From assembly GCA_027031495.1 (NCBI GenBank), contig JALVQA010000006.1, forward strand, positions 81,535 to 145,534: a DNA stretch of 64,000 nucleotides. Direction: 5' to 3'. The notes under the pieces were generated by a model. It did not search any database and was not told where the DNA came from. It was given only the letters and a program-made list of their open reading frames with translations. Below are positions 1 to 64,000 of this stretch, one piece after another; within the stretch, counting starts at the first letter, position 1; every line of letters starts with the position of its first letter. Both the position numbers and the translations under genes were made by a program. The DNA comes from Candidatus Moraniibacteriota bacterium (GTDB lineage Bacteria; Patescibacteriota; Minisyncoccia; Moranbacterales; GCA-2747515).

Positions 1-1
1 G

Positions 2-460
2 GTGGTAACCACACGTCGTGATGATGGTGCTGTTCTCTTTACACATCGTGGCGATCTTGCAGCGATTGCTTTCTATGACGGTGACAACGCAACTGTCATG
101 CCGGCAAATGCTGTGAGTTTTGCATTACAACGTTTTCTTGATAATCGCTCACAGAACGTTATTGATCTTGGGATTACATATAAATCTGTTGACGGTGATG
201 TGCATAAAAAAGGTATTCACGAAAATAGTGTTATAATAGAGACAGTCAATGCTATAAATATGCTGGCTGGTGTGCAAAGCGGTGATTACATTACAAAAAT
301 TGATGGCGAAGAACTTTCTTTTTCTCGCACACTTCCTGTTATCATTGACGAAAAGCGCAACGTGAAGAAAGTTGATGTCACAATTGTGCGTGATGGTATT
401 GATATGATTATTCCTCTTACAATACAAGAAAAAACGCATAATTTGACACCGCGTAAATGA
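2..460 (+). CDS. C-terminal fragment (5' end outside window) of a HtrA/DegP-like serine protease, PDZ domain portion
   Basis: ORF open at window start; PDZ-like motif LAGVQSGDYITKIDGEEL preceded by trypsin-fold-like GITYKSVDGD..SVIIETV; directly upstream of ftsZ. Confidence 0.45.
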   Translation: MVTTRRDDGAVLFTHRGDLAAIAFYDGDNATVMPANAVSFALQRFLDNRSQNVIDLGITYKSVDGDVHKKGIHENSVIIETVNAINMLAGVQSGDYITKIDGEELSFSRTLPVIIDEKRNVKKVDVTIVRDGIDMIIPLTIQEKTHNLTPRK

Positions 461-502
461 ACGTGGTAGTGTATAATATTGTAGAATTCAACATTTAGCT
501 CT

Positions 503-2059
503 ATGGCAGAAATCAAACCAGATATAGAAACATTTGCACGTATTAAAGTTGTTGGCGTCGGTGGCTCCGGTAATAATGCTGTAACACGCATGGTTGAAGA
601 GAAAGTTGGTGGTGTTGAGTTTGTTTCCATTAATACTGATGCGCAGGCGCTTCATAATTCAAAAGCATCGGAAAAGATTCACATTGGCAAAAATCTGACA
701 AAAGGTCTTGGTGCTGGTATGAATCCTGAAGTTGGGCGACAGGCGGCAGAAGAGAATCGTGACGAAATTCAGGATGTGCTCAAAGGTGCTGATATGGTGT
801 TTATCACGTGTGGTATGGGTGGTGGTACCGGCAGTGGTGCAGCGCCGATTGTTGCTGAAGTTGCCAAAGAATCCGGAGCGTTGACAATTGCTGTTGTGAC
901 AAAGCCATTCATGTTTGAAGGCATGCAGCGCAAGCGCATCGCTGATGAGGCAATTGAGAACATGCGTGAGCGTGTTGATACATTGATTGCCATTCCTAAT
1001 GATAAATTGCTTAATATTATTGATCGCAAAACATCACTTGTTAATGCTTTTAAGATTGTAGATGATGTATTGCGTCAAGGCGTGCAAGGCATTTCTGATC
1101 TGATCACAAAGCCTGGTATTGTCAATGTTGACTTTGCTGATGTGCGCGCCGTGATGGCTGATAGTGGTAGCGCGTTGATGGGTATTGGCGTCTCAAGTGG
1201 CGAGGAACGTGCAATAGAGGCTGCGCGCGCAGCTATTAACTCACCGCTTCTTGAACTTTCTATTGATGGTGCGCGCGGTGTTCTCTTTAATGTGAGTGGT
1301 GGCAGTGATCTAACGATGATGGAGATTTCTGAAGCTGCCAACATTATCACGGAATCTATTGATCCTGATGCACGTGTTATCTTTGGTGCGACACCTGATG
1401 ACACTGTTAGAAAAGGTGAGATCCGCGTCACTGTTATCGCTACGGGGTTTGATGATCGCGGCACGTTCGCATCAACGGAACAGAGATTGTCACACATTGC
1501 ACTTAAGAGATCAGCGCAAAATTCAAATACGCGCAACGTTTCCGTGCAACAAGCAGTACAGCAAAGTGCATCATCTGGCGTGCATGAAAAGGAAAGTGTT
1601 GCCACAGGCGGCGGTGATAGTATAGGTTTTGCGTCATCGCCTCAAAAGATATCACAACAACCGCCTGCACCGCAACAGGAGCAGCAACGTTCACCGCAAC
1701 CACAGTCACAGGTGTCGCAGACACAGCAAGAACGCCTATCTGATGATGCGCAACAAGCACTATCCAAAAAGCCTGCAAGCATTGCACAAAATGATGGCTT
1801 TGTGCATCGTGCGGTACAGACAGCATCACCGGACATCAATGAGAGCATGTCTGTGTCAGATGAGAAAGATAGTCGTGATGATGATGGTTCTGCAACACCA
1901 CTTTTGCAACGTATGACGTTTCCGCGTCGTAAAAAAGCACTTGAACCGGAAATTATTATCAATGAACGTGTTGAAGAAGCGCCTATAAAGGATGATGCAC
2001 TTCCTGATGAGGATGAGTTTGAGATTCCTGCATTTATTCGCCGCAAACTTGGAAAATAG
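503..2059 (+). CDS. ftsZ: Cell division GTPase FtsZ with long Q/P-rich C-terminal extension
   Basis: Tubulin/FtsZ signature [13 protein letters not shown] and [15 protein letters not shown]; 518 aa vs ~380 typical, extra length is low-complexity Q/P/S-rich linker before C-terminal [11 protein letters not shown] peptide. Confidence 0.95.
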
Positions 2060-2142
2060 ATTTTTTGATAAAAAACATCTGCGTTGTAGGTGTTTTTTAT
2101 GTGATGCATTTTTAGTATCTAATTTTTTGAATTTGTATTCTT

Positions 2143-2373
2143 ATGAGGATTATTGCCTCCGTCGTGACACGTGCACGTTCAGTGTCTGTAGAAAAAATGG
2201 CAGATGGTATGTATAAGGTGCGTGTGCGCGCCGTGCCGGAGAAGGGACGAGCGAATGATGCCGTCTGTGTGGCGCTTGCAGAATATTTTGGCATAACACC
2301 AAGCGCCGTACATATTGTTGCCGGTGCGACGACGCGCAAAAAAATGATTGATATTGATGGTATTGATGCATAA
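2143..2373 (+). CDS. YggU/DUF167 family small protein
   Basis: 76 aa; pattern VRVRAVPEKGRANDAVCVALAEYFGI..SAVHIVAG..R.K typical of UPF0235/YggU. Confidence 0.55.
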   Translation: MRIIASVVTRARSVSVEKMADGMYKVRVRAVPEKGRANDAVCVALAEYFGITPSAVHIVAGATTRKKMIDIDGIDA

Positions 2374-3886
2374 ACACGTTTTCTTTGTTGGTTTCATAGG
2401 TGCGTTTCTTTGTGGTATCGTTGTGGCTGTTTTTGTGCCACAGTGGGCGTGGCTTGTTGCAAGTTTATGCGGTGTGTGTGCGCTTTTTTATATTCTTTTT
2501 GCGCCACGTTTTTATATCGGTTTATATGTTGGCGTTCTTATTATCGGTTGCTTTATCGGGGTTGCACGTGGTAAATCTGCCTATGAATCAGCGCATGCAC
2601 CTCGCATATATGACAATACGTCAGTTACGGTTTATGGCGTTGTCCTAAATGACCCTGTGGAGAGCGCATACAGCAAGCGAGCAATTATTGGTGTGCGTTC
2701 GTGTTCAACAGGGCAACATGCTCCCATCTGTGCTGTAGATAAGATTCTCGTACGCACACACCTCTATGAAAATACTCTCTCTGCACGCAGTGGTGTAAAA
2801 TTTTCATGTACACTTAAGCGTATCAAAAATTTTACGCAGGATTTTGATTACATAATGTACCTTGCTGCAAAAGGTGTGTTTTACGAATGTGTTCCCAGTG
2901 ATATAGTGGCGTGGGAGAGTACGCGTCTTAGTGATCGCTTCCATGCTCTTCTTGCGCGTGTGCGTTTGCATTTTGAGCGCGTTATTACGCACAATGTAGC
3001 GCATCCGCAGGCAGCGCTTGCTGCAGGACTCCTCTTTGGTGGCGACAAGCGTCTTAGTGAAGCGTGGCAGGATAATTTTTCTGCAACAGGCCTTACGCAC
3101 ATTGTGGCTGTAAGTGGTTATAATGTTACTGTCATTACACATGCACTTATCCTTTTTGGCATTTTTTGTGGCTTGTGGCGGTGGCAGGCACTATGGCTTG
3201 CGCTTGTTGGTGTTGTTATCTTTGTGTTAATGATTGGCGCGCCGACACCGGCAGTGCGTGCTGGCATTATGGGCATAATTGTGCTTTTGCTAATGTATAG
3301 CGGACGTGTGAGTGCGGCATTTTCATCTCTTCTTCTTTCCGCTGCCATTATGCTTTTTGTTAACCCTCTTCTTGTTCGCTATGACATAGGTTTCCAATTA
3401 TCGTTCCTTGCAACATGTGGCATTATTACGATTTATCCGTTATTTGAGCGTATAAATATACGACGGAATGCCGCATTTGGCATGTGGGATATTATTTTTG
3501 CAACAGTAAGCGCGCAATTGCTCGTCGTACCGATTATTGCTTATCATTTTCACGTGTTCACGCCACTTTCACTTATAGCAAATGTACTTGTTTTGCCACT
3601 TATTCCTGTTGCAATGGCGCTGACATCCGGCATGCTTCTTGCAAGTATGCTAAGTCCCCTCATTACACTTTGGAGTGGATGGTTTATCAGTATTCTTCTT
3701 GCATGGGTTTTTGGTGTTGTTCATTTTTTTGCACATGTGCCATATGCACAGATAAAAATAGAAACCGTGCCACCATTTTTGCTTGTACTATGGTATGGTG
3801 GAATGAGCATATTTATTTTGCTCGATAGATGCAATCAATATAAGTGTACACACAAAGAGAGAAAGAATATATGCGAAAAGGTATAG
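2348..3886 (+). CDS. comEC: ComEC/Rec2-family DNA internalisation channel, membrane domain (N-terminal part of a split comEC)
   Basis: Polytopic membrane protein with competence-domain motif GLTHIVAVSGYNVTVI; overlaps next ORF by 43 nt. Confidence 0.8.
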   Translation: MILMVLMHKHVFFVGFIGAFLCGIVVAVFVPQWAWLVASLCGVCALFYILFAPRFYIGLYVGVLIIGCFIGVARGKSAYESAHAPRIYDNTSVTVYGVVLNDPVESAYSKRAIIGVRSCSTGQHAPICAVDKILVRTHLYENTLSARSGVKFSCTLKRIKNFTQDFDYIMYLAAKGVFYECVPSDIVAWESTRLSDRFHALLARVRLHFERVITHNVAHPQAALAAGLLFGGDKRLSEAWQDNFSATGLTHIVAVSGYNVTVITHALILFGIFCGLWRWQALWLALVGVVIFVLMIGAPTPAVRAGIMGIIVLLLMYSGRVSAAFSSLLLSAAIMLFVNPLLVRYDIGFQLSFLATCGIITIYPLFERINIRRNAAFGMWDIIFATVSAQLLVVPIIAYHFHVFTPLSLIANVLVLPLIPVAMALTSGMLLASMLSPLITLWSGWFISILLAWVFGVVHFFAHVPYAQIKIETVPPFLLVLWYGGMSIFILLDRCNQYKCTHKERKNICEKV

Positions 3887-4731
3887 TATTCATTATTGGC
3901 GCAGCAGTGCTTTTATCTTTTGTTATCGCAATTGTTGCGATAGCTGCAGAACAGACACGACAGACGCGTGTTATCTTTCTCGATGTTGGGCAAGGTGATG
4001 CGATTCTCATTACACGTGGAACACAGCAGGTTTTAATTGACGGCGGTGCTGATCGTCGCGTGCTTCTTGAAAAACTTGGGCGCTATATGCCGTTTTGGGA
4101 CAGAACAGTTGATGTACTGATTGCAACACATCCAGATGCCGACCACATCGCTGCACAGGTTGGCGTATTTGATGCATACTATGTTGGTGCTGTTATCGCA
4201 ACCGATGCTTTTAAGAAATCACGTGTCGCTACGGCGTGGCACAGCGCGTTGGAGAAGAGTCGTGCACGTGTCATTATGGCGAACGAATCTGTTCGTATAC
4301 ATATGAAGAAAGATGACGAGAAGGCTGGTGTTATGCGTGTACTTTTTCCGCGTGTAGCGACAGATGTGCCGGCGATAAAAGATGTTAATGATACAAGTAT
4401 TGTAACGTTGCTAACAGTCGGTAAAACAACATTTCTTATGATGGGTGATCTATCACAAAAGCAAGAACGCAATATTAATCCAGGTCCGGTAAGTGTTCTA
4501 AAGGTTGGCCACCATGGCTCAAAGACATCAAGTAGTGAAGAGTTTATTGCGCGTGTGCATCCACATGATGCAATTGTTTCTGTCGGCGTGCACAATCGCT
4601 ACGGACATCCGGCGCAAGATGTTCTTGCACGCCTTAAAAAGTATGGCGCACATATCATACGCACAGATAAGCAAGGTGATATTGTTTATATGTGTTTTTT
4701 TGAAAAAAATGATGTGTGTGAGCGGTTATAA
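3844..4731 (+). CDS. Membrane-anchored metallo-beta-lactamase domain protein (ComEC C-terminal domain encoded as a separate ORF)
   Basis: N-terminal TM helix then VIFLDVGQGDAILI, HPDADHIAA, KVGHHGS, HNRYGHPAQDVLARL motifs of the ComEC MBL domain. Confidence 0.75.
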   Translation: MYTQREKEYMRKGIVFIIGAAVLLSFVIAIVAIAAEQTRQTRVIFLDVGQGDAILITRGTQQVLIDGGADRRVLLEKLGRYMPFWDRTVDVLIATHPDADHIAAQVGVFDAYYVGAVIATDAFKKSRVATAWHSALEKSRARVIMANESVRIHMKKDDEKAGVMRVLFPRVATDVPAIKDVNDTSIVTLLTVGKTTFLMMGDLSQKQERNINPGPVSVLKVGHHGSKTSSSEEFIARVHPHDAIVSVGVHNRYGHPAQDVLARLKKYGAHIIRTDKQGDIVYMCFFEKNDVCERL

Positions 4732-4750
4732 TTATTTTTAGAGAGTGCTC

Positions 4751-4782
4751 TTGACAACGTACAAAGTAGTGTTAGTATAAAT
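4751..4782 (+). promoter_or_regulatory. Sigma70-like promoter (rRNA P1): TTGACA 4751-4756, -10 TAGTAT/TATAAA ~4773-4781
   Basis: Consensus -35 with 16-19 nt spacer to AT-rich -10, ~500 nt upstream of 16S. Confidence 0.5.
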
Positions 4783-4828
4783 ATGGAGTTGACAGAGAAT
4801 GTTGTATTGGAATGAGTTTTTTAAGGGG

Positions 4829-4856
4829 TTGACAAGGAAAAAAACTTTGCTACAAT
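4829..4856 (+). promoter_or_regulatory. Sigma70-like promoter (rRNA P2): TTGACA 4829-4834, 16-nt spacer, TACAAT 4851-4856
   Basis: Near-consensus hexamers with ideal spacing upstream of 16S leader. Confidence 0.55.
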
Positions 4857-5274
4857 ACGTAGTGCAGTGTATAGATATGTCGATTGTTTGACGATCTATT
4901 CTGCTCTACAGAGGAAGGAGAATGAAATTACATTCTTGTACATCATGAGTTGTGATGTGTTGGGATGTGTTTTTATTCACTCTGTAAGAATAGGAACACA
5001 GTAGAACATTGACAATGTGATTACGTTTATTCAAGAAATGATAACCTTCTGAGGTTAGTCTTGAGACTAAGAGCGAGGACCTATTCTCTTGTTGCATTTT
5101 CTTTTGGAAAATGCGGTGTTCCCCTACATCTCTTTATCTGCATCAGATAGAGAATGTTGTTTCTTACCAAGCGATAGGAAACATCTTACAATAAGTGTAA
5201 GAAGGGATTCGCGTATCCGTAGGCATCTTTGTCTGTGTATTGTGGAAGCGAGCAATACACCGTGTACGGTCGCT

Positions 5275-6864
<1,590 letters not shown>

Positions 6865-7000
6865 TAGGGAGTTATGGTAGTACGACTCGTCGCACGACGA
6901 GTTAGTCAAACCGAACGGTCGCTTAATCTACTATTTGTAGTGGATTAAATCCTCCTCTTAGATGAGAGACTAACCTCAAAAGATTTGTGATTTCTTGAAC

Positions 7001-7028
7001 AAAAAACCGGCATTTTGCCGGTTTTTTT
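7001..7028 (+). terminator. Intrinsic terminator after 16S (CCGGCA-TTT-TGCCGG + T7)
   Basis: A-tract, 6-bp GC stem, T-tract. Confidence 0.7.
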
Positions 7029-7100
7029 GTTCAAAGTGTTGTTGTTTGCTAGTTACATATAATTAATTTGCATGAAATATTGTGATGGTGTATTATTATA

Positions 7101-8219
7101 GTGCGATATAGATATTGTGTTATTCAATATCAGATTAGCAATTATATTTTTATTAGAAATAATAAATCAAAAAGACCTATGAATACCGAAGAAAAACCTA
7201 CAAAAGATGAACGTGTAAAAAAGGTTATCACATTTGCTCTGGTCGTTGCAATTGGCGCTCTTGGTGTTTTGTATTATACGAAGAAACAAGATGTTAAAAA
7301 TCAAGTGGCGCAACAATCTAGTCAAGAACAAAGTGCGAGTGATGTAGATACCACCTTTATCCAATCTGTTGGCATTATTCAGAGCAAGTATCTGGATGAT
7401 GCTGATTTCCAGAAATACATTAATGATGAGATTAATGATCTCATTCACATTCAGCGAAAAGATATCATTGATGATGCTTTCAAGGTTGTTTTATACACGC
7501 AAAAAGCACTTAATGCGCTTGACAAGAGAGACAAGGATGCTGCGCAAAAAGAAATTGAAACAGCCCTCGGTAAGCTAGATGCTACGTTGGCGTTGGAGCC
7601 AAATGCCACACTTTTGCCTGTTGCAGTTAATGGTGAGGTGAACAATATTGTATCTTTTGATAAGGTGGCAGTAGAAGGTGTGAAGCAGAATGCACAGCAA
7701 GCATTGACACGTGGTGATGTACAACTTGCGCGAACACTTCTGGAAGGTCTTCAGAGTGATATTACGCTGGTAGTTGCCAACATTCCTCTCGCCGCACATG
7801 GTGTTGCGTTGCGTGATGCGCTGAGGGCGCTTGATGTTGATAATTATGATACAGCAAAAGCTGTACTCTATACGGCTATGACAACGCTTGTGGAGATACG
7901 TAAAGTAGTACCAATTCCACTTCTTAATGCTGAATTGCTGATCAAAAAGTCACAAGAAAAACTCAATGCAAAAGAAAAAGTGACGATTGTACATGGCATG
8001 CTTAGCGAAGCGAGAAAGCAAATTGAAATGGCACAAGTTCTTGGTTATGGCTTCTTGAACCAAAAGGAGTATGCTGATATCTACAAAGCTGTTGTCGCAC
8101 TTGAGAAGAAGATTGATGCGAAGGAAAGCACAGATGAGTCATACAAGGAACTCAAGGATGCTGTAAAGAGTTTGCGTGACAAAATCATGGCAAAGGATAG
8201 TGAAAAAAAGCAGAAATAG
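7101..8219 (+). CDS. Membrane-anchored coiled-coil protein with internal helical repeats (hypothetical; YfdX-like impression). Likely true start at MNTEEK 7179
   Basis: N-terminal TM VITFALVVAIGALGVLYY then long alpha-helical K/E/A-rich repeats; terminator immediately downstream. Confidence 0.5.
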   Translation: MRYRYCVIQYQISNYIFIRNNKSKRPMNTEEKPTKDERVKKVITFALVVAIGALGVLYYTKKQDVKNQVAQQSSQEQSASDVDTTFIQSVGIIQSKYLDDADFQKYINDEINDLIHIQRKDIIDDAFKVVLYTQKALNALDKRDKDAAQKEIETALGKLDATLALEPNATLLPVAVNGEVNNIVSFDKVAVEGVKQNAQQALTRGDVQLARTLLEGLQSDITLVVANIPLAAHGVALRDALRALDVDNYDTAKAVLYTAMTTLVEIRKVVPIPLLNAELLIKKSQEKLNAKEKVTIVHGMLSEARKQIEMAQVLGYGFLNQKEYADIYKAVVALEKKIDAKESTDESYKELKDAVKSLRDKIMAKDSEKKQK

Positions 8220-8236
8220 TAACTCTCTTGCACTTT

Positions 8237-8268
8237 GAAAAAACCGCCATTGCAAGGGCGGTTTTTTT
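8237..8268 (+). terminator. Intrinsic terminator ACCGCC-loop-GGCGGT + T7
   Basis: Stem-loop followed by TTTTTTT right after stop of 7101..8219. Confidence 0.75.
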
Positions 8269-8361
8269 CATTTAATGATATACAACTACCATGCCATAGA
8301 CATCTGCATACTGATGTGTTATACATAAAACACGTTCATTGTTAAAAGAAGGAGAGTATAG

Positions 8362-8724
8362 ATGCTCAGTAATCTTTTTGTTAGATATCTTTATCTTGCA
8401 TCTTTTTGTCTTACAGTTGTTGCCATGCTTATAGCCGTTCCAATTGTGGAAATAAAAAAAACACATGGCATTGATGCTGATACATACAGAGTAAATGGCA
8501 TGTTTATTATTTTTGTTATGTTGGCAGTTTTCTCATTTTTACTTGCATCATGTGGTAATGATGTTATCGCGGATATTCTAGCAATGCCATATGCATGGGG
8601 CGTAAAGATGCTTGCTTTTTGCTGTATTTCTTATATGTTGTTAGTTGCAGCAAGCCTTGCGGGCGTTATCGCCATGCTTTCATTGAGAGGACTCATAGTA
8701 CTGGCGCGAAAAATAGGAGAGTAA
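8362..8724 (+). CDS. Small polytopic membrane protein, hypothetical
   Basis: 120 aa, three hydrophobic segments. Confidence 0.4.
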   Translation: MLSNLFVRYLYLASFCLTVVAMLIAVPIVEIKKTHGIDADTYRVNGMFIIFVMLAVFSFLLASCGNDVIADILAMPYAWGVKMLAFCCISYMLLVAASLAGVIAMLSLRGLIVLARKIGE

Positions 8725-8817
8725 ACAGAAAATACTTAGTCGGCATGTAACATCATGCCGATTTTTTTAACTTTACGAGAAGTATATAAGAGTGCTGTAA
8801 TTTATCGGTGGATGGTG

Positions 8818-9342
8818 CTATTTCTTTTTTGTGATGCGACTGGCAGCAGACGCGGTGCGCTCAACGACATGCTCCAGCGGGCGTGTTACCTTTTCTATGA
8901 GTGTATTTTTGTCAGCAAATGTTGGGTTGTGTGCAAGTTGACGTTGATTTTCACGACGCATGTGATAGAGTTTGAGCATTTTAAGCGAAATAACAATGCG
9001 CAAAAACGCGAGGTTAAAAAGCGTTGGCGCCAAGAGTGATACAATAACGAGGAGTTGGATGAGTGGGTAGAGTGTAAAGAGTTTTTTGTCTGGTATATAT
9101 GTATAATAGAGGCGTAGAAGAAATTCTATAAGAAAGAGAATACCAAAAAATACTTCAATTGCGTGGATTGTATGTCGCGTTTCTTTGTAAAGAAAAAGCC
9201 ATTCAAAATCCTCCATAATGACAAGTGCTGTAACAAAGAGCAGGAAGGTATTGAGAATGAGGAGAATTTCATTGAGACGAAAGTTTTCATAGTTACCCTC
9301 GTCAAAGGAACGATCAATTGTGTGGAGAATTTTTTTTAACAT
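8818..9342 (-). CDS. Four-TM protein resembling an isolated voltage-sensor domain (S1-S4) of ion channels; no pore domain
   Basis: S2-like HAIEVFFGILFLIEFLLRLY and S4-like basic-every-third LRIVISLKMLKLYHMRR; 174 aa. Confidence 0.45.
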   Translation of the reverse strand: MLKKILHTIDRSFDEGNYENFRLNEILLILNTFLLFVTALVIMEDFEWLFLYKETRHTIHAIEVFFGILFLIEFLLRLYYTYIPDKKLFTLYPLIQLLVIVSLLAPTLFNLAFLRIVISLKMLKLYHMRRENQRQLAHNPTFADKNTLIEKVTRPLEHVVERTASAASRITKKK

Positions 9343-9421
9343 ACGCGTGGTTTATCATAAATTCTTTACTCGTAGCAGTAAATATGCAAAGATGGAAACA
9401 TATTTATAATAACATTATACT

Positions 9422-10687
9422 ATGATTGATCCACTAAAAGCGGAAATTATGGCGCCGGCCGGCAGTTATGAGAGTTTGCGCGCGGCGATTGATGCTGGCG
9501 CTGACAGTGTATACTTTGGCGTTACGCAACTAAATATGCGCGCTAAGGCGGCAGCGAATTTTACACTCGCAGACCTCGCACAGATTACACAGATTTGTCA
9601 CGACAATGGTGTTTTAGCATATTTGGCAGTTAACACACTTTTGTATGATCATGATATTACAATCATGAAAAAACTTGTTGATGCGGCGAAGGCGCATGGT
9701 GTTGATGCAATCATTGCGTTTGATTTCGCAACGATCAACTACTGCAATGAGATTGGTATACCGGTGCACATGAGTGTGCAGTTTAGTATTTCTAACTATG
9801 AAACGGTCAAATTTTTTGCCAAGATGACCAATCGTGTTGTACTAGCGCGTGAGCTCACGTTAGATCAGATAAAAGAAATTGCCACAAAAATTCGCGAAGA
9901 GCAGCTTATGGGCAATGAGGGGCGCTTGATGGAGATTGAGGCATTTATTCACGGCGCGCTCTGTGTGGCGCAAAGTGGACGGTGCTATATGTCGCTGTAC
10001 ACGGACAATGCCAGCGCCAACCGTGGTGCGTGTCGCCAAAATTGTCGTCGTAAGTACAAAGTGACCGATGTGGAAACGGGCAAAGAACTTGTCATTGATA
10101 ATCGCTATGTAATGAGTGCGGCGGATATTTGCACGATTGATTTTTTGGATAAAATCCTAGACAGTGGCGTTCAAGTGCTTAAAATTGAGGGACGCGGTCG
10201 TTCACCGGAGTATGTTGCAACAGTTGTGCGCGCCTACAAGAATGCGCTCAAAGATATTGCTGCTGGCACATACACGCCGGAGCGCATTAGGGAATACTAT
10301 GCACAGTTGAAAACAGTTTTTAATCGCGGTCTCTCAAAGGGGAACTACTACCTTGGCAAAGAAATTGGCGCGTATAGCGATACATATGGCTCAAAGGCAA
10401 CAGAAGAAAAAGAGTACATTGCGCGTGTTACACATTACTTTCCACGTGCCGGTGTAGCGGAAATTACATTGGATAGTGGTGAGTTGAAAGTGGGTGATGA
10501 TATCTTTGTTATCGGCGCGACAACAGGTGTTTTGCGCACAACGATAAAAGAGATTCGTACAAATGATGAGAAGAGTGTAAAGAGTGTACATAAAGGTGCT
10601 GTCGCAACGTTTTCTGTGCCACGTCGCGTACGTCTTAATGACAAAGTTTATGTCATTAAAAAGAGGGAGGTGCTACAGGAGGCGTAA
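9422..10687 (+). CDS. Peptidase U32 family protein (collagenase-like PrtC/RlhA/TrhP family)
   Basis: N-terminal ELLAPAGSYESLRAAIDAGADSVYFG and EAFIHGALCVAQSGRCYMS U32 signature. Confidence 0.85.
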   Translation: MIDPLKAEIMAPAGSYESLRAAIDAGADSVYFGVTQLNMRAKAAANFTLADLAQITQICHDNGVLAYLAVNTLLYDHDITIMKKLVDAAKAHGVDAIIAFDFATINYCNEIGIPVHMSVQFSISNYETVKFFAKMTNRVVLARELTLDQIKEIATKIREEQLMGNEGRLMEIEAFIHGALCVAQSGRCYMSLYTDNASANRGACRQNCRRKYKVTDVETGKELVIDNRYVMSAADICTIDFLDKILDSGVQVLKIEGRGRSPEYVATVVRAYKNALKDIAAGTYTPERIREYYAQLKTVFNRGLSKGNYYLGKEIGAYSDTYGSKATEEKEYIARVTHYFPRAGVAEITLDSGELKVGDDIFVIGATTGVLRTTIKEIRTNDEKSVKSVHKGAVATFSVPRRVRLNDKVYVIKKREVLQEA

Positions 10688-10749
10688 TATTGACAGGTTT
10701 GTGCAATCTGCTTATAATAGGCAGTAGTTACATTAAGTGTAATGCGCAA

Positions 10750-10823
10750 CGCGGGGTAGAGCAGTCTGGCAGCTCATCTGGCTCATAACCAGAAGGTCGC
10801 AGGTTCAAATCCTGCCCCCGCTA
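10750..10823 (+). tRNA. tRNA with CAT anticodon (Met/fMet/Ile-lysidine undetermined); C1-U72 unpaired
   Basis: Cloverleaf traced by hand: D-stem GAGC/GCTC, anticodon loop CTCATAA, T-loop TTCAAAT, acceptor CGCGGGG/CCCCGCT. Confidence 0.7.
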
Positions 10824-10917
10824 CACGTTTGAATGAGAGATTGAGTAGGTGGGTTGTGTGAGTGTTTTTTATCTCACATTTTTCGTCTCTCTTTCTTTTT
10901 GTTTCAAATAGATAATA

Positions 10918-10980
10918 GCCAAGAGTAGCTCAGTTCACGGTAGGACTACAGCGAGCACAGGACTGTGCGACTTCCGGCAG
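10918..10980 (+). pseudogene. tRNA-like fragment/pseudo-tRNA (5' half resembles the downstream CAT tRNA; D-loop insertion; no T-arm)
   Basis: GCCAAGAGTAGCTCAGTT...GAGCACAGGACT matches 5' half of tRNA at 11019 but lacks GTTCGAATC T-arm. Confidence 0.3.
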
Positions 10981-11018
10981 TTAAAATATGTCTGGTAAGA
11001 CAATAAACATACACATCG

Positions 11019-11092
11019 GCCAGGGTAGCTCAGTTGGTTAGAGCACAGGACTCATAAGCCTGCGGTCGTGAGTTCGAATCTCACCCCTGGTA
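11019..11092 (+). tRNA. tRNA with CAT anticodon (second copy; Met or Ile2)
   Basis: GCCAGGGTAGCTCAGTTGGTTAGAGC...CTCATAA...GTTCGAATCTCAC...CCCTGGT A. Confidence 0.75.
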
Positions 11093-11148
11093 CATGCTTG
11101 CGCTTTTTTGCGCGATAGCATACAATACATGACGTATGGTTGTATATT

Positions 11149-11222
11149 GGGGGCGTAGCTCAGCTGGTTAGAGCGTCTGCCTGTCACGCAGAAGGTCGCC
11201 GGTTCGAACCCGGTCGTCCCCG
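11149..11222 (+). tRNA. tRNA-Asp (GTC)
   Basis: GGGGGCGTAGCTCAGCTGGTTAGAGC, anticodon loop CTGTCAC, T-arm GCCGGTTCGAACCCGGT, acceptor pairs incl. G-U, discriminator G. Confidence 0.85.
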
Positions 11223-11251
11223 CAGAAGCATAAAAACACGTAAATTTCTAC

Positions 11252-12406
11252 GTGTTTTTTTGTATGTCGCTATCAGTATTTATGTGTATATGTGTTACTA
11301 TCAAATTTGACAAATTTGTTGCAGTAATGTACTGTACGTGTGCGCAATGTCGCGCGAGAAAACAGGAGCTTAAAATGCTTTTTATTCTATTCTTCGGTAT
11401 TTTTCTTTTTTCCCTCTCATATTTTCTTCTTTTCGCAATGAAAAAAAAGAGGGAGTTAGCTACGTGCGATGACTGCCTGAATATAGAGGGAGCATACTCA
11501 TTCGCGAGATTTGGCGCATGGGTATCTAGTGGTCTTCTTATATTTACAGTCCTGTGGTCGTCCGTTACATTTGTCTCGCCTGGATCAGTAAAGGTACTTG
11601 GTACCTTTGGTCGCGTAGACGTGGACGATATGCCCCTGCCTGAGGGGGCGCATCTAAAGCTCCCATGGCAGGCGACGCAGGAGATGTCTGTGCGGCAGCA
11701 GACCTTTAATAGGAGCGCTGCGAATGGCAATCAGCTAGAAATGGTAGTCGGTGATGGCGTAACGCTAAAGGCCGATGTATCATTTTACTGGCTGCTTAAC
11801 CCGGTGGGTGCCGCCTGGGTTTACCAAAGGTTCGGCAGTAATTATGCTGAACACCTACAGATTCCGTCGGCTGCGAGCGCAATCCGTGACGTTGTCGGAT
11901 CAGTAGATGACTGGCTAACCGTTGTCACGGATAAAGCGCGCATTGAAGAAAGGATTACAGCGCGCTTCGAAGAGCTTGTTGTTAGCAAGCTCATGGCTGC
12001 TGATATTGCGACAGATGTCGCAAAGTTTGCATTCACTTTTCCGAAAATGGATATTCGGAGAGTAACGCCACCAAAGGCGATCAAAACAGCTATTGCTAGC
12101 AAGAAGGCTGCGCAACAGCAGCTTGAGCGCCAAAAGACGGAAATTGAAATTGCCCAGCGGAAGGCACAAAAAGGCCGAGCAGAGGGGGAGAGGGTTAGAA
12201 ATATGCTTCTCGGTCTTTTCAAATTACCGAGTGGCGCACAATTGCCGGAGAGCGTTAATCCAGAAAGCATTGCTACCCTCATGTATGCGCTGGCAAAAAA
12301 GCAAGAGGCTCTTGCTATAATGCACGCGGTAGAGGGTGGTGATGCACTTAGTCTAACTGTTGTATCTTCTTCGCAACAACCAATAGCGATTGGTGCTACA
12401 AAATAA
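11252..12406 (+). CDS. SPFH/band-7 (prohibitin/stomatin-like) membrane protein with C-terminal coiled coil
   Basis: N-terminal TM, SPFH core QLEMVVGDGVTLKADVSFYWLLNPVGAAWVYQRFG, then KAAQQQLERQKTEIEIAQRKAQ coiled coil. Confidence 0.8.
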   Translation: MFFCMSLSVFMCICVTIKFDKFVAVMYCTCAQCRARKQELKMLFILFFGIFLFSLSYFLLFAMKKKRELATCDDCLNIEGAYSFARFGAWVSSGLLIFTVLWSSVTFVSPGSVKVLGTFGRVDVDDMPLPEGAHLKLPWQATQEMSVRQQTFNRSAANGNQLEMVVGDGVTLKADVSFYWLLNPVGAAWVYQRFGSNYAEHLQIPSAASAIRDVVGSVDDWLTVVTDKARIEERITARFEELVVSKLMAADIATDVAKFAFTFPKMDIRRVTPPKAIKTAIASKKAAQQQLERQKTEIEIAQRKAQKGRAEGERVRNMLLGLFKLPSGAQLPESVNPESIATLMYALAKKQEALAIMHAVEGGDALSLTVVSSSQQPIAIGATK

Positions 12407-12420
12407 AAGTTTTTGAATTT

Positions 12421-12450
12421 GCCCGTACGCAATGCGTACGGGTTTTTGTT
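12421..12450 (+). terminator. Intrinsic terminator GCCCGTACGC-AAT-GCGTACGGG + T5
   Basis: 9-bp stem then TTTTT just after SPFH stop. Confidence 0.75.
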
Positions 12451-12687
12451 TTGAGAGTGTGATAAAGCAAATAGAAACTATCATGGAAAGTTTCTATATG
12501 GTACACTATACACAATATGTTCTTAAAGAGATAAGCACTGTTGTTTCTGCATATGTAGTGACTAATTCCCAATTGTCAGAGAGTGTTGCAAATATCACAA
12601 ACAATGGCGTTTACTGGTGCTTTAAATATTTGATACCTTGCCTAAAAATATGCGAGTGAAGATGTTAATGCATATAATGATGAAATA

Positions 12688-12939
12688 ATGAAAAAATATA
12701 TAAAAAAACAACTATTAACTGCAAGTTTTGTTGCAGTACTTGTTCTCTTAATGATAGTAGTAAATCTATCAAGGCTAATAGAGATTCTTTATGGTTTTAT
12801 TATCACAGTGTTTATTGAATTTCTACAATTTAATATTCACACAATCATTTTTATTATTTTTCTTGCGTTTATTCTTAAAGGCATTCATTTATGGTGGCGT
12901 CGTTATAAAGTGGACCATGACAAGATGTCAATGCAATAA
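12688..12939 (+). CDS. Small two-TM membrane protein, hypothetical (AT-rich region)
   Basis: 83 aa, two long hydrophobic helices; low-GC context, could be spurious. Confidence 0.3.
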   Translation: MKKYIKKQLLTASFVAVLVLLMIVVNLSRLIEILYGFIITVFIEFLQFNIHTIIFIIFLAFILKGIHLWWRRYKVDHDKMSMQ

Positions 12940-13050
12940 AGTTATTTTTTTGCTTTGTTTTCATTTTAAGAGTGTATGCATTTTTCTAATATAAAAGAGG
13001 ACAGTTAAAATAACTGTCCTCGTGTAATCTTTTTTGTAATGCTCTGGTGT

Positions 13051-13590
13051 TTATGTCCTTATAACTTTATGCACGAGACCATAGTAATGAGCATTACGCA
13101 CGTCTAATGTTGCTTCGTCATTCATGAGGCGCAGTACTCCATCTGTGGTGAGGCGTGTGCGATCAGCGCACCAACGTACAAGCGCGCACTCAGTTTCCTC
13201 ACCTTTTGCAATCAATTTTTCTAAGAACTCTATTGACCCTTGATACATCTCGCCAACACTCTTCAACAGAGCCAAACTTGCTCGCAAGTGAGGAATTGTG
13301 TAATTATTATTTGTGAAAATTCGATGAAAGAAGAATGTCGTTCTCGGTGTGGCGTAACGCTCATTTGCACACAAGTATACAAATACTGCTAACGAATCAA
13401 TAGAATGACCAGCTAGCGCCGTAAAAAGTCTCTGCTTTGTTGCGTTAGCAAATACGGGGAAGTTATTGCAGATACCTCCGTTTGATGATATATATAGACC
13501 ATCATGCGTATTTTTTTGGAGCGCACGTAGTACATCAAGTATATCATGCACATGCATTTCGCCTGTGACTTCGTACAAGTTTTTAAACAT
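13051..13590 (-). CDS. ClpP/crotonase-fold protease-like protein (ClpP homolog, catalytic Ser position apparently Asp)
   Basis: LYISSNGG ~ ClpP LYINSPGG; ALAGHSIDSLAVFV ~ ClpP MGQAASMGAFLL; FHRI ~ IHQP His; 179 aa; no clpX nearby. Confidence 0.45.
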   Translation of the reverse strand: MFKNLYEVTGEMHVHDILDVLRALQKNTHDGLYISSNGGICNNFPVFANATKQRLFTALAGHSIDSLAVFVYLCANERYATPRTTFFFHRIFTNNNYTIPHLRASLALLKSVGEMYQGSIEFLEKLIAKGEETECALVRWCADRTRLTTDGVLRLMNDEATLDVRNAHYYGLVHKVIRT

Positions 13591-14324
13591 CTGATTTCTC
13601 CTTTGTTGTGTTGAATGCTACTTTATTAAATATCTATATAATAATTTTGTCAAGAACAGAGATGTTATCTTATAGAGAATGAGCCGTAAAAAAACCATTC
13701 CGCTATGGAGTGGTTTTTTTATAAACCAAAGGTCTTATTTCTTGACAACAACCGTGTGTGCGATTTTGTCGTGCCACCACTGCTTTTTAGCATTGAAACC
13801 GGTTCAGAAGAAGCCGAGTGCGTACACCTATTATATTTGAGACAGGAAAGTGAGATTATATTGATACTTTGAACAATGCCTGCGCAGCGCAGGTATCTAA
13901 GGAATATCACTCGTTTTTTACAAATGAACAGGGCGATGGCACTTTGTTATACACGATTAAAGAACCAGGTACCGTACATTCTTTATGTCATGTCTCCTAT
14001 GATGGTAAGAGGTAATATGTTGTGCAATAAAAAATTTTTAAAGTAGGTGCAAATTTGACATACTCTATATATTACTATCAATTACGTTGAGCTTGTCTGC
14101 TTATTGATCTGTCCTGGCATCATTGTTGGTATAGATATGCCTTGAGAAATATGTTTTGCTGAGACAAAATTAATAGTCAAAATTGACGTATGCTCTACAC
14201 ACGGATTGCGTGGGGCGTTTTTTATAAATTGACATGTTAATTATTTTATGCGATTATACTATTATTAAATATCACATGATAGCACCTCGCAGACGGGGCT
14301 TTTCTTTTTGATAATGCGAGATGT

Positions 14325-15590
14325 ATGATAAAGAAACAGGGACGGCAAAAGAAGAAAGTGACACTGTCAGTACGCAATGCCAAGAAGGTGCATGAAACAT
14401 TTGCGCCGAATGGTGTTGTTAACAGTTTTGGTGCGAAGAACTACGCGTGGAAGCCGCGTGGTAAGAAGGCGCGCAAGAAAAAGATGCGGAATGTTTTGAC
14501 ACCAAAAGACTGTGTCAAGAACGTCCGCACGGAGGATCTTGCGGCTTTTGCGCCAACGCACACGTTTGCGGACTTTGGGCTTGATGCGCGCCTGCTGGCA
14601 AATGTGCCGTATGCGCAACCGTTGCCGATTCAGGACCGCGCGATCGGGCCGATTTTGGAAGGGCGCGATGTCATCGGTCTGGCGCAAACGGGCACGGGCA
14701 AAACGGCGGCGTTTCTCCTGCCACTGCTCACACTGGTGATGAGAGCGCCGCGGCGTGAGCGCGTGCTTGTCATGACGCCGACGCGCGAGTTGGCGCAGCA
14801 GATCCACGAAGCGCTTGATACATTTGCAGCGGGTACTGACGTGCGCAGTGCGCTGGTTGTTGGTGGGGCAAATGTGCGCGTGCAGGAGAGGGCTCTTACG
14901 CACAATCCGCACTTTGTTATTGGTACGCCGGGCCGTCTCCATGATCTCGTGGAACGGGGTGTGCTGGCGCTTGGTGATATAACGCGTGTGGTCATTGACG
15001 AAGTGGATCGCATGATGGATATGGGCTTTATAAAGGAAGTGAAGTATCTACTCGCGCATATGCCACAGCGCGTGCAGACACTGCTATTTAGCGCAACACT
15101 GCGCAAAGAAATGCGTCAGGTGGCAAAGGCGTTTCAAACTAATCCCAAGACAATTGCCATCACACCGCGCCCAACAGCGCTGAGTGTGCAGCAAGATTTG
15201 CAGTATGTTGATCCTGGTGATGATAAAATGGAAATCTTGCATGACGCGCTGATTGCGCCGGATGTGACGCGCGCGATTGTGTTTGTGCGTACGAAATATG
15301 ATGCACTGGAAGTGTGTGCTGAGCTTGTTGATCGTGGTTTTCGCGCCGGTGTTGTGCAGGGGGATCTCTCTCACGGTGCACGTAAGCGTGTCGTGAAACA
15401 GTTTCGTGATGGTATAATAGATGTACTGGTAGCGACAGATCTTGTGGCGCGGGGTATTGATGTGCCGGATGTCTCACATGTTATCAATTATGACGTACCG
15501 GATACGTATGATGATTATGTCCACCGCATCGGACGCACGGGTCGTGCTGGCAAAATCGGGTATGCACTGACGCTGTGGGAGCGTGAATAG
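14325..15590 (+). CDS. DEAD-box ATP-dependent RNA helicase with basic N-terminal extension
   Basis: Q-motif region, AQTGTGKTAAF (motif I), DEVDRMMDMGF (II), SAT (III), HRIGRTGRAG (VI). Confidence 0.9.
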   Translation: MIKKQGRQKKKVTLSVRNAKKVHETFAPNGVVNSFGAKNYAWKPRGKKARKKKMRNVLTPKDCVKNVRTEDLAAFAPTHTFADFGLDARLLANVPYAQPLPIQDRAIGPILEGRDVIGLAQTGTGKTAAFLLPLLTLVMRAPRRERVLVMTPTRELAQQIHEALDTFAAGTDVRSALVVGGANVRVQERALTHNPHFVIGTPGRLHDLVERGVLALGDITRVVIDEVDRMMDMGFIKEVKYLLAHMPQRVQTLLFSATLRKEMRQVAKAFQTNPKTIAITPRPTALSVQQDLQYVDPGDDKMEILHDALIAPDVTRAIVFVRTKYDALEVCAELVDRGFRAGVVQGDLSHGARKRVVKQFRDGIIDVLVATDLVARGIDVPDVSHVINYDVPDTYDDYVHRIGRTGRAGKIGYALTLWERE

Positions 15591-15596
15591 GGCAAA

Positions 15597-16862
15597 ATGA
15601 TTAAAGATATAGTTGCAAAAAGCATTATTGGTGTGATTGTTGGTGTCATGATGAGTGTGGTGGCAGCGATTTTTGCTGTGTATATGAAAGTGCAAAATGT
15701 ATCACGTGATAGTAATCCTCCTCAACAAGAAAAACAATTGCAAATGATGCAACATAGTGCCTCTTTATTGGATGAAGCGAAAGCTATTTTTGACGAAAAA
15801 AAAGAAAATGGCGGTAGTAAAAGTAATGAAATTGTGCGGAACATTCCTCATGAAGGACAACAAACAAAAATTTTTACGTGGACATATGATGGTAAAGCAT
15901 ACACAATTGCGATAGATCTGTATGATTCGCTCTATCATCACTACTTCACACATCAAAAAATCTTTAAATACAGCGGTGATTTACCATCTGATTGGAAAGA
16001 GAAATATCTTAAAATGTTTCTCTATGCAGCACCGGGCGACACAACGCTTGACGAACTGGCGCAGCGTTTATTGCGTATTGGACTAGCGCATGATCTCTCC
16101 GATGATCAAATTGTAGAACTCGTCGTTTCATTTGTGCAGTCAATTCCTTATGATACACCAAAGAAAGAGCGTATCGCTGCTGGCGTGCGCCCAACAGAAG
16201 AGACACTTGTCTATCCATACGAGACACTCTATCAAAATACCGGTGTTTGCTCGGACAAGAGTGTGTTGCTGTATAGGTTATTGCATTCATTGGGATATGG
16301 TGTTGCACTTCTTGCATATGATCGTCAACAACACATGTCTGTCGGTATTCAGTGTCCGCAAGAGTATGCGAGTTATGAGAATGGTTACTGCTATATTGAA
16401 ACGACAAACACACTGCCAATCGGTGTTATTCCATCACTAAATGAGAATAGTAGACGGGCGGTTGCGCCGGTAGCACTTCTTGATGCACAACGACTTTCTG
16501 ATGATGTGCAGGTTTATTTTCCGACAAAGGGCAAGGTGTATACGGGCATTGTACGCACGCGAACGTATGTTGATGAACTTAATAATATAAGTGTTTCTAT
16601 TCAAGAACAGAAAGAAAAAATTGCCGCAAAGCGTGAAAAGATTAATCGCTTGAGTAAAACGCTCAATGAGTTAACACGCAAATTACAGAAATATAAGAAA
16701 GCACAGGAGTGGAATAAGTACAACGCGCATGTTGACGCTTATAACGACACGCTCAAAGAATACAAAGAGCGCATCAAAAAGATTAACAAGCGCATTGATG
16801 AATATAATGCTACAATTAGAAGGTACAATAATCTTTTGCGTAAATTAGTAAGTCACAATTGA
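15597..16862 (+). CDS. Membrane-anchored protein with putative transglutaminase-like cysteine-protease core and C-terminal coiled coil
   Basis: N-terminal TM; TGVCSDKSVLLYRLLHSLGYGV (Cys), HMSVGIQ (His) spacing reminiscent of TGase-like Cys-His-Asp cores; coiled-coil KEKIAAKREKINRLSKTLNELTRKLQKYKK. Confidence 0.4.
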   Translation: MIKDIVAKSIIGVIVGVMMSVVAAIFAVYMKVQNVSRDSNPPQQEKQLQMMQHSASLLDEAKAIFDEKKENGGSKSNEIVRNIPHEGQQTKIFTWTYDGKAYTIAIDLYDSLYHHYFTHQKIFKYSGDLPSDWKEKYLKMFLYAAPGDTTLDELAQRLLRIGLAHDLSDDQIVELVVSFVQSIPYDTPKKERIAAGVRPTEETLVYPYETLYQNTGVCSDKSVLLYRLLHSLGYGVALLAYDRQQHMSVGIQCPQEYASYENGYCYIETTNTLPIGVIPSLNENSRRAVAPVALLDAQRLSDDVQVYFPTKGKVYTGIVRTRTYVDELNNISVSIQEQKEKIAAKREKINRLSKTLNELTRKLQKYKKAQEWNKYNAHVDAYNDTLKEYKERIKKINKRIDEYNATIRRYNNLLRKLVSHN

Positions 16863-16869
16863 TAGTACT

Positions 16870-17862
16870 ATGCTTGACGCTATTCTTTTCCTTATACTTA
16901 TCTTTCTTTCCGGCTTTTTCTCCAGTGCGGAGACGGCGTTTTTCTCACTCTCGCCGGCGCAGGCGCGTCTTTTAGAGAATCATAAGCTTTGGCGCGCACG
17001 TGCCGTGTGGCAGCTAAAATCGAAGCCAGAGGAATTGCTCACCACAATTCTTATTGGAAACAATATTGTTAATCTCTTCACAGCATCATACGCGACGGTT
17101 GTTGCAACGCGCTTTTTTGATTCAAGCGCCCTTGGTATTGCGACCGGCGCAACAACATTTTTCATTCTCGTTTTCGGTGAAATTGTGCCGAAGTCTTTAG
17201 CATATTCAAACAACCGTGCAATTGCACAATTTTCCGCGCCATTGCTCTATGCGCTGCGCATTGCACTATATCCGGCTGTGCGAGCATTGACGATATTTAG
17301 CGCGTATTTGCAAAAGCGCTTTGCAACTGGGGAGACAACAAATGTTACAGAAGCGGAAGTGCGCATGATGGCACGCATGAGTGTTGAGCATGGTGAGATG
17401 GATTATCGCGAGCGTGAAATGATTGAAAATGTTTTTCGTTTTGATGATATGACAGTACGTCAAGTTATGCGACCGCGCTACAAAATGGTGTTGCTCAACG
17501 GCATGGTCCCGGTGGAACAAATTGCGTATTTTGTTGGACATGATGGGCACTCACGCTATCCGGTTTATGTGGGTGACGAAGATAATATCATTGGCTATAT
17601 TCATGTCAATACATTGCTCAAAGCGCTCAAATCCGATGAACGTCACAAACTTGTCAAAGAATTTGTGCGTCCGATTGCCTCTGTGCCGGAAACACGCAAG
17701 ATTGAGCGCGTTTTCCGTGCGATGAAGCGAGATCGTGTGCACATGTACCTTGTACACAAAAAAGGCGCACCGTACGAAATCATCGGTCTTGTGACACTGG
17801 AAGACATCCTTGAAGAAATTGTTGGTGAGATTGAGGATGAAACAGATAATGTAGATGAATAA
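16870..17862 (+). CDS. CNNM/CorC/HlyC-family transporter: DUF21 membrane domain + CBS pair + CorC_HlyC C-terminal domain
   Basis: MLDAILFLILIFLSGFFSSAETAFFSL DUF21 start; CBS-pair region; C-terminal GLVTLEDILEEIVGEIEDE. Confidence 0.85.
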   Translation: MLDAILFLILIFLSGFFSSAETAFFSLSPAQARLLENHKLWRARAVWQLKSKPEELLTTILIGNNIVNLFTASYATVVATRFFDSSALGIATGATTFFILVFGEIVPKSLAYSNNRAIAQFSAPLLYALRIALYPAVRALTIFSAYLQKRFATGETTNVTEAEVRMMARMSVEHGEMDYREREMIENVFRFDDMTVRQVMRPRYKMVLLNGMVPVEQIAYFVGHDGHSRYPVYVGDEDNIIGYIHVNTLLKALKSDERHKLVKEFVRPIASVPETRKIERVFRAMKRDRVHMYLVHKKGAPYEIIGLVTLEDILEEIVGEIEDETDNVDE

Positions 17863-17865
17863 AAC

Positions 17866-17898
17866 GAAAAAAACACCACGCATGCGTGGTGTTTTTTG
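17866..17898 (+). terminator. Intrinsic terminator CACCACGCATGCGTGGTG + T6
   Basis: Perfect palindromic stem then TTTTTT after CorC stop. Confidence 0.75.
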
Positions 17899-18139
17899 AG
17901 AACCCTCAATGCAAAGAGGCGTATGGGTCCCATGAAATGAGATGTAGGAAAAATGATGACATATCTTTCCCTGGTGCTCCAGGTGGGTCCCATAACTCAT
18001 ACCGCAAAGGCGGTAGATTCTTCAGCCTCTTATTCTGAAGGTTCTTCTTCATTATAGCACATGTCTAGAAATATCGCCCTCAGTGACAAGGAGAGGTATA
18101 TGCTATAATAAAAGTACTTAATATTTTTCTACAAAACAT

Positions 18140-18352
18140 ATGACAAAAAACATTGGCATGATTGATCGCTTTGTACGTGTTGTGGTAGGGCTTGGCATTG
18201 TGTACTGGGCAGTGCGACATGGTTCGTGGTGGGGCATGATTGGTGTCGTGTTGTTGATAACAGCAGCAATGCAGTATTGCTGTCTCTACAAGCTTTTTGG
18301 TTTTAAAACCTGTGGCGCAAAGACGTGCGGCACTGTAAGAGAGAGGAAGTAA
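18140..18352 (+). CDS. DUF2892 (YgaP-like) small membrane protein
   Basis: 70 aa, IDRFVRVVVGLGIVYWAV...GWWGMIGVVLLITAAMQYCCLYKLFGFKTCG pattern. Confidence 0.55.
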   Translation: MTKNIGMIDRFVRVVVGLGIVYWAVRHGSWWGMIGVVLLITAAMQYCCLYKLFGFKTCGAKTCGTVRERK

Positions 18353-18375
18353 GTGATTGTACACCGTGACATGTC

Positions 18376-19590
18376 GTGGTGTTTTTGCGTGTTCTTATGA
18401 AGTTATGGCTTATCAAATGCGGCAAAGTTCTTAATGCAATCAAACGCGACGGTCTTTGGCGCGGCCTCTCCAAAGCTTTGCACGGATTGTGGGCACTGGT
18501 GCGGACAATGTATGTACCGGCGGGGGACATATTGATTATCACATCTGGCATTGGCGACAGTGCGCGCTATCGTGCGCATCATGTAGCAGAAGAATTGCGT
18601 CACAGCGGTTTTCGTGTGAGTGTGACAGTGCAAGATAACCCCTTTTTGCCACGCTATGCGCAAAAGTTTTGCGTGTTTGTTTTTCATCGCGTGCTCTATA
18701 TGGGACGTGCACGCGTGCTCTATGACCGTGCAAAAGAACAGAAAAAGACAATCATTTTTGAAACGGACGATCTTGTCTATGATCCGCGTTACCTCGTTCA
18801 CATGGATTTCTACAACCACATGCAGGCATTTGAGCGTTTGCAGTATAAAGACGGCGTCGGTGGTGAGATGGTGCGCGATCCTTATGTAAAAGTTGCGACA
18901 ACGACAACATCATTCCTTGCACAGAAACTTCGTGAAGAAGGTAAGAAAGTGTTTATTGTGCCGAATAAATTATCTGACGAAGATGTTGCGCATGCTAAGC
19001 CACTTTTTGCACATCATGTAAAGATGTATGCACCACGTGACGAGATTATAATTGGTTACTTCAGCGGCGTGATTAGTCACAATAAAGATTTCGCAGTTCT
19101 TACACCTGTCTTGAAAGAACTTTTTAAGCGGTACGCGCATATCCGTGTTGCTATTTACGGGCCCCTAGATCTTGATGACGCACTTTGTGAATACAAGGAC
19201 CGTTTTGTGCAAAATACCTATGTGCCACGCGCGCAACACTTTGCCAACGTTGCTGCGGTTGACATCAATGTTGCGCCACTTGAGGTTGGTAATCCCTTTT
19301 GCGAGGCAAAGAGCGAGCTTAAATTTTTTGAGGCGGGGATTGTTGGTGTACCGACTGTTGCAAGTAAAACGCAAACATTTAATGAGGCAATCACGCAGGG
19401 CGTTGATGGCTTTGTGGCATACGATACCCACGAGTGGATTGAGTATCTCTCACTCCTTATTGACGATGCGACGCTGCGACGCAGCATTGGCACGGCGGCG
19501 CGCCAGACGGCGCTGCAGTACTACACAACACATACACATAACGAAGCATACGAAGCATTTTTGCGCACAAAAATTGCGGAGCATACGTAA
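18376..19590 (+). CDS. Glycosyltransferase family 1/4-like protein (GT-B fold C-terminal domain)
   Basis: C-terminal region NPFCEAKSELKFFEAGIVGVPTVASKT...GVDGFV resembles the GT4 donor-binding E-x7-E region. Confidence 0.45.
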   Translation: MVFLRVLMKLWLIKCGKVLNAIKRDGLWRGLSKALHGLWALVRTMYVPAGDILIITSGIGDSARYRAHHVAEELRHSGFRVSVTVQDNPFLPRYAQKFCVFVFHRVLYMGRARVLYDRAKEQKKTIIFETDDLVYDPRYLVHMDFYNHMQAFERLQYKDGVGGEMVRDPYVKVATTTTSFLAQKLREEGKKVFIVPNKLSDEDVAHAKPLFAHHVKMYAPRDEIIIGYFSGVISHNKDFAVLTPVLKELFKRYAHIRVAIYGPLDLDDALCEYKDRFVQNTYVPRAQHFANVAAVDINVAPLEVGNPFCEAKSELKFFEAGIVGVPTVASKTQTFNEAITQGVDGFVAYDTHEWIEYLSLLIDDATLRRSIGTAARQTALQYYTTHTHNEAYEAFLRTKIAEHT

Positions 19591-19929
19591 AAAATAGACA
19601 CGAGCACATTGACAGACATGCAAGAAAGATTTATACTATAATGTCTTTTGTTTTTATGATGAAGAAAGAGATTATTACGCAAAATCTGAAGCGCTTGCAT
19701 GTACGGTTTTCTAAGTACGTGTCTGTACAGGGCGCGCGTACTTTTTGGCAAAAAATGCAAAAACTGTGCGCACAGAAAATGTGTGTGCGGTACGTTATTG
19801 CATTTATACTCTTTACGTGCGGCTTTGTTGGTGGCGTATGGGGCAAGATGCATGCGCGTGAAACAATTATGATCGGTCACGATGATTATTTGATTGTGTC
19901 TGACGATCCTACAGCTAAGGTAAAATAAC

Positions 19930-20967
19930 GTGAGAAATATGAGTAAAAAGTGTGCGCAAGAACTCGTGCGACTGCGTAAACAGAGGCAGAATTATATAGC
20001 GACAATTATTATTCTTGTCGGTGCTCTGTGTGGCAGTTTCTTTGTAGATGTAACACAGATGATACGCGGCAAGGGTTTCAGTGACCGTGCTGTGCGTACG
20101 ACGTCCATTATTTCATATGATGGGCGCACATGGGTTGCGTATGCAGAACCAATTGTGCCGTTGACGGTTGTTGCTGATACATCGTGTGAAGATTGTGATA
20201 TTGATGCACTTCTGGCATGGTTACAATACGCTGTACCGACTATTCGTCCACGCGTTGTAGACTATTCTTCGCAAGAAGGGGCAGCGCTTGTTGAGCGTTA
20301 CGGACTTACCTATGTGCCAAGCATCCTTTTTGGCAACACAATCACGCGCACACACTTCTTTGATGGTGCGCAAGATTTATTTGCCAAGCGTGACGGTGTA
20401 TATGTTTTTGATTTGCCACTCCTTGATATCGTGCCACTGAAGTATATACATGCGCCACGCGACACGCACTTGATCACCATAAGGGAATCTGGTGCACCGA
20501 AAGTGACAGTAACGATTGTGAGTGATTTTTCATGTAAGGCATGCAAGGAGATTTACGCAACCGTGCGTGCATATGAAAAGAAATATAAAGATATGCGTGT
20601 GCTGTTTGCTTATGTGCCAACCGGTCACGATGATGAGCGTGGAAAGCATGCAACGTATGCTGTCTATTGTGCGCAACAACAAGAGAAAGCTGAGTCATAT
20701 ATAGCATATCTTTTTGCCACACGTCACTTGTGGCGCAATAGAAATGACGATGTCATGTTTATCCGTGCGGCGCGCACTGTCGGAATAAAAGATGTCACTG
20801 CATTTAAGCAGTGCATGGAGAGTGATAATATTCATGCGCGCTACGATGCAATGGTGCATGATGTGCATGTATTGGGCTCCGTTGACGTACCGATGGTTTT
20901 TGTGAATGATCATGCTGTTGATGAAAATGCAAAGCTAGACGATATTTTACGCGATGCTCTTAAATAG
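19930..20967 (+). CDS. Membrane-anchored DsbA-like thioredoxin-fold oxidoreductase (two CxxC motifs: CEDC, CKAC)
   Basis: N-terminal TM IATIIILVGALCGSFF; thioredoxin-like VTIVSDFSCKACKEIYATV. Confidence 0.6.
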   Translation: MRNMSKKCAQELVRLRKQRQNYIATIIILVGALCGSFFVDVTQMIRGKGFSDRAVRTTSIISYDGRTWVAYAEPIVPLTVVADTSCEDCDIDALLAWLQYAVPTIRPRVVDYSSQEGAALVERYGLTYVPSILFGNTITRTHFFDGAQDLFAKRDGVYVFDLPLLDIVPLKYIHAPRDTHLITIRESGAPKVTVTIVSDFSCKACKEIYATVRAYEKKYKDMRVLFAYVPTGHDDERGKHATYAVYCAQQQEKAESYIAYLFATRHLWRNRNDDVMFIRAARTVGIKDVTAFKQCMESDNIHARYDAMVHDVHVLGSVDVPMVFVNDHAVDENAKLDDILRDALK

Positions 20968-21137
20968 CAAATATATACCGTAGTCAAAGACTGGACAATG
21001 TTTGTAATGTATAGTACAATGGCTCCAAGAGACAGTTTAGTTAAAGCACTGTCTCTTTCCTTGTTGTGGGGAGAGGCATTGACTAAGAGGTCAAAATACA
21101 GTATCCTAGACGAAGTATTGGTAAATTATAGAAATAT

Positions 21138-21452
21138 ATGGTGGCAGTAATTAAAACAGGTGGCAAACAGTATCTTGTTGCTGAAGGTGATATTGTTTCT
21201 GTAGAAAAGTTAGACGGTGCACCGGATACAACAATAACATTTGATAATGTTTTGTTGTTGAGTGATGGCGCAGATATTACACTTGGCACGCCGACAGTAA
21301 AGGGTGCGCGTGTAGAAGCAAAGATTGTTGGGCAAGAGCGTGCAAAAAAGGTATGGGGCGTTAAGTACAAGCCAAAGAAGCGTTATCGCCTTACATTTGG
21401 GCACAAACAACCATTGACAAAGATAGAAATTGTCAAGATTATCGCAAAGTAG
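21138..21452 (+). CDS. rplU: 50S ribosomal protein L21 (bL21)
   Basis: MVAVIKTGGKQYLVAEGDIVSVEKL...KYKPKKRYRLTFGHKQPLTKIEIVKI. Confidence 0.9.
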   Translation: MVAVIKTGGKQYLVAEGDIVSVEKLDGAPDTTITFDNVLLLSDGADITLGTPTVKGARVEAKIVGQERAKKVWGVKYKPKKRYRLTFGHKQPLTKIEIVKIIAK

Positions 21453-21469
21453 TACGTGATGCGTTGCGC

Positions 21470-21500
21470 AAAAACACTCCGTTATGCGGAGTGTTTTTGT
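21470..21500 (+). terminator. Intrinsic terminator ACACTCCG-TTATG-CGGAGTGT + T5 after rplU
   Basis: 8-bp stem and T-tract. Confidence 0.75.
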
Positions 21501-21688
21501 ATGTTTGATAAAAAAATCTTTAAAAACACATCTTAATATGTTGACAAATTATCAGATTTGTACAACTCTCTGCTGAGCTTGAGAGCGAGACAGATCCTCT
21601 CCGCAAGGAGATTATTCGCCGTGATATAGAGGGTGAAAGAAGGCGTCTGAAATCCATAGAGGGCACTATCAACACGCTCGAGTGGAGT

Positions 21689-22306
21689 GTGCACGAAGTA
21701 GGTCCACCGATTGCGGAACAATTAAGAGGGGAAGAAATTATTGAGATCTTTGAGAGGGGGAATAGGATTTGTGAAGATCTCAAACTTACCATATCTGATA
21801 ATTCTGGCAAGCATGTTGTCAAAAGAATTATAATAAAATATCAGGGTAAAGTCTTCATTTGCCATGTGCAATACCACTACACATACACACCTGGTGGTGG
21901 AGAGCGAATTGACATTATGGAGTGTACGGACGACTCATCGTACCTTACGGACGATGAGTTAGCTGCCCTCGCAAAAAAAGGTAGGAATATGTCAAGCCGG
22001 GATGGGCATCGTTCGCATCCCGGTTTTTTAATAGGAGCAATGGCATTGTTACCAAAAAACCGCATGTGTGTTTCATGCGGTTTTAATATCTCCTTATCAT
22101 TTTTAAGGAGCCTTTTTTTCTCTTTCTACAATTCTAAGACGGTCTTCTTCAGAAAGATCGCTAGTCATATGATACGTACCATCATTTCCGCGCATCATGC
22201 CAACATCTTCAGCACTAAAGATATGCTCGTCAGTACGGTGCGATTTTTGAAACGGTGGTGTGCGTGTAGCAGCGCTTTTCCTGTACAAATATGCAAGAAA
22301 GTTTAG
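21689..22306 (+). CDS. Hypothetical protein; ORF as drawn reads through two terminator hairpins, so true 3' end probably ~22030
   Basis: 205-aa ORF; hairpins at 21995-22030 and 22053-22086 lie inside the ORF. Confidence 0.25.
   Translation: MHEVGPPIAEQLRGEEIIEIFERGNRICEDLKLTISDNSGKHVVKRIIIKYQGKVFICHVQYHYTYTPGGGERIDIMECTDDSSYLTDDELAALAKKGRNMSSRDGHRSHPGFLIGAMALLPKNRMCVSCGFNISLSFLRSLFFSFYNSKTVFFRKIASHMIRTIISAHHANIFSTKDMLVSTVRFLKRWCACSSAFPVQICKKV
21995..22030. terminator. Intrinsic terminator CCGGGATG-loop-CATCCCGG + T6
   Basis: 8-bp stem, A-tract before and T-tract after. Confidence 0.6.
22053..22086. terminator. Bidirectional intrinsic terminator A6-CCGCATG-loop-CATGCGG-T4
   Basis: 7-bp stem flanked by A and T tracts. 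Confidence 0.6.
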
Positions 22307-22321
22307 AACTTTACCCATCAT
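22103..22321 (-). CDS. Small hypothetical protein convergent with the previous ORF
   Basis: 72-aa ORF whose stop sits just above the bidirectional terminator. Confidence 0.3.
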   Translation of the reverse strand: MMGKVLNFLAYLYRKSAATRTPPFQKSHRTDEHIFSAEDVGMMRGNDGTYHMTSDLSEEDRLRIVEREKKAP

Positions 22322-22423
22322 TGATATACTCTACATAAAAGAACTACATACAGCATAACATATATACATAACAAAATGTGGTATCATAAGAAATAATTCA
22401 TAGAAGATTTTAGGAGAAAAATT

Positions 22424-23755
22424 ATGACACAGAGGAAAATACGCACACTTGCACAGACAGATCCGCAGATTGCGCACCTTATTGCAGCAGAAGCAAAGCG
22501 TCAAGAAGAAAGCATGGAACTCATTCCGTCAGAAAATATTACATCTGCAGCTGTGCGTGAAGCAATGGGTTCAATTTTGACCAACAAATATTCCGAAGGG
22601 TATCCGCATCAACGTTACTATGGGGGACAAGAGTATATTGATGCCATTGAAGATCTTGCACGTGAGCGTGCCAAGAAACTCTTTGGCGTGCCGTATGCCA
22701 ATGTGCAGCCCTACAGTGGTTCGCCGGCGAACCTTGCTGTCTATGTAGCAACGTGTCAGCCGGGAGATACGGTGATGGGGCAAGCATTGCCCGACGGTGG
22801 ACACCTCACACACGGTTGGAAGGCGAGCGCATCAGGACACTTCTACAACGCTGTGCAGTACCATGTGAATGCGCGCGGTCGGATTGATATGGAGGAGGTG
22901 GAAGCGCTTGCGCGTAAGCATAAACCGCGCCTTATTTGGGTTGGCACGTCGGCGTATCCGTGGAAACTTAACTATGCAGCATTTGCCAAAATTGCCAAAG
23001 AAGTGGGTGCGTATCTCGTGGCGGACACATCGCACATTACCGGGCTGATCATTGCTGGTGTGCACCCTTCACCGGTAAAATATGCCGATATTATCACCAC
23101 AACAACGCACAAGACCCTGCGCGGTCCACGTGGTGGGATAATCTTGGTTACAGACAAGGGGTTGAAAAAAGATCCGGCGCTTGGTGCGAAAATTGACAAG
23201 GCGATTTTTCCGATGCTCCAAGGCGGACCGCATGATCATCAAACGGCGGCAATTGCGGTGGCGCTCAAAGAGGCATCAACGGCGGCATTTCGCGCGTATG
23301 GCAAGAAAATTGCCACTAACGCGCAGGCACTTGCGCACGCGCTCATATCATATGGCGTGGATGTTGTCGGTGGCGGGACAGATACACACCTTCTTTTGAT
23401 TAACTGTGGCAATGGTCGCGGTGCGCTTGTAGAGTTGGCGCTGGATCGTGTTGGTATTACGGTAAATAAGAACACCATTCCGCAAGATCCGTCAAACCCA
23501 TTTTATCCTAGTGGCATTCGCATTGGCACACCGTCGGTGACCACGCGCGGGATGGGTGTGCGCGAGATGCGCAAGATCGCCACGTGGATTAAGGCGGTAA
23601 TGGATCTGATTGCCGATGAACAACTGCCACAGAACGCAAAGGAACGTGCGGTGTTTGTGACACAGTTTGACCGACGCATCGCACGCAATCGTGCGCTCAC
23701 AGCGATTCGCGCTGATGTGCGCGCATTGTGCAAGCGCTTTCCGGCACAGCGTTAG
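22424..23755 (+). CDS. glyA: Serine hydroxymethyltransferase
   Basis: SENITSAAVREAMGS.LTNKYSEGYP..RYYGG, THKTLRGPRGG PLP-lysine motif. Confidence 0.95.
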   Translation: MTQRKIRTLAQTDPQIAHLIAAEAKRQEESMELIPSENITSAAVREAMGSILTNKYSEGYPHQRYYGGQEYIDAIEDLARERAKKLFGVPYANVQPYSGSPANLAVYVATCQPGDTVMGQALPDGGHLTHGWKASASGHFYNAVQYHVNARGRIDMEEVEALARKHKPRLIWVGTSAYPWKLNYAAFAKIAKEVGAYLVADTSHITGLIIAGVHPSPVKYADIITTTTHKTLRGPRGGIILVTDKGLKKDPALGAKIDKAIFPMLQGGPHDHQTAAIAVALKEASTAAFRAYGKKIATNAQALAHALISYGVDVVGGGTDTHLLLINCGNGRGALVELALDRVGITVNKNTIPQDPSNPFYPSGIRIGTPSVTTRGMGVREMRKIATWIKAVMDLIADEQLPQNAKERAVFVTQFDRRIARNRALTAIRADVRALCKRFPAQR

Positions 23756-23895
23756 CTATATGCAGGATGTGTACAGGGGGGGGTGGTGTATACCTTCGTG
23801 GATGTAAAAGGTACGAAGTATTGCATATTTTTGTAATTTTTGTTTAAATGTGTATAGATTGTTTTGTATTTGCTTTTACCGCACATACAAAAATC

Positions 23896-23968
23896 GCCAT
23901 CTTAGCTCAGTTGGTAGAGCAACGCACTCGTAACGCGTAGGTCGCCGGTTCAAGCCCGGCAGATGGCT
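23896..23968 (+). tRNA. tRNA-Thr (CGT)
   Basis: GCCATCTTAGCTCAGTTGGTAGAGC, anticodon loop CTCGTAA, T-arm GCCGGTTCAAGCCCGGC, acceptor AGATGGC. Confidence 0.85.
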
Positions 23969-23973
23969 CATTT

Positions 23974-25107
23974 ATGACGATAAAAGAGCTTATTACAGCT
24001 ACTGAGGAACTGCAAAAGCGCATCACACAGATTAGCGCTGTTTTTGATGATGAAAAAAAGAAGGCGCGTATCGCCGCACTTGAACGTGAAGTTAATCGTG
24101 ATGACTTTTGGAATGACGCGCAAAAGGCGGGAAAAATAATGCAAAAACTAGAAACACTTAAAAAGGAGCGTGCACGTATGCAATCAATTGTGACGCGATG
24201 CGTGGATCTTGCAACATTGCTCACAAACGGCAGTGATGACGAAAGCGCTCTCTATGAGGAGGAATATGAAAATCTTGCAAAGGCGGTTGATGCACTTGAG
24301 GTAAGCGTCCTTCTTTCGGAGCCTTATGATGAACATGATGCAATTATTACGCTCTATGCCGGGGCTGGCGGCACGGACGCGCAGGACTGGGTTGCAATGC
24401 TTTTGCGTATGTACATGCGTTGGGCAGAACGTCATGGTTTCAAAAGCACCATTCTTGATGAGTCGCGCGGTGCAGAGGCGGGATACAAAAGTGTAACATG
24501 CGAAATCAGTGGTGAGCGTGTATATGGTTTTTTGCGTATGGAAATGGGTACACACCGCCTTGTACGTCTTTCACCGTTTAATGCCGATAATTTGCGGCAA
24601 ACATCTTTTGCGCGCGTAGAGGTTTTACCTGTTTTGGAAGATGCGCAAGAATGTGCACTTAATCCGCAAGATTTGCGCATAGATACATATCGTTCACAAG
24701 GTGCTGGTGGACAGAGCGTGAACACAACTGACAGTGCTGTGCGCATTACACACATACCGACCGGCATTGTTGTTACATGTCAAAATGAGCGCTCGCAACT
24801 GCAGAATAAGGAGCATGCGCTTCGCGTTCTTCGCGGAAAACTGCTACAGAGGCGTCTAGAGGAACAGGCAAAAGAACGTGCAGCGCTTCGTAGCGAAAAT
24901 GTAAGTGCCGAGTGGGGGAGTCAAATTCGTTCGTATGTACTGCATCCGTACAAGATGGTCAAGGATCATCGCACGCTCTATGAAACATCGCATGTTGATG
25001 ATGTTCTTGATGGTGATATTGATGTGTTTATTGGCGCTGCATTGCGGTGGCATTTTCAACGTGAACATGGTATACTGGATATGTTGAATACGACAGTGAA
25101 AAAATAA
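23974..25107 (+). CDS. prfB: Peptide chain release factor 2, uninterrupted frame (no +1 frameshift site)
   Basis: SPF tripeptide (RLSPFNADN), GGQ (RSQGAGGQSVNTTDSAVRITHIPTGIVV); ATG 5 nt after tRNA-Thr 3' end. Confidence 0.9.
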   Translation: MTIKELITATEELQKRITQISAVFDDEKKKARIAALEREVNRDDFWNDAQKAGKIMQKLETLKKERARMQSIVTRCVDLATLLTNGSDDESALYEEEYENLAKAVDALEVSVLLSEPYDEHDAIITLYAGAGGTDAQDWVAMLLRMYMRWAERHGFKSTILDESRGAEAGYKSVTCEISGERVYGFLRMEMGTHRLVRLSPFNADNLRQTSFARVEVLPVLEDAQECALNPQDLRIDTYRSQGAGGQSVNTTDSAVRITHIPTGIVVTCQNERSQLQNKEHALRVLRGKLLQRRLEEQAKERAALRSENVSAEWGSQIRSYVLHPYKMVKDHRTLYETSHVDDVLDGDIDVFIGAALRWHFQREHGILDMLNTTVKK

Positions 25108-25132
25108 ATACTATAAAAAAACAAAGAAATCA

Positions 25133-25882
25133 ATGACAACAGAGGCTGCAGAACATACGGTGCCTGTACACGATAATGTAGAGCAGGATTCAGCTATACC
25201 GATAATTACCTTTGAAAATGTTTCTCGCATTTACCCGGGCGAGTTTGTTGCGCTTTCTGATATAAATTTGACGATCAATGAAGGAGAATTTGTTACGATT
25301 GTCGGCATGAGCGGCGCGGGAAAGTCAACACTCTTGCGCATGATCTATGCTGATGACATGCCAACAACGGGACGTGTCTTCTTTTATGAACGTCCAATTG
25401 ATGCAATAAAGCGTCGTTTGTTGCCATTTTACCGACGTAATATCGGTACTGTTTTTCAAGACTTCAAATTATTGCCAAATCGTACCGTTTTTGAAAATGT
25501 TGCTTACGCACTTGAGGTGCAGGGTGCGCCAAATGCAGAGATTGAGGAAGAAGTGCCACAGATTTTGGAGATTGTCGGTCTTGAAAATAAAATGGAGTTC
25601 TTTCCGGCACAACTTTCTGGCGGTGAACAGCAACGTGTTTCCTTAGCACGTGCACTTATTCACAGACCGCGCGTTATTGTTGCAGATGAGCCGACCGGCA
25701 ACCTTGATCCCGTTTCAACGTGGGAAATTATGCAACTTCTCTTGCGTATTAATGAATATGGCACGACTGTTGTCCTTGCAACACACAATGATGCAATCGT
25801 TGATCGCATTAAGAAGCGCGTTGTTGTCATGGATCGTGGCGTTATTGTACGTGATATTGCACAAGGAACATACTCACTCTAA
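25133..25882 (+). CDS. ftsE: Cell-division ABC ATPase FtsE
   Basis: Walker A GMSGAGKST, ABC signature LSGGEQQRVSLARAL, Walker B VIVADEPTGNLD; followed by ftsX. Confidence 0.9.
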   Translation: MTTEAAEHTVPVHDNVEQDSAIPIITFENVSRIYPGEFVALSDINLTINEGEFVTIVGMSGAGKSTLLRMIYADDMPTTGRVFFYERPIDAIKRRLLPFYRRNIGTVFQDFKLLPNRTVFENVAYALEVQGAPNAEIEEEVPQILEIVGLENKMEFFPAQLSGGEQQRVSLARALIHRPRVIVADEPTGNLDPVSTWEIMQLLLRINEYGTTVVLATHNDAIVDRIKKRVVVMDRGVIVRDIAQGTYSL

Positions 25883-25896
25883 ACCTAAGACTTTCT

Positions 25897-26832
25897 ATGA
25901 ACCGCATTACTACACGTTTTATTAAACTTGGACGCACGCTTCGCGAGGGTTTTCGCAATTTCCATCGCGACGGATGGTTGTCGTTTGCGACGGTGAGTGT
26001 CATGACGCTATCTCTCTACATTATCGCAATGACGTTTCTCCTTGTTACAGCCGGTGGGGCACTTCTAAAGAATATTCAGGATAATGTAAGTATCAGTGCA
26101 TACTTCTACCCAAGTGTTGCGGAGTCGCGCATTCTTGATATTAAGAAAGAATTGGAGGACATTGTGGAAATTAAAAGCGTAGTATACATTTCACGCGAGG
26201 ATGCACTCAAAGAATTTAAGGAGTCAACCAGTGATCCTCTCATTCTCAGCGCACTTGATGAATTTGAGAAAGAAGGCGATAATCCTCTTCTTGCTTCTCT
26301 TGTTATTAAAGCGACAGCACCGGAACACTATGAAGATATTGCAAAACTTCTTTCACTGCCAAAATATGCAGATGATATTAGTGAAGTAAACTTTTCAAAA
26401 AATCAGGGCGTTATCGGACAACTTTCACATATCATCAATGTAACGCGCACACTTGGTATGACACTTGGTGCTATCTTTATTGCAATTGCAGTACTGGTTG
26501 TCTACAATACCGTACGCATTACAATGTTTGCGCGGCGACAGGAATTTGAGATCATGCGTCTTGTTGGTGCATCAAACCTCTATGTGCGTTTGCCGTCACT
26601 TTATGAAGGGTTCTTCTATGGCGTTGCTGCAGCGTTTATGACGCTCATTCTTCTCGCACTGACGACATATTTCCTTGCACCAATCGCGGAAGGTGTTGCT
26701 TTTGGGAATATATCACTCTTTACTCTTTTTGTTCACTATCTTGGGCATATTGCGGTTACAATTTTCTTTATTGGTACGCTTCTTGGCATGATATCAAGTG
26801 CAATTGCAATCCGACGTTATCTCAAGGCATAG
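25897..26832 (+). CDS. ftsX: Cell-division permease FtsX
   Basis: FtsX topology: N-term TM, large extracellular domain, three C-terminal TMs; motif EIMRLVGASN. Confidence 0.85.
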   Translation: MNRITTRFIKLGRTLREGFRNFHRDGWLSFATVSVMTLSLYIIAMTFLLVTAGGALLKNIQDNVSISAYFYPSVAESRILDIKKELEDIVEIKSVVYISREDALKEFKESTSDPLILSALDEFEKEGDNPLLASLVIKATAPEHYEDIAKLLSLPKYADDISEVNFSKNQGVIGQLSHIINVTRTLGMTLGAIFIAIAVLVVYNTVRITMFARRQEFEIMRLVGASNLYVRLPSLYEGFFYGVAAAFMTLILLALTTYFLAPIAEGVAFGNISLFTLFVHYLGHIAVTIFFIGTLLGMISSAIAIRRYLKA

Positions 26833-26875
26833 CGCTTGCATAAAAGGATATTTCTGCTATTATGGTAGAGTATGG

Positions 26876-26946
26876 TGGGAAGTAGCCAAGCGGTAAGGCA
26901 ACGGGTTCTGGTCCCGTGATCGGGGGTTCGAATCCCTCCTTCCCAA
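26876..26946 (+). tRNA. tRNA-Gln (CTG)
   Basis: TGGGAAGTAGCCAAGCGGTAAGGCA, anticodon loop TTCTGGT, T-arm GGGGGTTCGAATCCCTC, acceptor CTTCCCA. Confidence 0.75.
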
Positions 26947-27054
26947 CAGCAATGATACACTTTGCATTAAGCGGTAAAAACGGCAGGTGATACGTCTGTC
27001 ATTTTTGTTTTTGTGCTATACTGGTACTGTATGATAATTTTCTAGAACACGTTT

Positions 27055-28005
27055 ATGTCTTCACCACAGAAAGATTCTGTTAATTATTCTTTTGTTGTCC
27101 CACTTCTCAATGAAGAAGGCAATGTCAAGGAGCTCCATCATCGTATCGTGGATGCAGCGCAAAAGATGAGCGGGACTTTTGAGATCATTTTTGTTGATGA
27201 TGGCTCTACAGATAAGACTGTTGAAATTGCACGCACACTGAGTCCTCTCACTCTTATAGAACTTCGCAAGCGATTTGGGCAAACGGCCGGTCTTGACGCT
27301 GGCATTAAGGCGGCGCGTGGAAAGATTATCTTTACAATGGACGGTGATCTACAGGATGATCCTGCCGAAACGCTTAAACTTCTCAAGAAGTTGAATGAAG
27401 GTTATGACGTCGTTGCAAGTTGGCGATATAAACGTAAGGATTCTTTCTTGAAGAAATTGTTTTCACGTGGTGCTGATAAGTTGCGCAAAATCCTTCTTCA
27501 CGACACAATTCACGATTCCGGCTGTCAATTACGTGCGTATCGCCGTGAAGTTTTTGATGGTGTAGATCTCTTCGGTGAGATGCATCGTTTTATTCCGGCA
27601 CTTCTTGAATTAGATGGTTGGAAAATTGCCGAGGTTAAAGTTGTGCACCATCCGCGCACGCACGGTACGACGAAATACAACTGGTACCGAACAATTAAGG
27701 GTTTTACAGATATGATTGCGATGTGGTTTTGGCAACGTTATGCAACACGTCCCATCCACTTCTTTGGTGGTGTGGGGCTGATGTTCCTGCTTATCGGCTT
27801 TATAATTCTTGCATGGATGTTTATTGAGAAAGTTTTCTTTGGTGCATCGCTTTCTAACCGTATTTGGCCACTTGTTGGCATATTCTTTCTTCTTGGTGGG
27901 TTGCAGTTGTTTATATTTGGGCTACTCAGCGATGTTGTAATGAAAAATTACTATCGCTTGCGAGGGCGCATGAACTATTCTATTAAGAAAATTACACGCC
28001 TATAA
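27055..28005 (+). CDS. GT2 polyprenol-phosphate glycosyltransferase (GtrB/DPM1-like) with C-terminal TMs
   Basis: YSFVVPLLNEEGNV, IIFVDDGSTDKT, TMDGDLQDDP; two C-terminal TM helices. Confidence 0.85.
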   Translation: MSSPQKDSVNYSFVVPLLNEEGNVKELHHRIVDAAQKMSGTFEIIFVDDGSTDKTVEIARTLSPLTLIELRKRFGQTAGLDAGIKAARGKIIFTMDGDLQDDPAETLKLLKKLNEGYDVVASWRYKRKDSFLKKLFSRGADKLRKILLHDTIHDSGCQLRAYRREVFDGVDLFGEMHRFIPALLELDGWKIAEVKVVHHPRTHGTTKYNWYRTIKGFTDMIAMWFWQRYATRPIHFFGGVGLMFLLIGFIILAWMFIEKVFFGASLSNRIWPLVGIFFLLGGLQLFIFGLLSDVVMKNYYRLRGRMNYSIKKITRL

Positions 28006-28020
28006 AAATACAACATTCTT

Positions 28021-29193
28021 ATGAAGATACTTTTTCTCAACTATGAGCACCCACAACTTGGTAATGGTGCTACAAATGTAGCGAGACATCTTCTCAATGT
28101 TTACAGAGAAAAGAAAAATATAAGCATTGATCTCATTACAACTGCGGTGGATAATAAAGAGCACGTAGAAGATCTTGGTGGTGATGTTCGTATTCACTAC
28201 GTACCAATTAATAAGAATCGGCATACGCTCACGCAGCTATCACTGCGCGACCTACTCGCTTATTCATGGAAAGGGTACAAAAAAGCAAAAGAGCTCATGC
28301 AACAACAAAAATACGACTATATTCACGCGTTTTCTGGTATACCATGCGGGTATATGGCACAGCGTTTATCTCGGCGTTTCAGTGTGCCATATATTGTGTC
28401 ACTACGCGGTGCGGATGTGCCGGGCTTTAGTGAGCGATACGAACACATCTATCCGCTGATAAAACCATTTATTGTTTCCGTATGGCGTGACGCTGTTGCT
28501 GTCGTTGCGAATAGTAAGAAACTGCGCGATCTTGCCTTGCAGTCAGCGCCACAACAAGAAATTTTAATTATCTACAACGGTGTAGATACCGATGTCTTTA
28601 TGCCACCAACTATCAATACATCGCGCACAAATGATCAATTTGTTGTTCTTACCGCTGCACGACAATTGACACGTAGAGAAGGTATTCACTTCGCGGTTGA
28701 CGCCTTTAGGCAAATTTGTGATTTATATCCACGCTTGAACGCAAAAATGATCATTGCCGGTGGCACGGGTAATGCTGAGGCAATGCTACACCAACGTGTT
28801 AAAGATGTCCACCTTGAAGAGAGAGTGCTCTTTGCGGGGCATCTTGACCAAAAAACGCTCATAGAAGCATATCAGAATGCTGACGTCTTTGTATTACCGT
28901 CGCTTAATGAAGGCATGAGTAATACAGTGCTTGAGGCACTTGCTTGTGGTCTGCCAGTAATCGTTACGCGCACAGGTGGCTCTGAAATTATTACGGATGG
29001 TAGGGAAGGGTTTATTGTTGAGCGGGAGAGTGCTGATGCAATTCGCGTTGCGCTTGAGCACTTTATCAAAAGCCCTGAAGCACTTGTAACGATGGGCGCT
29101 GCTGCGCGTGCACTTGCCGAAAAAATGAGTTGGCACGCCGTTGCCGATCAGCACGAAAAACTCTACTATGAAAAATATAATAAAAGGAATTAG
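28021..29193 (+). CDS. GT4 (GT-B) glycosyltransferase
   Basis: MKILFLNYEHP..GG N-term; EGMSNTVLEALACGLPVIVTRTGG C-terminal motif. Confidence 0.85.
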   Translation: MKILFLNYEHPQLGNGATNVARHLLNVYREKKNISIDLITTAVDNKEHVEDLGGDVRIHYVPINKNRHTLTQLSLRDLLAYSWKGYKKAKELMQQQKYDYIHAFSGIPCGYMAQRLSRRFSVPYIVSLRGADVPGFSERYEHIYPLIKPFIVSVWRDAVAVVANSKKLRDLALQSAPQQEILIIYNGVDTDVFMPPTINTSRTNDQFVVLTAARQLTRREGIHFAVDAFRQICDLYPRLNAKMIIAGGTGNAEAMLHQRVKDVHLEERVLFAGHLDQKTLIEAYQNADVFVLPSLNEGMSNTVLEALACGLPVIVTRTGGSEIITDGREGFIVERESADAIRVALEHFIKSPEALVTMGAAARALAEKMSWHAVADQHEKLYYEKYNKRN

Positions 29194-29559
29194 CGCATAT
29201 CTAACACTTGCCTCTTTGGTATGTATTCTTAAAATCAGTATTGCCGGCAGTCTTGTTGCGCTCCTTATTATACGGATTGACTGGGTGCATGTCGGCACAC
29301 TCTTGCGTGACGTTGATATGCGATAGTGTCTTTTTACGCTGTTGTTATTATGTTTGGCAATCTTCTTTCATCGTATCGTTTTGCACGTTTTTTTGCCAAA
29401 AAAATATGCACAATATTTTCTTTCTATAAAAACATATCCGCAACGTACGTTCTATAGCGCTATAATGCTCGGCATGGTGTTCCGTTCCATTTTACCGCGC
29501 AAAGATACTGCGCATTCTTTTCACAGTACGAAAAATGGGCGCAAGAAAGGGTAGGGAAG

Positions 29560-30238
29560 CAAATATATTCTATAGAACTAGAATGGTGATAATAATTAAG
29601 ATAAGAATTTTTATTTTCTCTAATCCAAAGAATTTTCTTTTGCCAGTTTCAAAAGAAGTAGTTTTAAGACATAAGTATATAGCGCAATAATATTATAATA
29701 ATGCATTGCATATACACGTATATACGTTTTGTATTCTTTGCATTCAATAAAGTGTAATTTTAACAATAAGTAATAATAAAACCTGTATTATAAAATAAGT
29801 AATGATATTTAGTTTTTGCTACCTCTAAATATTTTTAGAAAAAAGCATGTAGGCAGAATTTTCTCTGTGTATAAGTACTAGAGTTTGGTATATTTTTTAC
29901 CTCAAATTAACTACTAACACAGTACAGTAATACGTATATTATGTATTTACTTGTTGTGTGTATACACAAACGTTTAAAACTGTATGTAGACACTTCTTGT
30001 ATATATACGAAAGTCACGCATATAGCCAAAAATATGGCAAATTTAAAGGTTTTAGTTGTAAGTACTGAATAAGACTAAAAAATGCACAGTAAAACAGAAA
30101 GATGTTTTGTTTGGTATATGTTGGTTAAGTATGTTAAAAGTTAAAATTAGAAGTTTATTTAGTAGTAAGTGTTATGAGTCACACTTAAATAAACAACTCT
30201 TTGCGCTGTGCTTTTTTATATTATGTCGCATAAGATAC
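29560..30238. other. ORF-free, extremely AT-rich (~25-30% GC) intergenic block with palindromes (ACGTATATACGT; AGTCGC-GTGAAA-GCGACT)
   Basis: No ORF >60 aa; abrupt composition change between GT4 gene and prophage integrase. Confidence 0.6.
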
Positions 30239-30361
30239 ATTGTGCGACGTGTTGTGTATTTTTTGAAGTCGCGTGAAAGCGACTAATAAGCAACATATAC
30301 TGCCAAGATATTTTGGCTGGTTTTTTAATTTCCTGTCTGTAGTATAGCATACTTCCACCTT

Positions 30362-31267
30362 TTACGCAACATCAGTTGCGCGGTCGTAGGCCTTGTGGAC
30401 GTCGTCGTTCTGGATGTTGTAGTAGACCTGTGACGACGCCGGAGATGAGTGACCGAGGAGTTGCTGGAGATACGGCTGGTACATCTGCGCCGAGGCGAGG
30501 CGCTGGGCGAAGGCGTGACGCATAGAGTGTGGCGTCTTCCCTGTTATGCCAACGGCGCGACAGCGCGCTCGGAATATGCGCTCTACTTGCCGCGTTGTGA
30601 GGCGGCCGGTTCCGCGCAGTCCGACAAACAGCGCGCGCTCGCTCTTTTTGTGCAGTGTAGCGAGTATCGGCAACCAGCCGCGCAGAACACGCTCCGTTTC
30701 CGGCGTGAACGGAATGCTCCGGTATCCTGCTGCGTCGCGGCGTTTGCGTGTGATTGCCAGCACTTCCCTGCGGTCCAGGTCCACATCGCCTACATTGAGT
30801 GCGACAAGTTCAGAGACGCGCATACCGGTGTCGTACAGGAGCGTGAGGAGCGCCTCGTCACGAATGTCGGCAGTCGTCTCACGCGTGAATGTGCCACGCA
30901 GCAGTTGCCATTCATTGGTCGTCAGCGGCTTGTGGTGGCGTGCTCGGATGCGACCGCGAATTGGGATGGCATCGTGGCGCATCTTGAGTTGCAGTCCGTG
31001 ATGATCTGCCAGTACGCGCTCGCAGAACTTCCAGAGCTGTCGGAGAGCGATGAGGTGGAGATTGGCGGTTGTCTCTGACTTCCCCTCCCTGATGAGCTTC
31101 TGCGAGTACGGCAAGATGTGGTCCATCACGGTTACCTCCTCAATGGCAGTGTCACTCGCATAGCATGCGAATTGGCGGCAGATGTTTGTATAGATGGTCA
31201 GCGTGCGCTGGGTGTAGCGGTGAACACCCCACGCAAAGAATTGGTCTACTGCTTCGTGTATGGTCAT
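30362..31267 (-). CDS. int: Tyrosine recombinase/phage integrase (start moved to internal MTIHEAV; upstream hairpin overlaps the longer ORF)
   Basis: C-terminal catalytic motifs HSMRHAFAQRLA and LLGHSSPASSQVY (R..H..R..Y); N-terminal SAM-like core-binding domain. Confidence 0.9.
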   Translation of the reverse strand: MTIHEAVDQFFAWGVHRYTQRTLTIYTNICRQFACYASDTAIEEVTVMDHILPYSQKLIREGKSETTANLHLIALRQLWKFCERVLADHHGLQLKMRHDAIPIRGRIRARHHKPLTTNEWQLLRGTFTRETTADIRDEALLTLLYDTGMRVSELVALNVGDVDLDRREVLAITRKRRDAAGYRSIPFTPETERVLRGWLPILATLHKKSERALFVGLRGTGRLTTRQVERIFRARCRAVGITGKTPHSMRHAFAQRLASAQMYQPYLQQLLGHSSPASSQVYYNIQNDDVHKAYDRATDVA

Positions 31268-31298
31268 ACACGTAGTGTTATAGCGAATTATTGCACAT

Positions 31299-31329
31299 AA
31301 AAAAACCAACGGGGGTCTAGTCCCGTTGG
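31299..31329 (-). terminator. Intrinsic terminator (minus strand) CCAACGGG-loop-CCCGTTGG + T7 ending the phage minus-strand operon before int
   Basis: 8-bp stem followed on minus strand by TTTTTTT. Confidence 0.6.
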
Positions 31330-31594
31330 CATTTATAGTATAGCATATTCTCTACAGCCGCGCATTCCGGCGCGGCAGCGTATCGCTGCATTGTGCGAAA
31401 ATATACCATACCTCCCTATGCCGGTGAACTAGACCACGCGCTTTAGCGCTTCACCGTAGTTACTTTTGGTAACAGCGTAATGTACACCAAGAGTCCAATT
31501 TTGTCAACCAAAAACACCGGCGATGTGCCGGTGTTCAGTGTATAGCGAATGTGTGAGGGTACCGAAAGTGTGATTGGAATATCACATTTTCAGT

Positions 31595-31816
31595 TTACTC
31601 CTCCTTGTTTTTTTCGTCAACTTTTCGCCAACGCTTTCGCGCGCCCTTTCTTCCAGCAGCAATTACCTGTTCACGATCTACCGGTGATACGACGTGGCGA
31701 CGGTATGCCATTGCCTGTGCCGGAGTGATGTGTCCGGCACAAGCGTACTTTTCTATGATTTGAAGTTTCTCGGCGTCAGAGCGCGCGTCTTTCAGTGCTT
31801 CTTTGATGCTTTTCAT
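31595..31816 (-). CDS. Small basic protein directly upstream of int (excisionase-like by position; hypothetical)
   Basis: 73 aa, basic C-terminus; position typical of xis. Confidence 0.3.
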   Translation of the reverse strand: MKSIKEALKDARSDAEKLQIIEKYACAGHITPAQAMAYRRHVVSPVDREQVIAAGRKGARKRWRKVDEKNKEE

Positions 31817-31822
31817 ATCCTC

Positions 31823-32470
31823 CTAATTCGTCATTTTATACGCAGTTTCCGAGCCGTAAAAGTCAACCTCTTCATCATATGACATCTCACTCGCGAGGTA
31901 CTTTCGTCCGCCATCATCTACTTTCACGACATACTTGGACTGATCGTCACTGATCTCTTTTGCCTTTTTCTCGGCCTCCTCACGCGTCTCGTGAAATGAC
32001 TGGATATTCATCGGTTCATTTGTCCACTCTCCGATGACATAATACATATCTTTATGTTCAATATTCACGTCACCGATGTAATCTACTCCGTCATTCTCGG
32101 TCCTCACGCCCCACGTGATGCGACCCCTGAGCACTTCTGATGGAGAGAGTTCGGCTAACATCTCCTGCTCGGTTCCTGAAAATTCAGGATTGGATGAAAG
32201 TGAGTACACGAGTGCCCCGTTTTTTCGCGCTTCATCATATTGATCGGAGAACTGGACTGAAATGATTTCTACATTTTTCATAATTTTATGTTTACTTGAA
32301 TTATACCCCCCCCTCTTTTTTTCAACCACCGCACCGGTACCCGCGTGTGACAGTTGTATTTGTGGATGAGATCTGCGGCGCTTCGCTATTACTTCGCCCG
32401 TTCTCATCTTTACATCTCTAGTATAGCGTGCGCACGCTATATTGTCAACCCCTTTTGGTGTATAAAACAC
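31823..32470 (-). CDS. Phage hypothetical protein
   Basis: 215-aa ORF co-oriented in phage block. Confidence 0.4.
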   Translation of the reverse strand: MFYTPKGVDNIACARYTRDVKMRTGEVIAKRRRSHPQIQLSHAGTGAVVEKKRGGYNSSKHKIMKNVEIISVQFSDQYDEARKNGALVYSLSSNPEFSGTEQEMLAELSPSEVLRGRITWGVRTENDGVDYIGDVNIEHKDMYYVIGEWTNEPMNIQSFHETREEAEKKAKEISDDQSKYVVKVDDGGRKYLASEMSYDEEVDFYGSETAYKMTN

Positions 32471-32548
32471 AAAGTTCTCTGCGTGTCAAATGTGTGCGGA
32501 AAAATAGAAAACCACACGATGCACCACGCGCGCGGCACAGAAATGGCA

Positions 32549-32854
32549 CTAGGTCTTTACCACCAGCGCAAGTAATGCGGCAATCACACCGGTGATCACG
32601 ATCCACATGATGCGCTTGAGAGAACGCTCAGTCTCTTTTGACGCGTAGCGATCATCCGCATTGCGGATGAAGGTGGAGATATCGTCCAGCTTCTCGCTGA
32701 TGCGTTCTATATCTTTCTTTATATCTTGTATTGATAGTTCTGTTTTGCGCATAAAATTGGCCGTTTCTTTCGACGGGGACGACTGATTCCGGAAGCCCTG
32801 CGTGATCGCCGCAACAATGTCACTGCGTAAATTTTCTCGCTCTTCCCTGTTCAT
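32549..32854 (-). CDS. Phage small protein with C-terminal TM anchor
   Basis: 101 aa; C-terminal IMWIVITGVIAALLALVV. Confidence 0.4.
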   Translation of the reverse strand: MNREERENLRSDIVAAITQGFRNQSSPSKETANFMRKTELSIQDIKKDIERISEKLDDISTFIRNADDRYASKETERSLKRIMWIVITGVIAALLALVVKT

Positions 32855-32878
32855 GGTTTTTCCGGTGTCTTGAATGAA

Positions 32879-33592
32879 TCATAAAAGCCCTGCTTTTCTA
32901 TAAAAAATATAAGATAGATTTTTCACTTCTCGCATAGTTAGTGCGCGGTCATATATTCTAGCCACAGAAATTCTTCCGGAAAACCCGCCAGCATCATTTC
33001 CCATCACATTATATGGGTGTCCATCCGGTGTTATGTTGCCTGTTTGAGGGTTTTCATCGAAAAGATCACCCCAATGAAACAGTTTCCAACCCATGATAGG
33101 ATCATACGTTACAGCGGCGAACACCCACTCTCCGGCGGTAACTTCAGGTCCAGTAACGACATTATTCCAGCCGACGCCCTGACTCAATCTTATCGTATAT
33201 TGATTGTTTTGTACCACATCACCAAATGTCATAATGAGTTGGCTTTCTCCTTGAAAGCAGAAAATTCTTTGAAAATGATCAAATGGACCATCCGTATTGA
33301 AAAGCGCCAATAACGTGAATGAACTATTTCCATCGAATATTCCGATTCTTTCAAAATTTACTGCATCATCCATACCATCAAAATCTAGCGCCAACAATGA
33401 GCCATACCCATTCACCGCTGTTGCACCAACAATTGTGCCATTATTATTTTTGCCGGATACATCTATGACAGTATTTGATGCGATTTGTGCGAAATCAAAG
33501 TCCAAAACAAGCCCATCTCTGATGTCGTAGAGATTCATTGGGAGCGCGCGTTTTTCTTTCAGCGCGACTGGTTTTAGCTTTACTTTTTCCAT
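32879..33592 (-). CDS. Phage protein with concanavalin-A/LamG-like lectin domain (receptor-binding candidate)
   Basis: DGMDDAVNFERIGIFDGNSSFTLLALF and trailing W/G-rich beta-sandwich pattern typical of LamG. Confidence 0.45.
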   Translation of the reverse strand: MEKVKLKPVALKEKRALPMNLYDIRDGLVLDFDFAQIASNTVIDVSGKNNNGTIVGATAVNGYGSLLALDFDGMDDAVNFERIGIFDGNSSFTLLALFNTDGPFDHFQRIFCFQGESQLIMTFGDVVQNNQYTIRLSQGVGWNNVVTGPEVTAGEWVFAAVTYDPIMGWKLFHWGDLFDENPQTGNITPDGHPYNVMGNDAGGFSGRISVARIYDRALTMREVKNLSYIFYRKAGLL

Positions 33593-33925
33593 TTACTTTA
33601 CATCCATTTTATGCACTTTTATTGTCACGGATGTTCCTGTTCCCGAAATATTATCGATTCTGAAATTGACATTTTGGGATTTGAAAATATCTAGTGTAAA
33701 CAGTTTACTTTTTGCGCCGGATACGATAACCGACTCACACTCGTTGTATCCATCGCCTGTCGCATTTAAAAGAAGCGGCGTAATTGTTGCTTTTGGTTCG
33801 GCTCCGCTCAAAATGACCTCGACAGGCACGCGTTTATATCCGATTCCTACACCTGTAGAAACCGATGGATTTGATGTGTCATCCGTTGTGACGTTTTCAC
33901 GAATTGTGATTGATTTTATACTCAT
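33593..33925 (-). CDS. Phage hypothetical structural protein
   Basis: 110 aa beta-rich. Confidence 0.4.
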   Translation of the reverse strand: MSIKSITIRENVTTDDTSNPSVSTGVGIGYKRVPVEVILSGAEPKATITPLLLNATGDGYNECESVIVSGAKSKLFTLDIFKSQNVNFRIDNISGTGTSVTIKVHKMDVK

Positions 33926-33933
33926 ATGTTTTT

Positions 33934-35016
33934 TTATCTGTTAACTTTTTTTGTGACATATTGCGCCAGGGTCTGCGCGACCGGCAGCACGGCAGCAGCA
34001 ATGGCGACGTTCTGGTCGGTCGCGAGGTATGAGAGGTACGCGACGGTGGCTGCCATGGCGAAGTTCACAAGCGTCCAGCCTGCACGCCTCCAGTCTTTCG
34101 CGGTGATGAGTGCAACCGCTTGCTCCGGCGTGATGCCCTGCTCTTTCTGTGTGCGCTGCATGTGCTTGAGTTTCGCCGTGAGCGATGCAATTTCGTCGGA
34201 GAGAGAACGGTTCAGTTTTTGGCACTCTGACAGCGAGATGTGCAGTGACTGCGTCTCGTCTTTCTTCTGCGCGTTTTTGAGTGCACGCTCCAGTGCGTCG
34301 GCTTGCTCGCTTACCTTGTCGCGTTCACGCGTGACGACAGCAATCTTGCCGTTGAGTGCGTCAATTTTCTCCGTGAGCATCCGTGCGATGTTTTTCTGCT
34401 CTCCCTCTGAGAGTTTTGCGCCGAAGTCTACGCCCAGCAGATGCTTGAGCGTTGTGCGCAATTCTGTGATGAGTGGTTGTGTCATATCTTTTTTGTTACT
34501 TTTTACATTTTCATCATCTTCTTGGACCACAATCATCCGTCCCCACTTCCCGTTGCTGCCGCGCCCGGTATATGTGTGGATAACGGTCCCGGATTTCACG
34601 CAGTACACAGGCGCGTCATAGTCCGCGTTCCCGGCGCCTTTGCCGTTTTCGTCCAATCCCGGATGGAAACACGGCGCTTTTGCGCGTGCAAATGGGATGC
34701 GGTTAGAATTGGATGCGTAGTCCCAATACTGCAGCCAGCCCAGTCCCAGGTGGTCAAAGCCCTTCCCAAGTGCCTTTGGGTACTTTCGCGGATCCGCGAA
34801 CCACTCCTGCACTTTCTGCTTGCTCCAGCCAATGCAGTAGAAGTTCCAGTTTTTCTGTCCGTTTGCGAGCGTCGGGAAGCGCCTCGGATGATCCCGATGC
34901 GTGTGAGCATACCACTGACCATTCGCCGTGCCGTTGGTGCCGATTTTCTGCCCCACCAAAACCCGGTCCCCGACCTTGACGTATACGTGATTCAGATGTG
35001 CGTAGCGGGTGTACAT
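33934..35016 (-). CDS. Phage protein with M23/LytM-like peptidase motifs (HxH then HxxxD, apparently permuted), coiled coil and C-terminal TM
   Basis: N-term YAHLNHVYVKVGDRVLVGQKIGTNGTANG..YAHTH; later CFHPGLDENGKGAG..APVYCVKSGTVIH; coiled coil; C-terminal TM TLVNFAMAATVAYLSYL. Confidence 0.4.
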   Translation of the reverse strand: MYTRYAHLNHVYVKVGDRVLVGQKIGTNGTANGQWYAHTHRDHPRRFPTLANGQKNWNFYCIGWSKQKVQEWFADPRKYPKALGKGFDHLGLGWLQYWDYASNSNRIPFARAKAPCFHPGLDENGKGAGNADYDAPVYCVKSGTVIHTYTGRGSNGKWGRMIVVQEDDENVKSNKKDMTQPLITELRTTLKHLLGVDFGAKLSEGEQKNIARMLTEKIDALNGKIAVVTRERDKVSEQADALERALKNAQKKDETQSLHISLSECQKLNRSLSDEIASLTAKLKHMQRTQKEQGITPEQAVALITAKDWRRAGWTLVNFAMAATVAYLSYLATDQNVAIAAAVLPVAQTLAQYVTKKVNR

Positions 35017-35029
35017 ATACTATATCCAA

Positions 35030-35587
35030 CTATTGCTTTGAGATTAGCATTTTGAGATTTTTATAACCGATTGAGCCGGATGCGTTTGAATTTTTGGCGG
35101 TCAGTTTGATAGTTACGGTCTTTGCTGTTGTAAAATCTGCTGTTGCATAAAGAACATCATTTGTGGCAGACCATTGTCTATCACTTGCTTTCCGCGTCCA
35201 GTCCACACTGACACCGTCAATGTACAGGTACACATATGCATCAAACGCATACCCAAGATTACTAATCACCTGTGCGTCCAAACGCGCTTGAACTATCAAC
35301 TTGTCCCCGGCGTTTACTGACACAGTAGTGGTCATATCGGTGAGGTCGTGCTCCGATGTATCGCCAGTTACTGTTGTGCTCGTATTTGTTGCGTATTCTT
35401 TTACGAACTGCATTACGCCCATAGTACCAAGTTTATGCGTCCCGTCGGGGTTGTGTTCGGCTTTGAATGTGTCCCAGTTTTCGTTCACCTTCGCGCTCTC
35501 TATCTTTGTTTTTGGAACGAATGAATTGATCGTCATATCTTTCGCAATAAAAAAGAGCCCGACAGGTGTGTCGTAACACACCATCAT
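35030..35587 (-). CDS. Phage hypothetical structural protein
   Basis: 185 aa, beta-rich. Confidence 0.4.
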   Translation of the reverse strand: MMVCYDTPVGLFFIAKDMTINSFVPKTKIESAKVNENWDTFKAEHNPDGTHKLGTMGVMQFVKEYATNTSTTVTGDTSEHDLTDMTTTVSVNAGDKLIVQARLDAQVISNLGYAFDAYVYLYIDGVSVDWTRKASDRQWSATNDVLYATADFTTAKTVTIKLTAKNSNASGSIGYKNLKMLISKQ

Positions 35588-35629
35588 CGGACTCGTAAGT
35601 CGTCTTATTTGTTTTCAGTATATCACACT

Positions 35630-36028
35630 CTAGTCCGCTTTGTCTATAAAAATACGGTAGGTGTAGTCTATGATCACATCCGGGTCCCCGGCGCCGTAGT
35701 CGTCATAGAAAAATATCAGATAGATGTTCGTTGCGTCACAATTAAGCGCCCAGGAGATCTCCGTTCCGATAACGAAGTCCCACGTCGGCATCGGGAAGTA
35801 ATATGTATCAAAGTAGTTGCCGTTGCGGTCCTTTGCGGCCGCCTGAAAGATTGGTCGGTAGCCGAGATTGTGCGCGACCGTCACTGTGTGATTGGCGCCG
35901 TCCACCGGCACAGTCAGAGAACCGCTGCCGGTAAGTGTGCGCTTGAGGTTGGGGTAGCGGTTGTCTGTGACAGTATAGCGGCCGTCTGCGGTGCGTGCGT
36001 CGTGTGATGCGAGAGATGCTCTGAACAT
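35630..36028 (-). CDS. Phage tail-fibre-like module protein (one copy of HNLGY repeat module)
   Basis: Shares ~100-aa module with next ORF (..TVAHNLGYRPIF..). Confidence 0.4.
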   Translation of the reverse strand: MFRASLASHDARTADGRYTVTDNRYPNLKRTLTGSGSLTVPVDGANHTVTVAHNLGYRPIFQAAAKDRNGNYFDTYYFPMPTWDFVIGTEISWALNCDATNIYLIFFYDDYGAGDPDVIIDYTYRIFIDKAD

Positions 36029-36029
36029 A

Positions 36030-36755
36030 TCATTTGAAAATTACATAGTAGACGATGTCGCCGGGATTCAGGTAGAAGTGTGCTGCATTTGCGTCGTAGC
36101 CGATCCACTTGAAGTACTGCAAATATGATGTTCCGGACTCCTGAATGAATGCGAGTGCCTGCGAGACATAGCCGAGGTTGTGTGTAATGCTGGATGCTGT
36201 CGTGGATCCCTTCATATGCACATTGGCGCAGCCGTATTTGGAGTGCATGCACAGCTGCTCATCAGTGCAGATGAGCACATCATAGCCCTGCTTGCTGATT
36301 TTGATGCCGTAATCATCGTTGCCGCCGGTCTGCGTCGTCGCTGACGCCACAGCAGATGTGAATGCACTGAAGTCGTCCACAAATTGGTACACGGTGAAGT
36401 ATACCGTGTCGCCGTTGTTGCTGAAACCCTGATCAAAAAACTCATCCACGACAATCTCCAGATAGTTCGGATAGACTTCCACAGTGAGCGGCAGCACATT
36501 GTCCGAAAACATGAACGACTTGTTCGTGCCGATTGTCGTGGAGCCGTTGTAGATGACGAAGCACGGCGCAAAATACCCGAGGTTGTGCGTCACGCGGATG
36601 CGGTTGTCGGCTGCGCCGGACGCCGGGATGGTCGTGGAGACGTGCGTGACTGAGAATACCTTCAGCGACGGCATATCTGATGACACGACGAGCTCCTGCG
36701 GCGCCGCCGTAAATACATCATATCCTTTTTGACTGACTTTGATGCCATATCCCAT
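36030..36755 (-). CDS. Phage tail-fibre-like protein with two tandem HNLGY modules
   Basis: YGIKVSQKGYDV...RVTHNLGYFAP and YGIKISKQGYDV...SITHNLGYVSQ. Confidence 0.45.
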   Translation of the reverse strand: MGYGIKVSQKGYDVFTAAPQELVVSSDMPSLKVFSVTHVSTTIPASGAADNRIRVTHNLGYFAPCFVIYNGSTTIGTNKSFMFSDNVLPLTVEVYPNYLEIVVDEFFDQGFSNNGDTVYFTVYQFVDDFSAFTSAVASATTQTGGNDDYGIKISKQGYDVLICTDEQLCMHSKYGCANVHMKGSTTASSITHNLGYVSQALAFIQESGTSYLQYFKWIGYDANAAHFYLNPGDIVYYVIFK

Positions 36756-36757
36756 AC

Positions 36758-37099
36758 TTATGTGAGGTTACCGATGACGACGCGGTTCGTGGTCCCGTCG
36801 TGGACCACGATGCGCTTGTTCGCCGCGTCCAAGATGAGTGTAGAATCGCCGATGGTGATCTTGTTTGCGTTCCCATCTATCACGATACCGTTGACGGTGA
36901 TTTTGTTGTTTGCGCCATCTATGACGGTAGAGCCGTTCGCGAGTTCTATCTTTGTGCCGGTTACTTTCAGGTCATAGTTGGACGGATCCGATCCGCTAAC
37001 CATTTCAAACTTGCCATTGACAATCTTCAAATAGCCCGGGTGGCTGCTGCCGCCGAGCGTGAGCGAGTACGCGGATTGGTTCATCTTAACAAACGGCAT
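36758..37099 (-). CDS. Phage beta-helix repeat protein (tail needle/fibre-like)
   Basis: Repeats NGSTVIDGANNKITVNGIVIDGNANKITIGDSTLILDAANKRIVVHDGTTNRVVIG. Confidence 0.4.
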   Translation of the reverse strand: MPFVKMNQSAYSLTLGGSSHPGYLKIVNGKFEMVSGSDPSNYDLKVTGTKIELANGSTVIDGANNKITVNGIVIDGNANKITIGDSTLILDAANKRIVVHDGTTNRVVIGNLT

Positions 37100-37103
37100 A
37101 GTG

Positions 37104-38300
37104 CTATGTGGTTACGGTTGTTGTTATCGGCGCTCCGGCTGCCATAAAGAGCTCCTGGTTGCGCTTCACCGTCGCGAGGTTGTGCGCCACACTCGGCAAG
37201 CGGTCCGAGACCTCTACGGTGATGTGCGTTCCGCGGTACGTGATGCGCTTCACAACAAGCACGCTATCAAACACCTCGTTCGGATGCGCATCCCAGTAAC
37301 TCTCGTCCCAGTTGTCCTCATCCCACCGCGTGCCGTCATTGCTTCCAGCACGGTCCTTGATGCGGATAGAGTCACCCGGCTTAATACTCTCTATATCATA
37401 ACCGCGACTACTGAATGCATCGTCCAACACATCAAACCGCACCTCCATATCCACAGACGGCGAGAGGTGCGAGTTCGCGATGTAGTTGATACTTGTGGTG
37501 GACGTGAGGCGTCCGTCTATGACGACGCGCTGGCGCTTGCCGTATGTGTCAATGGACGCCTGCGACTTGCTGCGCGCCACAATCTGCTCTTCCCCGTCCG
37601 GCGTGCCGCCAATGATGAGCACATCGTTGATGACATTATCCATCTTGGATGTGAATTCCAGGTTTTGAATCTCACGGCCCAGCGTGAGGATGTGGTCCGG
37701 CGTCGTGCGCACTTGCCGGATGTGCGCCTTGCGTGTGGCGTCCACATACCAGTACCAATCGTTCGGCAGCCGCTCCATAATCTTCTCTACCGCATCCAGC
37801 ACATACGCACCGTTCACAGAGAGATCTGCGCTCACGCCGCTGGTCTCTATCGTCCCGGCGTTGATGTTGCCGCCGGAGAGTGTGATGAGGTGCGAGAATA
37901 GCTCTGTCGGGTCGTCACCGGTTGCCATAAGGCCCGTTGTGCCATCGGAGAGCTCCACGAGCCGCACGGCCCACTCCTGCACATAGCCGACGCATTCTAT
38001 ACTCACTTGTGACTTCTCCGTGCCAATCACAGAGTTCACGCGCATAATGCGGCCACTGTAGACCTTCGTGCCGCCGTTTTTCTCAGTCACGACGATATGG
38101 TTTCCCGGGATGAGGTCGTTGCAGGTGTACACTTTGGACCGGTGGCGGTTTATGGTGAGGCGCAGCGCGCCGAGCCCACCGTTGACATCATACGCGAACA
38201 CCGGGTGATGATCCGCCACATCCGACAATACACCAACGACATTCCAGCTGAAGTCGTAGATCTTGTACTCGTACTGCTTTGTTTTCGTAATCGTCGTCAT
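37104..38300 (-). CDS. Phage tail protein (Tal/baseplate-hub-like by position)
   Basis: 398 aa, second gene after TMP. Confidence 0.4.
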   Translation of the reverse strand: MTTITKTKQYEYKIYDFSWNVVGVLSDVADHHPVFAYDVNGGLGALRLTINRHRSKVYTCNDLIPGNHIVVTEKNGGTKVYSGRIMRVNSVIGTEKSQVSIECVGYVQEWAVRLVELSDGTTGLMATGDDPTELFSHLITLSGGNINAGTIETSGVSADLSVNGAYVLDAVEKIMERLPNDWYWYVDATRKAHIRQVRTTPDHILTLGREIQNLEFTSKMDNVINDVLIIGGTPDGEEQIVARSKSQASIDTYGKRQRVVIDGRLTSTTSINYIANSHLSPSVDMEVRFDVLDDAFSSRGYDIESIKPGDSIRIKDRAGSNDGTRWDEDNWDESYWDAHPNEVFDSVLVVKRITYRGTHITVEVSDRLPSVAHNLATVKRNQELFMAAGAPITTTVTT

Positions 38301-39040
38301 AGATAGAGAGGATAGTACTCTACGCTCGCGTCATAGTTCACAGCGTCAGCGGTGATGGTGATGCCGAGTGTGTTGTTGCCGGTTGTCCACGCCGGAATAA
38401 TGCCGTCGTAGTCTACAGTCGTACCGTTCACCGTCACCTCCAGAGTGTCGGCATCTACCACGATGACATCCGACGCAGCGAGTGTGCGCGTGAGCGTAAT
38501 CGTGTCGCTTCCGACGGTGATTGCGATGGCTGTGCCGTTCGTTACGGAGTTGATTGTCACCGTTATTTTTGGTGCTGGTGGTGCCGTACCGGTCACGGCA
38601 ATCGTCTCGGAGAGTGCGGCCGTCTTACCGGTGTAGCTCTGTGTTGTTTTACTCTGTGCGCGGCCATAGCCGAGAACGACAAAGTGCGCGACAACTTCCA
38701 CCAGCGTGATATCTTGCGGCTTGCGCACCGGTGAGAGCGATACGCACACGGCCGGGTACACGCGCGTCGTGCCGTTGTACGATACGGAGAGATTATCCTC
38801 CACGCCTACGAGTGACTGCTTCACGCTGTCTATGAGCGCGTCCAGCGCATTTGCATCGGCAGCGGAGAGCGTCAGGCGCACCTGGACATCACGCTTCACT
38901 GTGCGCGCATCTATGACACGCGCATTGCCGTGCGCGTTGTTCTCCACCTGGACATTGAGCGGTGATGACTCCCACGCCATCTCAACTGTGGCGATGCCAC
39001 CGCTCTGCAGGTCTAATCCGTTGAATGATATTGCTCGCAT
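38297..39040 (-). CDS. Phage distal tail protein (Dit-like by position)
   Basis: 247 aa immediately downstream of TMP, overlapping stops/starts. Confidence 0.4.
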   Translation of the reverse strand: MRAISFNGLDLQSGGIATVEMAWESSPLNVQVENNAHGNARVIDARTVKRDVQVRLTLSAADANALDALIDSVKQSLVGVEDNLSVSYNGTTRVYPAVCVSLSPVRKPQDITLVEVVAHFVVLGYGRAQSKTTQSYTGKTAALSETIAVTGTAPPAPKITVTINSVTNGTAIAITVGSDTITLTRTLAASDVIVVDADTLEVTVNGTTVDYDGIIPAWTTGNNTLGITITADAVNYDASVEYYPLYL

Positions 39041-39076
39041 TTTTTTTGCTAGTAATTATTTGCTAGTAAAACAGGA

Positions 39077-40831
39077 CTACCGCACACCGAGTGTCGCCAG
39101 CCGGTAGTCATCCGCCAGTGCCGTGCGCACGCGGTCAATGAGTGTCTCGTCCGTGAGTGTTGCACCGCGCAGATCTATGTTGACCGTCACGCCAGGCGCT
39201 GATTGCACAGCATCGCGTGGCTGCTCTATGCGCCCAGACTGCGTTGGCACGAACATCTCCGGACCATTCTCTCCCACCATATATGGCCGCCCGGCTGTTA
39301 CGGTACCACCGGTGGCACGGCGTGAGAAATTGAACTCCTTAATGTTTGGAAGTCCGGGAATACGGTTATACGAGCGAATTGCTTTATTTACAAGTCGTCC
39401 AATAATACCAAGTTTCCGACGAATCCAGTCCATAGCACCAGAGAATGCATTTTTTATTGCACTTCCCATTCTCTGAAATGCTCGGCTGATACTCCCAGCT
39501 ACTGCTGCACCAAAACGTTTAACCTTGTCCCAATTTTTGATGATAAGGTATGCTCCAGCGACAATTCCGGTGATGATTGCCCCACCAATAAGAAACGGTG
39601 CTGCTGCAGCAGCAACAGGAGCAAAAGCCGCCGCTACAGCAAGGAGTGACCGAACAAGCGTTCCGCTGAGAATGCTGGATATTTTTAGAAAGCCGCCTGT
39701 TAAACGTCCAACGTTGCCGATAATGCTAACAAATGATATAGCAGATGTTGCAACTTTCAGTGCCTCCCACGCTGCTACGGCATATAAAATCGCCTTCCCA
39801 TTATCCACAAGAAAAACAGTCAATTTTCCTATCGCAGGGAGCATCTTGTTGAATATGATATCGGCCGTAGATTTAAGTCTATTCAATATTCCACGCGGAC
39901 CACCAAGTTCATCAACGAGTTTCTTTGCGCCATCAATTGCTTTCTTCATCCACACAATCATCTCGTTAGCAATTTTTTCTTTGTTTGCACTCAACCAACC
40001 CATCATATCCTCTGCGGACTTTTTCAACATCGCAAAAATAGATCCCTCTCTTATGTCACCACGCTGATTAATTCCGACAATTTCTCGTGCAATATTCCCT
40101 ATATCATCGCGTAGATTTGACATAATTCCATTGAACGATTTACTCTGACGCTCCATTCCCTGAAAGAACAAACCTCCCTCACTCGTCATGCGGCGCAGTG
40201 CATCAGTGACATTATCGGATGTAACTTTGCCTGATGATATCATCTTTTCCAACTCTCCACGCGTGACTCCGAATATCTTTTGCAATTCGCCACCTAAATT
40301 GACACCTGCCTCAGTGAATTGAAGCAATTCTTGTCCCATCAACTTGCCCTTTGCCTGGACCTGCCCAAATGCAGTGATGAGTTGCGGTAATTTATCTGTG
40401 CCAACACCGGACGCAATATCACCCAACATCTTGAATGTTGGAATAATTTTTTCTGCTGAAATATTATACGCAAGTAATCTCTTTGAGCCTTCAACAACTT
40501 GCGGAAGGTCAAATGGTGTCTTTGATGCAAAGTCGGAAATACGCTTTAAAAGCGAACTTGCTTCATCTGCACTTCCAAGCATTGACTCAAAAGCGATGCG
40601 GTTCTGCTCAAATTGCGCAGCGCTACGTACAGCGAAAAAACCTGCAGTCGTCATACTTCCGGCAAGTCCAGCAAGAGCATACTTCGCAGCATTCGCAGCG
40701 CGACCAATAAGCCCAAGTTCCTTCTCAAAGCGACTTCCAAGTCGCCCTGCCGTCGCATTGAGCTTGTCTAATTCACGCATCGCATTGTTCCGCGCGTCTA
40801 TGACGATTTGTAGTTTTGCTGTCTTTTCCAT
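39077..40831 (-). CDS. Tail tape measure protein
   Basis: 584 aa, coiled-coil rich with G/A-rich hydrophobic segment AVAAAFAPVAAAAAPFLIGGAIITGIVAGAYLII; sits between chaperone-like gene and Dit. Confidence 0.8.
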   Translation of the reverse strand: MEKTAKLQIVIDARNNAMRELDKLNATAGRLGSRFEKELGLIGRAANAAKYALAGLAGSMTTAGFFAVRSAAQFEQNRIAFESMLGSADEASSLLKRISDFASKTPFDLPQVVEGSKRLLAYNISAEKIIPTFKMLGDIASGVGTDKLPQLITAFGQVQAKGKLMGQELLQFTEAGVNLGGELQKIFGVTRGELEKMISSGKVTSDNVTDALRRMTSEGGLFFQGMERQSKSFNGIMSNLRDDIGNIAREIVGINQRGDIREGSIFAMLKKSAEDMMGWLSANKEKIANEMIVWMKKAIDGAKKLVDELGGPRGILNRLKSTADIIFNKMLPAIGKLTVFLVDNGKAILYAVAAWEALKVATSAISFVSIIGNVGRLTGGFLKISSILSGTLVRSLLAVAAAFAPVAAAAAPFLIGGAIITGIVAGAYLIIKNWDKVKRFGAAVAGSISRAFQRMGSAIKNAFSGAMDWIRRKLGIIGRLVNKAIRSYNRIPGLPNIKEFNFSRRATGGTVTAGRPYMVGENGPEMFVPTQSGRIEQPRDAVQSAPGVTVNIDLRGATLTDETLIDRVRTALADDYRLATLGVR

Positions 40832-40997
40832 TTTTCCTCTTCTTCCTTTCTTACTTTCTCAACCTCCTCAATATACACTTCTGCAGTTGTTATAAATTCC
40901 CGCGGCGCAGTATCGTATTCCTGACTACTCCATCCCATCGCCTTACATATCAGCACCTTTCGGACAATAGGATCTGGTGATTCTACCCGACAACCTC

Positions 40998-41369
40998 TCA
41001 GGAGTCCTGAGAATTGTTGCCGGACTCGCCTTTTTTTTCGTGATCCTCAGAAATATCATCACTGCCTATACTATCAACGATGTCATAGATCTCCCGTGCC
41101 TGATTACTTGGCAGTGCGCCGATTCGATCTATGATATTTTCATTTGAATCGTCAAATGAAACAATGAGCATCTCTAGCGCTTTATTTTGCGCATCCTTCA
41201 CAACACTCGCAGAAAATGTAACCTCACGCTCCTGCGCACTCGTTAGCCGTACATTTTGCGCATCCAAGAAAATTCTTTCAAGAGCATCATTTTCCGCTCC
41301 TGTTATATATGTATAGATTTCAAGGGTTTTACCACTTGAAAGTTTCACCTTTTTTGTTGGTCGCTCCAT
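40998..41369 (-). CDS. Tail assembly chaperone-like small acidic protein (by position)
   Basis: 123 aa, acidic C-terminus, between major tail and TMP genes. Confidence 0.35.
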   Translation of the reverse strand: MERPTKKVKLSSGKTLEIYTYITGAENDALERIFLDAQNVRLTSAQEREVTFSASVVKDAQNKALEMLIVSFDDSNENIIDRIGALPSNQAREIYDIVDSIGSDDISEDHEKKGESGNNSQDS

Positions 41370-41520
41370 AGTTTTTTCTTACCTCCAATTAAAAAAGACC
41401 TCGCACGCGGAGGTCGTAACTTCCGCGCATGAGGTCCGTAGACGCTTGTCTTTGTCTCCAGTATACCACACTAATCAATTCTGTGCTATCCTGGAGTATA
41501 ATCACATAACTGGAGGTGAT

Positions 41521-42165
41521 ATGCATATTCATTGCCCGCACTGCGGTTTTGATGGCGAGATGCCACAGGATCGCACCAAAAAAGCAACGATTGCAACAGC
41601 TGTTGCAATTGCTAGTTTGATCGCGTTTTTTGCGATTATGCTAACAGATAACATATCGGAGCACTTTGCATTCTTTGCATCGCTCCCATTTGTTTTCGGA
41701 ATCGCTATCGGTATAGCGGCAAACCTGTCACATTGCCCAAAATGCGGACACAAAAATATTGTCACAGACAAAAACAAAGATGCTGCAACGAACTCCGAAA
41801 ATAGCAATAAAAAGATAAAAGACTTCAAAGAGCTGGAATGCCAACTTAACAAGGCAATAAGCGATGGTGACAACCATAAAATGGCAACAATTTACCATCG
41901 TATGGCGTGGGTGCTTGTTGATGAGGGGAGTGATGGCTCAGACTTTATGCGAGAGTCAAACCGTGCGCAACTGCGCCACATCGCAGAGTCTGGCGCAACA
42001 CGCGCTGATATTATTGCAACAGGATGCTGCGCGGCCTGTAAAGCAATTCATCATAAAACAGTTTCCATAAGAAAAGAAATTAAAGACCCGCAATTGCCGC
42101 AAAAAAACTGCACAAAGAAGTTGTGTATTTGTGACTATGCTGTAAACATTGACAGCGTGAAGTAA
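41521..42165 (+). CDS. Plus-strand accessory (moron) gene: membrane protein with two zinc-ribbon CxxC pairs flanking TM helices and a Cys-rich soluble C-terminal domain
   Basis: Own TATAAT (41492-41497) and SD GGAGGTGAT-ATG; CPHCG...TM...CPKCG; opposite strand to all phage genes; strong terminator downstream. Confidence 0.55.
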   Translation: MHIHCPHCGFDGEMPQDRTKKATIATAVAIASLIAFFAIMLTDNISEHFAFFASLPFVFGIAIGIAANLSHCPKCGHKNIVTDKNKDAATNSENSNKKIKDFKELECQLNKAISDGDNHKMATIYHRMAWVLVDEGSDGSDFMRESNRAQLRHIAESGATRADIIATGCCAACKAIHHKTVSIRKEIKDPQLPQKNCTKKLCICDYAVNIDSVK

Positions 42166-42170
42166 AATAG

Positions 42171-42242
42171 AAAAACACCGCCAGTGGCGCACAGGAGAGG
42201 AGGTGAGAAAAACTCCCATGCGCAGCAGGCGGTGTTTTTGTG
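42171..42242. terminator. Large bidirectional terminator hairpin (ACACCGCC...GGCGGTGT + T5) between moron and major tail gene
   Basis: 8-bp outer stem, inner pairing, A/T tracts both sides. Confidence 0.6.
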
Positions 42243-42247
42243 TTCGT

Positions 42248-43216
42248 CTAGTACGACGCCTTCTCGTTCGTGAGAATCGCCTTTGCAATCATCGCGTCGG
42301 AGAGTGAGTAGAACGCGCGGAACCGGATGGTCTGCAGGATGTCATCGCCAAGTCCACCGGACGGTGACCACTCATCAAACTGCACCTTCGGCAAGTCTAT
42401 CTGGATGGTCGGGTTGGAACTGTTGCCGATTGTGTCCGTGTGCGTCGCTTTGACACGCAGTGCTTTGCTGGTCCCACCTTCGTAGATCTGCTTCATCGTC
42501 GCGTCGTCAAAGTATGCCTCAATGTTTCCTTCCACGACAAAGTCACGGTTGCGAATATCGGACGGCTCGCTGTTGCCACAGACATAGCGCGGCTCTACAT
42601 TTTTATCAATGCTAATCTCAAACGAGCGAATCTCCATCGTCGTTGGCGATGAGTCAAGTCCTGCGAGAGTGCTTGCGTAGCTGAATGCCGCCATTTTTGA
42701 AAAAAAGCGTCGCTCGGATGAGTAGCTCACTGTGTCACTTGCCGCCGCACCTTTCTTGGCCAAGAACGACGCCGTAAACACCGCATCCTGTCCTGCCTCA
42801 CACGAGAGCTTCAGCGACTGCAGCATCCCAAGCGCATGCTTGAGCTGTTGCACATCGTTCTTGATGTTCAGCGTGAACGACGGGTGCGTGTTGTCGTTCT
42901 GCATCGTGAATGTGTGCTCATACACGGCCGTCTCACCACTCTTGGTAGTACTGGAAACGGACCCGAGTGCCGCCAGGAGCAAATACCCGATGGACTCGTC
43001 CATCACATTACCCTTGATCTCACCCTCAGCCCACTCCTTTGTCACCGTGCGGTCGGTCGCGTTCGCGATGACACCATAGCCCGCGTCGTCTGCCATCCCA
43101 TCCACCTTGTTGATGACGAATGGCGGCTCCGTGAGCGGAATCCACACAGCCGGTGCTACAGCCGTACCGCGCGCGCTCTCCTTCCCGATACCAAATGAAT
43201 ACTTTCTTCCTTGCAT
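42248..43216 (-). CDS. Major tail (tube) protein, by size and position
   Basis: 322 aa, downstream of head-tail joining genes, upstream of chaperone/TMP. Confidence 0.5.
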   Translation of the reverse strand: MQGRKYSFGIGKESARGTAVAPAVWIPLTEPPFVINKVDGMADDAGYGVIANATDRTVTKEWAEGEIKGNVMDESIGYLLLAALGSVSSTTKSGETAVYEHTFTMQNDNTHPSFTLNIKNDVQQLKHALGMLQSLKLSCEAGQDAVFTASFLAKKGAAASDTVSYSSERRFFSKMAAFSYASTLAGLDSSPTTMEIRSFEISIDKNVEPRYVCGNSEPSDIRNRDFVVEGNIEAYFDDATMKQIYEGGTSKALRVKATHTDTIGNSSNPTIQIDLPKVQFDEWSPSGGLGDDILQTIRFRAFYSLSDAMIAKAILTNEKASY

Positions 43217-43387
43217 AGTTTTGCTACTTATGTTTGATTACCTTTGCTTTCTTGGCCGCTTGCTCGGCGTCCTGCGCTTGCACAACGCTCTGCGTCTCCG
43301 GCATAAAGAACGCTTTGTTTTTGATTTCCCCATCCTTCTGCGGCGTCACCGCCTTGTTCTGTGATTGTTTCTTCATAGATTTGTACT

Positions 43388-43807
43388 TTATTGTTTATCT
43401 ACTTCACATGATAACTTCAGCGAGCCGTACTTCACCCAGCCACTCTCCTCCGGGTACTCACCCCACTCACCTGGCGCCGGACGGCAAACATGTGCTGCTC
43501 CGCTGAGCGTGTAGTCGTCGCGGAGGTCCTTCTCCAACTGGTCCAGTACTGCCTCCACGATCTCTATCGCGCGCTCCTCGCCGACCTGCTCCATCTCCTG
43601 ATGAACCACGATGTCAAACACATAGGTTGCACGATTGTCATTGAGTGTAAGGTAGTCCTCCTCACGTGATGACGGCTCTACAGTTGCGTACGGATACCCG
43701 GACGGCTTTACGCTGTGCGACTTATACGCTGCCGCCAACACCTGCCCGCTACCGGTGCGCGCATCCAGTTTTGTCTTGATTGCATTGTGCAGTGTTGACC
43801 AACTCAT
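43388..43807 (-). CDS. Tail terminator/completion protein-like (by position)
   Basis: 139 aa in head-tail joining cluster. Confidence 0.35.
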   Translation of the reverse strand: MSWSTLHNAIKTKLDARTGSGQVLAAAYKSHSVKPSGYPYATVEPSSREEDYLTLNDNRATYVFDIVVHQEMEQVGEERAIEIVEAVLDQLEKDLRDDYTLSGAAHVCRPAPGEWGEYPEESGWVKYGSLKLSCEVDKQ

Positions 43808-44112
43808 AGTGTTTTCTTTACGAGAAGTATGTGTGTATAATCTGCGCCGCCGAGTGTATCGCTGCGCACACCTTTGACTGTGTAGTCTACACCATCAACT
43901 GTCACGCGGTCGGTTGTGCGCACATCCACACCGGCTGCCGCGTACATCTCCCACAGCTCACCATACTGCAGTCCATTGATTTGTGTGAGATGCGCACCGG
44001 CTTGTCGCAGCATACACGCGCCGTCCACGCTCACGCTTTGGTACGATGACTTATCCCCGGACTGCGTGAGACGCTTGACTGTAAATGTTTTGTCAAAAAA
44101 CGGCGACATCAT
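43804..44112 (-). CDS. Head-tail joining protein (head closure-like by position)
   Basis: 102 aa, overlapping start/stop with neighbours. Confidence 0.35.
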   Translation of the reverse strand: MMSPFFDKTFTVKRLTQSGDKSSYQSVSVDGACMLRQAGAHLTQINGLQYGELWEMYAAAGVDVRTTDRVTVDGVDYTVKGVRSDTLGGADYTHILLVKKTL

Positions 44113-44651
44113 ACGTTGATACTCTTATACCTGCCAATCACCGCGCGCTGCGCAGCCGTGAGCTCCTTGGACCAGTCTATGCGTGCCGCACCGATGCTCT
44201 CACTCTTCACGCCGTATGACTTCCGCCTGCGGTACTCCTCCGATGCCATCTGGTATGCCAGTTGCTCCAGGTTGCTCGGCACGGTAGCATATCCGCCAGT
44301 GTATTTCACGCGCAGCCCCTGCGTGCCACCAGGAAAGCCGGAGACGTGTGTGATGATACCGGCGGCCGTGTCAATGTGGTAGTCGTCACGGTCCACAGCC
44401 GTCCACGCCGGTGAACTCTCAGAACCTGCATTGTACTCCAGTGCGGATACTGAGCTGATCGGGAAATTGTGCAGGCGAATCAGCTTGCTGCCGCCATCAA
44501 AGTACTCCGTATCGGTCGTTTGCTCTATACCACGATTGCATAGCGCCTCAATCTCGCTGCTCACATACGTCAAAAGGTCCGTCAGGAGCGTGTCCTGCGA
44601 TGTGTCTGTGATTCCGATGTAGCGCTTGAGCGCTGTTACTGATCCAATCAT
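44109..44651 (-). CDS. Phage gp6-like head-tail connector protein
   Basis: N-terminal LKRYIGITDTSQDTLLTDLLTYVSSEIEALCNRGI typical of gp6-like connector/DNA-packaging proteins. Confidence 0.55.
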   Translation of the reverse strand: MIGSVTALKRYIGITDTSQDTLLTDLLTYVSSEIEALCNRGIEQTTDTEYFDGGSKLIRLHNFPISSVSALEYNAGSESSPAWTAVDRDDYHIDTAAGIITHVSGFPGGTQGLRVKYTGGYATVPSNLEQLAYQMASEEYRRRKSYGVKSESIGAARIDWSKELTAAQRAVIGRYKSINV

Positions 44652-45100
44652 GATAGTGCGTCGTCAATATGTTTCTCAAAAATGCGTACAACATCGCGCC
44701 GGTGATGCTCAAACGCTTTGCGCATCCACGGCTGCGCGCGTGTCCCCTTGCGTTTGATGTGTCGCGCCAACACGAACGGCGTCATCCCGTGTTCGCGTGC
44801 CCACCGCGCAAAGTCACTGCTCTCATCCTTCCAGATGCGCGCCGGGACTGCGTGTGGTGCCGTGCCTTCGTGAACCGCGACGGCGTAGTTGAGGTTGTTG
44901 TACACCACGCCACGATAGCCGTGCACGCGCCACGATGTCGCCTTGCGCAGGTCACCACGCCACGCCGGTGTCTTGTCATGGGACCGGCGCCACAGCAGTA
45001 GGATACTCTTGCGCACCGCGCGCTTCACAGCGAGCGGCTCATTGTGGAGAACTTGTTTCAGGCGCTCTTTGAGGTCGCCTTCCAGTCGGAATGTAATCAT
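44648..45100 (-). CDS. Head-tail adaptor-like protein (HK97 gp10-like by position)
   Basis: 150 aa after MCP cluster. Confidence 0.35.
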   Translation of the reverse strand: MITFRLEGDLKERLKQVLHNEPLAVKRAVRKSILLLWRRSHDKTPAWRGDLRKATSWRVHGYRGVVYNNLNYAVAVHEGTAPHAVPARIWKDESSDFARWAREHGMTPFVLARHIKRKGTRAQPWMRKAFEHHRRDVVRIFEKHIDDALS

Positions 45101-45148
45101 ATGGTATGCCGCTCATCCCTCCCCCGCATACGGGAGAGAGGGAGCATC

Positions 45149-45331
45149 CTACGCTTTCTTGGCGACACCTGCCTTGATATAGGCGTCCGCCTGCTTCTGT
45201 GGGAAGCCGGCAATGTCACCTGCGACATATGGTGCGGCGCCCTTGGTGAATTTCACCTTCACCACATCGCGCTTGACCTTCTTAGCGTCTGCCTGCTTCT
45301 TAGCATCTGCTTGTGTGTTACTTGCAGCCAT
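45149..45331 (-). CDS. Small K/A-rich phage protein
   Basis: 60 aa between MCP and connector genes. Confidence 0.3.
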   Translation of the reverse strand: MAASNTQADAKKQADAKKVKRDVVKVKFTKGAAPYVAGDIAGFPQKQADAYIKAGVAKKA

Positions 45332-45361
45332 AGTTTTTACTCTTAGCGAATTATGTCGTGA

Positions 45362-46447
45362 CTATTTGACGCCTGTGAGCTTGCGCCATGCGTCCTCCAG
45401 TGCCACATTGCCATCCACTGCTTGGTACACGAGAATCTCCGTCTGCATATTGGACAGAATCTCGTCGGTCTTCATCTCCAGGTTCTGACCATCCTTGATC
45501 CAGTAGTAGAATGGGTCGCCGATGTACATCTCCGTCTCATTGCTTCCGGTACCGAGGTTCTCAGGGATGTTGCCAGTCTCCAGCAGCTCCTTACCGAACA
45601 AACGGTCAAGCGGCTGTCCTGCCGGGAACAGCGGACGGCTGTTGCTGTCCTCCAGTGACACCGTCTTCTTCACCGCACCGGTAGAACCGATGAATACAGC
45701 GTTCTTGCGATACTGCACCGGCAACTCAAAGTACAGATCTACGAGATCAGAGTACGCGAGTGCTGCACCGCTCTGTGCGATAGAACTGATTGACGCGCTG
45801 CGCAGACCGGTTGGCTGAGCGCTGCCGGAACCGGCAATGAACGCCTCCTCCTCTTTCTGCGCCAGTGCGCGACCGGCGATTGCGGAGATGTAGTTCACGA
45901 TGCCAACAGCAGATGTGTCCATCAACTTCCACGGTGCCAAAACACGCGCAGCGAGGTAGTGATCGTCCAGCGTCAAGCTACCGGTCGTTGGTGCGGACTC
46001 TGTGACACTTGCGTTCTCAGCTACCCAGTATGCAGTGACAGACACCGACTCCTTCGGCAACTGGAACTTCCCGGAGAACGAGAAGCTGAATGCGCGTCCG
46101 CGCAATACGCTCTCCGCATCCTTCTTCTCCAGGATCTTATCAGCAAGCGTCGTCGGAACCGTGCTCCCAAACGAACCGCTACCAGTGTCAATCGCCTTCA
46201 CACCGTGCTGCTCGTGCTTGCTTGGCGGCAGAACGAGCGCCTTGATGAAGTTTGCGGCTTCCGCCACCTTCTCCTCATTGAGCGCCTCGTCATTCTTTGC
46301 CGCCATTGGCAACTTCTCTGTGTTGATGAAGCCCTTCTCATCCACAATGCCCATCTCACGCAACTCGTCAGCAGTCGCTGTTTTCACGAGCTCGCCGAGG
46401 GCAACCTTCTCACCATCCACCTCCACCAATAAGTCTTTCAACTTCAT
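45362..46447 (-). CDS. Major capsid protein, HK97 fold
   Basis: 361 aa; follows prohead protease; HK97-like segments (AWVAENASVTES..., ALAQKEEEAFIAGSGSAQPTGL). Confidence 0.8.
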   Translation of the reverse strand: MKLKDLLVEVDGEKVALGELVKTATADELREMGIVDEKGFINTEKLPMAAKNDEALNEEKVAEAANFIKALVLPPSKHEQHGVKAIDTGSGSFGSTVPTTLADKILEKKDAESVLRGRAFSFSFSGKFQLPKESVSVTAYWVAENASVTESAPTTGSLTLDDHYLAARVLAPWKLMDTSAVGIVNYISAIAGRALAQKEEEAFIAGSGSAQPTGLRSASISSIAQSGAALAYSDLVDLYFELPVQYRKNAVFIGSTGAVKKTVSLEDSNSRPLFPAGQPLDRLFGKELLETGNIPENLGTGSNETEMYIGDPFYYWIKDGQNLEMKTDEILSNMQTEILVYQAVDGNVALEDAWRKLTGVK

Positions 46448-46462
46448 AGTTTTATGCGTTAA

Positions 46463-47431
46463 CTATTTATCTTTCGCAACGTGCAGCGCAAAGTTCAGTG
46501 CTTTGGCCGCCGTTTTCATTGCTGCAACTTTTTGCGCCTCTTTCTCCGAGGACTTTTTGTCAGCGGCAGCGACTGACTGTTCCATATACCGGTGCGGCGC
46601 CTTGTGTGCGAGAATCGCATCACGCAGCTGCGCATTGCCGGCCTTCTGACTACTTCCGATGAGCTCTTGCAGCAGCGCAAGCGTCTCGGACAGAAGTGCG
46701 TCAAAATCATCTACTTCAGACGCGTCGTCAAAGTACGCGCTCCAGAATGCATCAAAAATCTCACTTGCCTCGCGGAATTTCTCCCACTTCTTCTCACGCT
46801 TGGTCCGCTCGTCAATAATCTCCTGCACATCACCCTTCGCTTCTGCCACCTTCTCTTTCTGTGTCTTCTTCTCCTGCGTGTCGCCATCATCTTTCTCGGC
46901 GCTCTTGATGCTCACCGGCTCCGTCTCCGGGTTCGCGCCCATCAGCACCGGTGACACCTCATACACATTGACCTTCTTCAGGACCGTCACACCGTCGTCG
47001 CGTACCTCCTTCTCCTCCACGGTGTACCCGAATGAGAACTCATCAATCGCGCCATCGCGCAGCAACGCGAATGTCTCACGCGCGCGCTGTACTTCCATTG
47101 TGAGCTTCATCTTGACCAGGAGGCCGTGATCGTCCTCTTTCGCTTCCACGACCTTCCCAATGATCTCCTTCCAGTCGTGCGAATACACGACCTTCGGCAA
47201 CTTGCGCTCCAGCGACTCCGCAAACGCGCCCTTCACGACGACATCACCGTATGAGTCCACCACATCAAAGACGCTCACATACGCCTCCACGATGCCCTCC
47301 GCATCACTGATGGACTTCACATCCATACTGCGCGACGCAATCGTGACTTTCACCTCTTTACCACCGACGGTGATAATTTTCGTGTGCTTCTTTTTCATAC
47401 TTTTGTCTAAACAATAAAAAAGACCCTGCAC
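46463..47431 (-). CDS. Prohead serine protease (HK97/S78-like) fused to scaffold-like C-terminal coiled coil
   Basis: EAYVSVFDVVDSYGDVVVKGAF...HDW...EVSPVLMGANPETE protease core; K/E-rich helical C-terminus. Confidence 0.7.
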   Translation of the reverse strand: MQGLFYCLDKSMKKKHTKIITVGGKEVKVTIASRSMDVKSISDAEGIVEAYVSVFDVVDSYGDVVVKGAFAESLERKLPKVVYSHDWKEIIGKVVEAKEDDHGLLVKMKLTMEVQRARETFALLRDGAIDEFSFGYTVEEKEVRDDGVTVLKKVNVYEVSPVLMGANPETEPVSIKSAEKDDGDTQEKKTQKEKVAEAKGDVQEIIDERTKREKKWEKFREASEIFDAFWSAYFDDASEVDDFDALLSETLALLQELIGSSQKAGNAQLRDAILAHKAPHRYMEQSVAAADKKSSEKEAQKVAAMKTAAKALNFALHVAKDK

Positions 47432-47493
47432 CGGGTCGCCGTGGCGAACCTGTACAGAGTCTCGTAGACTTTCACTTTGTTACTTTCAGTATA

Positions 47494-49692
47494 TCACACC
47501 TCTATTTCCGGCGCAACACTGCACTGGCAGTTGACGCTCTCGTAGATTGGCAGCGACGGGTCGCTTGGGTACATCGCGTGATGTCCACCGATGGTGAACG
47601 GCTCGTCTATCCCGACGATCTGCCCGTCCGCCTCCGCGTGTGACGCGCGTGTGTTCCGGAACACGGCCGTCCAGATGCGATGTGTCGCGCCAAGCGCTTT
47701 CATCTCTTGCCAGCGTGCAAAGTTCTGCGCGCGTCCGACCTCTGTGCGCGCGATGCGCTCGCTGCGGTAGTCTCGCGCCTCGTCAAACACACGCGCAACG
47801 CGTGCCGACAACTCATCCACCGCATCACCCTCATCAATCCCCTCCTGCAGCGCGAGCGTCAGCTCGTCGCGCGTGTGGATGTTGATCTCATTCGCGAAGC
47901 GCGGCGGGTTCTCCTCCAGGAATTGTTTGGCGGCGTCGGTCCCGAGAATGTCCACCGCCTCCTGCCTGAGAAGCCCGGCAATCGCCACGACACCGTGCTC
48001 AAAGTCTATGCCGTACTGCTCGGAGAGAATTTTCGCCAACGCGTCATTGTCACCCATCACCTCCTCTACTACGGCCGGGATAGTGGTGTCCTTGTGCGCC
48101 TTCGCGCTAAACACCTGTGCGACCTTCTCTATCACAGCACTCTGCTGCTGCGAGAAGTACGCGCGCAGTGCATCGGTGAACTGCTCCTCGCGTTTGTCCA
48201 CCGTTGCGAGATATGCCTTGCGCTCCTTCACGAGCGCCTCCGGCAGTGTTGGTTCATCCTTCGCGCTCTTCGTTGTCAGTCGCACAACTTTCTTCTCCTC
48301 CTGCTTCTTGCGCAGACGGTTCAACGCCCGACGCGCCTTGACGCGCTGTACAACATCGTGCAGTGCTTTGCGTGAATTGTGCGATCGTGCCAATATCGCA
48401 GACTTGATGCGCAGTTGCTTGCGGCTCAACCCGTCAGCAAGTTGCAGCGCCTTCGGCTGCTCACCGTCACCGACCTGCGTACCCTGCGAACGCACATAGA
48501 GAACGTCACCGCCGTCCAGCGGTGGTAGACTGTACCGTGCACGCGCCTCGTTTATCGTGAGCCACACATTGACGCCGAAGCGCGTCTCATCCAGCACCGT
48601 CTTGCGATCCTCCGTAACAGGTGACTCATAGTCTAGCCACGCAGTATCGTCAATTTGCGGCACGAGGAAAGCGTTCAACTGCGAAACGATCAGGCGCAGC
48701 ATCGGGTCCACCGTGTATTTCGCGAGCGTCTCTTCTGCAACCTTCGCGTTCGCATAGGTCGTGTCTTTGGCAAAGAACCCTTCCGGCACACCGAGAATGC
48801 TCAGGATTGCCTGCTTGCTGTTCTTGCGCGTCTCCATATATCCGGCTTCACTTGGTGACTTGCGCCCGGTCTTTCCGATTTTGACGCCACCCTCAAGAAT
48901 CGCCACTTTTCCGGCATTCGTTGGGCCGCCATAGCGCTCCTCCCATGAGTCTCGCAGGCGCTTGTATACAGCGTCAGAAAGCTCGTGTTCCGTCTCCAAC
49001 ACAACATCCGGCTCGCCGTGACGCTCCATGTAGTACTTGTTCCATATCGCGGCAGCAGCGTCCACATCCACTTCTAACGCGCTTGCGGAAAGCGAACTGT
49101 AACCGCGAATCACATCTCGCGGGTCCGGGTCGCGGATGTATACCACATCCTCCGTACTGAACCGCTCCACCTTCCCACCGGCGCGGAACTCATAGTGCGA
49201 CACGGTGCCGTCCGGCTTCTGCTTGATGCTCAACAGGTCCGGGCGCATTGGAAAGAGTCCGACAATGCGGCGACCTTTGCGAATCTTAAAAAGCGGCGCG
49301 GCGCCAAAAAGCTTCAGATATGTAACGACGAGCCCCAACATCTGCACCTTGTCCATAATCGGGTTCGGGCGCTCCAGCAGTGCGATGATTGCGTGGTCCT
49401 CCACGCGCTCCGGCGCGTCGCCTTTGAGCACATAGACATCCAGTGGTGTCGCTGACACGCGGTTAGCGATAATCTTAATGGCAAAATATACCCACCCGGC
49501 GAATGCGTTCAGCGGATCTGTTTCCGCGCTTTTTCGGCGCATAAAATATGAGCCGGTCACCGATGAGAGGAACGGGATGCCGCCGCCATATCCGATAAAT
49601 TTCAGTAGCGCGCCACGCAAGAGAGATTTGATTTTCATAGTTTCGTGATAAATACAAAAAGAGCCCTGCGCGTCCCGACATGTCAGGACCAA
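47494..49692 (-). CDS. Portal protein fused to Mu F-like/SPP1 gp7-like minor head protein domain
   Basis: 732 aa; portal-like N-terminal two thirds; C-terminal ARTEVGRAQNFARWQEM...NCQCSV characteristic of MuF-like head morphogenesis domain. Confidence 0.75.
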   Translation of the reverse strand: MVLTCRDAQGSFCIYHETMKIKSLLRGALLKFIGYGGGIPFLSSVTGSYFMRRKSAETDPLNAFAGWVYFAIKIIANRVSATPLDVYVLKGDAPERVEDHAIIALLERPNPIMDKVQMLGLVVTYLKLFGAAPLFKIRKGRRIVGLFPMRPDLLSIKQKPDGTVSHYEFRAGGKVERFSTEDVVYIRDPDPRDVIRGYSSLSASALEVDVDAAAAIWNKYYMERHGEPDVVLETEHELSDAVYKRLRDSWEERYGGPTNAGKVAILEGGVKIGKTGRKSPSEAGYMETRKNSKQAILSILGVPEGFFAKDTTYANAKVAEETLAKYTVDPMLRLIVSQLNAFLVPQIDDTAWLDYESPVTEDRKTVLDETRFGVNVWLTINEARARYSLPPLDGGDVLYVRSQGTQVGDGEQPKALQLADGLSRKQLRIKSAILARSHNSRKALHDVVQRVKARRALNRLRKKQEEKKVVRLTTKSAKDEPTLPEALVKERKAYLATVDKREEQFTDALRAYFSQQQSAVIEKVAQVFSAKAHKDTTIPAVVEEVMGDNDALAKILSEQYGIDFEHGVVAIAGLLRQEAVDILGTDAAKQFLEENPPRFANEINIHTRDELTLALQEGIDEGDAVDELSARVARVFDEARDYRSERIARTEVGRAQNFARWQEMKALGATHRIWTAVFRNTRASHAEADGQIVGIDEPFTIGGHHAMYPSDPSLPIYESVNCQCSVAPEIEV

Positions 49693-49756
49693 GCAGAGCT
49701 CGTGAGCTCATGAGGTCTGGCGGCAAGCGCTAGTCACGACTCGCCGCCACATCTCC

Positions 49757-50083
49757 TTACCTCTTTTTGTCTACCTTCACTATACCACGCTCCACAGCGT
49801 GCGGCAATATCACACCGCCCGGTGTCTTTTTCTGCGTGTGCCGGATGCGCGGCTTCGTGCCGGAGCAGAACATAAACTCCAGCAGTGCATCGTCACCGTC
49901 AATGTCTACCTTGATGCACCCGCCCATCTCGTCAACAATCTCCTGCGCTTCCTGCAGTGACTGCATAGAGATGGTGCCGGTGTCGGCGTGCTTTGCGTGA
50001 AATTCCTGCGCGATCTGCTGGATGCGTTTCGCGGCTTCCTCGCGCTGCTTTTTGGTAGCGCGCAGTGCATTTTTTCGTGTCAT
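49757..50083 (-). CDS. Phage hypothetical protein
   Basis: 108 aa between portal and TerL. Confidence 0.35.
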   Translation of the reverse strand: MTRKNALRATKKQREEAAKRIQQIAQEFHAKHADTGTISMQSLQEAQEIVDEMGGCIKVDIDGDDALLEFMFCSGTKPRIRHTQKKTPGGVILPHAVERGIVKVDKKR

Positions 50084-50295
50084 TGTTTTTTCGTTAGTGA
50101 ATGAATCATAAGGGGACGACCTTCGCTGTCGTAGACCTTGCGCGCATTCAGACCGATGCGCAATACAACAGCGTGCTCAATTGCGATGGAGACCGGTGAC
50201 CGGCAGTGCGGACAGCGTGTCTCCAGTGCCGTCGCTTCCGTTTCCTTGAATTTCGCGACCAATGCGTTGCATCGTGGACAGTTTGCAAGAATCAT
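50080..50295 (-). CDS. Small zinc-ribbon protein (CxxC...CxxC)
   Basis: CPRCNALV...CPHCRSPV. Confidence 0.4.
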   Translation of the reverse strand: MILANCPRCNALVAKFKETEATALETRCPHCRSPVSIAIEHAVVLRIGLNARKVYDSEGRPLMIHSLTKKQ

Positions 50296-50312
50296 AGTGT
50301 TTTTGCTATTTT

Positions 50313-51593
50313 TTACATCAATCTTATGCGTGGCTCAGCCGGCTGGACCCAACTCTTGCGCCCGGCGAGTGCATAGCGAATCGCATCCATTGCGTGGTTG
50401 TGCGCGTCCACCGGCGTGTTCGTTGGCTCTTTGTTACGGTCCAGCGCCCACTTGTACTCCTGCAGCTCATCCGCGATGTCGTCAGAGTCCTCTGTGTAGT
50501 ACACCTCGTGGTCGTGGATATAATCAATGCCGGTCCGGATGCTGTCATTCCCCTTCGGCGCAGCGCTAATGTCAAAGTTGTACTCCGCAATCTCCGCAAT
50601 GCTTTTCGGCTCCGATGCGTCTGCGAATATGAGACCATTCACACCGAGCTCCTCCATCCTCTTGGCGATGCGTGCGTTGGTGAGGCCCGTCTCGTAGAGC
50701 AGTTGCCGGACATAGATACGTTCGTTGTGACGCATCACTTCCACCAGCGCAGTCGGATCGTTAGAGAAGCCAAAGTCAAGTCCGTAGAACCGCTCATACT
50801 CCAGCGCCTCGTACTCAGCGACACTGATTGTCTGCCAGTCTGTGAACACGCGGCCGCGTGCACCCTCCGACACAAGCCCCTTGATCATAGAGTAGTAGTG
50901 GCTCGGGTTGCGCGTCTTGTAGCGCTCAAAGTTGTCAATAGTCTTGTCTGCGATGTTCTGGCGATTGCTCTCGTACGTTCCGTGGATGTAGATCGTGTCG
51001 CGCTTCTCGCTGTCCTTCAGGTCCGCCTTGTAGAAGCCATCAACACCGGACTTCGTAAGGTTGAACCAGCGTCTGATAATCCAGTGCTTGCGGTGCGGTG
51101 GGTTCAGAAGCAAGACGATCGTCACATCACCCTTCACTGTACGCAGCGAGTCGTCCAGTTGGATGAAGTCCTCCTCCGCGACCTCGTCCGCCTCTTCTAT
51201 GATCACACAATTGAAGTTCGCCAACGACTTGAGTTTGCTCTTTTGATCATTTGTACTGCGCCGGAAACCCTTCCCAACAATCGTGTTGCCACCGCACTGC
51301 ATCTTCATCTGATTTTCCGTCACGCTCACGCGCGCGGCAATCTCATCATCCAATTCATCGCGCCGGTCCACAGCTTCCTGCCAGATACTATGTCGGACAT
51401 CATTCAGCACAAACCGCATAATCGCGCAGCGGAAGTATGTTGCCGAGAGCAGATTGATGAGCGCATATTGACTGGCTGCGTGCGATCGCCCGGCGGACCG
51501 TCCGCCCATCATGATGATGTACCGCGGCCGCTTGCCGGATGCAGCATTCCCGACAAAGAGTGGTTTGTAGATTTTGTTCACATCAAACATCAC
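50313..51593 (-). CDS. terL: Terminase large subunit
   Basis: Walker A-like IIMMGGRSAGRSHAAS, Walker B-like FNCVIIEEADE, RNaseH-like nuclease region ADASEPKSI...DAHNHAMDAIRYAL. Confidence 0.85.
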   Translation of the reverse strand: MMFDVNKIYKPLFVGNAASGKRPRYIIMMGGRSAGRSHAASQYALINLLSATYFRCAIMRFVLNDVRHSIWQEAVDRRDELDDEIAARVSVTENQMKMQCGGNTIVGKGFRRSTNDQKSKLKSLANFNCVIIEEADEVAEEDFIQLDDSLRTVKGDVTIVLLLNPPHRKHWIIRRWFNLTKSGVDGFYKADLKDSEKRDTIYIHGTYESNRQNIADKTIDNFERYKTRNPSHYYSMIKGLVSEGARGRVFTDWQTISVAEYEALEYERFYGLDFGFSNDPTALVEVMRHNERIYVRQLLYETGLTNARIAKRMEELGVNGLIFADASEPKSIAEIAEYNFDISAAPKGNDSIRTGIDYIHDHEVYYTEDSDDIADELQEYKWALDRNKEPTNTPVDAHNHAMDAIRYALAGRKSWVQPAEPRIRLM

Positions 51594-52069
51594 GAGTAAT
51601 CCTTGAATGTTACCTGAATACCATTGTTGATATTGACCGATACACTAGGCGTATCACTCTTGCGTCCCTCCAGTCCGTGTAATTCTCCCAATGCTTTGTG
51701 ATATTGTCTGCGTACTCTGTAGTCATCATAGTAATCAACAACTTTCCCGTCCCAAACAACCGGAGACTTCGCAGAAAGACCATCTCTGAGCTTTTCCACA
51801 TACTTATCTATTCCAAGATCATAGATTGCGAGAATAGCCGAAATGTTAACTTTTGTTAACTGACGGGCTCCGAGAACACGAGCGCTGCGCTCTGTTACTT
51901 CCGGGTGAAGTTTCTTATATGCTTTTGTTGCGTTCATCCCATTTTTCATCCACTCAGCGATAAAAGCAGCAAGAGCAGCGTCCCCACCGCACTCCTCCAA
52001 GACAGCAATTTTATCCGCCTGACAACGAATGACTTTGCGTTTCTTTGTTGTTTTCTTGTTTTTTGCCAT
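51590..52069 (-). CDS. terS: Terminase small subunit (P27-like)
   Basis: GMNATKAYKKLHP motif; overlaps terL start by 4 nt. Confidence 0.7.
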   Translation of the reverse strand: MAKNKKTTKKRKVIRCQADKIAVLEECGGDAALAAFIAEWMKNGMNATKAYKKLHPEVTERSARVLGARQLTKVNISAILAIYDLGIDKYVEKLRDGLSAKSPVVWDGKVVDYYDDYRVRRQYHKALGELHGLEGRKSDTPSVSVNINNGIQVTFKDYS

Positions 52070-52259
52070 TGTTAGTCAGTGTATCCAATACTCTTATCCA
52101 CTGTTTTTCAGTGTTTGTAATTTCTCCTTTCCTTCTTATACCTCATCCGTGCCTGCTTGTTGAATAATTTGCGCGTCCACTTATGTCGCCCGCTCCGACC
52201 GCTCCGGCACCTACTGCAGCCACATCCGGTGTGTATTCTCTGTTGTATTTTGCTCAAGA

Positions 52260-52529
52260 TCATAGATTGTATTCTTTGCCTTTATAAAAAGCAATTTTTG
52301 TATGGTTCTCGCTTTCACAGAAAACGCCAAAAAACTTGCAAAAAATGTTTTGTTTCCAATTTTTGCAAATAAACACATCAACGATGTTTTCTTCACCTGT
52401 CTTAATGTCAAAGCGACTATCAACAATGCGTGATGTATCCCATAAGTCATCAACCACATGCACCCTATCAGCTCTTTTTCTTTTGTGCTCCAGCAGATTG
52501 CCGCATTTTGTGCAATATAGTTTTGTCAT
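52260..52529 (-). CDS. Phage hypothetical small protein (CxxC)
   Basis: 89 aa. Confidence 0.3.
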   Translation of the reverse strand: MTKLYCTKCGNLLEHKRKRADRVHVVDDLWDTSRIVDSRFDIKTGEENIVDVFICKNWKQNIFCKFFGVFCESENHTKIAFYKGKEYNL

Positions 52530-52822
52530 ATTTTTTCAATTAAATTCTTATACAACTCCTTCAATACCTCTTCGCATTGGTCCTCCGGCGAACGTGTAAG
52601 ATCAAAGGTGAACAACTCTATTGGGATATCGCTGTAGTTGTCACATACATAGAATTCACCCAAGCCGTTCATCTCTATAATCTTTCCGCATTTCTCAGAA
52701 TCAAATTTTGACTGCATCATCAACAAAACTTCTGATAGAGACAGAGGTTTGTTATTTCTGTCCATCACCTCATTTCTCATTGTGCGGAGCTGTTTTGTTA
52801 ATTCTTTTACATCGTTATTCAT
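52526..52822 (-). CDS. Phage hypothetical protein
   Basis: 98 aa acidic. Confidence 0.3.
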   Translation of the reverse strand: MNNDVKELTKQLRTMRNEVMDRNNKPLSLSEVLLMMQSKFDSEKCGKIIEMNGLGEFYVCDNYSDIPIELFTFDLTRSPEDQCEEVLKELYKNLIEKI

Positions 52823-52930
52823 ATGTTTGCTTACTGAAAAATATCACAAATAATACTCCACAACATCAACAAAGATGATACAAGCCACAGAATGACGCCG
52901 ATTAAAAGTAATGTATATTTATCCATAGGT

Positions 52931-53350
52931 TTACTTCTCCATTAAATTTTCAACATCAACATACCGCACGCGTTTCTCATTTGTGCGACCTGATGTTCTG
53001 TACCCAAACACCAGTACGCGCACCTTGCCACTTTTCGTTGGCTTGCCGAGTACTACGCACGGCATCGTGTATTCGCGACAGTTTCCACCCTGACATTGAC
53101 GACAGCGCACGACATGTGTTGCATCTTCAGCTGTGGCATTCCTTAGATACGTAGTCTCTATCGGTGTTGTTTCCACAACAACGTGTCCGTCAGACAGTAT
53201 TTTCTTTTTTGCCTCCTCGTATGTGTCCCACGTGCCGATTGTGGATACACGACCCTCTATCTCCAATCCTGCTGATACATACCCGTGAGCCGAGAATGTG
53301 CCTCCGGCATTTTTGAATATTACGTAGTATAGCTTTTCCTTTTTGTTCAT
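52931..53350 (-). CDS. Phage hypothetical protein (Cys-cluster CRQCQGGNC)
   Basis: 139 aa. Confidence 0.35.
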   Translation of the reverse strand: MNKKEKLYYVIFKNAGGTFSAHGYVSAGLEIEGRVSTIGTWDTYEEAKKKILSDGHVVVETTPIETTYLRNATAEDATHVVRCRQCQGGNCREYTMPCVVLGKPTKSGKVRVLVFGYRTSGRTNEKRVRYVDVENLMEK

Positions 53351-53356
53351 AGTTTT

Positions 53357-53839
53357 TCACTTTACGATTTTATAGATCACATCCTCATGCTCTCGCAACC
53401 ACGTCGCTTCCAGCAGCTTGCGCTTCAGTTTCCACACCGCTGTCTCATATCCCTTCACCTCCACGAGCTCCTTGCGGCCGTCGGCGTATGTCACGAGGAA
53501 GTCCAGGACATGCGTGCAAATTTTCTGCCCATTCACGACGAGAGGGATGCGGACCTGGCGCTGGACGTCTATGACACACCGTTTCGGATCCGAGGCCCGG
53601 CGGAGCATATCTAACTCCGCCGCAACCTCTGCCTCCCGGCGTGAGTCATATGTCACGCCGTTGTACACGGTCCGCCGTGCATTGTACTTGCTCCGGCGGC
53701 GACCACCTCTGCGACTTGTGACGATGATAGTCATACTAGAATGGCACTTTACTTGATTTCGCTTTTTGTAGATTGTAGAGAAGGTCATAGTTATCCGCGT
53801 CCTGCTGTGAGATCCACATGATGTAGTCCTCTGGCACAT
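53357..53839 (-). CDS. DUF1064 phage protein
   Basis: SKYNARRTVYNGVTYDSRREAEVAAELDML..Q..IPL...DFLVTYADGRKELVEVKG matches DUF1064 pattern. Confidence 0.6.
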   Translation of the reverse strand: MCQRTTSCGSHSRTRITMTFSTIYKKRNQVKCHSSMTIIVTSRRGGRRRSKYNARRTVYNGVTYDSRREAEVAAELDMLRRASDPKRCVIDVQRQVRIPLVVNGQKICTHVLDFLVTYADGRKELVEVKGYETAVWKLKRKLLEATWLREHEDVIYKIVK

Positions 53840-54464
53840 CCTCCAGTCGCTCGCCTTTGTATTTTCCGAACGGCATCCGACGAATGACAGCCGGCTCCTG
53901 CGTAATTTTGATCATCTCATCAATCACCGGTGCGACCTCCTCGTGCTGTCCGCGCATCATATTCACGAGCGCGCCGAATACTTCACGCAATACGATCGTG
54001 TCGTAGAGCGCGTCGTGCGCAGCCGTGCCTTCCGGTACTTCTACATCGTAGAGTCCGAGCGCATAGCGCAAATACTGCAGTCCGTAACTTTGCCACTTCT
54101 CATTCTCATCAATCGCGCGCGCAACCTTCATCGTGCAGATCTGCTGCTTCGCAGGAATCACCACGCCGTGATTCGCGAGCACTGCCGCGTCAAACGCGAT
54201 ATTGTGCGCCGCAAACACCGCGCCTTCAGAGATGAGTGCACGCACCGTCTCTATGGATTGCGACGCGTCAAATGACTGCAACTTCTCCACCTTCATCGGC
54301 GTGATGTGATGCACCGCCATTGCCTCAACGGTAATTGGCGTGTCCGGTTTGAAGTACTCGTTCAGAATCACGTGTGTCTCTCCGACGACAGAGATTTGTA
54401 CGATCTCCGCGACTTTCGTATCGCTCGCGGTCGTCTCGGTGTCAAAAAATACTACTTTCTTCAT
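53736..54464 (-). CDS. DnaQ-like (DEDD) 3'-5' exonuclease; start set to MKKVVFFDTETT
   Basis: Exo I FFDTETT, Exo II/III segments (AHNIAFDAAVL, DALYDTIVLREVF). Confidence 0.8.
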   Translation of the reverse strand: MKKVVFFDTETTASDTKVAEIVQISVVGETHVILNEYFKPDTPITVEAMAVHHITPMKVEKLQSFDASQSIETVRALISEGAVFAAHNIAFDAAVLANHGVVIPAKQQICTMKVARAIDENEKWQSYGLQYLRYALGLYDVEVPEGTAAHDALYDTIVLREVFGALVNMMRGQHEEVAPVIDEMIKITQEPAVIRRMPFGKYKGERLEDVPEDYIMWISQQDADNYDLLYNLQKAKSSKVPF

Positions 54465-54474
54465 AGGTTTGGAT

Positions 54475-54789
54475 TTAGTTCGTGAGTGAATTAACGCGCG
54501 CCGCCTCGTGCTCCTTCGCGCGCTTGCGGCGCAGTCGCAACTGCCGGAGTGCATCGTATAGGATCTTGTCACGATTGTAATTCGGGATCTTGTCCTCGCG
54601 GAACACTTGGTGCTTGTGCCCATGCACATCCACATAGCGATAGTATCCGTGCTCCACGCAGTACCGGTCAAATGTTCTGTCGCCAAGCATAGACTCAAAC
54701 ATCCGCACCTTGTGGATACCCTCTTTCGTGCTCAGTAGTCCGATCGGCGACGCATCGGTTTGTCTTTGTGTTTTGTGGAATCCTTGCAT
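54475..54789 (-). CDS. Phage hypothetical basic protein
   Basis: 104 aa between replication protein and exonuclease. Confidence 0.35.
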   Translation of the reverse strand: MQGFHKTQRQTDASPIGLLSTKEGIHKVRMFESMLGDRTFDRYCVEHGYYRYVDVHGHKHQVFREDKIPNYNRDKILYDALRQLRLRRKRAKEHEAARVNSLTN

Positions 54790-54793
54790 ATGA

Positions 54794-55636
54794 TTATTTC
54801 TTTTTGGAATTTAATGCGAATTTCACGACAGTCGCGAGCGAATACTCTGTGATGTACCTCGCGTGAACAATGCCGTCTACCGCTCTCGCGAGCTGATCGT
54901 CGGTGAAGCCGGTCCGCACAATCTCGCTCGCGACTTTCAGATTCGGCTTCAGCCACAACTGCCACTGCGCTGCTGTGCGCAGGTCTGGCGCATGACCGTA
55001 TGTGATAAGCTCCGTCAGAAACTTCGCGACGACGCGGATGTGTTCCTGATCAGAATCGGCGAGCCAATCACGAAATGCAGTTGCATCCATCTGCTCGTGA
55101 CGTGCGCACATTTGGCGATTACGCATCGGCTTACCAGAACAATAATCAAATGCGCAAACGGGAGGGCGCGACGCATCGCGTTGCGCAACCCTTCTTTGTG
55201 TATCCTTCTTATGTGCATCCTTCCAGTCCACCTCGTGTACCCGGCTTTTGTCGTCAGATGGACCCGGGTCGGTACGTGAGGTGGACTCGGCTCGGGGTTC
55301 ATCTGGTGTACCCGGCTCACGCTTCCAGACACTCACGTCCAGGAGTGTATACACGTTGTTTTTTTGCCGCCGCGTGCGCTCGTCACGCTCGCGTGTGATC
55401 GCGATAATATTATGCGCCGCCAGCTCTTTCAGCGCCTTGATTGCCGTCGTGCGGCTCATTCCCTTAGCGAGTCGTTCAATGCTCGGCCAGGACTTCTGAC
55501 CGCGTCCTGCGTGACGGCACAGCGCCATATAGACGCGGTCAGAATAGACACTCAAAATATCCTGGTATTCGTCCACGTAGACGTCATCCACGCGGAACAT
55601 CCGTCGGGATCTAGCGTCGCGAATGAGAATCTTCAT
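54794..55636 (-). CDS. Phage replication protein with N-terminal winged-HTH (replisome organiser/DnaD-like)
   Basis: LSVYSDRVYMALCRHAGRGQKSWPSIERLAKGMSRTTAIKALKELAAHNIIAI. Confidence 0.5.
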   Translation of the reverse strand: MKILIRDARSRRMFRVDDVYVDEYQDILSVYSDRVYMALCRHAGRGQKSWPSIERLAKGMSRTTAIKALKELAAHNIIAITRERDERTRRQKNNVYTLLDVSVWKREPGTPDEPRAESTSRTDPGPSDDKSRVHEVDWKDAHKKDTQRRVAQRDASRPPVCAFDYCSGKPMRNRQMCARHEQMDATAFRDWLADSDQEHIRVVAKFLTELITYGHAPDLRTAAQWQLWLKPNLKVASEIVRTGFTDDQLARAVDGIVHARYITEYSLATVVKFALNSKKK

Positions 55637-55808
55637 AGCGATAATTCTTAATGTTGTGTTTTTTCAGATCGTCACAGAATTTTTTACTTTCTGAGCGCCA
55701 CTTTTCTTCATAGCGCATATCCTCCGCGTACTCGTACGCAACCGAGAATATAAGAGCAAGGAGCGCAGAGCCAATGATAAATAGGGTCATAATTTTACTG
55801 GTTATCAT
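55611..55808 (-). CDS. Small single-TM phage protein
   Basis: 65 aa, LFIIGSALLALIFSVAY. Confidence 0.3.
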   Translation of the reverse strand: MITSKIMTLFIIGSALLALIFSVAYEYAEDMRYEEKWRSESKKFCDDLKKHNIKNYRYEDSHSRR

Positions 55809-56742
55809 TTACTACAGGGATACAGTCACACTTCGCACCTTTGTGCGATGCACACAGGGCCGTGTGCTGCATCTGCTCCTTTGGACTTTCATCCGGTACC
55901 GACTCCTGCTGTTCGTTCTGTGCCGGACCTTGCGCCGGAGCTGCAGGTGGAGTAGCTGGCGCATTTGCCGCCTCTTTCGCGCGCTTGCGGCGGATGCGCT
56001 CCAGGTCCTGATACACCTTCCGCAGCACATTGATATTCGCCGACGCCAGCGGCATGCCAATCTGCGACTCTATCACACCCTGTGTTGTTCCGAGCTCATT
56101 CATGAGAGAATAGAGACGTTCAAGCGCTTCTTTTGTGACCTTCGGTTGCGTCACTTGGGCGTTTCCGACAGTCTCCGGTGTTGCGTCTGTGTCCTCGTCA
56201 CCGGTCATGATGCCAAATGCGTTACAGAATGCATATCGCTTCGCGAATGTCAAAGCCGCCGCAAACTTTTGTGGGCCACTCATGTATGCCTTCGGGTCAA
56301 TCGGGACACGGAATGACGTCTCCTCACTATGTCCGCCTTCGTGCGTTACGATGACAGTCGCCGTCACACTCGTGTCATCCTGTTGCGTTTTGATTGTGTA
56401 TGAGAGACCATTGCGTGCGATATATTCGCGCACCTGCTCAACGATTGCATCAATAGATGCGTACTTGTATCTCACGGTACGACGGTCTTTCTCCAAGACC
56501 TCTTTTGTTTTGCGAATTGTCGGCAATTCAGATTGACATTTTGCCATAGCGGCAATAAATGCCTTCTTTGCCTCCCTTTGCTCGTAGTCTTTTTGGAGCT
56601 CAAACAGTCGCTCCAAAGTTTCTACGTCAACCTTCTTCTCTATCGCTTGAGCGATGATATTTAGAGTTGTTTGTGGTTGAATTCCCACATCCCTCTCCTC
56701 TTTTGTCGCATCTTGTGCGACTATCTCTTGAGTCGTACTCAT
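55795..56742 (-). CDS. ERF-family single-strand annealing protein
   Basis: KFAAALTFAKRYAFCNAFGIMTGDEDTD ERF signature; Q/P-rich C-terminus. Confidence 0.8.
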   Translation of the reverse strand: MSTTQEIVAQDATKEERDVGIQPQTTLNIIAQAIEKKVDVETLERLFELQKDYEQREAKKAFIAAMAKCQSELPTIRKTKEVLEKDRRTVRYKYASIDAIVEQVREYIARNGLSYTIKTQQDDTSVTATVIVTHEGGHSEETSFRVPIDPKAYMSGPQKFAAALTFAKRYAFCNAFGIMTGDEDTDATPETVGNAQVTQPKVTKEALERLYSLMNELGTTQGVIESQIGMPLASANINVLRKVYQDLERIRRKRAKEAANAPATPPAAPAQGPAQNEQQESVPDESPKEQMQHTALCASHKGAKCDCIPVVNDNQ

Positions 56743-56807
56743 AGTTTTGTTGTCCGATTGCCGTCGCCGCTAGTCACGAGCGACAGCGGCAATCGGAGAC
56801 TAGCTAA

Positions 56808-57293
56808 TTACTCCACCGCGCTGATAATTCTCGCACATGTCCACGGCCGCCATCCAAAGCGATCGTAGATTTTGCGCGCATACGCGATGTTTTGACGCGC
56901 GTCCAACAGTTTCTGCGCTGTCAGTCCCGCGTACTTCACCCGACCCGGTAAGAGTCGGATTTGGAACACTCCATACGAGGAGTATGCCGTGTGCGTGTCT
57001 CCCACACGCGACGGATCCAGGCGACTTTCGCAGTGTGCAATGCGCACTGCCGTGTCCGGGTCCTCCGGGAATGTCTCCCGGATGAGACGCTCAATCGCAT
57101 CTCGGTCAAGTTGTCTTTCGTCATCACATACCACATCAATGAGTCCGCACGGGTCCGGTGCCGTGTATTCTGCTTCCGGCACCTCTGCCGCGACCGCGAC
57201 GTCAGTGTGCAGGGTGATGACCTCACGCGCATCTGTATTCAGCGCGTTTGCTGCTGTAAAAATGACAGCAGCGGAAATGAGAATATATCTCAT
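56808..57293 (-). CDS. Secreted lytic transglycosylase (SLT domain), endolysin candidate
   Basis: Signal peptide MRYILISAAVIFTAANA; VRIAHCESRLDPSRVGDTHTAYSSYGVFQI SLT catalytic-Glu motif. Confidence 0.8.
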   Translation of the reverse strand: MRYILISAAVIFTAANALNTDAREVITLHTDVAVAAEVPEAEYTAPDPCGLIDVVCDDERQLDRDAIERLIRETFPEDPDTAVRIAHCESRLDPSRVGDTHTAYSSYGVFQIRLLPGRVKYAGLTAQKLLDARQNIAYARKIYDRFGWRPWTCARIISAVE

Positions 57294-57575
57294 ATCTGAG
57301 CATTTACAGCGGATACGCGTCCGCGTCAGCGCTCACCCTAGAAAATAAAAAAACTGCCGTTTGGCAGTATTGTTGTTGTTATTTATACAGAAAGGTCGGA
57401 CAACTCAAATTGTGCGACATAATATAAATATCAAAACAGCACAATTTCAGAAGGATAAGAACGTATTGTTCCTCTATTTATTTTTTTGCAAGAGAAAACT
57501 TTTTTACAATTTCTTGATAGATCCACTTTCATTCATTACGCCACACAATCAAAAAGTTTGTGTGTCCCTTGTTTC

Positions 57576-58176
57576 GTTTCTACTCCTCTCTTTTAAAGGA
57601 TGTTTCTAAAACATAAAAATATGATACAAAAGCGAAAGGGGGTGAGTTTCTACTCCTCTCTTTTAAAGGATGTTTCTAAAACCGCACCGTGACGAAGTCA
57701 CGGAGTGCGCTCTCCGTTTCTACTCCTCTCTTTTAAAGGATGTTTCTAAAACTCAAACTCCGCAACGCGCTCATCGTGTGTGTCTTGTTTCTACTCCTCT
57801 CTTTTAAAGGATGTTTCTAAAACCTGACGCCTCCACCTATGACGCGCGCGCGCTCGGTTTCTACTCCTCTCTTTTAAAGGATGTTTCTAAAACAAACGGA
57901 CGAAAAATACGGAAATTTCTCATAATGTTTCTACTCCTCTCTTTTAAAGGATGTTTCTAAAACATGCGGTTCGTGAAGGACTACTACACGAATTCTGGTT
58001 TCTACTCCTCTCTTTTAAAGGATGTTTCTAAAACTTTTTGTGCGAGGTATGAAGTTACACATGTACTAGTTTCTACTCCTCTCTTTTAAAGGATGTTTCT
58101 AAAACAGGTGTTACGTAAGCAGTTGCGCCGAGAAATTGAGTTTCTACTCCTCTCTTTTAAAGGATGTTTCTAAAAC
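57576..58176 (-). CRISPR. CRISPR array, 9 identical 37-nt repeats GTTTCTACTCCTCTCTTTTAAAGGATGTTTCTAAAAC (plus strand), 8 spacers of 33-35 nt. Inferred to be transcribed on the minus strand from the cas2-proximal side
   Basis: Repeats at 57576, 57646, 57716, 57787, 57857, 57927, 57998, 58069, 58140; 5-nt partial repeat GTTTC at 57571-57575 at the prophage-proximal (trailer) end. Confidence 0.95.
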
Positions 58177-58345
58177 CGCAAGATATGGCGTACTTAAGGC
58201 AAAAACGCTGTTTTCATTGTAAAGCATTTTCGCGTATTTTTGTGTAAAATCCCTTTTTTGAGCCATTTCTTGTGTGCAAACCTTGTAGCAGATCATTTTC
58301 ACAATTACTGCCTTTTCCAAAGGTTTTGCGCGATTTATGAATATG

Positions 58346-58500
58346 AGAAAGAAAAACTGCTTGCAGTATGCACACCGTAAGCAGTTTTTCACATCCTTTG
58401 AAAGAGAGGCGCTTTATGCGCCATCATTCCCCGTTTTTAGTAGCGGAGAATGAGCACAAAGGGTCGAAACAAAATGGAATGACCCCCTGTATCTTCAGTA
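58346..58500 (-). ncRNA. Candidate tracrRNA: anti-repeat (58384-58412) immediately followed on the minus strand by hairpin ACTGCTT/AAGCAGT (58356-58385) and T-tract; upstream hairpins GCGC-TTTAT-GCGC and GGGTC..GACCC
   Basis: Inverted degenerate repeat copy complementary to repeat nt 1-28 (GTTTT and ACATCCTTT-N-AAAGAGAGG), 3' terminator; boundaries approximate. Confidence 0.4.
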
Positions 58501-58511
58501 TATAACGTCTT

Positions 58512-58829
58512 CTAAAAAATCGCAATATGCGGTTCATCATAAACGCGTGACGTTGTTCCGTAGCGGCGGATACGCTTCTCAATTGATTGTGGAATCGGAA
58601 TAATGATCAATGCTTCGTCTTTTTTGTTTTTTACGAGAAATTTACTGTGCTGCAGACGTGCCATAAATTCACGTTTCCGTGCCGGTGTGAGAAAAAATTC
58701 AAAAATTGAATATTGTGTACGCACACCGAATTCTTCAAGGATTTTAACAAGACGTCGTCGCCGACGATCATCTGACACATCAAAAGCAACAAAAAATCTT
58801 TCTCTTTGCGCACTCATACGCGCTTCCAT
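58512..58829 (-). CDS. cas2: Cas2
   Basis: 105 aa; ERFFVAFDVSDDRRRRRLVKILEEFGVRTQYSIFEF Cas2 N-terminal pattern. Confidence 0.85.
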   Translation of the reverse strand: MEARMSAQRERFFVAFDVSDDRRRRRLVKILEEFGVRTQYSIFEFFLTPARKREFMARLQHSKFLVKNKKDEALIIIPIPQSIEKRIRRYGTTSRVYDEPHIAIF

Positions 58830-59812
58830 TCAAATGGCTTAAAGGTATCGCGATCACCAATGAGAATCTGTGCAAGTTGACGCACATCACGCTCCATGAG
58901 CGCTACAAGTGTGCGGTTTTCCGCAAAGTGATCGTAGCGAATAAACCGTGACCACTTTGGAAAAAACGTTCCGTATCCGTGTCGTGAGAGCGAAACGACA
59001 CCACCATCATCTGTTGTAAAATCTTTCTGTGTAAATTCTCTACGATTGACGCTACGCAACACAAAATATTCAATTGGTCCACGATAAATTTCCAAGAAGT
59101 CACTTGCAAGCGCGGCATGGCCGTATTTTTGATCATGGAGAAAGCCAACATATGGATCAAGACCAACGATCATAATATGTGTAACGAGTTCCGCGTGAGC
59201 AAGTGTATAGCAAAAACTTAAAAGCGCATTTAACGGATCGGTTGCCGGATGCTTTATGCGTCCGGGAAATACAAAGTCCGCATTATTTTTAACAAGTGAC
59301 GCATCTCGCCATATGCGAAAGTACTGACGTGCTGCAGTACCTTCCATGCCACGTATAGTATCAAGTGATAAATTTTGAGATACATTATCCGGCAATGTAT
59401 TAAGACGTTGCGTTGCACGCATCTTTTTTAATACACGATTTTGATTGATAATCTTACCACGCACAAATGTATATGCCATTTCTCGCCGCTTTTCTTTGTC
59501 ATCGTGCCACTTAAATTGCGCATGACGCAGAAAAACATTTTTTGTGTAATCATAGAGCACGGAAGCGACAAAACGGCCTTTACCATCTATAAAGTGAATT
59601 GGCACGTGATTTGTACGTGCCAATGATAACACTTTATTTGTGAGTGTTACATCACCGAAAATTACAATATCGCGCGTTGAAAGCGCTGGAAATTTTTCAC
59701 GTATATCACCAGCTTTTGTGCGAATGGCAAAATTTTGTCCACTTACACTGAGTGTGTCATCAAAACGTGCGCGATAATAGACCGTTGATTTCCCTTCCGT
59801 CAATAACGTCAT
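58814..59812 (-). CDS. cas1: Cas1
   Basis: NALLSFCYTLAHAEL and GLDPYVGFLHD hallmark Cas1 motifs; 332 aa. Confidence 0.9.
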   Translation of the reverse strand: MTLLTEGKSTVYYRARFDDTLSVSGQNFAIRTKAGDIREKFPALSTRDIVIFGDVTLTNKVLSLARTNHVPIHFIDGKGRFVASVLYDYTKNVFLRHAQFKWHDDKEKRREMAYTFVRGKIINQNRVLKKMRATQRLNTLPDNVSQNLSLDTIRGMEGTAARQYFRIWRDASLVKNNADFVFPGRIKHPATDPLNALLSFCYTLAHAELVTHIMIVGLDPYVGFLHDQKYGHAALASDFLEIYRGPIEYFVLRSVNRREFTQKDFTTDDGGVVSLSRHGYGTFFPKWSRFIRYDHFAENRTLVALMERDVRQLAQILIGDRDTFKPFEWKRV

Positions 59813-59856
59813 AATATTATCACCTATGAATCAAGACGTTATATTATACAATAAAA

Positions 59857-60453
59857 CTATAAATAACACAAGTCACGGAAACAACATCCGTCACATCTTG
59901 CATCACGGTGTTGCGGAAAATCATGTGGGTCAAGCAAGTCTTTTTGTAAACGTTTGTAGACAGCATCAGCAAGTACTATTGCTTCTTTTTGCTCATCATC
60001 GCCAAGCGTGTATCGCTTTCGCTGGCGATCGCCGGTAAAGAAAATTTCACCATACGTAAGATGTGATGATGAAAACATTTCACGCAGACACAGTGCTTGC
60101 AGGGCGAGCTGTTGGCGATGTGCAGGATTTGTACGCTTTTTACCACGCTTAAATTCAACCGGCACAATTACATTGTGCGGATAGAATTCTACAACATCCA
60201 CTACACCACTGATACCGTACTGTCGCGAGTAAATACGCAATGATGATTGTACGCGTAGAGCATTGCGATGACGTGTATATGGTTTATCCACCACGCGATG
60301 CGCCGCACGACCATCTTGGATATATGTATTTTCATCTCGCACACGTGGTGCGTCCGTCAGGAGATAGTAGGTGCTGCGCGGGCAATATGCATACTCAGCA
60401 ATGAACGATAGCGGAATAAGTGGTCGGTCAGTCTGTGGTGCTTTCTGTGACAT
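59857..60453 (-). CDS. cas4: Cas4 (RecB-like nuclease with Fe-S Cys cluster)
   Basis: N-terminal YAYCPRSTYY and C-terminal CDGCCFRDLC; overlaps effector stop by 26 nt. Confidence 0.85.
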   Translation of the reverse strand: MSQKAPQTDRPLIPLSFIAEYAYCPRSTYYLLTDAPRVRDENTYIQDGRAAHRVVDKPYTRHRNALRVQSSLRIYSRQYGISGVVDVVEFYPHNVIVPVEFKRGKKRTNPAHRQQLALQALCLREMFSSSHLTYGEIFFTGDRQRKRYTLGDDEQKEAIVLADAVYKRLQKDLLDPHDFPQHRDARCDGCCFRDLCYL

Positions 60454-63400
60454 GGCGTTTGGCGAACTGTGGTGATTTCAGCATAAAGAGTTTTAGTGTG
60501 GAGAGAATGCCCTTTTCCGTACATGCGACAAGCTCTTCCTCTGTTGCAACTAACTTGAAGTAGTACTTTAGTGCGATGTTTTGTGCAGCTTGTTCGTCGG
60601 CATCGCATGATGCGCCACAGTACTGACAGTGAAATTGCGCTTTTTGTCCACGACCATAATTCTCTTCATTTTCTGTACGCTGTGCCAAATGAATTGCTGC
60701 GAGAATCTCACGAAGTGTATATGTGTCATCACTAAGATTGCAACGTACATGCGCGTCAGTACCATCACTAAATGTTAGATGTAGTGCGTTGTTAGTAACT
60801 ATGATTGACTGATTGTTGTTATTCTCTCTAAAATATCGCTCAACTTCATATGTTGTACAGTATCCACAAGCACGACAGGTTTGCGAGGTTTTTGCCGCAC
60901 CGATGACAGCGCCAATCTGTGCATACTTTACACCCCAGATATGTGCGCGCACCGCAGCATCTGCTTCATTACTCGTACCACTGATAATATCTGCTGTTTT
61001 GAGTGTCTTGTAGAGTTTCGCAATCCGCTGTCCCCCACTCTCAAAGCCGTCCACAGAGTCTTCGTAAATCGGAATCGCATTGTACTTCAGTGCCAACGCG
61101 TGGATTTGATTGCGCACCGTACCGGCGGCCAGTTCGCGGATTTTTGCCAGGTGCGTTGTCGGGCGTGTGAAGAGTCCGGCGCTCTGCGTGTCGCGCCATG
61201 ATGCCGCTTCTGCGCGCATCTGTTCCAAATACGGCACTTCTATGAAACTGCTTTCCACAAACTGTTCTGTGCGCGGATCAAAGACGGCGTAGCCAAAGCC
61301 ATATTCGCCAAGGTCGATGCCCAGGAGCATTTGCTCGCGGCGATACTGTTTTTGATTTTTTCCATCGGCGTTGCGGAGGCAGATATTCGCACCTTCCAGA
61401 CACCGCGTCTCCTCCACAACTTCTCCATGGCGGTCACCATCACCTTTGGCGATGGAAAACGGCAGTGCCCAGTAGAGTGTTTGTTTACCGGGAATGATTT
61501 GCACAGCGCCATCTGTATCACGATGAACGTTTTGAACTTGTTCGTAGATGATTGATCCGCCCTGGATGCTCTCTACCAGTTGCTCCGTGCGATCACCCCA
61601 CAAAAAGCGCTCCAAGAATTGCTTTTGCACGCGGGAGGTTTCCAGTGGGAGGCGGTAGTAGTAATATCCGCCAATCGTCCCGTTAACAGATGCACGCGAA
61701 ACATGTTTTGGCTTAAAAACAGATTTCTTTTGTGATTTTTCAAAGAAAAGTCCGCTATTTACCTGTGACAATCCTTCTATCGGTAGTTTTGTACACAGAA
61801 TCATTGCCCAGCGATGTGGCAATTCACCCAATACACGCGTTAATGCGCGTGCATCGCTTGCTGATGTGGTCTTCAGTCTTTGCCAAATGTGCGTTGCGAT
61901 TTCTTGCGGCTCGCTTGTCGTGTCAATATCCTGTGTGCGCAAGATATTTTGCGCTTCCGTGGAGAGTTGTTTTTGTTGTGCAAAACGCTTCTTGAGGCGC
62001 TTTTGCGCACGCCGGTAGCGCCGGCGTTGCGGTGCAGTCATTTGCCGCAAATCATCATCAGATTTTTCTGTGAAAGACATTTCGCCCCATGACAATGGAA
62101 TGTACTCAAGAATACTTTGCTCACCGTTTGTAACTTGCAAAACGACACGGTCAATATAGGATGTGCGTGACAATAGCGAGAGTTTTCCGCGGATTTCAGT
62201 GCCGATTGCAGCGGCGACAAATCGTTGGAAGTGTGTGCGCGGCATATCATCACTACGCACTGTACCATTTTGCGGATTACTGTACAGCAAATTTGCAAGT
62301 TTTCGTTCACGCAATATACGCCACTGTGGCCGCTCGGATGGTAGATGAATATTTTTTGGCAACCAACGCAACTGCAATCCCCAATATATTTTCAGTAATT
62401 CCCCACCATCAATATTGATTGGTTTTTGTGGTTGGTTGAGATAAAAGAGATCTTTGATTATTCGCTTATCTGTGAGTTGATTTAGTTTAAATGTCACACC
62501 AAAATCATGTAAAAACGTTTTTGGGTCGTATAAAAGATTTTCGCGCAGTGGCATCGGCGTATAGTGAAAGCGATGGTATGGTGTCACAAGAAAACGCAAA
62601 AAACGGCGATCTTTGGTGTGCCACCACTTCTTGAGATCATCACTCTTTTCGTGATTATTTATGGCGTCCCAATCAATATATCGCTCCAAAAATGCCCATA
62701 CCGGTGCGCCGTCACGCATACGCAGAGCGAGATCCTTCAATCGTTCCAGTGTTTTGAGTGCGTGGGCACGACCGTTTTTGCGATATTCTTGACCAAACCA
62801 TTCAGTGCGCAAATGCTCACGATCTTCATTGGATAGTAAGTTACGTTGATGTGCTGTAGTAATGAGATCTTGGCCGGCAAGAACAAGGTCTACTAATTCC
62901 TCTGCCGCATTCTCAATTATTTTTGCCGGATCACGTTGTGCCTGTTTGATAAACCGTGGGTAGCGCTCCAGCGCGCTTGGAATCATGGCTTTCTTCCAAA
63001 ATCCGATAATGTTTTGGTCGGTGTCGCGTGTTGATTCTTTTGCCTCACTTTTTTTCTTTTTCCGATCAACTATTGCATCAAACACATCACCAAAAAGTTC
63101 TTTCTCATCCGTATTGTTATGTATGGGAACACCTTCATTGTTCCACTTTGCTAAAAACTCGCGAAATTCCTGCAACACGTCAGTATAGTCGTCCAAAAGT
63201 TTGCCAAGATTTTTGCTTCGTTTTTGCAACGCTTCAGCAAGACGTGGTTGTAACTCGCGTAATAATTCAAAGTTCATTACTTGTTCTTGCGGAAATAGTC
63301 TTCTGTACGCCGTTTTAGCAATTGTATCAAAGATTGCGCGATGCGTCCTGGCGTTTTTCCGGGTATCACCTTCAGTATTCTCCACAAGATGTGCTTCGTA

Positions 63401-64000
63401 ATCATTGAGGCGGTTTTCAAAGTTGGACAACCATGACTGCAATCGTCCGCCAACAAGTGTACGGTAATCTGCCCAATTTATACGAAGAAATTCCACATCC
63501 TTTGCAACAGGAATTTTAGTAGCATACTCATGAACACGTTCGGCTAAACGTCTCAAATAGTGTGGATTCTGCGCGAAAAATGCCGGGTTTCCACGCGCTA
63601 TAAGAGATGTCGCATCTTCTACCGATGCGCGAAAAGTTTCTAGTGCATCACCCCAAAGATTGCTTAGTGCATTTTGATTATCTGCAACGCCAGCAAGACT
63701 TTGAATTGTTCGCATGCCGCTCGTTTGGTGCATTGCCGGCAACAGATGTTCAAAATAAGCAGTGTAGATATCAATTGGCTGTACGCATCGCGTGGATAAA
63801 AGCTCTTCACTCATTGGGAGAATAATGAACGTGTTTTTATCTTGTTTGACAGCAATGGGATTTGTTATACCGAATATTTTTTGCAACCCCTCGCCATCAA
63901 CAACATTGTGTTTGCGGGCATATGCAACAAATGCATCATTGATCTGTTTGATTATCGGATAGTCTCCTATATTATCTTTCGTAACTCTGTCCTCTGTAAA
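60428..64000 (-). CDS. cas12: Large Cas12-family (type V) effector, N-terminus beyond window (>1190 aa); RuvC-I GIDLGEYGFGYAVFD, RuvC-II IPIYEDSVDGFESG, zinc finger CRACGYC...CQYCGASC, RuvC-III DADEQAAQNIALK
   Basis: Split RuvC in C-terminal third with Zn ribbon between RuvC-II and III (TnpB/Cas12 architecture), no HNH; frame continues open from TTG at 63886 to window end. Confidence 0.8.
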   Translation of the reverse strand, partial: FTEDRVTKDNIGDYPIIKQINDAFVAYARKHNVVDGEGLQKIFGITNPIAVKQDKNTFIILPMSEELLSTRCVQPIDIYTAYFEHLLPAMHQTSGMRTIQSLAGVADNQNALSNLWGDALETFRASVEDATSLIARGNPAFFAQNPHYLRRLAERVHEYATKIPVAKDVEFLRINWADYRTLVGGRLQSWLSNFENRLNDYEAHLVENTEGDTRKNARTHRAIFDTIAKTAYRRLFPQEQVMNFELLRELQPRLAEALQKRSKNLGKLLDDYTDVLQEFREFLAKWNNEGVPIHNNTDEKELFGDVFDAIVDRKKKKSEAKESTRDTDQNIIGFWKKAMIPSALERYPRFIKQAQRDPAKIIENAAEELVDLVLAGQDLITTAHQRNLLSNEDREHLRTEWFGQEYRKNGRAHALKTLERLKDLALRMRDGAPVWAFLERYIDWDAINNHEKSDDLKKWWHTKDRRFLRFLVTPYHRFHYTPMPLRENLLYDPKTFLHDFGVTFKLNQLTDKRIIKDLFYLNQPQKPINIDGGELLKIYWGLQLRWLPKNIHLPSERPQWRILRERKLANLLYSNPQNGTVRSDDMPRTHFQRFVAAAIGTEIRGKLSLLSRTSYIDRVVLQVTNGEQSILEYIPLSWGEMSFTEKSDDDLRQMTAPQRRRYRRAQKRLKKRFAQQKQLSTEAQNILRTQDIDTTSEPQEIATHIWQRLKTTSASDARALTRVLGELPHRWAMILCTKLPIEGLSQVNSGLFFEKSQKKSVFKPKHVSRASVNGTIGGYYYYRLPLETSRVQKQFLERFLWGDRTEQLVESIQGGSIIYEQVQNVHRDTDGAVQIIPGKQTLYWALPFSIAKGDGDRHGEVVEETRCLEGANICLRNADGKNQKQYRREQMLLGIDLGEYGFGYAVFDPRTEQFVESSFIEVPYLEQMRAEAASWRDTQSAGLFTRPTTHLAKIRELAAGTVRNQIHALALKYNAIPIYEDSVDGFESGGQRIAKLYKTLKTADIISGTSNEADAAVRAHIWGVKYAQIGAVIGAAKTSQTCRACGYCTTYEVERYFRENNNNQSIIVTNNALHLTFSDGTDAHVRCNLSDDTYTLREILAAIHLAQRTENEENYGRGQKAQFHCQYCGASCDADEQAAQNIALKYYFKLVATEEELVACTEKGILSTLKLFMLKSPQFAKRHVTESTTD

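Follow-up and report, generated by a model that had tools for sequence, protein, structure and literature searches.

Why does a 27-kb prophage sit beside a CRISPR array in a Moranbacteria-like member of the Patescibacteria (CPR)? A first-pass annotation, made from the sequence alone, treated this proximity as notable and suggested tolerance at the trailer end of the array or anti-CRISPR functions of the phage. We analysed the 64-kb stretch of DNA that holds the locus (hereafter, the window) together with related metagenomic and viral sequences, and found that the host site rebuilt from the prophage junctions has the architecture of a dif site. We consider it likely that a temperate siphovirus-type phage integrated in the dif at the replication terminus of its host by means of its own Xer-like recombinase, acting alone or with host Xer.

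A tailed prophage of siphovirus type

The 27-kb block is a real tailed prophage, integrated and temperate. It spans 27,170 bp (30249–57418 in the window) and is bounded by two exact copies of ATTGTGCGAC; the body (30249–57408, minus strand) measures 27,160 bp, or 27,170 bp counting one copy of the repeat. The GC content of the prophage is 51.6% (30249–57408), compared with 43.5% and 43.3% for the left and right host flanks, and AT-rich islands lie within it at 40832–42247 (43.8% GC) and 52070–52930 (37.6% GC). Gene content and the difference in GC bear out the first-pass description of a coherent, horizontally acquired siphovirus gene set; the block is GC-richer than its surroundings, as stated, although the value of ~55% given then was too high.

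Searches of Pfam and PHROG identified the small and large terminase subunits (TerS and TerL), portal, S78 protease, capsid, Dit and tape measure proteins of tailed phages, as well as an M23 peptidase, a holin-like protein, ERF, a replication initiator and an exonuclease. The virion, packaging, lysis and replication gene set is thus complete, which identifies the element as a Caudoviricetes prophage. Every gene but one is on the minus strand.

From left to right, the integrase gene is followed by a lysis and accessory region (32549–35016) that encodes the holin-like protein (32549–32854), a Laminin_G_3 protein (32879–33592), a 110-aa protein and the M23 peptidase (33934–35016). Genes for the tail tip and fibres, an SPP1-type Dit (38297–39040) and the tape measure protein (39077–40831) occupy 35030–40831. 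The head and packaging module (42248–52069) includes head–tail connectors, the S78 protease, the capsid (45362–46447), a portal with a Mu_F domain (47494–49692), TerL (50313–51593), TerS (51590–52069) and a protein that its position alone marks as a putative major tail protein. An early and replication module (52931–56742) encodes a DUF1064 resolvase-like protein, an RNase_T exonuclease, an HTH_36 replication initiator and the ERF recombinase. The rightmost gene (56808–57293, minus strand) encodes an SLT_3-like secreted protein and is the first gene past attP in the circular form of the phage; between it and attR is an intrinsic terminator on the same strand (57353–57368; ACTGCCAAACGGCAGT followed by a T run), and a similar hairpin is found at the same place in two relatives (L027 and L029). 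The sole plus-strand gene (41446–42165) encodes a 239-aa protein with zinc ribbons and membrane segments; it is AT-rich, is followed by a 32-nt inverted repeat (42166–42244) and is moron-like.

Scans with PHROG, Pfam and PADLOC detected no CI/Cro-like or other repressor among the small open reading frames of the prophage, in agreement with the first reading. With the same three resources, neither the small open reading frames of unknown function nor the plus-strand gene matched a defence or anti-CRISPR family.

Attachment sites

The two copies of ATTGTGCGAC, at 30239–30248 and 57409–57418, had been proposed as the core of attL and attR. They are exact and are the only copies in the window. The repeat alone is weak evidence (at least two copies occurred in 3 of 100 shuffles), and its role as the attL/attR identity block is strongly supported by the agreement of empty-site sequences, the attP contig of a relative and breaks in independent assemblies at the first base of the repeat.

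attL (30223–30250) reads ATGTCGCATAA-GATACA-TTGTGCGACGT and holds the first copy of the repeat; attR (57393–57420) reads AGGTCGGACAA-CTCAAA-TTGTGCGACAT, holds the second copy and joins a phage-type arm and phage-type centre to a host arm. The reconstructed host site (attB) is ATGTCGCATAA-GATACA-TTGTGCGACAT. attL differs from it at only 1 of 28 positions and so probably still works as a dif. The predicted attP, AGGTCGGACAA-CTCAAA-TTGTGCGACGT, falls between the integrase stop codon and the SLT gene, in a gap of 240 bp. About the 6-bp centre, the arms are symmetric at 10 of 11 positions in attB and 9 of 11 in attP. Once joined, the host flanks restore a perfect palindrome (16/16), and the longest inverted repeat of the 29–58-kb stretch is the one that pairs the two junctions. 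The first-pass annotation had noted an imperfect inverted repeat at each junction: the right one, GTCGGACA-N8-TGTGCGAC, is exactly as described, whereas the left one is TGTCGCA-N12-TGCGAC(G) and not TGTCGCA-N11-TGCGACA. It had taken both for integrase core sites and missed their identity as the two arms of a Xer/dif-type site. Separately, an intrinsic terminator was ruled out for the junction hairpin, which has no U tract after the stem and an asymmetric spacer that is conserved.

Comparison with uninserted sequences, as advised at first reading, found the joined 34 nt (ATGTCGCATAAGATACATTGTGCGACATAATATA) contiguous in the metagenome contigs L019 and L020; L018 holds a variant in which the arms covary and the spacer is kept. 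The phage form is represented by L029, the integrase of which is 95% identical. From the integrase stop codon this contig runs through GTCGCACAA-TTTGAG-TTGTCCGACC and a terminator to the SLT start, colinear with the attP predicted from the window and identical over 28 nt across the joint. L030, which has the same integrase, runs on into the dif-like site and flank of a host instead. Logan contigs with 100% identity to the window break at the left junction, with a 30-nt (k−1) overlap starting at base 30239: the host contig extends as far as 30268, and the phage contig begins at 30239. The Logan contig of a second phage stops at the same base of the site, and the second left neighbour in the Logan graph could be the junction of another lysogen rather than attP. 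The prophage is intact and, because its 95% relative is seen in attP form and the assembly branches at the junction, probably active in its CPR host. In IMG/VR, the exact attP 34-mer had no match and no relative of the prophage integrase or TerL was confirmed.

The integrase and its relatives

The gene nearest attL (30362–31267, minus strand) encodes a phage tyrosine recombinase of 301 aa with a SAM-like N domain and a catalytic domain; its stop codon is 113 bp from the repeat. Just upstream of the gene, a strong terminator-like hairpin (31305–31330, minus strand) sets it apart from the late and lysis genes. The best NCBIfam matches are XerA, XerC and XerD, all full length, with E-values of 5e-41 to 3e-37. 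Because the scores (129–141 bits) are below the curated Xer cut-offs (220–335), we describe the protein as Xer-like and not as a Xer orthologue. Its nearest homologues are five close phage proteins, followed by host XerC at 30–39% identity.

In all five phage lineages of the clade the integrase is the last gene before the site, at a distance of 90–115 bp, and the four other phages have a complete dif-like site at this distance past the stop codon. On the integrase side, the window, L023 and L025 have the centre TGTATC, as do the uninterrupted L018–L020, and L021 has TGCATC. On the SLT side, the centre is unlike both of these: the window, L029 and L037 have TTTGAG, and L027 has TTAGGG. The phage-side arm TTGTCCGACC is likewise unlike the host arm and is conserved along with the integrase. 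L026, which has an SLT homologue and derives from the same sample and another host, has no dif-like site near that gene.

A probable dif site at the replication terminus

The host site consists of two 11-bp inverted arms, which match at 10 of 11 positions, around a 6-bp centre. It agrees with published proteobacterial dif sequences (PMC2731167) at 19–22 of 28 positions, compared with a maximum of 18 among 20,000 28-mers of the window. The arms are nearest to classical XerCD dif (for example, that of Mesorhizobium loti, 22/28), and the two junctions are the only full dif-like sites in the window. No host xer gene lies within these 64 kb.

With the prophage removed, cumulative GC skew across the ~41 kb of host DNA covered peaks 65 bp from the junction (left flank, +0.122; right flank, −0.031, which is weak), and gene orientation converges there. 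A switch from plus to minus skew also occurs at the L020 site and at related palindromes in L008–L010, and the host flanks of L021 and L023 have the expected sign; L012, L013 and L015 lack the switch at their sites of this type, and L016 has the opposite one. A search of GTDB genomes with ATTATGTCGCA-N12-TGCGACATAAT gave 10 matches, related palindromes in other phyla that served for the skew test, and none of the 10 is an empty site from the host lineage. At the Firmicutes locus L008, a Xer-like gene is 1.2 kb from the palindrome at the skew switch. Rfam returned nothing at the site, in the window or at the GTDB-matched loci. Judged from its sequence and position, the integration target is probably the host dif at the replication terminus. 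Our literature search found no description of dif or Xer for any CPR lineage.

Proposed mechanism and alternatives

The junctions suggest the following route. attP mimics dif: one of its arms is near-perfect, the other is degenerate, and the centre is unrelated. The phage Xer-like tyrosine recombinase, alone or with host Xer, would synapse attP and dif. Strands would be exchanged where the shared arm, TTGTGCGAC, meets the centre, which would explain why the two junctions have only this arm plus one base in common (ATTGTGCGAC). As the centres of attP and dif differ, the second strand exchange is probably incomplete; the Holliday junction would then probably be resolved by replication, as in elements of the VGJ-phi and CTX-phi type. 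At attL, integration would restore a dif that is almost complete (27/28), and the lysogen would thereby keep dimer resolution.

This single-strand-exchange route is read from junction sequences only, and a two-strand exchange inside the 10-bp identity predicts the same junctions. Such an exchange, of the lambda type, with an overlap of 6–8 bp inside ATTGTGCGAC and dif-like arms that are not the binding sites used, is a real if minor possibility: tyrosine integrases normally need identical overlaps, and the 10-mer is the only identity between attP and attB. However, attB has no inverted core sites around any centre inside the 10-mer, and both attB and attP are instead symmetric about the 6-bp centre. 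Identity stops within one base of the known position of Xer cleavage, at the extremities of the spacer (PMC8371274), and in every comparable lineage the integrase-side centre is of the uninterrupted-host type and the SLT-side centre is not.

Host Xer may instead have carried out the integration at dif, in which case the phage would be a true IMEX and its Xer-like protein would have another role, for example in activating the reaction, in setting its direction or in resolving phage multimers. The mimicry of dif by attP would fit, as would the heterologous centre, which is the hallmark of VGJ-type IMEX elements (PMC5357621). Integrase-free exploitation of Xer also seems possible given 54 IMG/VR viral contigs, where around 1 is expected, that have the same kind of site, directly after terS, and no tyrosine recombinase in the fetched DNA. 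We nonetheless regard this explanation as unlikely for the prophage described here, in which the proximity of integrase and site across the whole clade is classic int–attP linkage and the arm TTGTCCGACC has diverged from the host arm while being conserved together with the integrase.

Quite improbable, in our view, is an ordinary prophage with a small phage integrase at an ordinary intergenic attB, the palindrome being some other conserved host element that is dif-like by chance. This would have to accommodate a 22/28 match to a known dif where the window maximum is 18, the exact 11 + 6 + 11 geometry, the skew switch at the site in the window, L020 and L008–L010, the covarying arms and preserved spacer of L018, and a site pattern with one match per locus in every retrieved genome locus; in addition, the palindrome is not terminator-like (no U tract follows the stem) and belongs to no Rfam family. 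In its favour are an integrase that scores under the Xer family cut-offs, several sites of the same type that have no skew switch, and a window in which no host xer gene was found. Finally, a transposable element inserted without site specificity, with TTTATATTATGTCGCA ... TGCGACATAATATAAA as its 16-bp terminal inverted repeats, would explain the perfect 16-bp inverted repeats just outside both junctions, but is refuted by the empty-site and attP contigs, as L019 and L020 hold both arms in unbroken host sequence, the outer arms are absent from the attP contig of the relative, and there is neither a transposase nor a target duplication.

The CRISPR neighbourhood

The CRISPR array (57576–58176, minus strand) has 9 identical 37-nt repeats and 8 spacers, and its first repeat is 157 bp from the right copy of ATTGTGCGAC in attR. 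The effector, correctly named Cas12 at first reading, is Cas12d: the 1,346-aa protein, the N terminus of which lies beyond the window, matches NF033951 at 366 bits (cut-off, 250), making the system type V-D (Cas12d/CasY). The designation of the near end as the trailer is plausible, in that two protospacers have a common 5′-TG only with the array read away from cas2. To the left of the site is an ORF-free host block (29560–30222, 25.6% GC), adjoined by the remains (29208–29554) of decayed genes whose intact counterparts occur in L021, a syntenic relative. The analysis supports the earlier proposal that, before the insertion, this AT-rich block lay directly against the distal end of the array.

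Spacer 6 (57964–57997) matches a sibling phage at 32 of 34 positions, and the prophage carries a diverged homologue of this protospacer at 35380–35413 (12 of 34 mismatched). No spacer of the array is within 9 mismatches of the resident prophage. Partial spacer–prophage matches that arose in the inverted-repeat search (I5 and I18) were judged to be due to chance.

With the resident prophage targeted by no spacer and its sibling matched by one, the proximity of the CRISPR array looks incidental. In relatives that share the integrase, the site is of the same kind and its neighbours are unrelated, non-CRISPR genes, which argues against CRISPR-linked integration; the target is the dif-like site, and neither trailer tolerance nor anti-CRISPR functions are needed to explain the location. 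A false lead is thereby removed, and what the Cas12d array of this host remembers is a sibling phage, not the resident one.

Comparison with known systems

The locus documents a prophage in CPR bacteria that is intact and probably active. On the mechanism proposed above, it would add a tailed phage with a Xer-derived recombinase of its own to the small non-tailed phages and islands that target dif. The centres of attP and the host site cannot pair, which would make the phage a natural system for the question of how a tyrosine recombinase completes integration without overlap homology. We tentatively suggest, as a possibility short of an expectation, that exploitation of Xer/dif is common in the tailed phages that infect Patescibacteria, and perhaps in those of other bacteria: one clade would have captured a Xer-like recombinase and use a single exchange at the arm/centre boundary, and a much larger set would carry a recombinase-free dif mimic after terS. 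If so, the conserved arms of dif could let such phages pass between hosts that differ widely in GC content, and the recombinase-free phages would be either the first tailed IMEX-like phages or borrowers of host Xer that resolve genome multimers.

Similar to lambda- and HK97-like siphoviruses, the prophage has a modular genome, an integrase beside attP and a short attL/attR identity block. It differs from them in its integrase, a simple Xer-type protein in which no arm-binding domain was detected and whose gene ends a same-strand array, in having no CI/Cro module that the scans could find, and in its target, which is dif and not a tRNA or protein-coding gene, with unlike centres in attP and attB. 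Near-palindromic arms are expected where one recombinase binds both, and the host arms (10/11) resemble those of the single-recombinase Xer systems (XerS/difSL, XerH/difH, XerA/dif and XerL/dif) in this respect, although their sequences are nearer to classical XerCD dif than to difSL or difH.

The closest parallels are with IMEX, including VGJ-phi, CTX-phi and TLC-phi of Vibrio, the GGI of Neisseria and LME-1 of Legionella, which likewise integrate at chromosomal dif. In both cases attP is a dif mimic with a centre that has no homology to dif on one side, the crossover is placed at one arm/centre boundary and a usable dif is restored at one junction. The att site of LME-1 revealed a previously unpredicted dif in Legionella (PMC9765430); the att site of this prophage would do the same, and provides a concrete, testable dif prediction for a CPR lineage. 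The known IMEX are filamentous or other non-tailed phages or islands without a recombinase, which rely on host XerCD or XerL, whereas here a 27-kb tailed phage of a CPR bacterium carries its own Xer-like gene beside attP, and the palindromic arms suggest a single-recombinase Xer system. All the IMEX work that our literature search found concerns non-tailed phages and islands, and the search turned up no tailed phage with its own integrase at dif. Integration at dif through a dif-like attP is shared with IMEX, and the absence of a recombinase is not. The prophage may work like an IMEX, and is not filed as one because it encodes its own Xer-like recombinase.

Prophage boundaries and gene content

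The best-supported reading of this region is that a prophage integrated at dif, the chromosome-dimer resolution site on which Xer recombinases act, by means of a phage-borne Xer-like recombinase and a dif-mimicking phage site (attP) with a non-matching centre. The first-pass annotation had proposed a 10-bp att core, ATTGTGCGAC, which occurs exactly twice in the window (30239–30248 and 57409–57418). Two copies alone are weak support, as 3 of 100 shuffles also gave two. Four independent lines of evidence establish that these copies are true att sites (attL, 30223–30250; attR, 57393–57420), bearing out both the prophage and the identity of the repeat. First, the longest inverted repeat in the 29–58-kb stretch pairs both junctions, and a perfect 16/16 palindrome, TTTATATTATGTCGCA-N12-TGCGACATAATATAAA, forms when the two flanks are joined around a single repeat copy. 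Second, JGI metagenomes were searched with a single degenerate pattern able to match attL, attR, attP or the rebuilt host site (attB). The attB combination is uninterrupted in two contigs (L019 and L020), where a 34-nt stretch (ATGTCGCATAAGATACATTGTGCGACATAATATA) reproduces the joined window flanks exactly in surroundings that are otherwise unrelated; in a third contig (L018) both arms are altered together (ACGTCGCA...TGCGACGT) and the spacer is kept.

Third, a relative carries the phage site. Only five close homologues of the integrase were found among 5.8 billion proteins, and one of them (P0004; 95% identical) is encoded on a contig (L029) on which the integrase stop is followed by ATAATGTCGCACAA-TTTGAG-TTGTCCGACC, a terminator and then the start of an SLT-like gene. 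This order is colinear with the attP built from the two window ends, for which the predicted junction is AGGTCGGACAACTCAAATTGTGCGACGTGTTG, and 28 nt across the joint are identical. A further contig (L030) has the same integrase, but there it runs into TGCATC-TTATACGACATTAT and the host flank of L021 and L022; in the relative, attP and attL therefore differ from the first base beyond GTCGCACAAT, the window repeat in reverse-complement form. Fourth, every contig in the Logan assembly of SRR13622960 matches the window with 100% identity; the host contig extends to 30268, and a phage contig of 26,825 bp begins at 30239. Their 30-nt overlap, which we take to be k − 1 for a Logan k of 31, is characteristic of a node in the assembly graph whose two left neighbours have different bases at 30238. 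For another phage of the clade (L024), the Logan contig stops at the equivalent base of its site. The prophage and its boundaries (30249–57418; 27,170 bp) are almost certainly correct.

The window sequence is identical to ENA scaffold ERZ23491057 scaffold_31. Its prophage is a coherent tailed-phage genome on the minus strand, as first described, except that a single gene (41446–42165) is on the plus strand. The structural, packaging and lysis group encodes a tyrosine recombinase, a holin-like protein, an M23 peptidase, fibre proteins, an SPP1-type Dit, a tape measure, a capsid protein, an S78 protease, a portal with a Mu_F domain, TerL and TerS; the early genes comprise DUF1064, an RNase_T exonuclease, an HTH_36 replication initiator, ERF and an SLT_3-like protein. 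The prophage is indeed richer in GC than its flanks (51.6% versus 43.5% and 43.3%), but less so than the approximately 55% first estimated.

The plus-strand gene lies within the tail module, is AT-rich and encodes 239 amino acids with two zinc ribbons and membrane segments; a 32-nt inverted repeat (42166–42244) directly follows it. It had no family match in Pfam, PHROG or PADLOC and could be a moron expressed in the lysogen. In sibling phages, a gene of the Acb2/Tad1-hairpin family (anti-CBASS/Thoeris sponges) and a Peptidase_M78 (ImmA-like) gene occur near the integrase (L021 7694–7894 and 8885–9415; L025 8352–8558); the window phage has neither. A second prophage-like region, from the same metagenome and another host (L026, ERZ23491057 scaffold_239, 10001–18848), encodes an SU10-type portal and an SLT_3 homologue that is 78% identical to that of the window, with no dif-like site nearby. 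This region probably explains a Logan contig break at window position 57063.

The host target site

The rebuilt host site, ATGTCGCATAA-GATACA-TTGTGCGACAT, has two 11-bp arms with inverted symmetry at 10 of 11 positions. Arms of 11 bp around a 6-bp centre are the defining architecture of dif (PMC2731167), and Xer cleavage falls at the ends of the spacer (PMC8371274). Compared with published proteobacterial dif sites, the rebuilt site agrees at 19–22 of 28 positions (best, Mesorhizobium loti, 22), against a maximum of 18 among 20,000 28-mers from the window.

Where the site lies is consistent with a replication terminus. The host genes to its left and right converge on it. GC skew changes from +0.122 in the left flank to −0.031 in the right, keeps that sign for another 4.8 kb past the window and, once the prophage is removed, reaches its cumulative maximum 65 bp from the junction. 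The switch from positive to negative skew also falls on the site in L020, and two relatives (L021 and L023) have host flanks with the expected skew sign. Support from other loci is nevertheless mixed: no switch was seen at the sites in three other contigs (L012, L013 and L015), and in a fourth (L016) its direction is opposite. The terminus argument is thus good but not closed. The window holds no host xer gene. We consider it probable that the host target is dif.

Between GT4 and the site, the syntenic relative L021 retains PMT_2 and LPG_synthase_TM as intact genes (11569–14471); the window counterpart (29208–30238) contains only short ORF fragments (29208–29554) and a 0.7-kb block of 25.6% GC. 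L021, L023 and L025 likewise have AT-rich blocks next to the site, with extra dif half-sites in them, that earlier insertions may have left behind. [quoted passage not shown] In three Firmicutes genomes (UBA2530 and Sedimentibacter), a related palindrome, ATTATGTCGCAAAATA-NN-TATTTTGCGACATAAT, sits exactly at the positive-to-negative skew switch (L008 4100–4133; L009 6277–6310; L010 6040–6073), in L008 1.2 kb from an Xer-like gene; it is a candidate single-recombinase dif site.

Host identity and the adjacent CRISPR locus

The host is placed in the Patescibacteria by its 16S rRNA features, RF-2 relatives and Cas12d effector. At the 515F and EUB338 sites, the 16S rRNA gene (5276–6863; 1,588 nt) is mismatched to universal primers; it also contains an insertion of about 90 nt at around position 1130–1220, and no 23S gene follows it. 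These are CPR-type features. The nearest named relatives of RF-2 are from Candidatus Moranbacteria and Parcubacteria (53–58% identity), and the effector scores over the cut-off for Cas12d (CasY). The type V-D system comprises cas12d (1,346 amino acids, N terminus beyond the window), cas4, cas1, cas2 and an array (window 58512–64000; also L002, a retrieved locus, 2826–6866), and is located directly at the presumed replication terminus.

As first noted, the prophage lies close to this locus: 157 bp separate the right repeat copy from the nearest CRISPR repeat, in an array with nine identical 37-nt copies. Relatives of the phage occupy the same kind of site next to unrelated genes, so closeness to CRISPR is a property of the terminus region of this host and not of the phage. 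One of them, L021, is syntenic with the left flank of the window (FtsX, GT2 and GT4) and has a host GC content of about 53%. The suggestion that the phage may carry anti-CRISPR functions is not called for by the CRISPR evidence: no array spacer matches the prophage at ≤9 mismatches. Spacer 6 (57964–57997) agrees with a sibling phage, the integrase of which is 89% identical, at 32 of 34 positions (L021 6221–6254), whereas the homologous stretch of the resident prophage (35380–35413) differs at 12 of 34, and the resident therefore escapes targeting.

The short contigs L029 (1–395) and L030 (1–375) open with a CRISPR array, the repeat of which (GTCAGAACAACATCCTTTAAAAGAGAGAAGTAGAAAC) is related to that of the window, and the phage integrase gene begins directly after the last repeat; the likely cause is a spacer against the integrase, through which the assembly was bridged. 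The protospacer of this putative spacer has a 5′-TG flank in the other phages of the clade. With the array oriented away from cas2, both protospacers have 5′-TG; this orientation would place the prophage at the trailer end, in agreement with the initial assignment. On the minus strand of the 334 bp that separate cas2 from the array (58177–58511), promoter-like (58525–58497) and terminator-like (58422–58408) elements lie about 90 nt apart. Cas12d systems require a scoutRNA; the gap, in which no Rfam family was matched, could encode a small RNA, possibly this one.

Recombinase, junctions and proposed route of integration

The 301-amino-acid integrase (30362–31267, minus strand) can be aligned along its entire length with the XerA, XerC and XerD models (E-values of 5e-41 to 3e-37), with scores under the curated cut-offs. 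Pfam identifies only a SAM-like N-terminal domain and the catalytic domain, and the nearest proteins outside the five phage homologues are host XerC (30–39% identity).

The phage site, AGGTCGGACAA-CTCAAA-TTGTGCGACGT, is itself dif-like, with arms that match at 9 of 11 positions, but its centre has just 2 of 6 positions in common with the host centre. attL consists of host arm, host centre and shared arm and is 1 of 28 positions off dif, the deviating base occurring naturally in L018; attR consists of phage arm, phage centre and shared arm. In the reading direction of the integrase, the window, L023 and L025 have TGTATC as the integrase-side centre, which the uninterrupted sites (L018–L020) share, and L021 has TGCATC. 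By contrast, the SLT-side centre is unlike either, being TTTGAG in the window, L029 and L037 (an IMG/VR contig) and TTAGGG in L027. This pattern across lineages indicates that crossover always occurs at the same arm/centre boundary.

Exchange of a single strand followed by replication has been described for VGJ-phi and CTX-phi (PMC5357621). By likeness to these phages, the observed junctions would result if the recombinase bound to the conserved arm TTGTGCGAC exchanged one strand and replication followed, a route to which we assign an even chance. Exchange of both strands, with an overlap lying within the 10-mer, is a possible alternative.

The pattern ATGTCGCACAA-N6-TTRTNCGAC matched 54 IMG/VR viral contigs (L031–L084; for example, L038 11168–11193, L040 6208–6233, L063 4552–4577 and L047 523–548), with about one expected by chance on our own estimate from the information content of the pattern. 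No tyrosine recombinase ORF was present within the DNA fetched for these contigs. In at least 15 of the 54, the site lies upstream of terL, 2–41 nt (in two cases 91–99 nt) after an ORF of about 150 amino acids, which PHROG calls as small terminase in 5 of 10 tested; the sites are far nearer to contig ends than chance placement would give. [quoted passage not shown] On the best-supported reading, the window prophage works like an IMEX; it differs in that it encodes its own recombinase, whereas having none is the defining criterion of an IMEX.

Follow-up and report, generated by a model that had tools for sequence, protein, structure and literature searches.

Evidence for a moron gene inserted backwards in a siphovirus-type prophage of a CPR/Patescibacteria genome

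Prophages are known to pay their hosts through morons in tail operons, and the mechanism is known for few of their products. In Gram-positive temperate phages, exclusion genes of the Sie/Ltp type (Sie2009, Ltp of TP-J34) occupy the repressor-integrase region; Ltp is an extracellular lipoprotein, and the injection blockers Ltp and Cor act outside the membrane. Zinc binding and membrane anchoring are combined in the LITAF-like domain (PF10601), in which two CxxC knuckles are split by a hydrophobic membrane-embedded segment. The moron definition (in the Juhala/Hendrix sense) is taken here as quoted in PMC3594210: a gene additional to a pair that adjoin one another in related phages, with a promoter and a terminator of its own, a base composition unlike that of the phage genes beside it, and expression from the repressed prophage. 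The same source describes the HK97 gp15 moron product as a small protein of the inner membrane that prevents genome injection and, in its summary of Cumby et al. 2012, states that gp15 is expressed from the prophage and that exclusion specificity maps to the phage tail. MuF/SPP1 gp7 minor head proteins bind strongly to the portal and support the start of infection (PMC6316719; PMC5576092); muf genes typically follow directly after, or lie near, the portal and terminase genes, and 85-87% of them adjoin the portal gene (Jamet et al. 2017, PMC5576092).

We analysed a 64,000-nt stretch of a Candidatus Moraniibacteriota genome, referred to below as the window, in which a gene at 41521-42165 had been proposed to be a moron. 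Like the HK97 gp15 gene, as far as the latter is summarised in PMC3594210, it is an extra gene in the tail operon of a temperate siphovirus, lies beside the tail chaperone gene and has a predicted membrane protein as product. Unlike the gp15 gene, which that summary places in the chaperone/tape measure gap, it is found in the tube/chaperone gap and on the opposite strand; a Pfam scan of its product gave weak zinc-ribbon and membrane matches and no YebO, the family of gp15, and its predicted cytoplasmic zinc domain of ~110 aa is absent from gp15. Two of its relatives (P0026 and P0015) share the repressor-integrase region with the Sie/Ltp-type genes, from which it differs in that no sequence similarity to any modelled family was found; in contrast to Ltp and Cor, its large domain has a predicted cytoplasmic location. 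The C-terminal half of this domain shares with MuF proteins the order helix - G - beta strand - CxxC - G(K) - ... - P(P) - ... - CxC, whereas the gene, unlike muf genes, is not adjacent to the portal gene and runs antisense to the late operon, and the product is predicted to be membrane-anchored or, in relatives, is a zinc-ribbon fusion. The likeness of its N-terminal module to the LITAF-like zinc ribbon is an architectural analogy.

Genomic setting and expression signals

The prophage extends over ~27 kb on the minus strand, and the gene at 41521-42165 is its only convincing plus-strand gene. The earlier note had called it the sole plus-strand gene, and the public contig agreed, with one plus-strand call in 29 genes (window 31.5-52.2 kb). 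All remaining plus-strand ORFs of 90 aa or more between 30.3 and 57.3 kb were each overlapped by a longer minus-strand ORF, family matches being recorded for most, not all, of these longer ORFs. Two minus-strand ORFs that overlap 41521-42165 (114 and 110 aa) were discarded as true genes, because the conserved family signatures sit in the plus-strand frame. Homologues start at the same MH(I/V)xCPxC, which identifies ATG 41521 as the true start. The product corresponds to the public protein P0001, a singleton at 90% clustering. As had been claimed, the gene lies between a tail-chaperone-like gene and the major tail gene, with the tail tube gene on one side and on the other a 123-aa gene that gave no match in family scans and is homologous to the gene directly after the tube gene in relatives (Table 1).

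In the window, an 878-nt insert separates the tube and chaperone genes. In contrast, both genes are adjacent and on the same strand, with a gap of ~10-150 nt, in L002, the one related contig found in IMG/VR (a public viral-contig collection), and likewise in about 30 of the 32 metagenomic relatives. No homologue of either module of the moron protein was detected in the ~31 related tail modules provided by L002 and the metagenomic relatives. The latter were recovered with a two-sequence tube alignment as query; the tube protein gave no match against genome contigs, and a single-sequence query gave none against metagenome contigs. The gene is an insertion into the tail module. It is an extra gene and it has its own terminator, both of which belong to the moron definition adopted here.

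Analysis of base composition showed that GC3 is 0.43 in the moron gene, 0.37 in the chaperone gene, 0.42 in the tape measure gene and 0.69 in the tube gene, and that the hairpin between the moron and tube genes is the border between low-GC3 and high-GC3 DNA. The GC3 common to the moron, chaperone and tape measure genes indicates that the gene came with, or has long resided in, that block, and that it is not a lone recent insert. Direct att repeats of at least 12 nt were not found between the prophage flanks. The prophage adjoins the CRISPR array and cas genes of the host type V CRISPR-Cas system; as for self-targeting, no spacer of the visible array matched the window.

Table 1. Positions of the moron gene, its signals, its protein modules and the neighbouring genes in the window
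Feature	Position	Strand	Remark
Tape measure gene	39077..40831	-	next after the 123-aa gene
Tail-assembly-chaperone-like gene, 123 aa	40998..41369	-	context, outside the insert
Terminator-like hairpin	41391..41437	-	stem 41397-41437 and U-run 41391-41396; upstream of chaperone SD/start
-10 hexamer TATAAT, candidate promoter only	41497..41502	+	18 nt before the start codon
Shine-Dalgarno GGAGGTGAT	41512..41520	+	complement of 16S 3' end ATCACCTCC at about 6853-6861
Moron gene	41521..42165	+	214 aa plus stop; open frame 41446..42165
N-terminal module, residues 1-84	41521..41772	+	split zinc ribbon and two-helix membrane hairpin (predicted)
Zinc knuckle CPHC	41533-41544	+	within N-terminal module
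TM helix 1 (predicted)	about 41584-41652	+	short acidic loop follows
TM helix 2 (predicted)	about 41671-41730	+	after acidic loop
Zinc knuckle CPKC	41734-41745	+	within N-terminal module
Lys/Asn-rich linker, roughly residues 85-104	41773..41832	+	pLDDT 43 at residues 81-90 (single-sequence AF2)
C-terminal domain, about residues 105-212	41833..42156	+	three helices and small Cys-rich alpha/beta subdomain
Bidirectional intrinsic terminator, long G+C-rich hairpin	42171..42242		between convergent moron and tail tube genes
Tail tube gene	42248..43216	-	Pfam Phage_tube_2, 1.3e-24; context, outside the insert

With respect to expression, the gene had been credited with a promoter, an SD and a terminator of its own. 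The strong SD was confirmed: GGAGGTGAT, 9 nt in length and abutting the ATG, complements the 3'-terminal sequence (...GGATCACCTCCTTTCT) of the 16S rRNA encoded in the window. The promoter claim stood only in part. A perfect TATAAT is present, 5 nt away from the position 41492-41497 at which it had been placed, but the upstream region, read by eye, showed neither an acceptable -35 hexamer nor a TG extension, and the hexamer was not called in a promoter scan, the promoter rules of CPR bacteria being poorly known. Because the TATAAT stands alone, without a -35 hexamer, and ~30 perfect occurrences are expected by chance in the window, a promoter for the moron gene is plausible rather than established. 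As for the terminator, the hairpin at the end of the gene folds strongly on both strands (-39 kcal/mol on the plus and -38 kcal/mol on the minus strand; z = -5.7 and -7.7, respectively; none of 200 shuffles as good), and its A-run in front and T-run behind make it terminator-like in both directions, as proposed. In addition, a second terminator-like hairpin that had been missed is located on the minus strand between the moron gene and the chaperone start (-28.8 kcal/mol, z = -3.2), where GACCTCCGCGTGCGAGGTC is followed by TTTTTT.

The reading of the gene as a moron survived all the tests that were run, namely insertion at the tube/chaperone junction, possession of its own SD and terminator, antisense orientation to the late operon and the accessory slots occupied by its relatives. 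All in all, these results support the conclusion that the gene is a moron, an accessory gene inserted backwards in a siphovirus-type prophage.

Protein modules and the positions of their relatives

The translated frame contained the expected CxxC pairs on either side of the membrane segment, CPHC at residues 5-8 and CPKC at residues 72-75 with two hydrophobic helices between them, and the expected Cys-rich C-terminal part. The hydrophobic stretch of the N-terminal module comprises ~46 residues with a polar turn and is therefore long enough for two full transmembrane helices. Lys and Arg residues lie beside the cytoplasmic sides of the hairpin and the loop charges are only acidic, a distribution read from the sequence, and both ends of the hairpin are predicted to be cytoplasmic. 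The module stands alone in six homologues, all of them prophage proteins of 84-98 aa in which both CPxC knuckles are invariant; on the opposite strand, one of these genes adjoins an integrase gene (P0046) and another a tape measure gene (P0082). Among the fetched loci, the N- and C-terminal modules never occurred as neighbouring separate genes, so there is no Rosetta-stone adjacency between them. Assignment of the N-terminal module to the LITAF-like family was considered and rejected, since only one homologue, P0046, matched it, below the Pfam threshold (E = 0.027), and no match was obtained with four further homologues or with the target. The split-zinc-ribbon hairpin represents an unmodelled small-protein family of prophages.

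Exhaustive HMMER searching of 1.84 billion proteins placed the ~110-aa C-terminal domain in a family of 178 clusters (E ≤ 1e-3), counted as representatives at 50% identity. Residues C170 (42028-42030), P193 (42097-42099) and C197 (42109-42111) are invariant in this family and C173, C202 and C204 are kept in at least 90% of its members; the target holds every family-invariant residue. Most members bear a soluble zinc ribbon in place of the membrane hairpin; P0026 and P0007 are among the soluble relatives. AF2 modelled the domain with a pLDDT of 96 and a pTM of 0.88 when a 40-sequence alignment was supplied; run on the full-length protein as a single sequence, it gave a poor model (pLDDT 59).

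Searches of the target protein against Pfam, PHROGs, PADLOC and NCBIfam returned only weak zinc-knuckle noise. In PADLOC-DB v2 the target had no match, and 50 relatives gave only scattered single matches with E of at least 8e-4. A word-indexed protein search found only the target itself, and a 50-sequence profile recovered only three proteins. Nothing was found in the PDB by sequence profile or by fold. Against GenBank phages, blastn with the region and tblastn with the target and with P0011 gave no match. The C-terminal family is an undescribed one: neither Pfam, NCBIfam, PHROGs nor PADLOC contains a model for it, and none of its structures has been solved.

Examination of the loci of relatives showed that a distant phage, with only 26% identity in the tube protein, has P0007 at the same tube/chaperone junction and likewise on the opposite strand. 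P0026, encoded in a 56.5-kb viral genome also present in IMG/VR, lies downstream of a cI-type HTH_3 repressor gene and in the same orientation, with a serine integrase/recombinase alongside, and P0015 is located between a tail module and an integrase gene, next to a winged-helix regulator. P0157 lies in an integrative element (integrase / HTH_17 / AAA_25 / primase-like), where it takes up the cargo end. The homologue in the viral contig L067 is on the opposite strand and adjoins a 1283-aa gene whose sequence reads as methylase/restriction-like. P0022 is chromosomal with no mobile element visible nearby, and the context of P0010 is ambiguous. The portal gene adjoins none of the relatives examined. 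These results indicate that relatives of both modules occupy classical lysogen-expressed or accessory positions.

Resemblance to MuF proteins and candidate functions

A Foldseek search of the viral structure library BFVD with the C-terminal domain returned, as top matches, almost exclusively MuF-type minor capsid proteins (probability up to 1.0, best E 1.3e-3, TM-score about 0.5). At the sequence level, the best Pfam match of the family consensus was Phage_Mu_F (PF04233), with 20.1 bits against a cut-off of 29.6; 3 of 50 members matched this model at E < 0.01, the target did not match it at E ≤ 10, and 6 of 50 members matched PHROG minor head or head morphogenesis families. Profile comparison with hhalign was insignificant when the family was aligned with the window's own portal-MuF protein alone (probability 3%) or with three bona fide MuF domains (E = 0.062). 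The E fell to 7.8e-6 once a region of P0054 was included, and this region had itself been recruited by the query, so that the value is transitive support and not independent evidence. The domain is therefore best described as remotely similar to MuF/SPP1 gp7 minor head proteins, at a sub-threshold level. The earlier note had held that the moron reading would be refuted if the product were clearly homologous to a structural or assembly protein. The resemblance touches on this point, but the MuF scores are below the family threshold. More than 5 kb separates the moron gene, which belongs to the tail module, from the portal gene, which is encoded on the opposite strand, and a bona fide MuF domain is fused to the prophage's own portal protein (47494..49692; Pfam, 2.6e-13). 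Since the MuF genomic context is absent and the portal already carries its own MuF domain, we do not regard the likeness as clear structural homology.

The explanation that we favour, and to which we give about an even chance, is that the gene is an accessory gene expressed by the lysogen whose MuF-like, membrane-tethered product acts in phage exclusion, by analogy with HK97 gp15. The two-helix hairpin would anchor the protein in the cytoplasmic membrane, and the flanking CPxC knuckles would join into a single zinc ribbon at the cytoplasmic face. The flexible Lys/Asn linker would hold the MuF-like domain, itself predicted to bind zinc, just beneath the membrane. Made in the lysogen and acting in phage-phage conflict, the protein would be located at the site of entry of phage DNA and the proteins that escort it. 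The MuF-like domain may engage a phage component at this site, for example the tape measure protein, the DNA itself or the DNA-end complex of portal/MuF type, and genome entry or later head assembly of the superinfecting phage would be blocked. Points that count against this explanation are the lone -10 hexamer, the lack of a consistent match to any PADLOC defence model, the predicted cytoplasmic side of the large domain, the chromosomal position of some relatives such as P0022, away from any visible mobile element, and the GC3 that the gene shares with the chaperone and tape measure genes.

The same membrane hairpin and predicted cytoplasmic protein-binding domain could also belong to an abortive-infection sensor-effector, in which the MuF-like domain senses head or portal, the hairpin oligomerises and depolarises the membrane, and the infected cell dies. 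The accessory contexts of the relatives fit this explanation equally, and the N-terminal module alone exists as a tiny membrane protein of prophages; however, we consider it rather unlikely, because most members of the family bear a soluble zinc ribbon, so that membrane damage is not the general output of the family, defence models were unmatched and no toxin-like domain was found. Similarly low is the probability that we assign to a role in the phage's own cycle, whereby a membrane-tethered MuF-like protein aids infection or assembly, for instance as a membrane dock for the portal or procapsid or as a helper of DNA entry, and is retained to work with the tape measure/chaperone block. Such a role could be conserved in the distant phage in which P0007 shares the slot despite a tube protein only 26% identical, and it accords with the remote MuF-like fold and sequence and with the GC3 that the gene has in common with the chaperone and tape measure genes. 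Against it stand the orientation opposed to the late operon with terminators on both sides, the lack of the gene from ~31 relatives with the same tail module, the occurrence of relatives in lysogeny modules, an integrative element and plain chromosomal DNA, and the bona fide MuF domain that the portal already bears.

We regard as very unlikely that the gene has a lysogenic-conversion, regulatory or anti-defence function unrelated to exclusion, such as that of a membrane-held zinc-ribbon regulator or of a factor handling the neighbouring type V CRISPR-Cas system of the host. Nucleic-acid binding is common among zinc ribbons and the CRISPR array and cas genes abut the prophage, but the visible array holds no spacer matching the window, a membrane tether disfavours a DNA-bound regulator, and an anti-CRISPR-associated HTH gene is absent beside the moron gene. 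The gene being a singleton at 90% identity and located at a mosaic boundary might even suggest a decaying or non-functional remnant of module exchange; an intact frame of 214 codons, the retention of all invariant residues of both modules, the strong SD and terminator and the confident AF2 model make this scarcely credible.

A bolder reading, which we hold to be improbable, is that the C-terminal domains are a family of MuF mimics, derived from the portal-binding minor head protein and used as decoys. Encoded in prophages, integrative elements and some chromosomes, such decoys would bind the portal, or the DNA-end complex, of invading or replicating phages, and in this CPR prophage the decoy would have been welded to a split-zinc-ribbon hairpin, so that capture falls at the point of DNA entry.

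The C-terminal family is sizeable, folds confidently and is found repeatedly at lysogen-type positions in phages and in integrative elements, and its likeness to a portal-binding protein leads to a concrete and testable idea of the binding partner. The host is an uncultured ultra-small CPR bacterium, a group in which phage-host and phage-phage biology is almost unexplored. Were the domain indeed a decoy, it would represent a defence principle in which a virion protein serves as bait, and would offer one of the earliest mechanistic entry points into conflict between phages in Patescibacteria.

Domain organization of the 214-aa protein

Scans of the product of the candidate moron (an extra gene between genes that are adjacent in related phages) against Pfam, PHROGs, PADLOC and NCBIfam returned nothing beyond weak zinc-knuckle matches, and clustering at 90% identity left the protein as a singleton. 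Of 1.84 billion representatives searched exhaustively with HMMER, 178 matched at E <= 1e-3, and this search divided the protein into two modules. Residues 1-84 comprise CPHC, about 13 residues, a helix, a short acidic loop, a second helix and H-CPKC, which bears out the earlier note's claim of two zinc-ribbon CxxC pairs flanking transmembrane helices. This module matched six stand-alone proteins of 84-98 aa that have the same layout and in which the CPxC knuckles are invariant. The helices are bordered at their outer ends by Lys and Arg, and the loop holds only Asp and Glu; because of the positive-inside rule and the many Cys ligands, both termini, the reconstituted zinc ribbon and the C-terminal domain are predicted to be cytoplasmic. 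The LITAF domain is an architectural analogue of the N-terminal module; as its identity it was discarded, since the sequence match does not hold up.

Residues ~105-212 matched a large family whose usual architecture is a contiguous N-terminal zinc ribbon (CxxC-13-CxxC), a helical linker and the C-terminal domain. In a full-length alignment of 50 sequences, C170, P193 and C197 were invariant and C173, C202 and C204 were present in at least 90%, and all of them are kept in the target. AF2 with a 40-sequence alignment produced a three-helix bundle and, after it, a small Cys-rich alpha/beta subdomain (pLDDT 96, pTM 0.88), for which no PDB chain matched in either sequence or fold. The protein joins two unmodelled families in a new fusion, and one of them is probably MuF-derived.

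A resemblance to MuF proteins recurs across several signals, each of them weak. When the C-terminal domain was compared with predicted viral structures, nearly all top matches were annotated 'minor capsid protein', 'head morphogenesis domain', 'MuF-like' or 'GpF-like', the best having E = 1.3e-3, probability 1.0 and a TM-score of 0.50. The best Pfam match of the family consensus was Phage_Mu_F (E = 1.1e-3; 20.1 bits, under the 29.6 cut-off), over the CxxC...P...CxC region; individually, 3 of the 50 members matched Phage_Mu_F and 6 matched PHROG minor head or head morphogenesis families. Searching GenBank phages with the consensus by tblastn retrieved proteins annotated 'head morphogenesis protein' (E = 0.01) and 'minor head protein' (E = 0.2). 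The metagenomic 435-aa protein P0054 naturally bridges MuF and this family: one chain combines a near-threshold Phage_Mu_F domain (131-202, 25.9 bits), a zinc ribbon (~247-267) and the family domain (305-435). Alignment with the prophage's own MuF domain by hhalign gave the same register; with three bona fide MuF sequences it was insignificant (E = 0.062), and it reached significance (E = 7.8e-6) only when the P0054 region was added. On this evidence the C-terminal domain is probably a remote relative of MuF and not a member of that family: it scores below the family cut-off, and its gene is away from the portal gene, the neighbour of 85-87% of muf genes (PMC5576092). The prophage already carries a true MuF domain (2.6e-13), fused to the portal in one 732-aa protein. 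That portal-fused domain is without the usual CxxC, having TRASHAEADG in its place, and retains only the terminal CxC.

The tail tube-chaperone junction and the inserted cassette

In L002, the sole related contig found in the public viral-contig collection IMG/VR, the tube is 37% identical and only 10 nt separate the tube stop from the chaperone start. A metagenome search with the tube alignment yielded 32 further relatives (27-39% identity). Those with readable downstream DNA carry a same-strand chaperone-like gene of 90-130 aa about 10-150 nt after the tube, with one exception, and among them no homologue of either half of the target protein was found. The exception, the metagenomic locus L082, holds at this junction an 867-nt insert (1443-2308 of that locus) with an unrelated same-strand gene, whose 138-aa product has a signal peptide (MKTAFALVLVLAFPLSAFA...). 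Together, the relatives and the exception indicate that the junction is normally closed and admits foreign genes only occasionally, which matches the operational definition of a moron (PMC3594210). The moron reading of the earlier note is thus supported by comparative evidence that was unavailable from the window sequence alone.

GC3 was 0.43 for the target gene, 0.37 for the chaperone and 0.42 for the tape measure, against 0.69-0.70 for the tube and capsid genes and 0.68-0.70 once the integrase is included. The resulting low-GC3 block lies within a high-GC3 prophage and breaks at the bidirectional terminator and at the tape measure/Dit junction, a pattern that suggests module exchange. This is a caveat to the insertion reading: as low GC3 is common to the three genes, the target gene seems to have come along with, or long resided by, the chaperone/tape measure block.

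The plus-strand ORF proposed in the earlier note is real, and its ATG is the true start since the same MH(I/V)xCPxC opens the stand-alone homologues. As claimed, a Shine-Dalgarno sequence directly precedes the ATG; its sequence, GGAGGTGAT, complements the 3′ terminus of the 16S rRNA encoded in the window. The proposed terminator is also well founded, because the hairpin folds very stably whichever strand is taken (-39 and -38 kcal/mol; z = -5.7 and -7.7), with an A-run preceding and a T-run trailing it. The observation as a whole was confirmed, except that the promoter proved weak and misplaced: the TATAAT lies at 41497-41502 rather than 41492-41497, has neither a -35 partner nor a TG extension, and was not called in a consensus promoter scan. 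About 30 perfect TATAAT hexamers are expected by chance in the window; this one is the sole plus-strand copy in the prophage that falls in an intergenic gap ahead of a plus-strand ORF. Between the target gene and the chaperone start lies another hairpin, with a U-run, that is terminator-like on the minus strand only. From these positions, the cassette reads minus-strand terminator, -10, SD, CDS and bidirectional terminator. As both hairpins intervene, late-operon RNA polymerase would have to pass two terminators before it could transcribe the chaperone, tape measure and distal tail genes, which would fit antiterminated late transcription by analogy with lambdoid phages. The two hairpins in the minus-strand late transcription path imply either antitermination or strong attenuation of the downstream tail genes.

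Features of the window discussed in the text
Feature	Position	Strand	Remark
16S rRNA gene	5276-6863		complete
YfdX-domain protein gene	7101..8219		next downstream of 16S
Prophage	~30.3-57.3 kb	-	siphovirus type
Integrase	30362..31309	-	prophage gene
Structural genes		-	tail tip genes, Dit, tape measure, tail tube, head-tail connectors, capsid protein, protease, portal-MuF fusion, terminase
Early genes		-	Erf, replication initiator, exonuclease, resolvase
Low-GC3 block	39077-42165		tape measure, chaperone, target
Tape measure	39077..40831	-	
Chaperone-like gene	40998..41369	-	
Second hairpin	41391-41437	-	with U-run
SD	41512-41520	+	
Target CDS	41521-42165	+	214 aa
Bidirectional terminator	42171-42242	both	
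Tail tube	42248..43216	-	
Portal-MuF fusion	47494-49692	-	
CRISPR array	57576-58176		9 copies of 37-nt repeat GTTTCTACTCCTCTCTTTTAAAGGATGTTTCTAAAAC; spacers 33-34 nt
cas genes	58512-63886	-	105-aa cas2-like ORF (called by position), Cas1, Cas4, 1152-aa protein

Host, prophage and genomic contexts of relatives

By gene similarity the host genome is assigned to CPR/Patescibacteria: the serine hydroxymethyltransferase (SHMT) of the window shares 90% identity with the enzyme of a Candidatus Moraniibacteriota MAG, and other Parcubacteria-group MAGs supply the next-best matches. The complete 16S rRNA gene is present and no 23S rRNA gene occurs anywhere in the window, so the rRNA genes are unlinked. 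The target gene runs opposite to the prophage genes. GC content is ~55% in the prophage and ~43% in the host (window 1-30300 and 57300-64000), a mismatch unusually large for an integrated element; no att direct repeats of at least 12 nt were found between the prophage flanks. The right prophage end adjoins a CRISPR array, cas2-cas1-cas4 and a gene for a Cas12-like protein of 1152 aa, whose sole match was a weak Cas12f-like TNB; the locus looks like type V. None of the 8 spacers matched the rest of the window at up to 6 mismatches.

The homologue P0007 (zinc ribbon plus C-terminal domain, 35% identical over the domain) is likewise encoded on the opposite strand, with a Phage_tube_2 tube gene on one side and a chaperone-like gene on the other, in a phage whose tube and chaperone are only 26% and 31% identical to those of the window; we read a -35/-10-like pair in the 40-nt gap ahead of it as a promoter. 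In L055, the distant phage with this same-slot homologue, a second opposite-strand gene (1269-1898, +) lies between chaperone and tape measure, the HK97 gp15 position; its 209-aa product has a hydrophobic segment at the N-terminus and a linker rich in Pro and Thr. Other homologues occupy varied sites. P0026, from a 56.5 kb viral genome also in IMG/VR, is the final gene of a run opening with an HTH_3 repressor and adjoins a serine recombinase; P0015 is in a (pro)phage, with the tail end on one side and the integrase on the other, and has a winged-helix regulator as a neighbour; and P0157 is at the cargo end of an integrase/HTH_17/AAA_25/primase-like integrative element. On the IMG/VR viral contig L067, an opposite-strand homologue is flanked by tail genes and by a gene (1513-5364, -) whose 1283-aa product, on our reading of the translation, looks DNA methylase/restriction-like. 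P0022 and its actinobacterial kin are apparently chromosomal, and the context of P0010, near a Zeta toxin, is ambiguous. Proteins with the N-terminal module only are also encoded on the opposite strand, P0046 adjoining a prophage integrase and P0082 a tape measure gene in a prophage remnant. The two modules were not found as neighbouring separate genes among the fetched loci.

Proposed function in phage-phage conflict

The anatomy of the protein and the contexts of its relatives fit a lysogen-expressed accessory gene in phage-phage conflict. [quoted passage not shown] The MuF protein studied best, SPP1 gp7, is a strong portal binder and has a supporting role at the start of infection (PMC6316719), so a MuF-like domain held under the membrane could plausibly engage the portal/DNA-end complex, or a co-injected protein, of an incoming phage; alternatively, it might titrate portal protein during assembly.

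The main rivals to a role in conflict between phages are an abortive-infection sensor-effector acting through the hairpin, a regulatory or anti-defence role, and a true role in the phage cycle, the last being suggested by the same-slot homologue in a distant phage. A non-functional remnant is unlikely. For the conflict reading, the composition common with the tape measure/chaperone block hints at joint inheritance of the gene with the tail type that it would recognise. The analysis offers a specific, testable hypothesis for this protein, that of a MuF-mimic decoy at the membrane.

Follow-up and report, generated by a model that had tools for sequence, protein, structure and literature searches.

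The V-D loci, which carry Cas12d (CasY), have been described with cas1 as their only adaptation gene, repeats of approximately 26 nt, spacers of 17-19 nt and a scoutRNA characterised by only a short complementarity to the repeat. In KbCas12d the gene for a helper RNA precedes the array and has the same direction, and the PAM reported for CasY is 5' TA/TG. The gene cas1 is also the sole associate of the V-C loci, and the crRNA repeat of Cas12c1 pairs with three separate segments of the tracrRNA, with the final 4 nt of the repeat taking part in one of these contacts. The V-E (Cas12e/CasX) and V-B (Cas12b) loci contain cas4-cas1-cas2 together with a tracrRNA. In CasX arrays the repeats are 37 nt and the spacers 33-34 nt long, and CRISPR systems are rare in CPR bacteria.

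The DNA analysed here is a single stretch of 64,000 nt, referred to below as the window, which contains a prophage followed by a CRISPR array and a set of cas genes (Table 1). The gene content, the related loci and the arrangement of the array make it very likely that the array belongs to a type V Cas12d/CasY-like CRISPR system and is read from the minus strand, with its leader on the cas2 side.

Table 1. Coordinates of the features of the CRISPR locus and of the neighbouring prophage within the window.
Feature	Position	Strand	Remarks
Prophage	30201..57445	-	approximately 51.6% GC, compared with 43.6% in the host part of the window
Prophage integrase	30362-31309
Protospacer in prophage	43237-43270	+	5' flank TTTG at 43233-43236; matched by spacer 7 of related locus L015, 31/34
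GTTTC (GAAAC in crRNA sense)	57571..57575	-	tandem copy of the 3' end of the repeat
CRISPR array	57576..58176	-	9 identical 37-nt repeats and 8 spacers
Hairpin-forming spacer (spacer 2)	57683..57715	-	fold of -14.0 kcal/mol
Leader-proximal spacer (spacer 8)	58106..58139	-	very probably the newest, judged from polarity
Leader	58177..58345	-	36.7% GC; contains TTTGC 58280->58276 and TACAAT 58221->58216
tracrRNA-like gene, predicted	58346..58490	-	between cas2 and leader
P1, 5' hairpin	58490->58456	-	conserved loop ATTCCATTTTGTTTC
P2 hairpin	58452->58425	-
P3 hairpin	58422->58408	-
Anti-repeat CCTCTCTTTCAAAGGATGT	58409->58391	-	19 nt
Terminator stem	58384->58357	-	followed by T-run 58356->58345
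Promoter-like site TTGCGA-17-TATACT	58497..58525	-	inside the 3' end of cas2
cas2	58512..58817	-	profile matches
cas1	58814..59812	-	profile matches
cas4	59857..60453	-	profile matches
Cas12d/CasY-like effector	60428..64000	-	full protein 1346 aa; first 156 codons lie past the window end

Effector and adaptation genes

The effector was compared with protein family models and gave its highest score, 366 bits, with the NCBIfam Cas12d/CasY model NF033951, which has a cutoff of 250. All 11 family members matched this model, with scores of 320-366 bits, while the canonical Cas12d proteins that were sampled scored 564-776 bits with full-length coverage. The second-best model was that of Cas12c, at approximately 100 bits and below its cutoff of 250, followed by a weak match of 39 bits to Cas12e that covered the RuvC part only and a match to the Cas12f1-like TNB domain. 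Among the Pfam and NCBIfam matches of the effector there was no Cas9 or HNH family. The closest solved structures were Cas12c2 and Cas12c1, the likeness being confined to the RuvC region, as was the likeness to canonical Cas12d. The RuvC residues D1052, E1136 and D1291 and two CxxC pairs are invariant in the 11 sequences.

A word-indexed search of 5.8 billion proteins returned only 11 homologues of the effector, and phmmer against 1.84 billion representative proteins gave approximately 15-20 clusters of full-length relatives with scores of 457-2001 bits and lengths of 1257-1475 aa. Below these the scores fell sharply to RuvC-only likeness, and the sampled members of this lower-scoring group were canonical Cas12d. 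Judged by its sequence, the effector is a member of a rare, divergent Cas12d/CasY clade that is distinct from canonical Cas12d.

The window contains cas4-cas1-cas2, as do 10 of 12 relatives, the contigs of the remaining two being truncated. In one relative (L005, 14753-15354) the cas4 match is in two pieces, which may reflect a frameshift or a fault in the assembly. When the exact Cas1 and Cas2 proteins were looked up, the only result was an identical contig, which ends inside the first repeat. The relatives originate from MAGs labelled Candidatus Peribacteria or Gracilibacteria, with a few labels that are obviously wrong, and on this basis the host is probably a CPR bacterium, of the Peregrinibacteria type. 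The effector gene contains no in-frame TGA, indicating the standard genetic code. A separate observation concerns the 16S rRNA gene of the window (5276-6863), where the match extends over 1588 nt compared with 1533 nt for the model; the additional length points to an insertion such as is often present in the rRNA genes of CPR bacteria.

Anatomy of the array

The repeat of the array is GTTTCTACTCCTCTCTTTTAAAGGATGTTTCTAAAAC on the plus strand and GTTTTAGAAACATCCTTTAAAAGAGAGGAGTAGAAAC in the crRNA/cas sense, which is that of the minus strand. Exact copies start at 57576, 57646, 57716, 57787, 57857, 57927, 57998, 58069 and 58140, and the eight spacers between them are all unique, with lengths in order of 33, 33, 34, 33, 33, 34, 34 and 34 nt and GC contents of 30% to 73%. 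The original prediction had described nine identical repeats, as was found, and spacers of 33-35 nt, a range that measurement reduces to 33-34 nt. Identical and regular repeats, unique spacers and a cas2 gene 336 nt away identify the element as a CRISPR array. The geometry is that of the family, in which repeats are 37 nt in all arrays and 136 of 137 spacers are 29-36 nt long (mode 33), the other being 40 nt. Duplicated spacers were seen in two related arrays (spacers 6 and 8 of L015, spacers 11 and 12 of L011).

Spacer 2, which had been described as nearly palindromic, as if derived from a terminator, does form a hairpin of 7 bp plus 4 bp, with no T-run. Its fold is the most stable among the 137 family spacers, with a z-score of -1.67, and an equal stability was reached by 19 of 200 dinucleotide-preserving shuffles.

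Spacer targets and the neighbouring prophage

The prophage contains genes for an integrase, tape measure, tail, major head, portal, terminase and Erf. The final ORF stops at 57293, and an inverted-repeat block that has a counterpart at the left end continues to approximately 57445; the prophage is therefore approximately 130-280 bp from the array, according to the boundary chosen. The prophage of the original prediction is real, the 160 bp assigned to the gap being dependent on where the prophage is taken to end. The two ends carry imperfect inverted repeats of approximately 60 nt (30201-30260 and 57385-57445) with a perfect core of 16 nt, TTTATATTATGTCGCA, at 30215-30230 and its reverse complement at 57413-57428, and may serve as arm-type sites for the integrase or as operators. 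A search for an att direct repeat at the prophage ends gave none that was convincing, the best being of 10 nt and at chance level.

The eight window spacers were scanned without gaps against the masked window, where the best matches of 20-23 of 33-34 nt were equal to those of shuffled spacers. A blastn-short search of the same spacers against all fetched loci and an extra 10 kb of the contig found the array itself only. Self-targeting of the prophage, which had been raised as bearing on whether the system is active, is thus excluded for the window: no spacer among the eight matches it, and lysogeny and an active system are therefore compatible, with no conflict to explain.

The window spacers, concatenated, gave nothing credible against INPHARED phages and PLSDB plasmids. 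Exact 20-mers of six of the spacers gave a single match in IMG/VR, in UViG_3300036980_000286 (L029), where positions 5580-5599 are identical to 20 nt of the core of spacer 3. The match does not extend beyond these 20 nt (22/34 overall) and is at the level expected by chance, to which it is attributed, leaving no credible protospacer for the window spacers in the viral and plasmid collections searched. The same viral sequence holds a 47-nt stretch with 87% identity to prophage positions 47223-47269, and its likeness to the window is probably due to chance or to a conserved gene motif.

A match to the prophage was obtained from the array of a related locus, L015 (JGI contig Ga0256832_1022653). 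Spacer 7 of this array agrees with the window prophage at 31 of 34 positions, with mismatches at spacer positions 12, 28 and 30, compared with a maximum of 24 for 129 shuffled spacers. The protospacer falls within an ORF of 50 aa on the minus strand (43224-43376), upstream of the tail gene of the prophage. The 5' flank of the protospacer in the cas sense is TTTG, while the flank on the other side, when read in the opposite sense, is not rich in T. The TTTG flank, from the single protospacer obtained, fits the 5' TA/TG PAM of CasY. A probe built from this protospacer found nothing in the other viral searches, and protospacers were absent from the IMG/VR capsid relatives (43-56% aa identity) and from the two closest capsid relatives (61-66%). 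The array of a related lineage thus targets the window prophage, while the window's own array spares it.

It could be argued that the prophage resides alongside the array because the system is switched off or decaying. The array is short, with 8 spacers, none of which yielded a protospacer in the collections searched; however, targets from CPR phages are expected to be missing from public collections, and with no spacer against the prophage inactivity is not needed for coexistence. The repeats are all identical, intact ORFs are present for cas4, cas1, cas2 and the effector, and the catalytic residues are conserved, making a decaying system improbable.

Array polarity

The polarity of the array is in itself a routine matter and, as far as the sequence goes, appears settled. 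Transcription is very probably from the minus strand, with the leader beside cas2, the trailer on the prophage side and spacer 8 the most recently acquired. This is the polarity of the original prediction, although it is supported by about ten related loci and not by the two clues on which it had been based.

The comparison set comprised ten related loci in which an array is accompanied by adaptation genes. In nine of the ten the array is found downstream of cas4-cas1-cas2 with the same direction, and the shared direction of array and cas2 is kept also where adaptation module and effector are divergently arranged (L008, L010, L012). The one exception is the most distant relative, L014 (26% identity), in which the array is inverted and lies between cas2 and the effector, so that a leader next to cas2 is not an absolute rule.

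The repeats of the family, read in the cas sense, have in common a 5' GTyTrAA and a 3' [A/G]TAGAAAC. The nine positions at the 3' end are the most conserved, at 1.45 bits compared with 0.67 for the middle, and between the window and L002 the 3' 28 nt of the repeat are conserved while the 5' 9 nt have diverged. Decay of the terminal repeat is confined to the 3' end of the array in the cas sense, where it was seen in four arrays: only the first 20 nt of the last repeat are left in L009, truncated repeats of 17-19 nt stand one spacer past the last full repeat in L008 and L011, and the last repeat of L014 has 6 mismatches. The first repeat on the leader side is perfect in every array. In L014 the sense of the repeat and the decayed end agree with each other despite the inversion. 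The window array has no degenerate terminal repeat, and its polarity therefore rests on the relatives. The sequence between cas2 and the first repeat is common to L002 and L015 where the readouts were compared, and the two have no leader-side spacers in common among those visible, both contigs ending inside the array; this pattern is consistent with acquisition at the leader end. The strand is also constrained by the helper RNA described below, since pairing of repeat and helper RNA requires that both are encoded on the same DNA strand, and the promoter and terminator of the helper gene would then fix the strand of the array. With the 5' flank of the L015 protospacer, there are thus five independent lines in agreement: repeat sense, terminal decay, helper RNA, protospacer flank and the comparison of L002 with L015.

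The block taken as the leader is AT-rich relative to the host part of the window, as had been noted. The first of the two original clues, a minus-strand TACAAT within it, is present (ATTGTA on the plus strand at 58216-58221) and is the sole -10-like hexamer in the leader, but it has no discriminating value. TACAAT occurs 40 times in the window where 40.8 are expected, the leader copy has no -35 element at 16-18 nt in the promoter scan, and the equivalent position in L002, a 75%-identical relative, is TGTAAG. A second copy, on the plus strand at 57505-57510, is directed into the array from the prophage side, making the hexamer uninformative for polarity, and it was rejected as promoter evidence. 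The second clue was a partial repeat, GTTTC, at the prophage-proximal end. These five nucleotides are present and abut the first plus-strand repeat, although as a tandem copy of the repeat end and not as a partial repeat one spacer away. The decayed repeats of the relatives keep the opposite end of the repeat and stand one spacer away, and GTTTC was therefore rejected as a mark of the trailer and dropped as polarity evidence.

The leader is poorly conserved across the family outside a single motif, TTTGC, which all eight family leaders (L002, L004, L007-L011 and the window, where it is at -104) have unchanged at -102 to -105 relative to the first repeat. The integration complex may dock at this motif, or the motif may be part of a promoter.

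The opposite polarity, with transcription of the plus strand from the prophage side and 57613-57645 as the newest spacer, would make use of the TACAAT at 57505-57510, which is preceded by TTGCAA; the two hexamers are only 14 nt apart, however, and were not called by the promoter scan. The nine identical repeats leave the trailer unmarked in the window alone, and an inverted array does exist in L014. The sense and decayed end of the L014 array follow the same rule as in the other relatives, and this rule makes the window array minus-sense. The TAGAAAC end of the repeat, the decay in four relatives, the strand of the helper RNA and the TTTG flank are all opposed to the reversed orientation, which is accordingly very unlikely.

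A predicted tracrRNA-like RNA

The interval between cas2 and the leader contains a predicted small RNA gene, the parts of which are listed in Table 1. An anti-repeat of 17-22 nt was found 233-266 nt upstream of the first repeat and on the same strand in all nine contigs with this arrangement, representing eight distinct loci (window, L002, L015, L004, L007, L008, L009, L010 and L011). The order of elements in these genes is a sigma-70-like promoter, a 5' hairpin, a variable hairpin, the anti-repeat and a GC-rich hairpin with a T-run on the strand of the cas sense. The promoter equivalent to that of the window is TTGCAA-17-TATAAT in L002, and TTGAC[TA] -35 boxes are found at the helper gene in five relatives. 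The terminator that follows the window anti-repeat appears bidirectional, with an A-run upstream. The 5' hairpin has the same fold in all eight loci, around the loop TTTAmATTTTGTTTC. The helper RNA matched no family in Rfam, and RNAalifold gave no consensus for the full-length alignment because the variable parts misalign.

The duplexes between repeat and RNA had a mean energy of -33.3 kcal/mol for cognate pairs compared with -18.8 +/- 5.2 kcal/mol for non-cognate pairs, the window duplex of 19 nt having -30.8 kcal/mol. A compensatory change is seen between the window (GAGAGG:CCTCTC) and L002 (GAGAGA:TCTCTC). A second, shorter duplex also co-varies, as GTCGT:ACGAC, GTCAT:ATGAC, GTTAT:ATAAC and GTTCTT:AAGAAC. 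The loop of the 5' hairpin contains GUUU[C/U], complementary to the terminal GAAAC of the repeat, in six of the eight loci and not in L008 and L010. Two relatives differ: in L012 the anti-repeat follows closely after the effector gene, on the other strand from the array (about 6936-6953, plus strand), and in L014, where the array is inverted, no anti-repeat of at least 12 nt was found.

A separate gene with a co-varying anti-repeat, a promoter and a terminator would place this RNA in the tracrRNA functional class, its expression being predicted. The tracr candidate of the original prediction is therefore real in substance, the system to which it belongs being of the type V Cas12d/CasY-like kind and not type II. 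A type II (Cas9) locus with a classical tracrRNA would account for an anti-repeat beside the array and for a minus-strand repeat beginning with GTTTTAGA, a start that resembles many type II-A repeats, but its probability is negligible given an effector that matches Cas12d/CasY (366 bits), Cas12c, Cas12e and the Cas12f1-like TNB domain with no Cas9/HNH, has Cas12c2 and Cas12c1 as its nearest solved structures, and is accompanied by a small RNA with the anti-repeat at its 3' end, before the terminator, as in type V tracrRNAs.

Proposed mechanism and significance

The Cas12d/CasY-like locus may be outlined as follows, where the anatomy, the conservation and co-variation across the family and the lack of self-targeting are observed, and transcription, RNA processing, the order of acquisition and cleavage are inferred. 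On the minus strand the layout is effector, cas4, cas1, cas2, the predicted tracrRNA-like gene, a leader of approximately 170 nt and the array. The pre-crRNA would be transcribed from this strand with its start in the leader. Each crRNA would contain a repeat-derived part, with the handle ...GUAGAAAC, 5' of the spacer, and this part would pair with the tracrRNA-like RNA through the 19-nt anti-repeat, while the loop GUUUC probably also pairs with the terminal GAAAC of the repeat. By analogy with Cas12c and Cas12d, the complex would cut DNA beside a 5' T-rich (TG/TA) PAM. New spacers would enter at the cas2-proximal repeat, making 58106-58139 the youngest spacer and 57613-57645 the oldest, and an active system could coexist with lysogeny, as none of the eight spacers is aimed at the resident prophage.

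The array itself is ordinary, and the interest of the locus lies in its Cas12d-like context and in the match between strains at the prophage. Descriptions of CasY/Cas12d depict a minimal system that has cas1 as its only adaptation gene and very short spacers, while the sister clade described here keeps a full adaptation module, spacers of ordinary length and a long anti-repeat. The clade bears on the origin of the scoutRNA and of the short-spacer habit of V-D, and offers a new dual-RNA Cas12 scaffold for which guide design is predictable. For few CPR prophages is there, as for that of the window, direct CRISPR evidence of encounters between a related lineage and such a phage.

Comparison with known systems

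The locus resembles V-D in an effector that scores above the Cas12d equivalog cutoff with an intact RuvC triad, albeit at about half the score of canonical members, and in a host that is likely to be a CPR bacterium from the MAG labels of the relatives. As with KbCas12d, the helper RNA is encoded upstream of the array and in the same direction, and the 5' TG flank at one protospacer can be set beside the TA/TG PAM of CasY. One obvious difference is that the clade contains cas4-cas1-cas2, while V-D has cas1 only. The 37-nt repeats and spacers of approximately 33 nt are also longer than those of V-D (approximately 26 nt and 17-19 nt), the anti-repeat of 17-22 nt contrasts with the short complementarity of the V-D scoutRNA, and the scores on the Cas12d model are well below the canonical range. 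On the curated model the effector would take the name Cas12d/CasY, but membership of V-D proper is doubtful.

The V-C systems provide the second-best model and the closest solved structures. The long duplex, the co-varying duplex of approximately 5 bp and the possible GAAAC:GUUUC loop contact together give a multipartite pairing like that of Cas12c1, although the predicted loop contact is missing in L008 and L010. The Cas12c score remains below its cutoff, and the adaptation module is cas4-cas1-cas2 instead of cas1 only. This module and a tracrRNA-type RNA are features of the V-E and V-B loci, and the repeat and spacer lengths given for CasX arrays are also those of the window; the match to the Cas12e model is weak and limited to RuvC. 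In its working the locus would be comparable to the dual-RNA type V systems Cas12c and Cas12d. We tentatively consider the possibility that it represents an undescribed branch of type V at the subtype level. Such a branch may combine a Cas12d-related effector of approximately 1250-1475 aa with a full cas4-cas1-cas2 module, 37-nt repeats, spacers of approximately 33 nt and a helper RNA, in which case the TTTGC leader motif at approximately -103 may dock the integration complex. The helper RNA may then unite a scoutRNA-like hairpin loop with a long multipartite anti-repeat, placing the branch as a possible intermediate between tracrRNA- and scoutRNA-dependent systems.

Follow-up and report, generated by a model that had tools for sequence, protein, structure and literature searches.

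The interval between cas2 and the CRISPR array in the 64,000-nucleotide stretch of DNA analysed here (hereafter, the window) most probably encodes a trans-acting partner RNA of the adjacent Cas12d-like effector, composed of a structured scaffold followed by a long anti-repeat; a reading to which we would assign a probability of roughly 80%. The predicted product should pair with nearly the whole of the repeat, and is therefore very likely to be the effector's partner RNA (tracrRNA/scoutRNA). An earlier note on this DNA had proposed that a candidate tracrRNA is transcribed from the minus strand of this interval, and that proposal is now supported by the predicted fold, by strand-specific signals, by homologous RNAs at related loci and by co-variation between anti-repeat and repeat.

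Read along the minus strand, the locus is arranged in the order cas12d-cas4-cas1-cas2-RNA-leader-array (Table 1), with a 37-nt repeat of sequence GTTTTAGAAACATCCTTTAAAAGAGAGGAGTAGAAAC. At up to five mismatches, none of the eight spacers has a target elsewhere in the window or in any of the fetched loci. Across ten loci the leader measures 167-174 nt, and in eight of these a GGTTTGCA box lies 104-107 nt from the repeat (regular-expression search, up to two substitutions). For L006 the same search gave no match at that distance; for L005 it picked another site, an exact GGTTTGCG core being visible by eye ~104 nt out. We considered the box as a promoter for the array but rejected this reading, which is unsupported because a -10 element at the right spacing accompanies it in some loci only.

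Table 1. Features of the locus, given in window coordinates
Feature	Position	Strand	Basis and remarks
Cas12d-like effector gene	60428..64000	minus	NCBIfam NF033951; N-terminus beyond window end
cas4	59857..60453	minus	PF01930 and TIGR00372
cas1	58814..59812	minus	PF01867, 238 bits; TIGR00287
cas2	58512..58829	minus	Pfam PF09827 and TIGR01573
-35-like hexamer TTGCGA	58520..58525	minus	Consensus scan; within last cas2 codons, just upstream of stop (58512-58514)
-10-like hexamer TATACT	58497..58502	minus	Consensus match; inferred start ~58490, base of P1
Predicted primary transcript, ~145 nt, tracrRNA/scoutRNA-like	58346..58490	minus	Fold z-score and cofold
Hairpin P1: stem ACAGGGGGUC/GACCCUUUGU, conserved loop AUUCCAUUUUGUUUC (58466-58480)	58456..58490	minus	Covariance model R1
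Candidate dock GUUUC, 3' side of P1 loop	58466..58470	minus	Complement of the repeat's final 5 nt (GAAAC)
Hairpin P2 (CAUUCUCCG...CGGGGAAUG)	58425..58452	minus	Fold; variable hairpin at same position in all relatives
Hairpin P3 (GGCGC-AUAAA-GCGCC)	58408..58422	minus	3' strand overlaps anti-repeat start
Long anti-repeat CCUCUCUUUCAAAGGAUGU	58391..58409	minus	Pairs with repeat nt 10-28, one C.A mismatch
Distal anti-repeat AAAAC	58384..58388	minus	Pairs with repeat nt 1-5 (RNAduplex); also in terminator stem
Intrinsic terminator: 12+5 bp hairpin (58352-58389), then UUUUUCUUUCUC	58345..58389	minus	Sequence and fold
CRISPR leader, ~170 nt	58177..58344	minus	Conserved motif GGTTTGCA ~105 nt upstream of first repeat
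CRISPR array	57576..58176	minus	9 identical 37-nt repeats, 8 spacers of 33-34 nt

The part of the effector that falls within the window is 100% identical to a full-length protein of 1346 aa (P0001). Against the Cas12d model of NCBIfam (NF033951, cutoff 250) the fragment scores 348 bits and the full-length protein 366 bits, with the best stretch of the latter covering residues 939-1305 (profile positions 801-1179); canonical Cas12d proteins score 700-970 bits across the full model. In a phmmer search canonical Cas12d proteins were reached via query residues ~880-1150 only (E = 1e-41 or weaker). The similarity to canonical CasY does not extend over the full length, the likeness lying mainly in the C-terminal RuvC/TNB region. 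The Cas12c and Cas12e models gave ~96-102 bits (cutoff 250) and 39.6 bits (cutoff 200) respectively, the family-model search yielded no match to Cas12b, and a sequence search of the PDB found no Cas12d chain. Judged by sequence, the effector is a divergent Cas12d/CasY; the scoutRNA is the partner RNA known for this family. For the effector's lineage ~20 representatives at 50% identity were found (1250-1475 aa), in MAGs labelled Peribacteria, Gracilibacteria and Alphaproteobacteria. Casdelta was rejected as a name for the clade, the effectors of that name (PMC12721324) being unrelated, tracr-free and 867-936 aa in length; literature searches on Cas12d/CasY with an anti-repeat, on Peregrinibacteria Cas12 and on type V-D returned nothing relevant to it.

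The RNA would be transcribed on the minus strand from ~58490 to 58346, starting from a sigma-70-like promoter of its own where cas2 ends, and stopping at an intrinsic terminator ~170 nt ahead of the array. The hairpin and U-tract that the earlier note had described as such a terminator were both found, the hairpin arms AAAAACUGCUU...AAGCAGUUUUU at 58352-58389 and UUUUUCUUUCUC at 58345-58356 on the minus strand, and most relatives carry a GC-rich hairpin plus a U-run at the equivalent position. At the same place as the two promoter-like hexamers, a TTGAC(T/A)/TTGCAA-17-TAnnnT site can be seen by eye in L001, L005, L006, L007, L008, L011, L015 and L024. Both kinds of site, consensus matches only, lie on the right (minus) strand and are conserved in position.

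The minus-strand RNA from 58511 to 58340 has a predicted folding energy of -60.8 kcal/mol, compared with -37.1 +/- 4.1 kcal/mol for dinucleotide shuffles (z = -5.7), none of the 200 shuffles being as stable. No known RNA family fits the interval, a permissive Rfam scan of 57300-58900 having given chance-level matches only (best E = 0.15). Two further hairpins had been pointed out upstream of the terminator, and both are present: the GCGC stem at ~58409-58421 in the form of P3, and GGGTC-N15-GACCC at 58461-58485 within P1, the latter being more than an extra hairpin since it is the best-conserved part of the RNA. Both arms of P3 are altered in L001 (GACGC/GCGUC), a locus whose repeat differs from that of the window by G28 to A, answered by C to U in the RNA. 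Pairing of the P2 loop (CUACU) with AGUAG of the repeat (nt 29-33) was also considered, but we judge it to be chance because it is missing from this same close relative, where the loop is GGAA.

Model R1, made from P1, matches the window at 58452-58493 with 39.7 bits (E = 3e-6) and gives a single match per related locus. The P1 stem has a covariation score of 0.407, compared with 0.20 for shuffles, none of 500 being as high, and with no more than 0.21 for slid partners. The conserved loop, with consensus YUUUACAUUUUGUUUC, closes on its 3' side with the candidate dock, which is the exact complement of the repeat end in 8 of the 12 loci with a known repeat; it takes the wobble form GUUUU in L015, becomes GUUUG opposite a repeat end of CAAAC in L018, and deviates in L007 and L008. 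For a dock-anchor pseudoknot between GUUUC and GAAAC, which we infer to form, the case consists of a single compensatory change, in L018, and a single wobble, in L015; as the pairing fails in L007 and L008, the conserved loop could instead be purely a protein-binding motif.

The plus strand at 58384-58412, which reads GTTTTTCACATCCTTTGAAAGAGAGGCGC, had been taken for an inverted, degenerate copy of the repeat agreeing at about 23 of 29 positions, and local alignment bears this out: a core, ACATCCTTTGAAAGAGAGG (58391-58409), matches repeat nt 10-28 in inverted orientation at 18 of 19 positions, and AAAAC (58384-58388) adds a match to nt 1-5, which accounts for the earlier count. The alignment scores 34; the other 171 chunks of 335 nt in the window, with both strands scored, reach a maximum of 26 (mean 17.5). 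Prediction of the duplex energy, a check suggested in the earlier note, gives -30.8 kcal/mol for the RNA with its own repeat (RNAduplex), compared with -15.7 +/- 2.6 kcal/mol for shuffled repeats (z = -5.8). Cofolding the RNA with repeat plus spacer yields -82.6 kcal/mol as opposed to -65.8 kcal/mol for the separate RNAs; the heterodimer is therefore favoured by ~17 kcal/mol, and retains P1, P2 and the terminator. At least 24 nt are paired in the window, and up to ~31 in relatives.

Since the anti-repeat of the window overlaps P3 and the stem of the terminator, pairing must compete with intramolecular structure. The earlier placement of the anti-repeat at the 3' end of the tracrRNA needs refining: in the primary transcript it is internal, because the terminator hairpin comes after it, and it would become 3'-terminal only once the transcript had been processed. 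A direct repeat between 58387-58406 and 63491-63510 (85% over 20 nt) was set aside as a two-copy chance match inside the effector gene.

Homologous RNAs, exactly one each, are found in 12 other distinct loci (L001/L023, L002, L005, L006, L007, L008, L011, L015, L017, L018, L020 and L024), the effectors of which are 35-75% identical to that of the window, or 26% for L020. No related locus that reaches past cas2 is without the RNA; L009, L012, L019, L021, L022 and L025-L027, which end too early or are without nearby adaptation genes, are uninformative. L024 comes without its array, and the other 11 relatives have one. Repeats are only 32-84% identical between loci, and the anti-repeat tracks its own, differing repeat in 10 of the 11 array-bearing relatives as well as in the window, giving cognate duplexes of -27 to -40 kcal/mol (z = -3.8 to -8.5; 11 loci, window included). 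Among the repeats listed, the cognate one is the best partner of each RNA, except in L001, where it ties with that of its close relative, the window. L018 has an inverted array, with the RNA located downstream of the effector gene and ~6 kb from the array, yet complementarity is retained. The long pairing is not universal: in L020, the most distant relative, the P1 module is present, but no long anti-repeat reaches significance (z = -0.7). All 37-nt repeats of the clade end, in the minus sense, with (U)AGAAAC beside the spacer, and L020 has a degenerate terminal repeat at the end of its array distant from the RNA.

How else might such an element arise? Positioned directly after cas2, with a hairpin and U-tract that would also terminate the cas operon, the interval could be the 3' UTR and terminator of that operon adjoining the distal leader, and the anti-repeat a non-functional fossil, left for example by an old array rearrangement. 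A fossil would decay, however, whereas the anti-repeat is complementary, across 11 loci, to repeats that diverge by as much as ~60%, sits within a structured RNA that is conserved together with its promoter-like site, and still matches its own repeat in L018, where it is separated from both cas2 and the array; we therefore regard a fossil as very improbable, and an RNA derived from a 3' UTR would in any case remain a tracrRNA. A little less improbable, if still unlikely, is a regulatory antisense RNA that acts on pre-crRNA or on repeat DNA to control expression of the array or cas genes, and forms no part of the guide. The long complementarity to the repeat and the position between cas operon and array would suit such a regulator, and the autoregulation exerted by long-form tracrRNA in type II-A systems would provide a precedent; but Cas12d enzymes are already known to need an array-adjacent partner RNA, a simple antisense RNA would not need a conserved 5' scaffold of scoutRNA-like topology, and a part in regulation would not preclude one in the guide.

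The conserved element may alternatively act as DNA, bound by the Cas1-Cas2(-Cas4) integrase or by a factor that recognises the leader and marks its boundary. Its near-constant distance to the first repeat, evident from the leader lengths given above, is consistent with this, and a protein-binding site shared with the repeat would also co-vary with it; set against these points, the promoter-like site, the three hairpins with compensatory changes and the U-tract terminator are strand-specific features of an RNA, and the L018 copy lies beyond the effector gene, far from its array, such that we give a DNA-level role very little weight. Complementarity, being symmetric, is by itself unable to separate the strands, and array and partner RNA might thus both be transcribed from the plus strand, with a crRNA repeat of the sense GUUUCUACUCC...CUAAAAC. 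We find this the least credible of the alternatives: the plus strand offers no terminator-like site after the hairpins and its sole promoter-like match (58398-58427) falls inside the element, whereas on the minus strand a terminator-like site and, in front of P1, a promoter-like one are both conserved; the (U)AGAAAC 3' end beside the spacer, in the minus sense, fits a Cas12 5' handle; and the degenerate terminal repeat of L020 is at the end far from the RNA.

Returning to the preferred reading, that of a partner RNA for the Cas12d-like effector, we propose that the transcript would act through two modules. The 5' scaffold, consisting of P1 with its conserved loop and then the variable hairpins, would probably be recognised by the effector, with the GUUUC at the end of the loop placed to pair with the last five bases of the repeat (GAAAC), beside the spacer. 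The long anti-repeat would pair with repeat nt 1-5 and 10-28 (nt 1 to ~31 in relatives), and the effector would then bind the duplex of pre-crRNA and partner RNA. Maturation of the crRNA may take place within or beside this duplex, with either host RNase III or the effector as the processing enzyme, after which the retained 3' handle of the repeat and the 33-34-nt spacer would guide DNA targeting; cleavage would presumably require the partner RNA. The duplex should be of sufficient length to serve as a substrate for RNase III, as with type II tracrRNA.

Cas12d enzymes need a partner RNA whose gene adjoins the array and shares its direction of transcription (bioRxiv 10.1101/2023.12.12.571249; PMC9522604). 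For the canonical scoutRNA, that of KbCas12d/CasY.1 (Harrington et al. 2020), our comparison uses the properties reported in these two citing papers together with the KbCas12d supplementary sequences. Judged on these, the window RNA shares with the canonical form an effector of the same family (NCBIfam), an array-adjacent gene read in the same direction as the array, and a hairpin made of a stem, a U-rich loop and a 5-nt dock at the 3' end of the loop that faces the end of the repeat. In both Kb and the canonical Cas12d locus L028 a GCCUU dock faces AAGGC, and in the window GUUUC faces GAAAC; the loops of the Kb and window RNAs both start with UUCCA. The surrounding loci are unlike: canonical ones are typified by cas1 alone, repeats of ~26 nt and spacers of 17-19 nt (in L028, cas1 with no other adaptation gene, 25-26 nt and 17-18 nt), and the window has cas4-cas1-cas2, 37-nt repeats and 33-34-nt spacers. 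Unlike the scoutRNA class, moreover, the window RNA has complementarity to the repeat that is not confined to a short dock (z = -5.8, 24 or more nt), where canonical scoutRNAs are at chance (z = -0.9 for Kb, z = -0.7 for L028). Applied to L028, model R1 gave no match at the scoutRNA (~4915-4975) and a weak match inside the effector gene only; as no similarity between the RNAs is detectable by sequence or covariance model, homology with scoutRNAs is argued from topology and from the genomic setting. L029, scanned with the same model, was uninformative, its inter-gene region being masked by Ns. The window RNA looks like a scoutRNA/tracrRNA hybrid, given a long, co-varying anti-repeat here as compared with a 5-nt dock only in canonical Cas12d scoutRNAs.

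Wider comparison brings in systems with more extensive pairing. The RNA of Cas12c2, once named scoutRNA, pairs with most of the retained repeat via several segments in the cryo-EM structure, among them a pseudoknot with the repeat bases beside the spacer (PMC9522604). The pairing proposed here would likewise be multi-segmented (long duplex, short proximal segment, loop dock); unlike Cas12c, however, with its three short duplexes of 4-7 bp, one duplex here alone spans 14-21 bp. In the tracrRNAs of Cas12b, Cas12f and Cas12g a long repeat/anti-repeat duplex is combined with a short pseudoknot duplex (PMC11246509, where Cas12e/CasX is also summarised), much as the long duplex of the window RNA is accompanied by a candidate duplex of ~5 bp with the 3' end of the repeat; and the order of 5' scaffold then anti-repeat, with the crRNA handle beside the spacer, is common to these and to Cas12e. 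The analogy with Cas12b and CasX drawn in the earlier note, which fits also the location of the RNA gene between cas2 and array, holds for guide architecture; it fails for the effector, which belongs to another family (39.6 bits against Cas12e, no Cas12b match). The scaffold is unrelated to those of all these tracrRNAs in both sequence and structure. With the type II (Cas9) tracrRNA the window RNA shares a long, near-perfect, co-evolving anti-repeat, a promoter of its own and an intrinsic terminator, both of them predicted here. The order of modules is the reverse, type II tracrRNAs having the anti-repeat 5' and scaffold hairpins 3', whereas in the window RNA the scaffold comes first and nothing but the terminator comes after the anti-repeat; and the effector, unlike that of type II, is a Cas12 with a single RuvC domain.

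Going further, it is possible, although we hold this only tentatively and as somewhat short of probable, that these loci represent an undescribed Cas12d-related lineage equipped with a complete cas4-cas1-cas2 module, 37-nt repeats and 33-34-nt spacers, that its guide is a chimera of a scoutRNA-type dock hairpin and a long Cas9-style anti-repeat, that this guide forms an evolutionary link between tracrRNA and scoutRNA, and that crRNA maturation probably depends on RNase III, unlike in canonical Cas12c/Cas12d. A scout-like dock hairpin and a long anti-repeat occur together in one RNA here, where L020 and canonical Cas12d loci have short complementarity only; this coexistence makes it directly testable in which direction evolution went and whether RNase III is needed, and bears on whether the scoutRNA of Cas12c/Cas12d forms a class of its own or is a tracrRNA that has been reduced. 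For the adaptation side of the locus, the constant ~170-nt leader with its fixed GGTTTGCA box provides a defined substrate for studies of spacer integration by the Cas4-Cas1-Cas2 module. Finally, with a probable partner RNA located, a guide component, and hence a single-guide design, can now be proposed for this clade of uncharacterised large Cas12d-like nucleases with 33-34-nt spacers.

On the minus strand of the window the genes run in the order effector, cas4, cas1, cas2, followed by the interval of the predicted partner RNA, a leader of ~170 nt and the CRISPR array. Judged by its sequence, the effector is a divergent branch of Cas12d/CasY: on the NCBI equivalog model for that family (cutoff 250) the fragment within the window scores 348 bits and the full-length protein, P0001, 366 bits, with scores on the Cas12c and Cas12e models falling far under their cutoffs; the likeness to Cas12b and CasX drawn in the earlier note does not, therefore, extend to the effector. 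When 1.84 billion representatives were searched exhaustively with phmmer, ~20 full-length relatives were found (E < 1e-100, 1250–1475 aa), after which scores drop sharply and the next proteins align only to query residues ~880–1150; three tested proteins from this partial-match group are canonical Cas12d (700–970 bits over the full model). A sequence search of the PDB found Cas12c structures, and no Cas12d chain detectable by sequence. Three of the loci fetched for comparison carry an extra gene between the effector and adaptation genes, encoding an NYN-domain protein (L006 4312–4791), an Abi_2-like protein (L008 2979–3629) or a DUF3800 protein (L007 9174–9866).

Features of the cas locus and of the predicted partner RNA, in window coordinates
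Feature	Position	Strand	Remark
Effector	60428 to beyond 64000	minus	N-terminus cut by window end; P0001 is 1346 aa
cas4	59857–60453	minus	
cas1	58814–59812	minus	
cas2	58512–58829	minus	
Sigma-70-like promoter site, TTGCGA-17-TATACT	58525–58497	minus	consensus match only
Hairpin P1	58456–58490	minus	10-bp stem around loop AUUCCAUUUUGUUUC
Hairpin P2	58425–58452	minus	
Hairpin P3	58408–58422	minus	GGCGC-AUAAA-GCGCC
Anti-repeat CCUCUCUUUCAAAGGAUGU	58391–58409	minus	unpaired in predicted free-RNA fold except first two bases
AAAAC	58384–58388	minus	able to pair with repeat nt 1–5
Terminator hairpin, 12+5 bp	58352–58389	minus	then UUUUUCUUUCUC, ending near 58346
Leader	58177–58344		motif at ~58273–58283

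The array consists of nine identical 37-nt repeats (57576–58176; minus-sense sequence GTTTTAGAAACATCCTTTAAAAGAGAGGAGTAGAAAC) with spacers of 33–34 nt. Plus-strand positions 58391–58409 (ACATCCTTTGAAAGAGAGG) match repeat nucleotides 10–28 at 18 of 19 positions, with a local alignment score of 34 against a maximum of 26 (mean 17.5) for other 335-nt chunks of the window (171 chunks, both strands). The inverted repeat copy reported in the earlier note is thus as described, and its hairpins and U-tract were likewise all found, including GGGTC-N15-GACCC at 58461–58485. The sigma-70-like site would place the start of transcription at ~58490. Folding of the minus-strand RNA gives −60.8 kcal/mol, as compared with −37.1 ± 4.1 for shuffled controls (z = −5.7); when the 145-nt RNA is cofolded with the first repeat and spacer, the energy is −82.6 kcal/mol (−65.8 for the separate RNAs), in a predicted structure that keeps P1, P2 and the terminator and in which the repeat:anti-repeat duplex forms. 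A mechanical ORF of 82 aa (58144–58392, minus strand) covers the first repeat, leader and terminator, and the public annotation places a 40-aa gene within the leader (L004 16203–16325); in both cases the call, made across non-coding RNA and leader sequence, is probably spurious.

Effector homologues were placed on contigs through exact-protein look-up and collection scans, and belong to MAGs labelled Candidatus Peribacteria, Gracilibacteria, Alphaproteobacteria or ‘Rickettsia’. Records L013–L016, environmental MAG contigs that carry the system, are titled ‘Rickettsia typhi’, ‘Rickettsia sp.’ or ‘Rhizobium sp.’, species-level names that look doubtful for metagenome bins. One homologous RNA lies at the same place in every locus sequenced past cas2 (the window, L001/L023, L002, L005, L006, L007, L008, L011, L015, L017 and L024): in all of them a promoter-like site is found at the cas2 stop, and the P1 hairpin, whose loop follows the consensus YUUUACAUUUUGUUUC, is succeeded 3′ by a variable hairpin, the anti-repeat and a GC-rich terminator and its U-run. 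When searched with R1, a covariance model of P1, every such locus yields one match and one only, at 31–45 bits; no further match reaches E < 0.01 over 284 kb. The stem enclosing the conserved loop appears in the predicted fold of 11 of 13 sequences; its covariation score of 0.407 (shuffles 0.20 ± 0.05, 0/500 as high; slid partners ≤0.21) shows that it carries compensatory changes.

The decisive comparative evidence is co-variation of the RNA with the repeat. Repeats are only 32–84% identical to one another among the loci; the duplex that the earlier note had anticipated is predicted between each RNA and its cognate repeat, with energies of −27 to −40 kcal/mol (z relative to shuffled repeats −3.8 to −8.5; the distant locus L020 apart), spanning repeat nt 1 to ~31 and leaving the terminal AGAAAC free in all these pairs. 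Among the repeats listed, the cognate is the best partner for every RNA but that of L001, which ties with the window, its 75%-identical relative; between these two, a change of repeat G28 to A is matched in the RNA by C to U. L018 (1–7070) is organised differently: upstream of the effector lie cas4-cas1-cas2 and the array, in inverted orientation, and the partner RNA comes directly after the effector stop, itself followed by a tRNA-Thr gene (6995–7070, minus); here a 19-nt anti-repeat to the correct repeat sense is kept, and the repeat ends in CAAAC rather than GAAAC.

The idea that the element is an inverted-repeat fossil within a 3′ UTR is contradicted by co-variation across 11 loci. If the RNA were an antisense regulator only, the conserved scaffold would go unexplained, and the family is known to need a partner RNA. 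Transcription from the plus strand sits poorly with the absence of a terminator on that strand after the hairpins, with a single promoter-like match that falls inside the element, and with the conserved 3′ AGAAAC handle, which favours the minus sense.

A DNA-level integrase site would fit the constancy of the leader, which measures 167–174 nt from RNA terminator to first repeat in 10 loci (the window, L001, L002, L005–L008, L011, L015, L017), but not the strand-specific RNA features or the detached arrangement in L018. In eight of these ten, a GGTTTGCA-like box precedes the first repeat by 104–107 nt; L005 has GGTTTGCG at ~104 nt (by eye), and L006 no such match at 104–107 nt. Since a −10 element stands at promoter spacing from the box in some loci only, the box may serve in integration or host-factor binding, and not as the array promoter. 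At the other end of the array, a perfect palindrome, ACTGCCGTTTGGCAGT (57353–57368), with T-runs on both strands, lies before the next gene and gives a terminator score in either direction. Directly past this end of the array, below ~57300 (corresponding to L004 17176–24041), is a prophage-like block (SLT_3, ERF recombinase, HTH_36, RNase_T, DUF1064, large terminase); the eight spacers match neither this block nor the rest of the window at ≤5 mismatches.

Cas12d requires a scoutRNA that adjoins the array, is transcribed in the same direction and pairs through a 3–5-nt ‘dock’ with a repeat ‘anchor’ (bioRxiv 10.1101/2023.12.12.571249; PMC9522604). In the published KbCas12d scoutRNA (AAAGGGUUUCCAGUUUUUAACUAAACUUUAGCCUUCCACCCUUU) and that of L028, a canonical Cas12d locus (repeat 25–26 nt, spacers 17–18 nt, cas1 only), a stem surrounds a U-rich loop whose 3′ end, GCCUU, complements the last repeat bases, AAGGC. 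P1 of the window has the same topology: its loop starts (A)UUCCA, as in L001 and KbCas12d, and ends GUUUC, complementary to the last five repeat bases, GAAAC. This complement is exact in eight of 12 loci of known repeat; it is replaced in L015 by the wobble form GUUUU and in L018 by a compensatory GUUUG opposite CAAAC, and L007 and L008 deviate. In contrast, the KbCas12d and L028 scouts show chance-level repeat complementarity (z = −0.9 and −0.7), R1 does not detect the canonical scout in L028, and the window RNA falls outside the ‘short complementarity’ that defines scoutRNAs. From the long cognate anti-repeat, the P1 topology and the chance-level canonical scouts, the predicted partner RNA would therefore be tracrRNA-like in its working and scoutRNA-like at its 5′ end.

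Of the relatives in which the P1 module is present, L020 (2613–8201) is the most distant (effector of 1561 aa, 26% identical; 239.5 bits on the Cas12d model, slightly below cutoff 250). It has cas4-cas1-cas2, 37-nt repeats and a P1 hairpin that retains the loop motif, and no significant long anti-repeat (z = −0.7 against shuffled repeats); it may represent an intermediate, or an ancestral scout-like state. In L028, a scoutRNA-like element 3′ of the last spacer (4906–4990) opens with a degenerate repeat copy (TCACCAAATTTTAAAGGG versus CACCGAAATTATTGGTG), hinting at a possible origin of canonical scoutRNAs in a terminal repeat.

We envisage that a promoter of its own drives the partner RNA, which may also arise by processing of cas operon read-through, and that the RNA would anneal to each pre-crRNA repeat via its long anti-repeat. 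The dock in the P1 loop would pair with the last five repeat bases, by the spacer, to generate a pseudoknot akin to the short duplex in Cas12b, Cas12f and Cas12g guides (PMC11246509). The effector would then bind the P1/P2 scaffold and duplex, and require them for cleavage. At 14–21 bp, the predicted near-perfect helix has the length that host RNase III would need, which is not so in canonical Cas12c and Cas12d, and may be a substrate of that enzyme; the mature guide would retain the repeat 3′ handle and a 33–34-nt spacer.

As a partner RNA is expected in a Cas12d locus, the basic finding is unsurprising. What appears new is the union in one RNA of a scout-like hairpin with a long anti-repeat that co-evolves with the repeat, together with the lineage that carries it, whose loci combine a complete adaptation module with 37-nt repeats and long spacers; a literature search found no paper on this Cas12d-like lineage, and the primary scoutRNA paper and its supplements may include such loci. 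The scoutRNA of Cas12c2 has been argued from cryo-EM to be a tracrRNA with three short duplexes (PMC9522604; PMC11246509); the present RNA family would stretch this tracrRNA–scoutRNA continuum to a Cas9-like duplex length.
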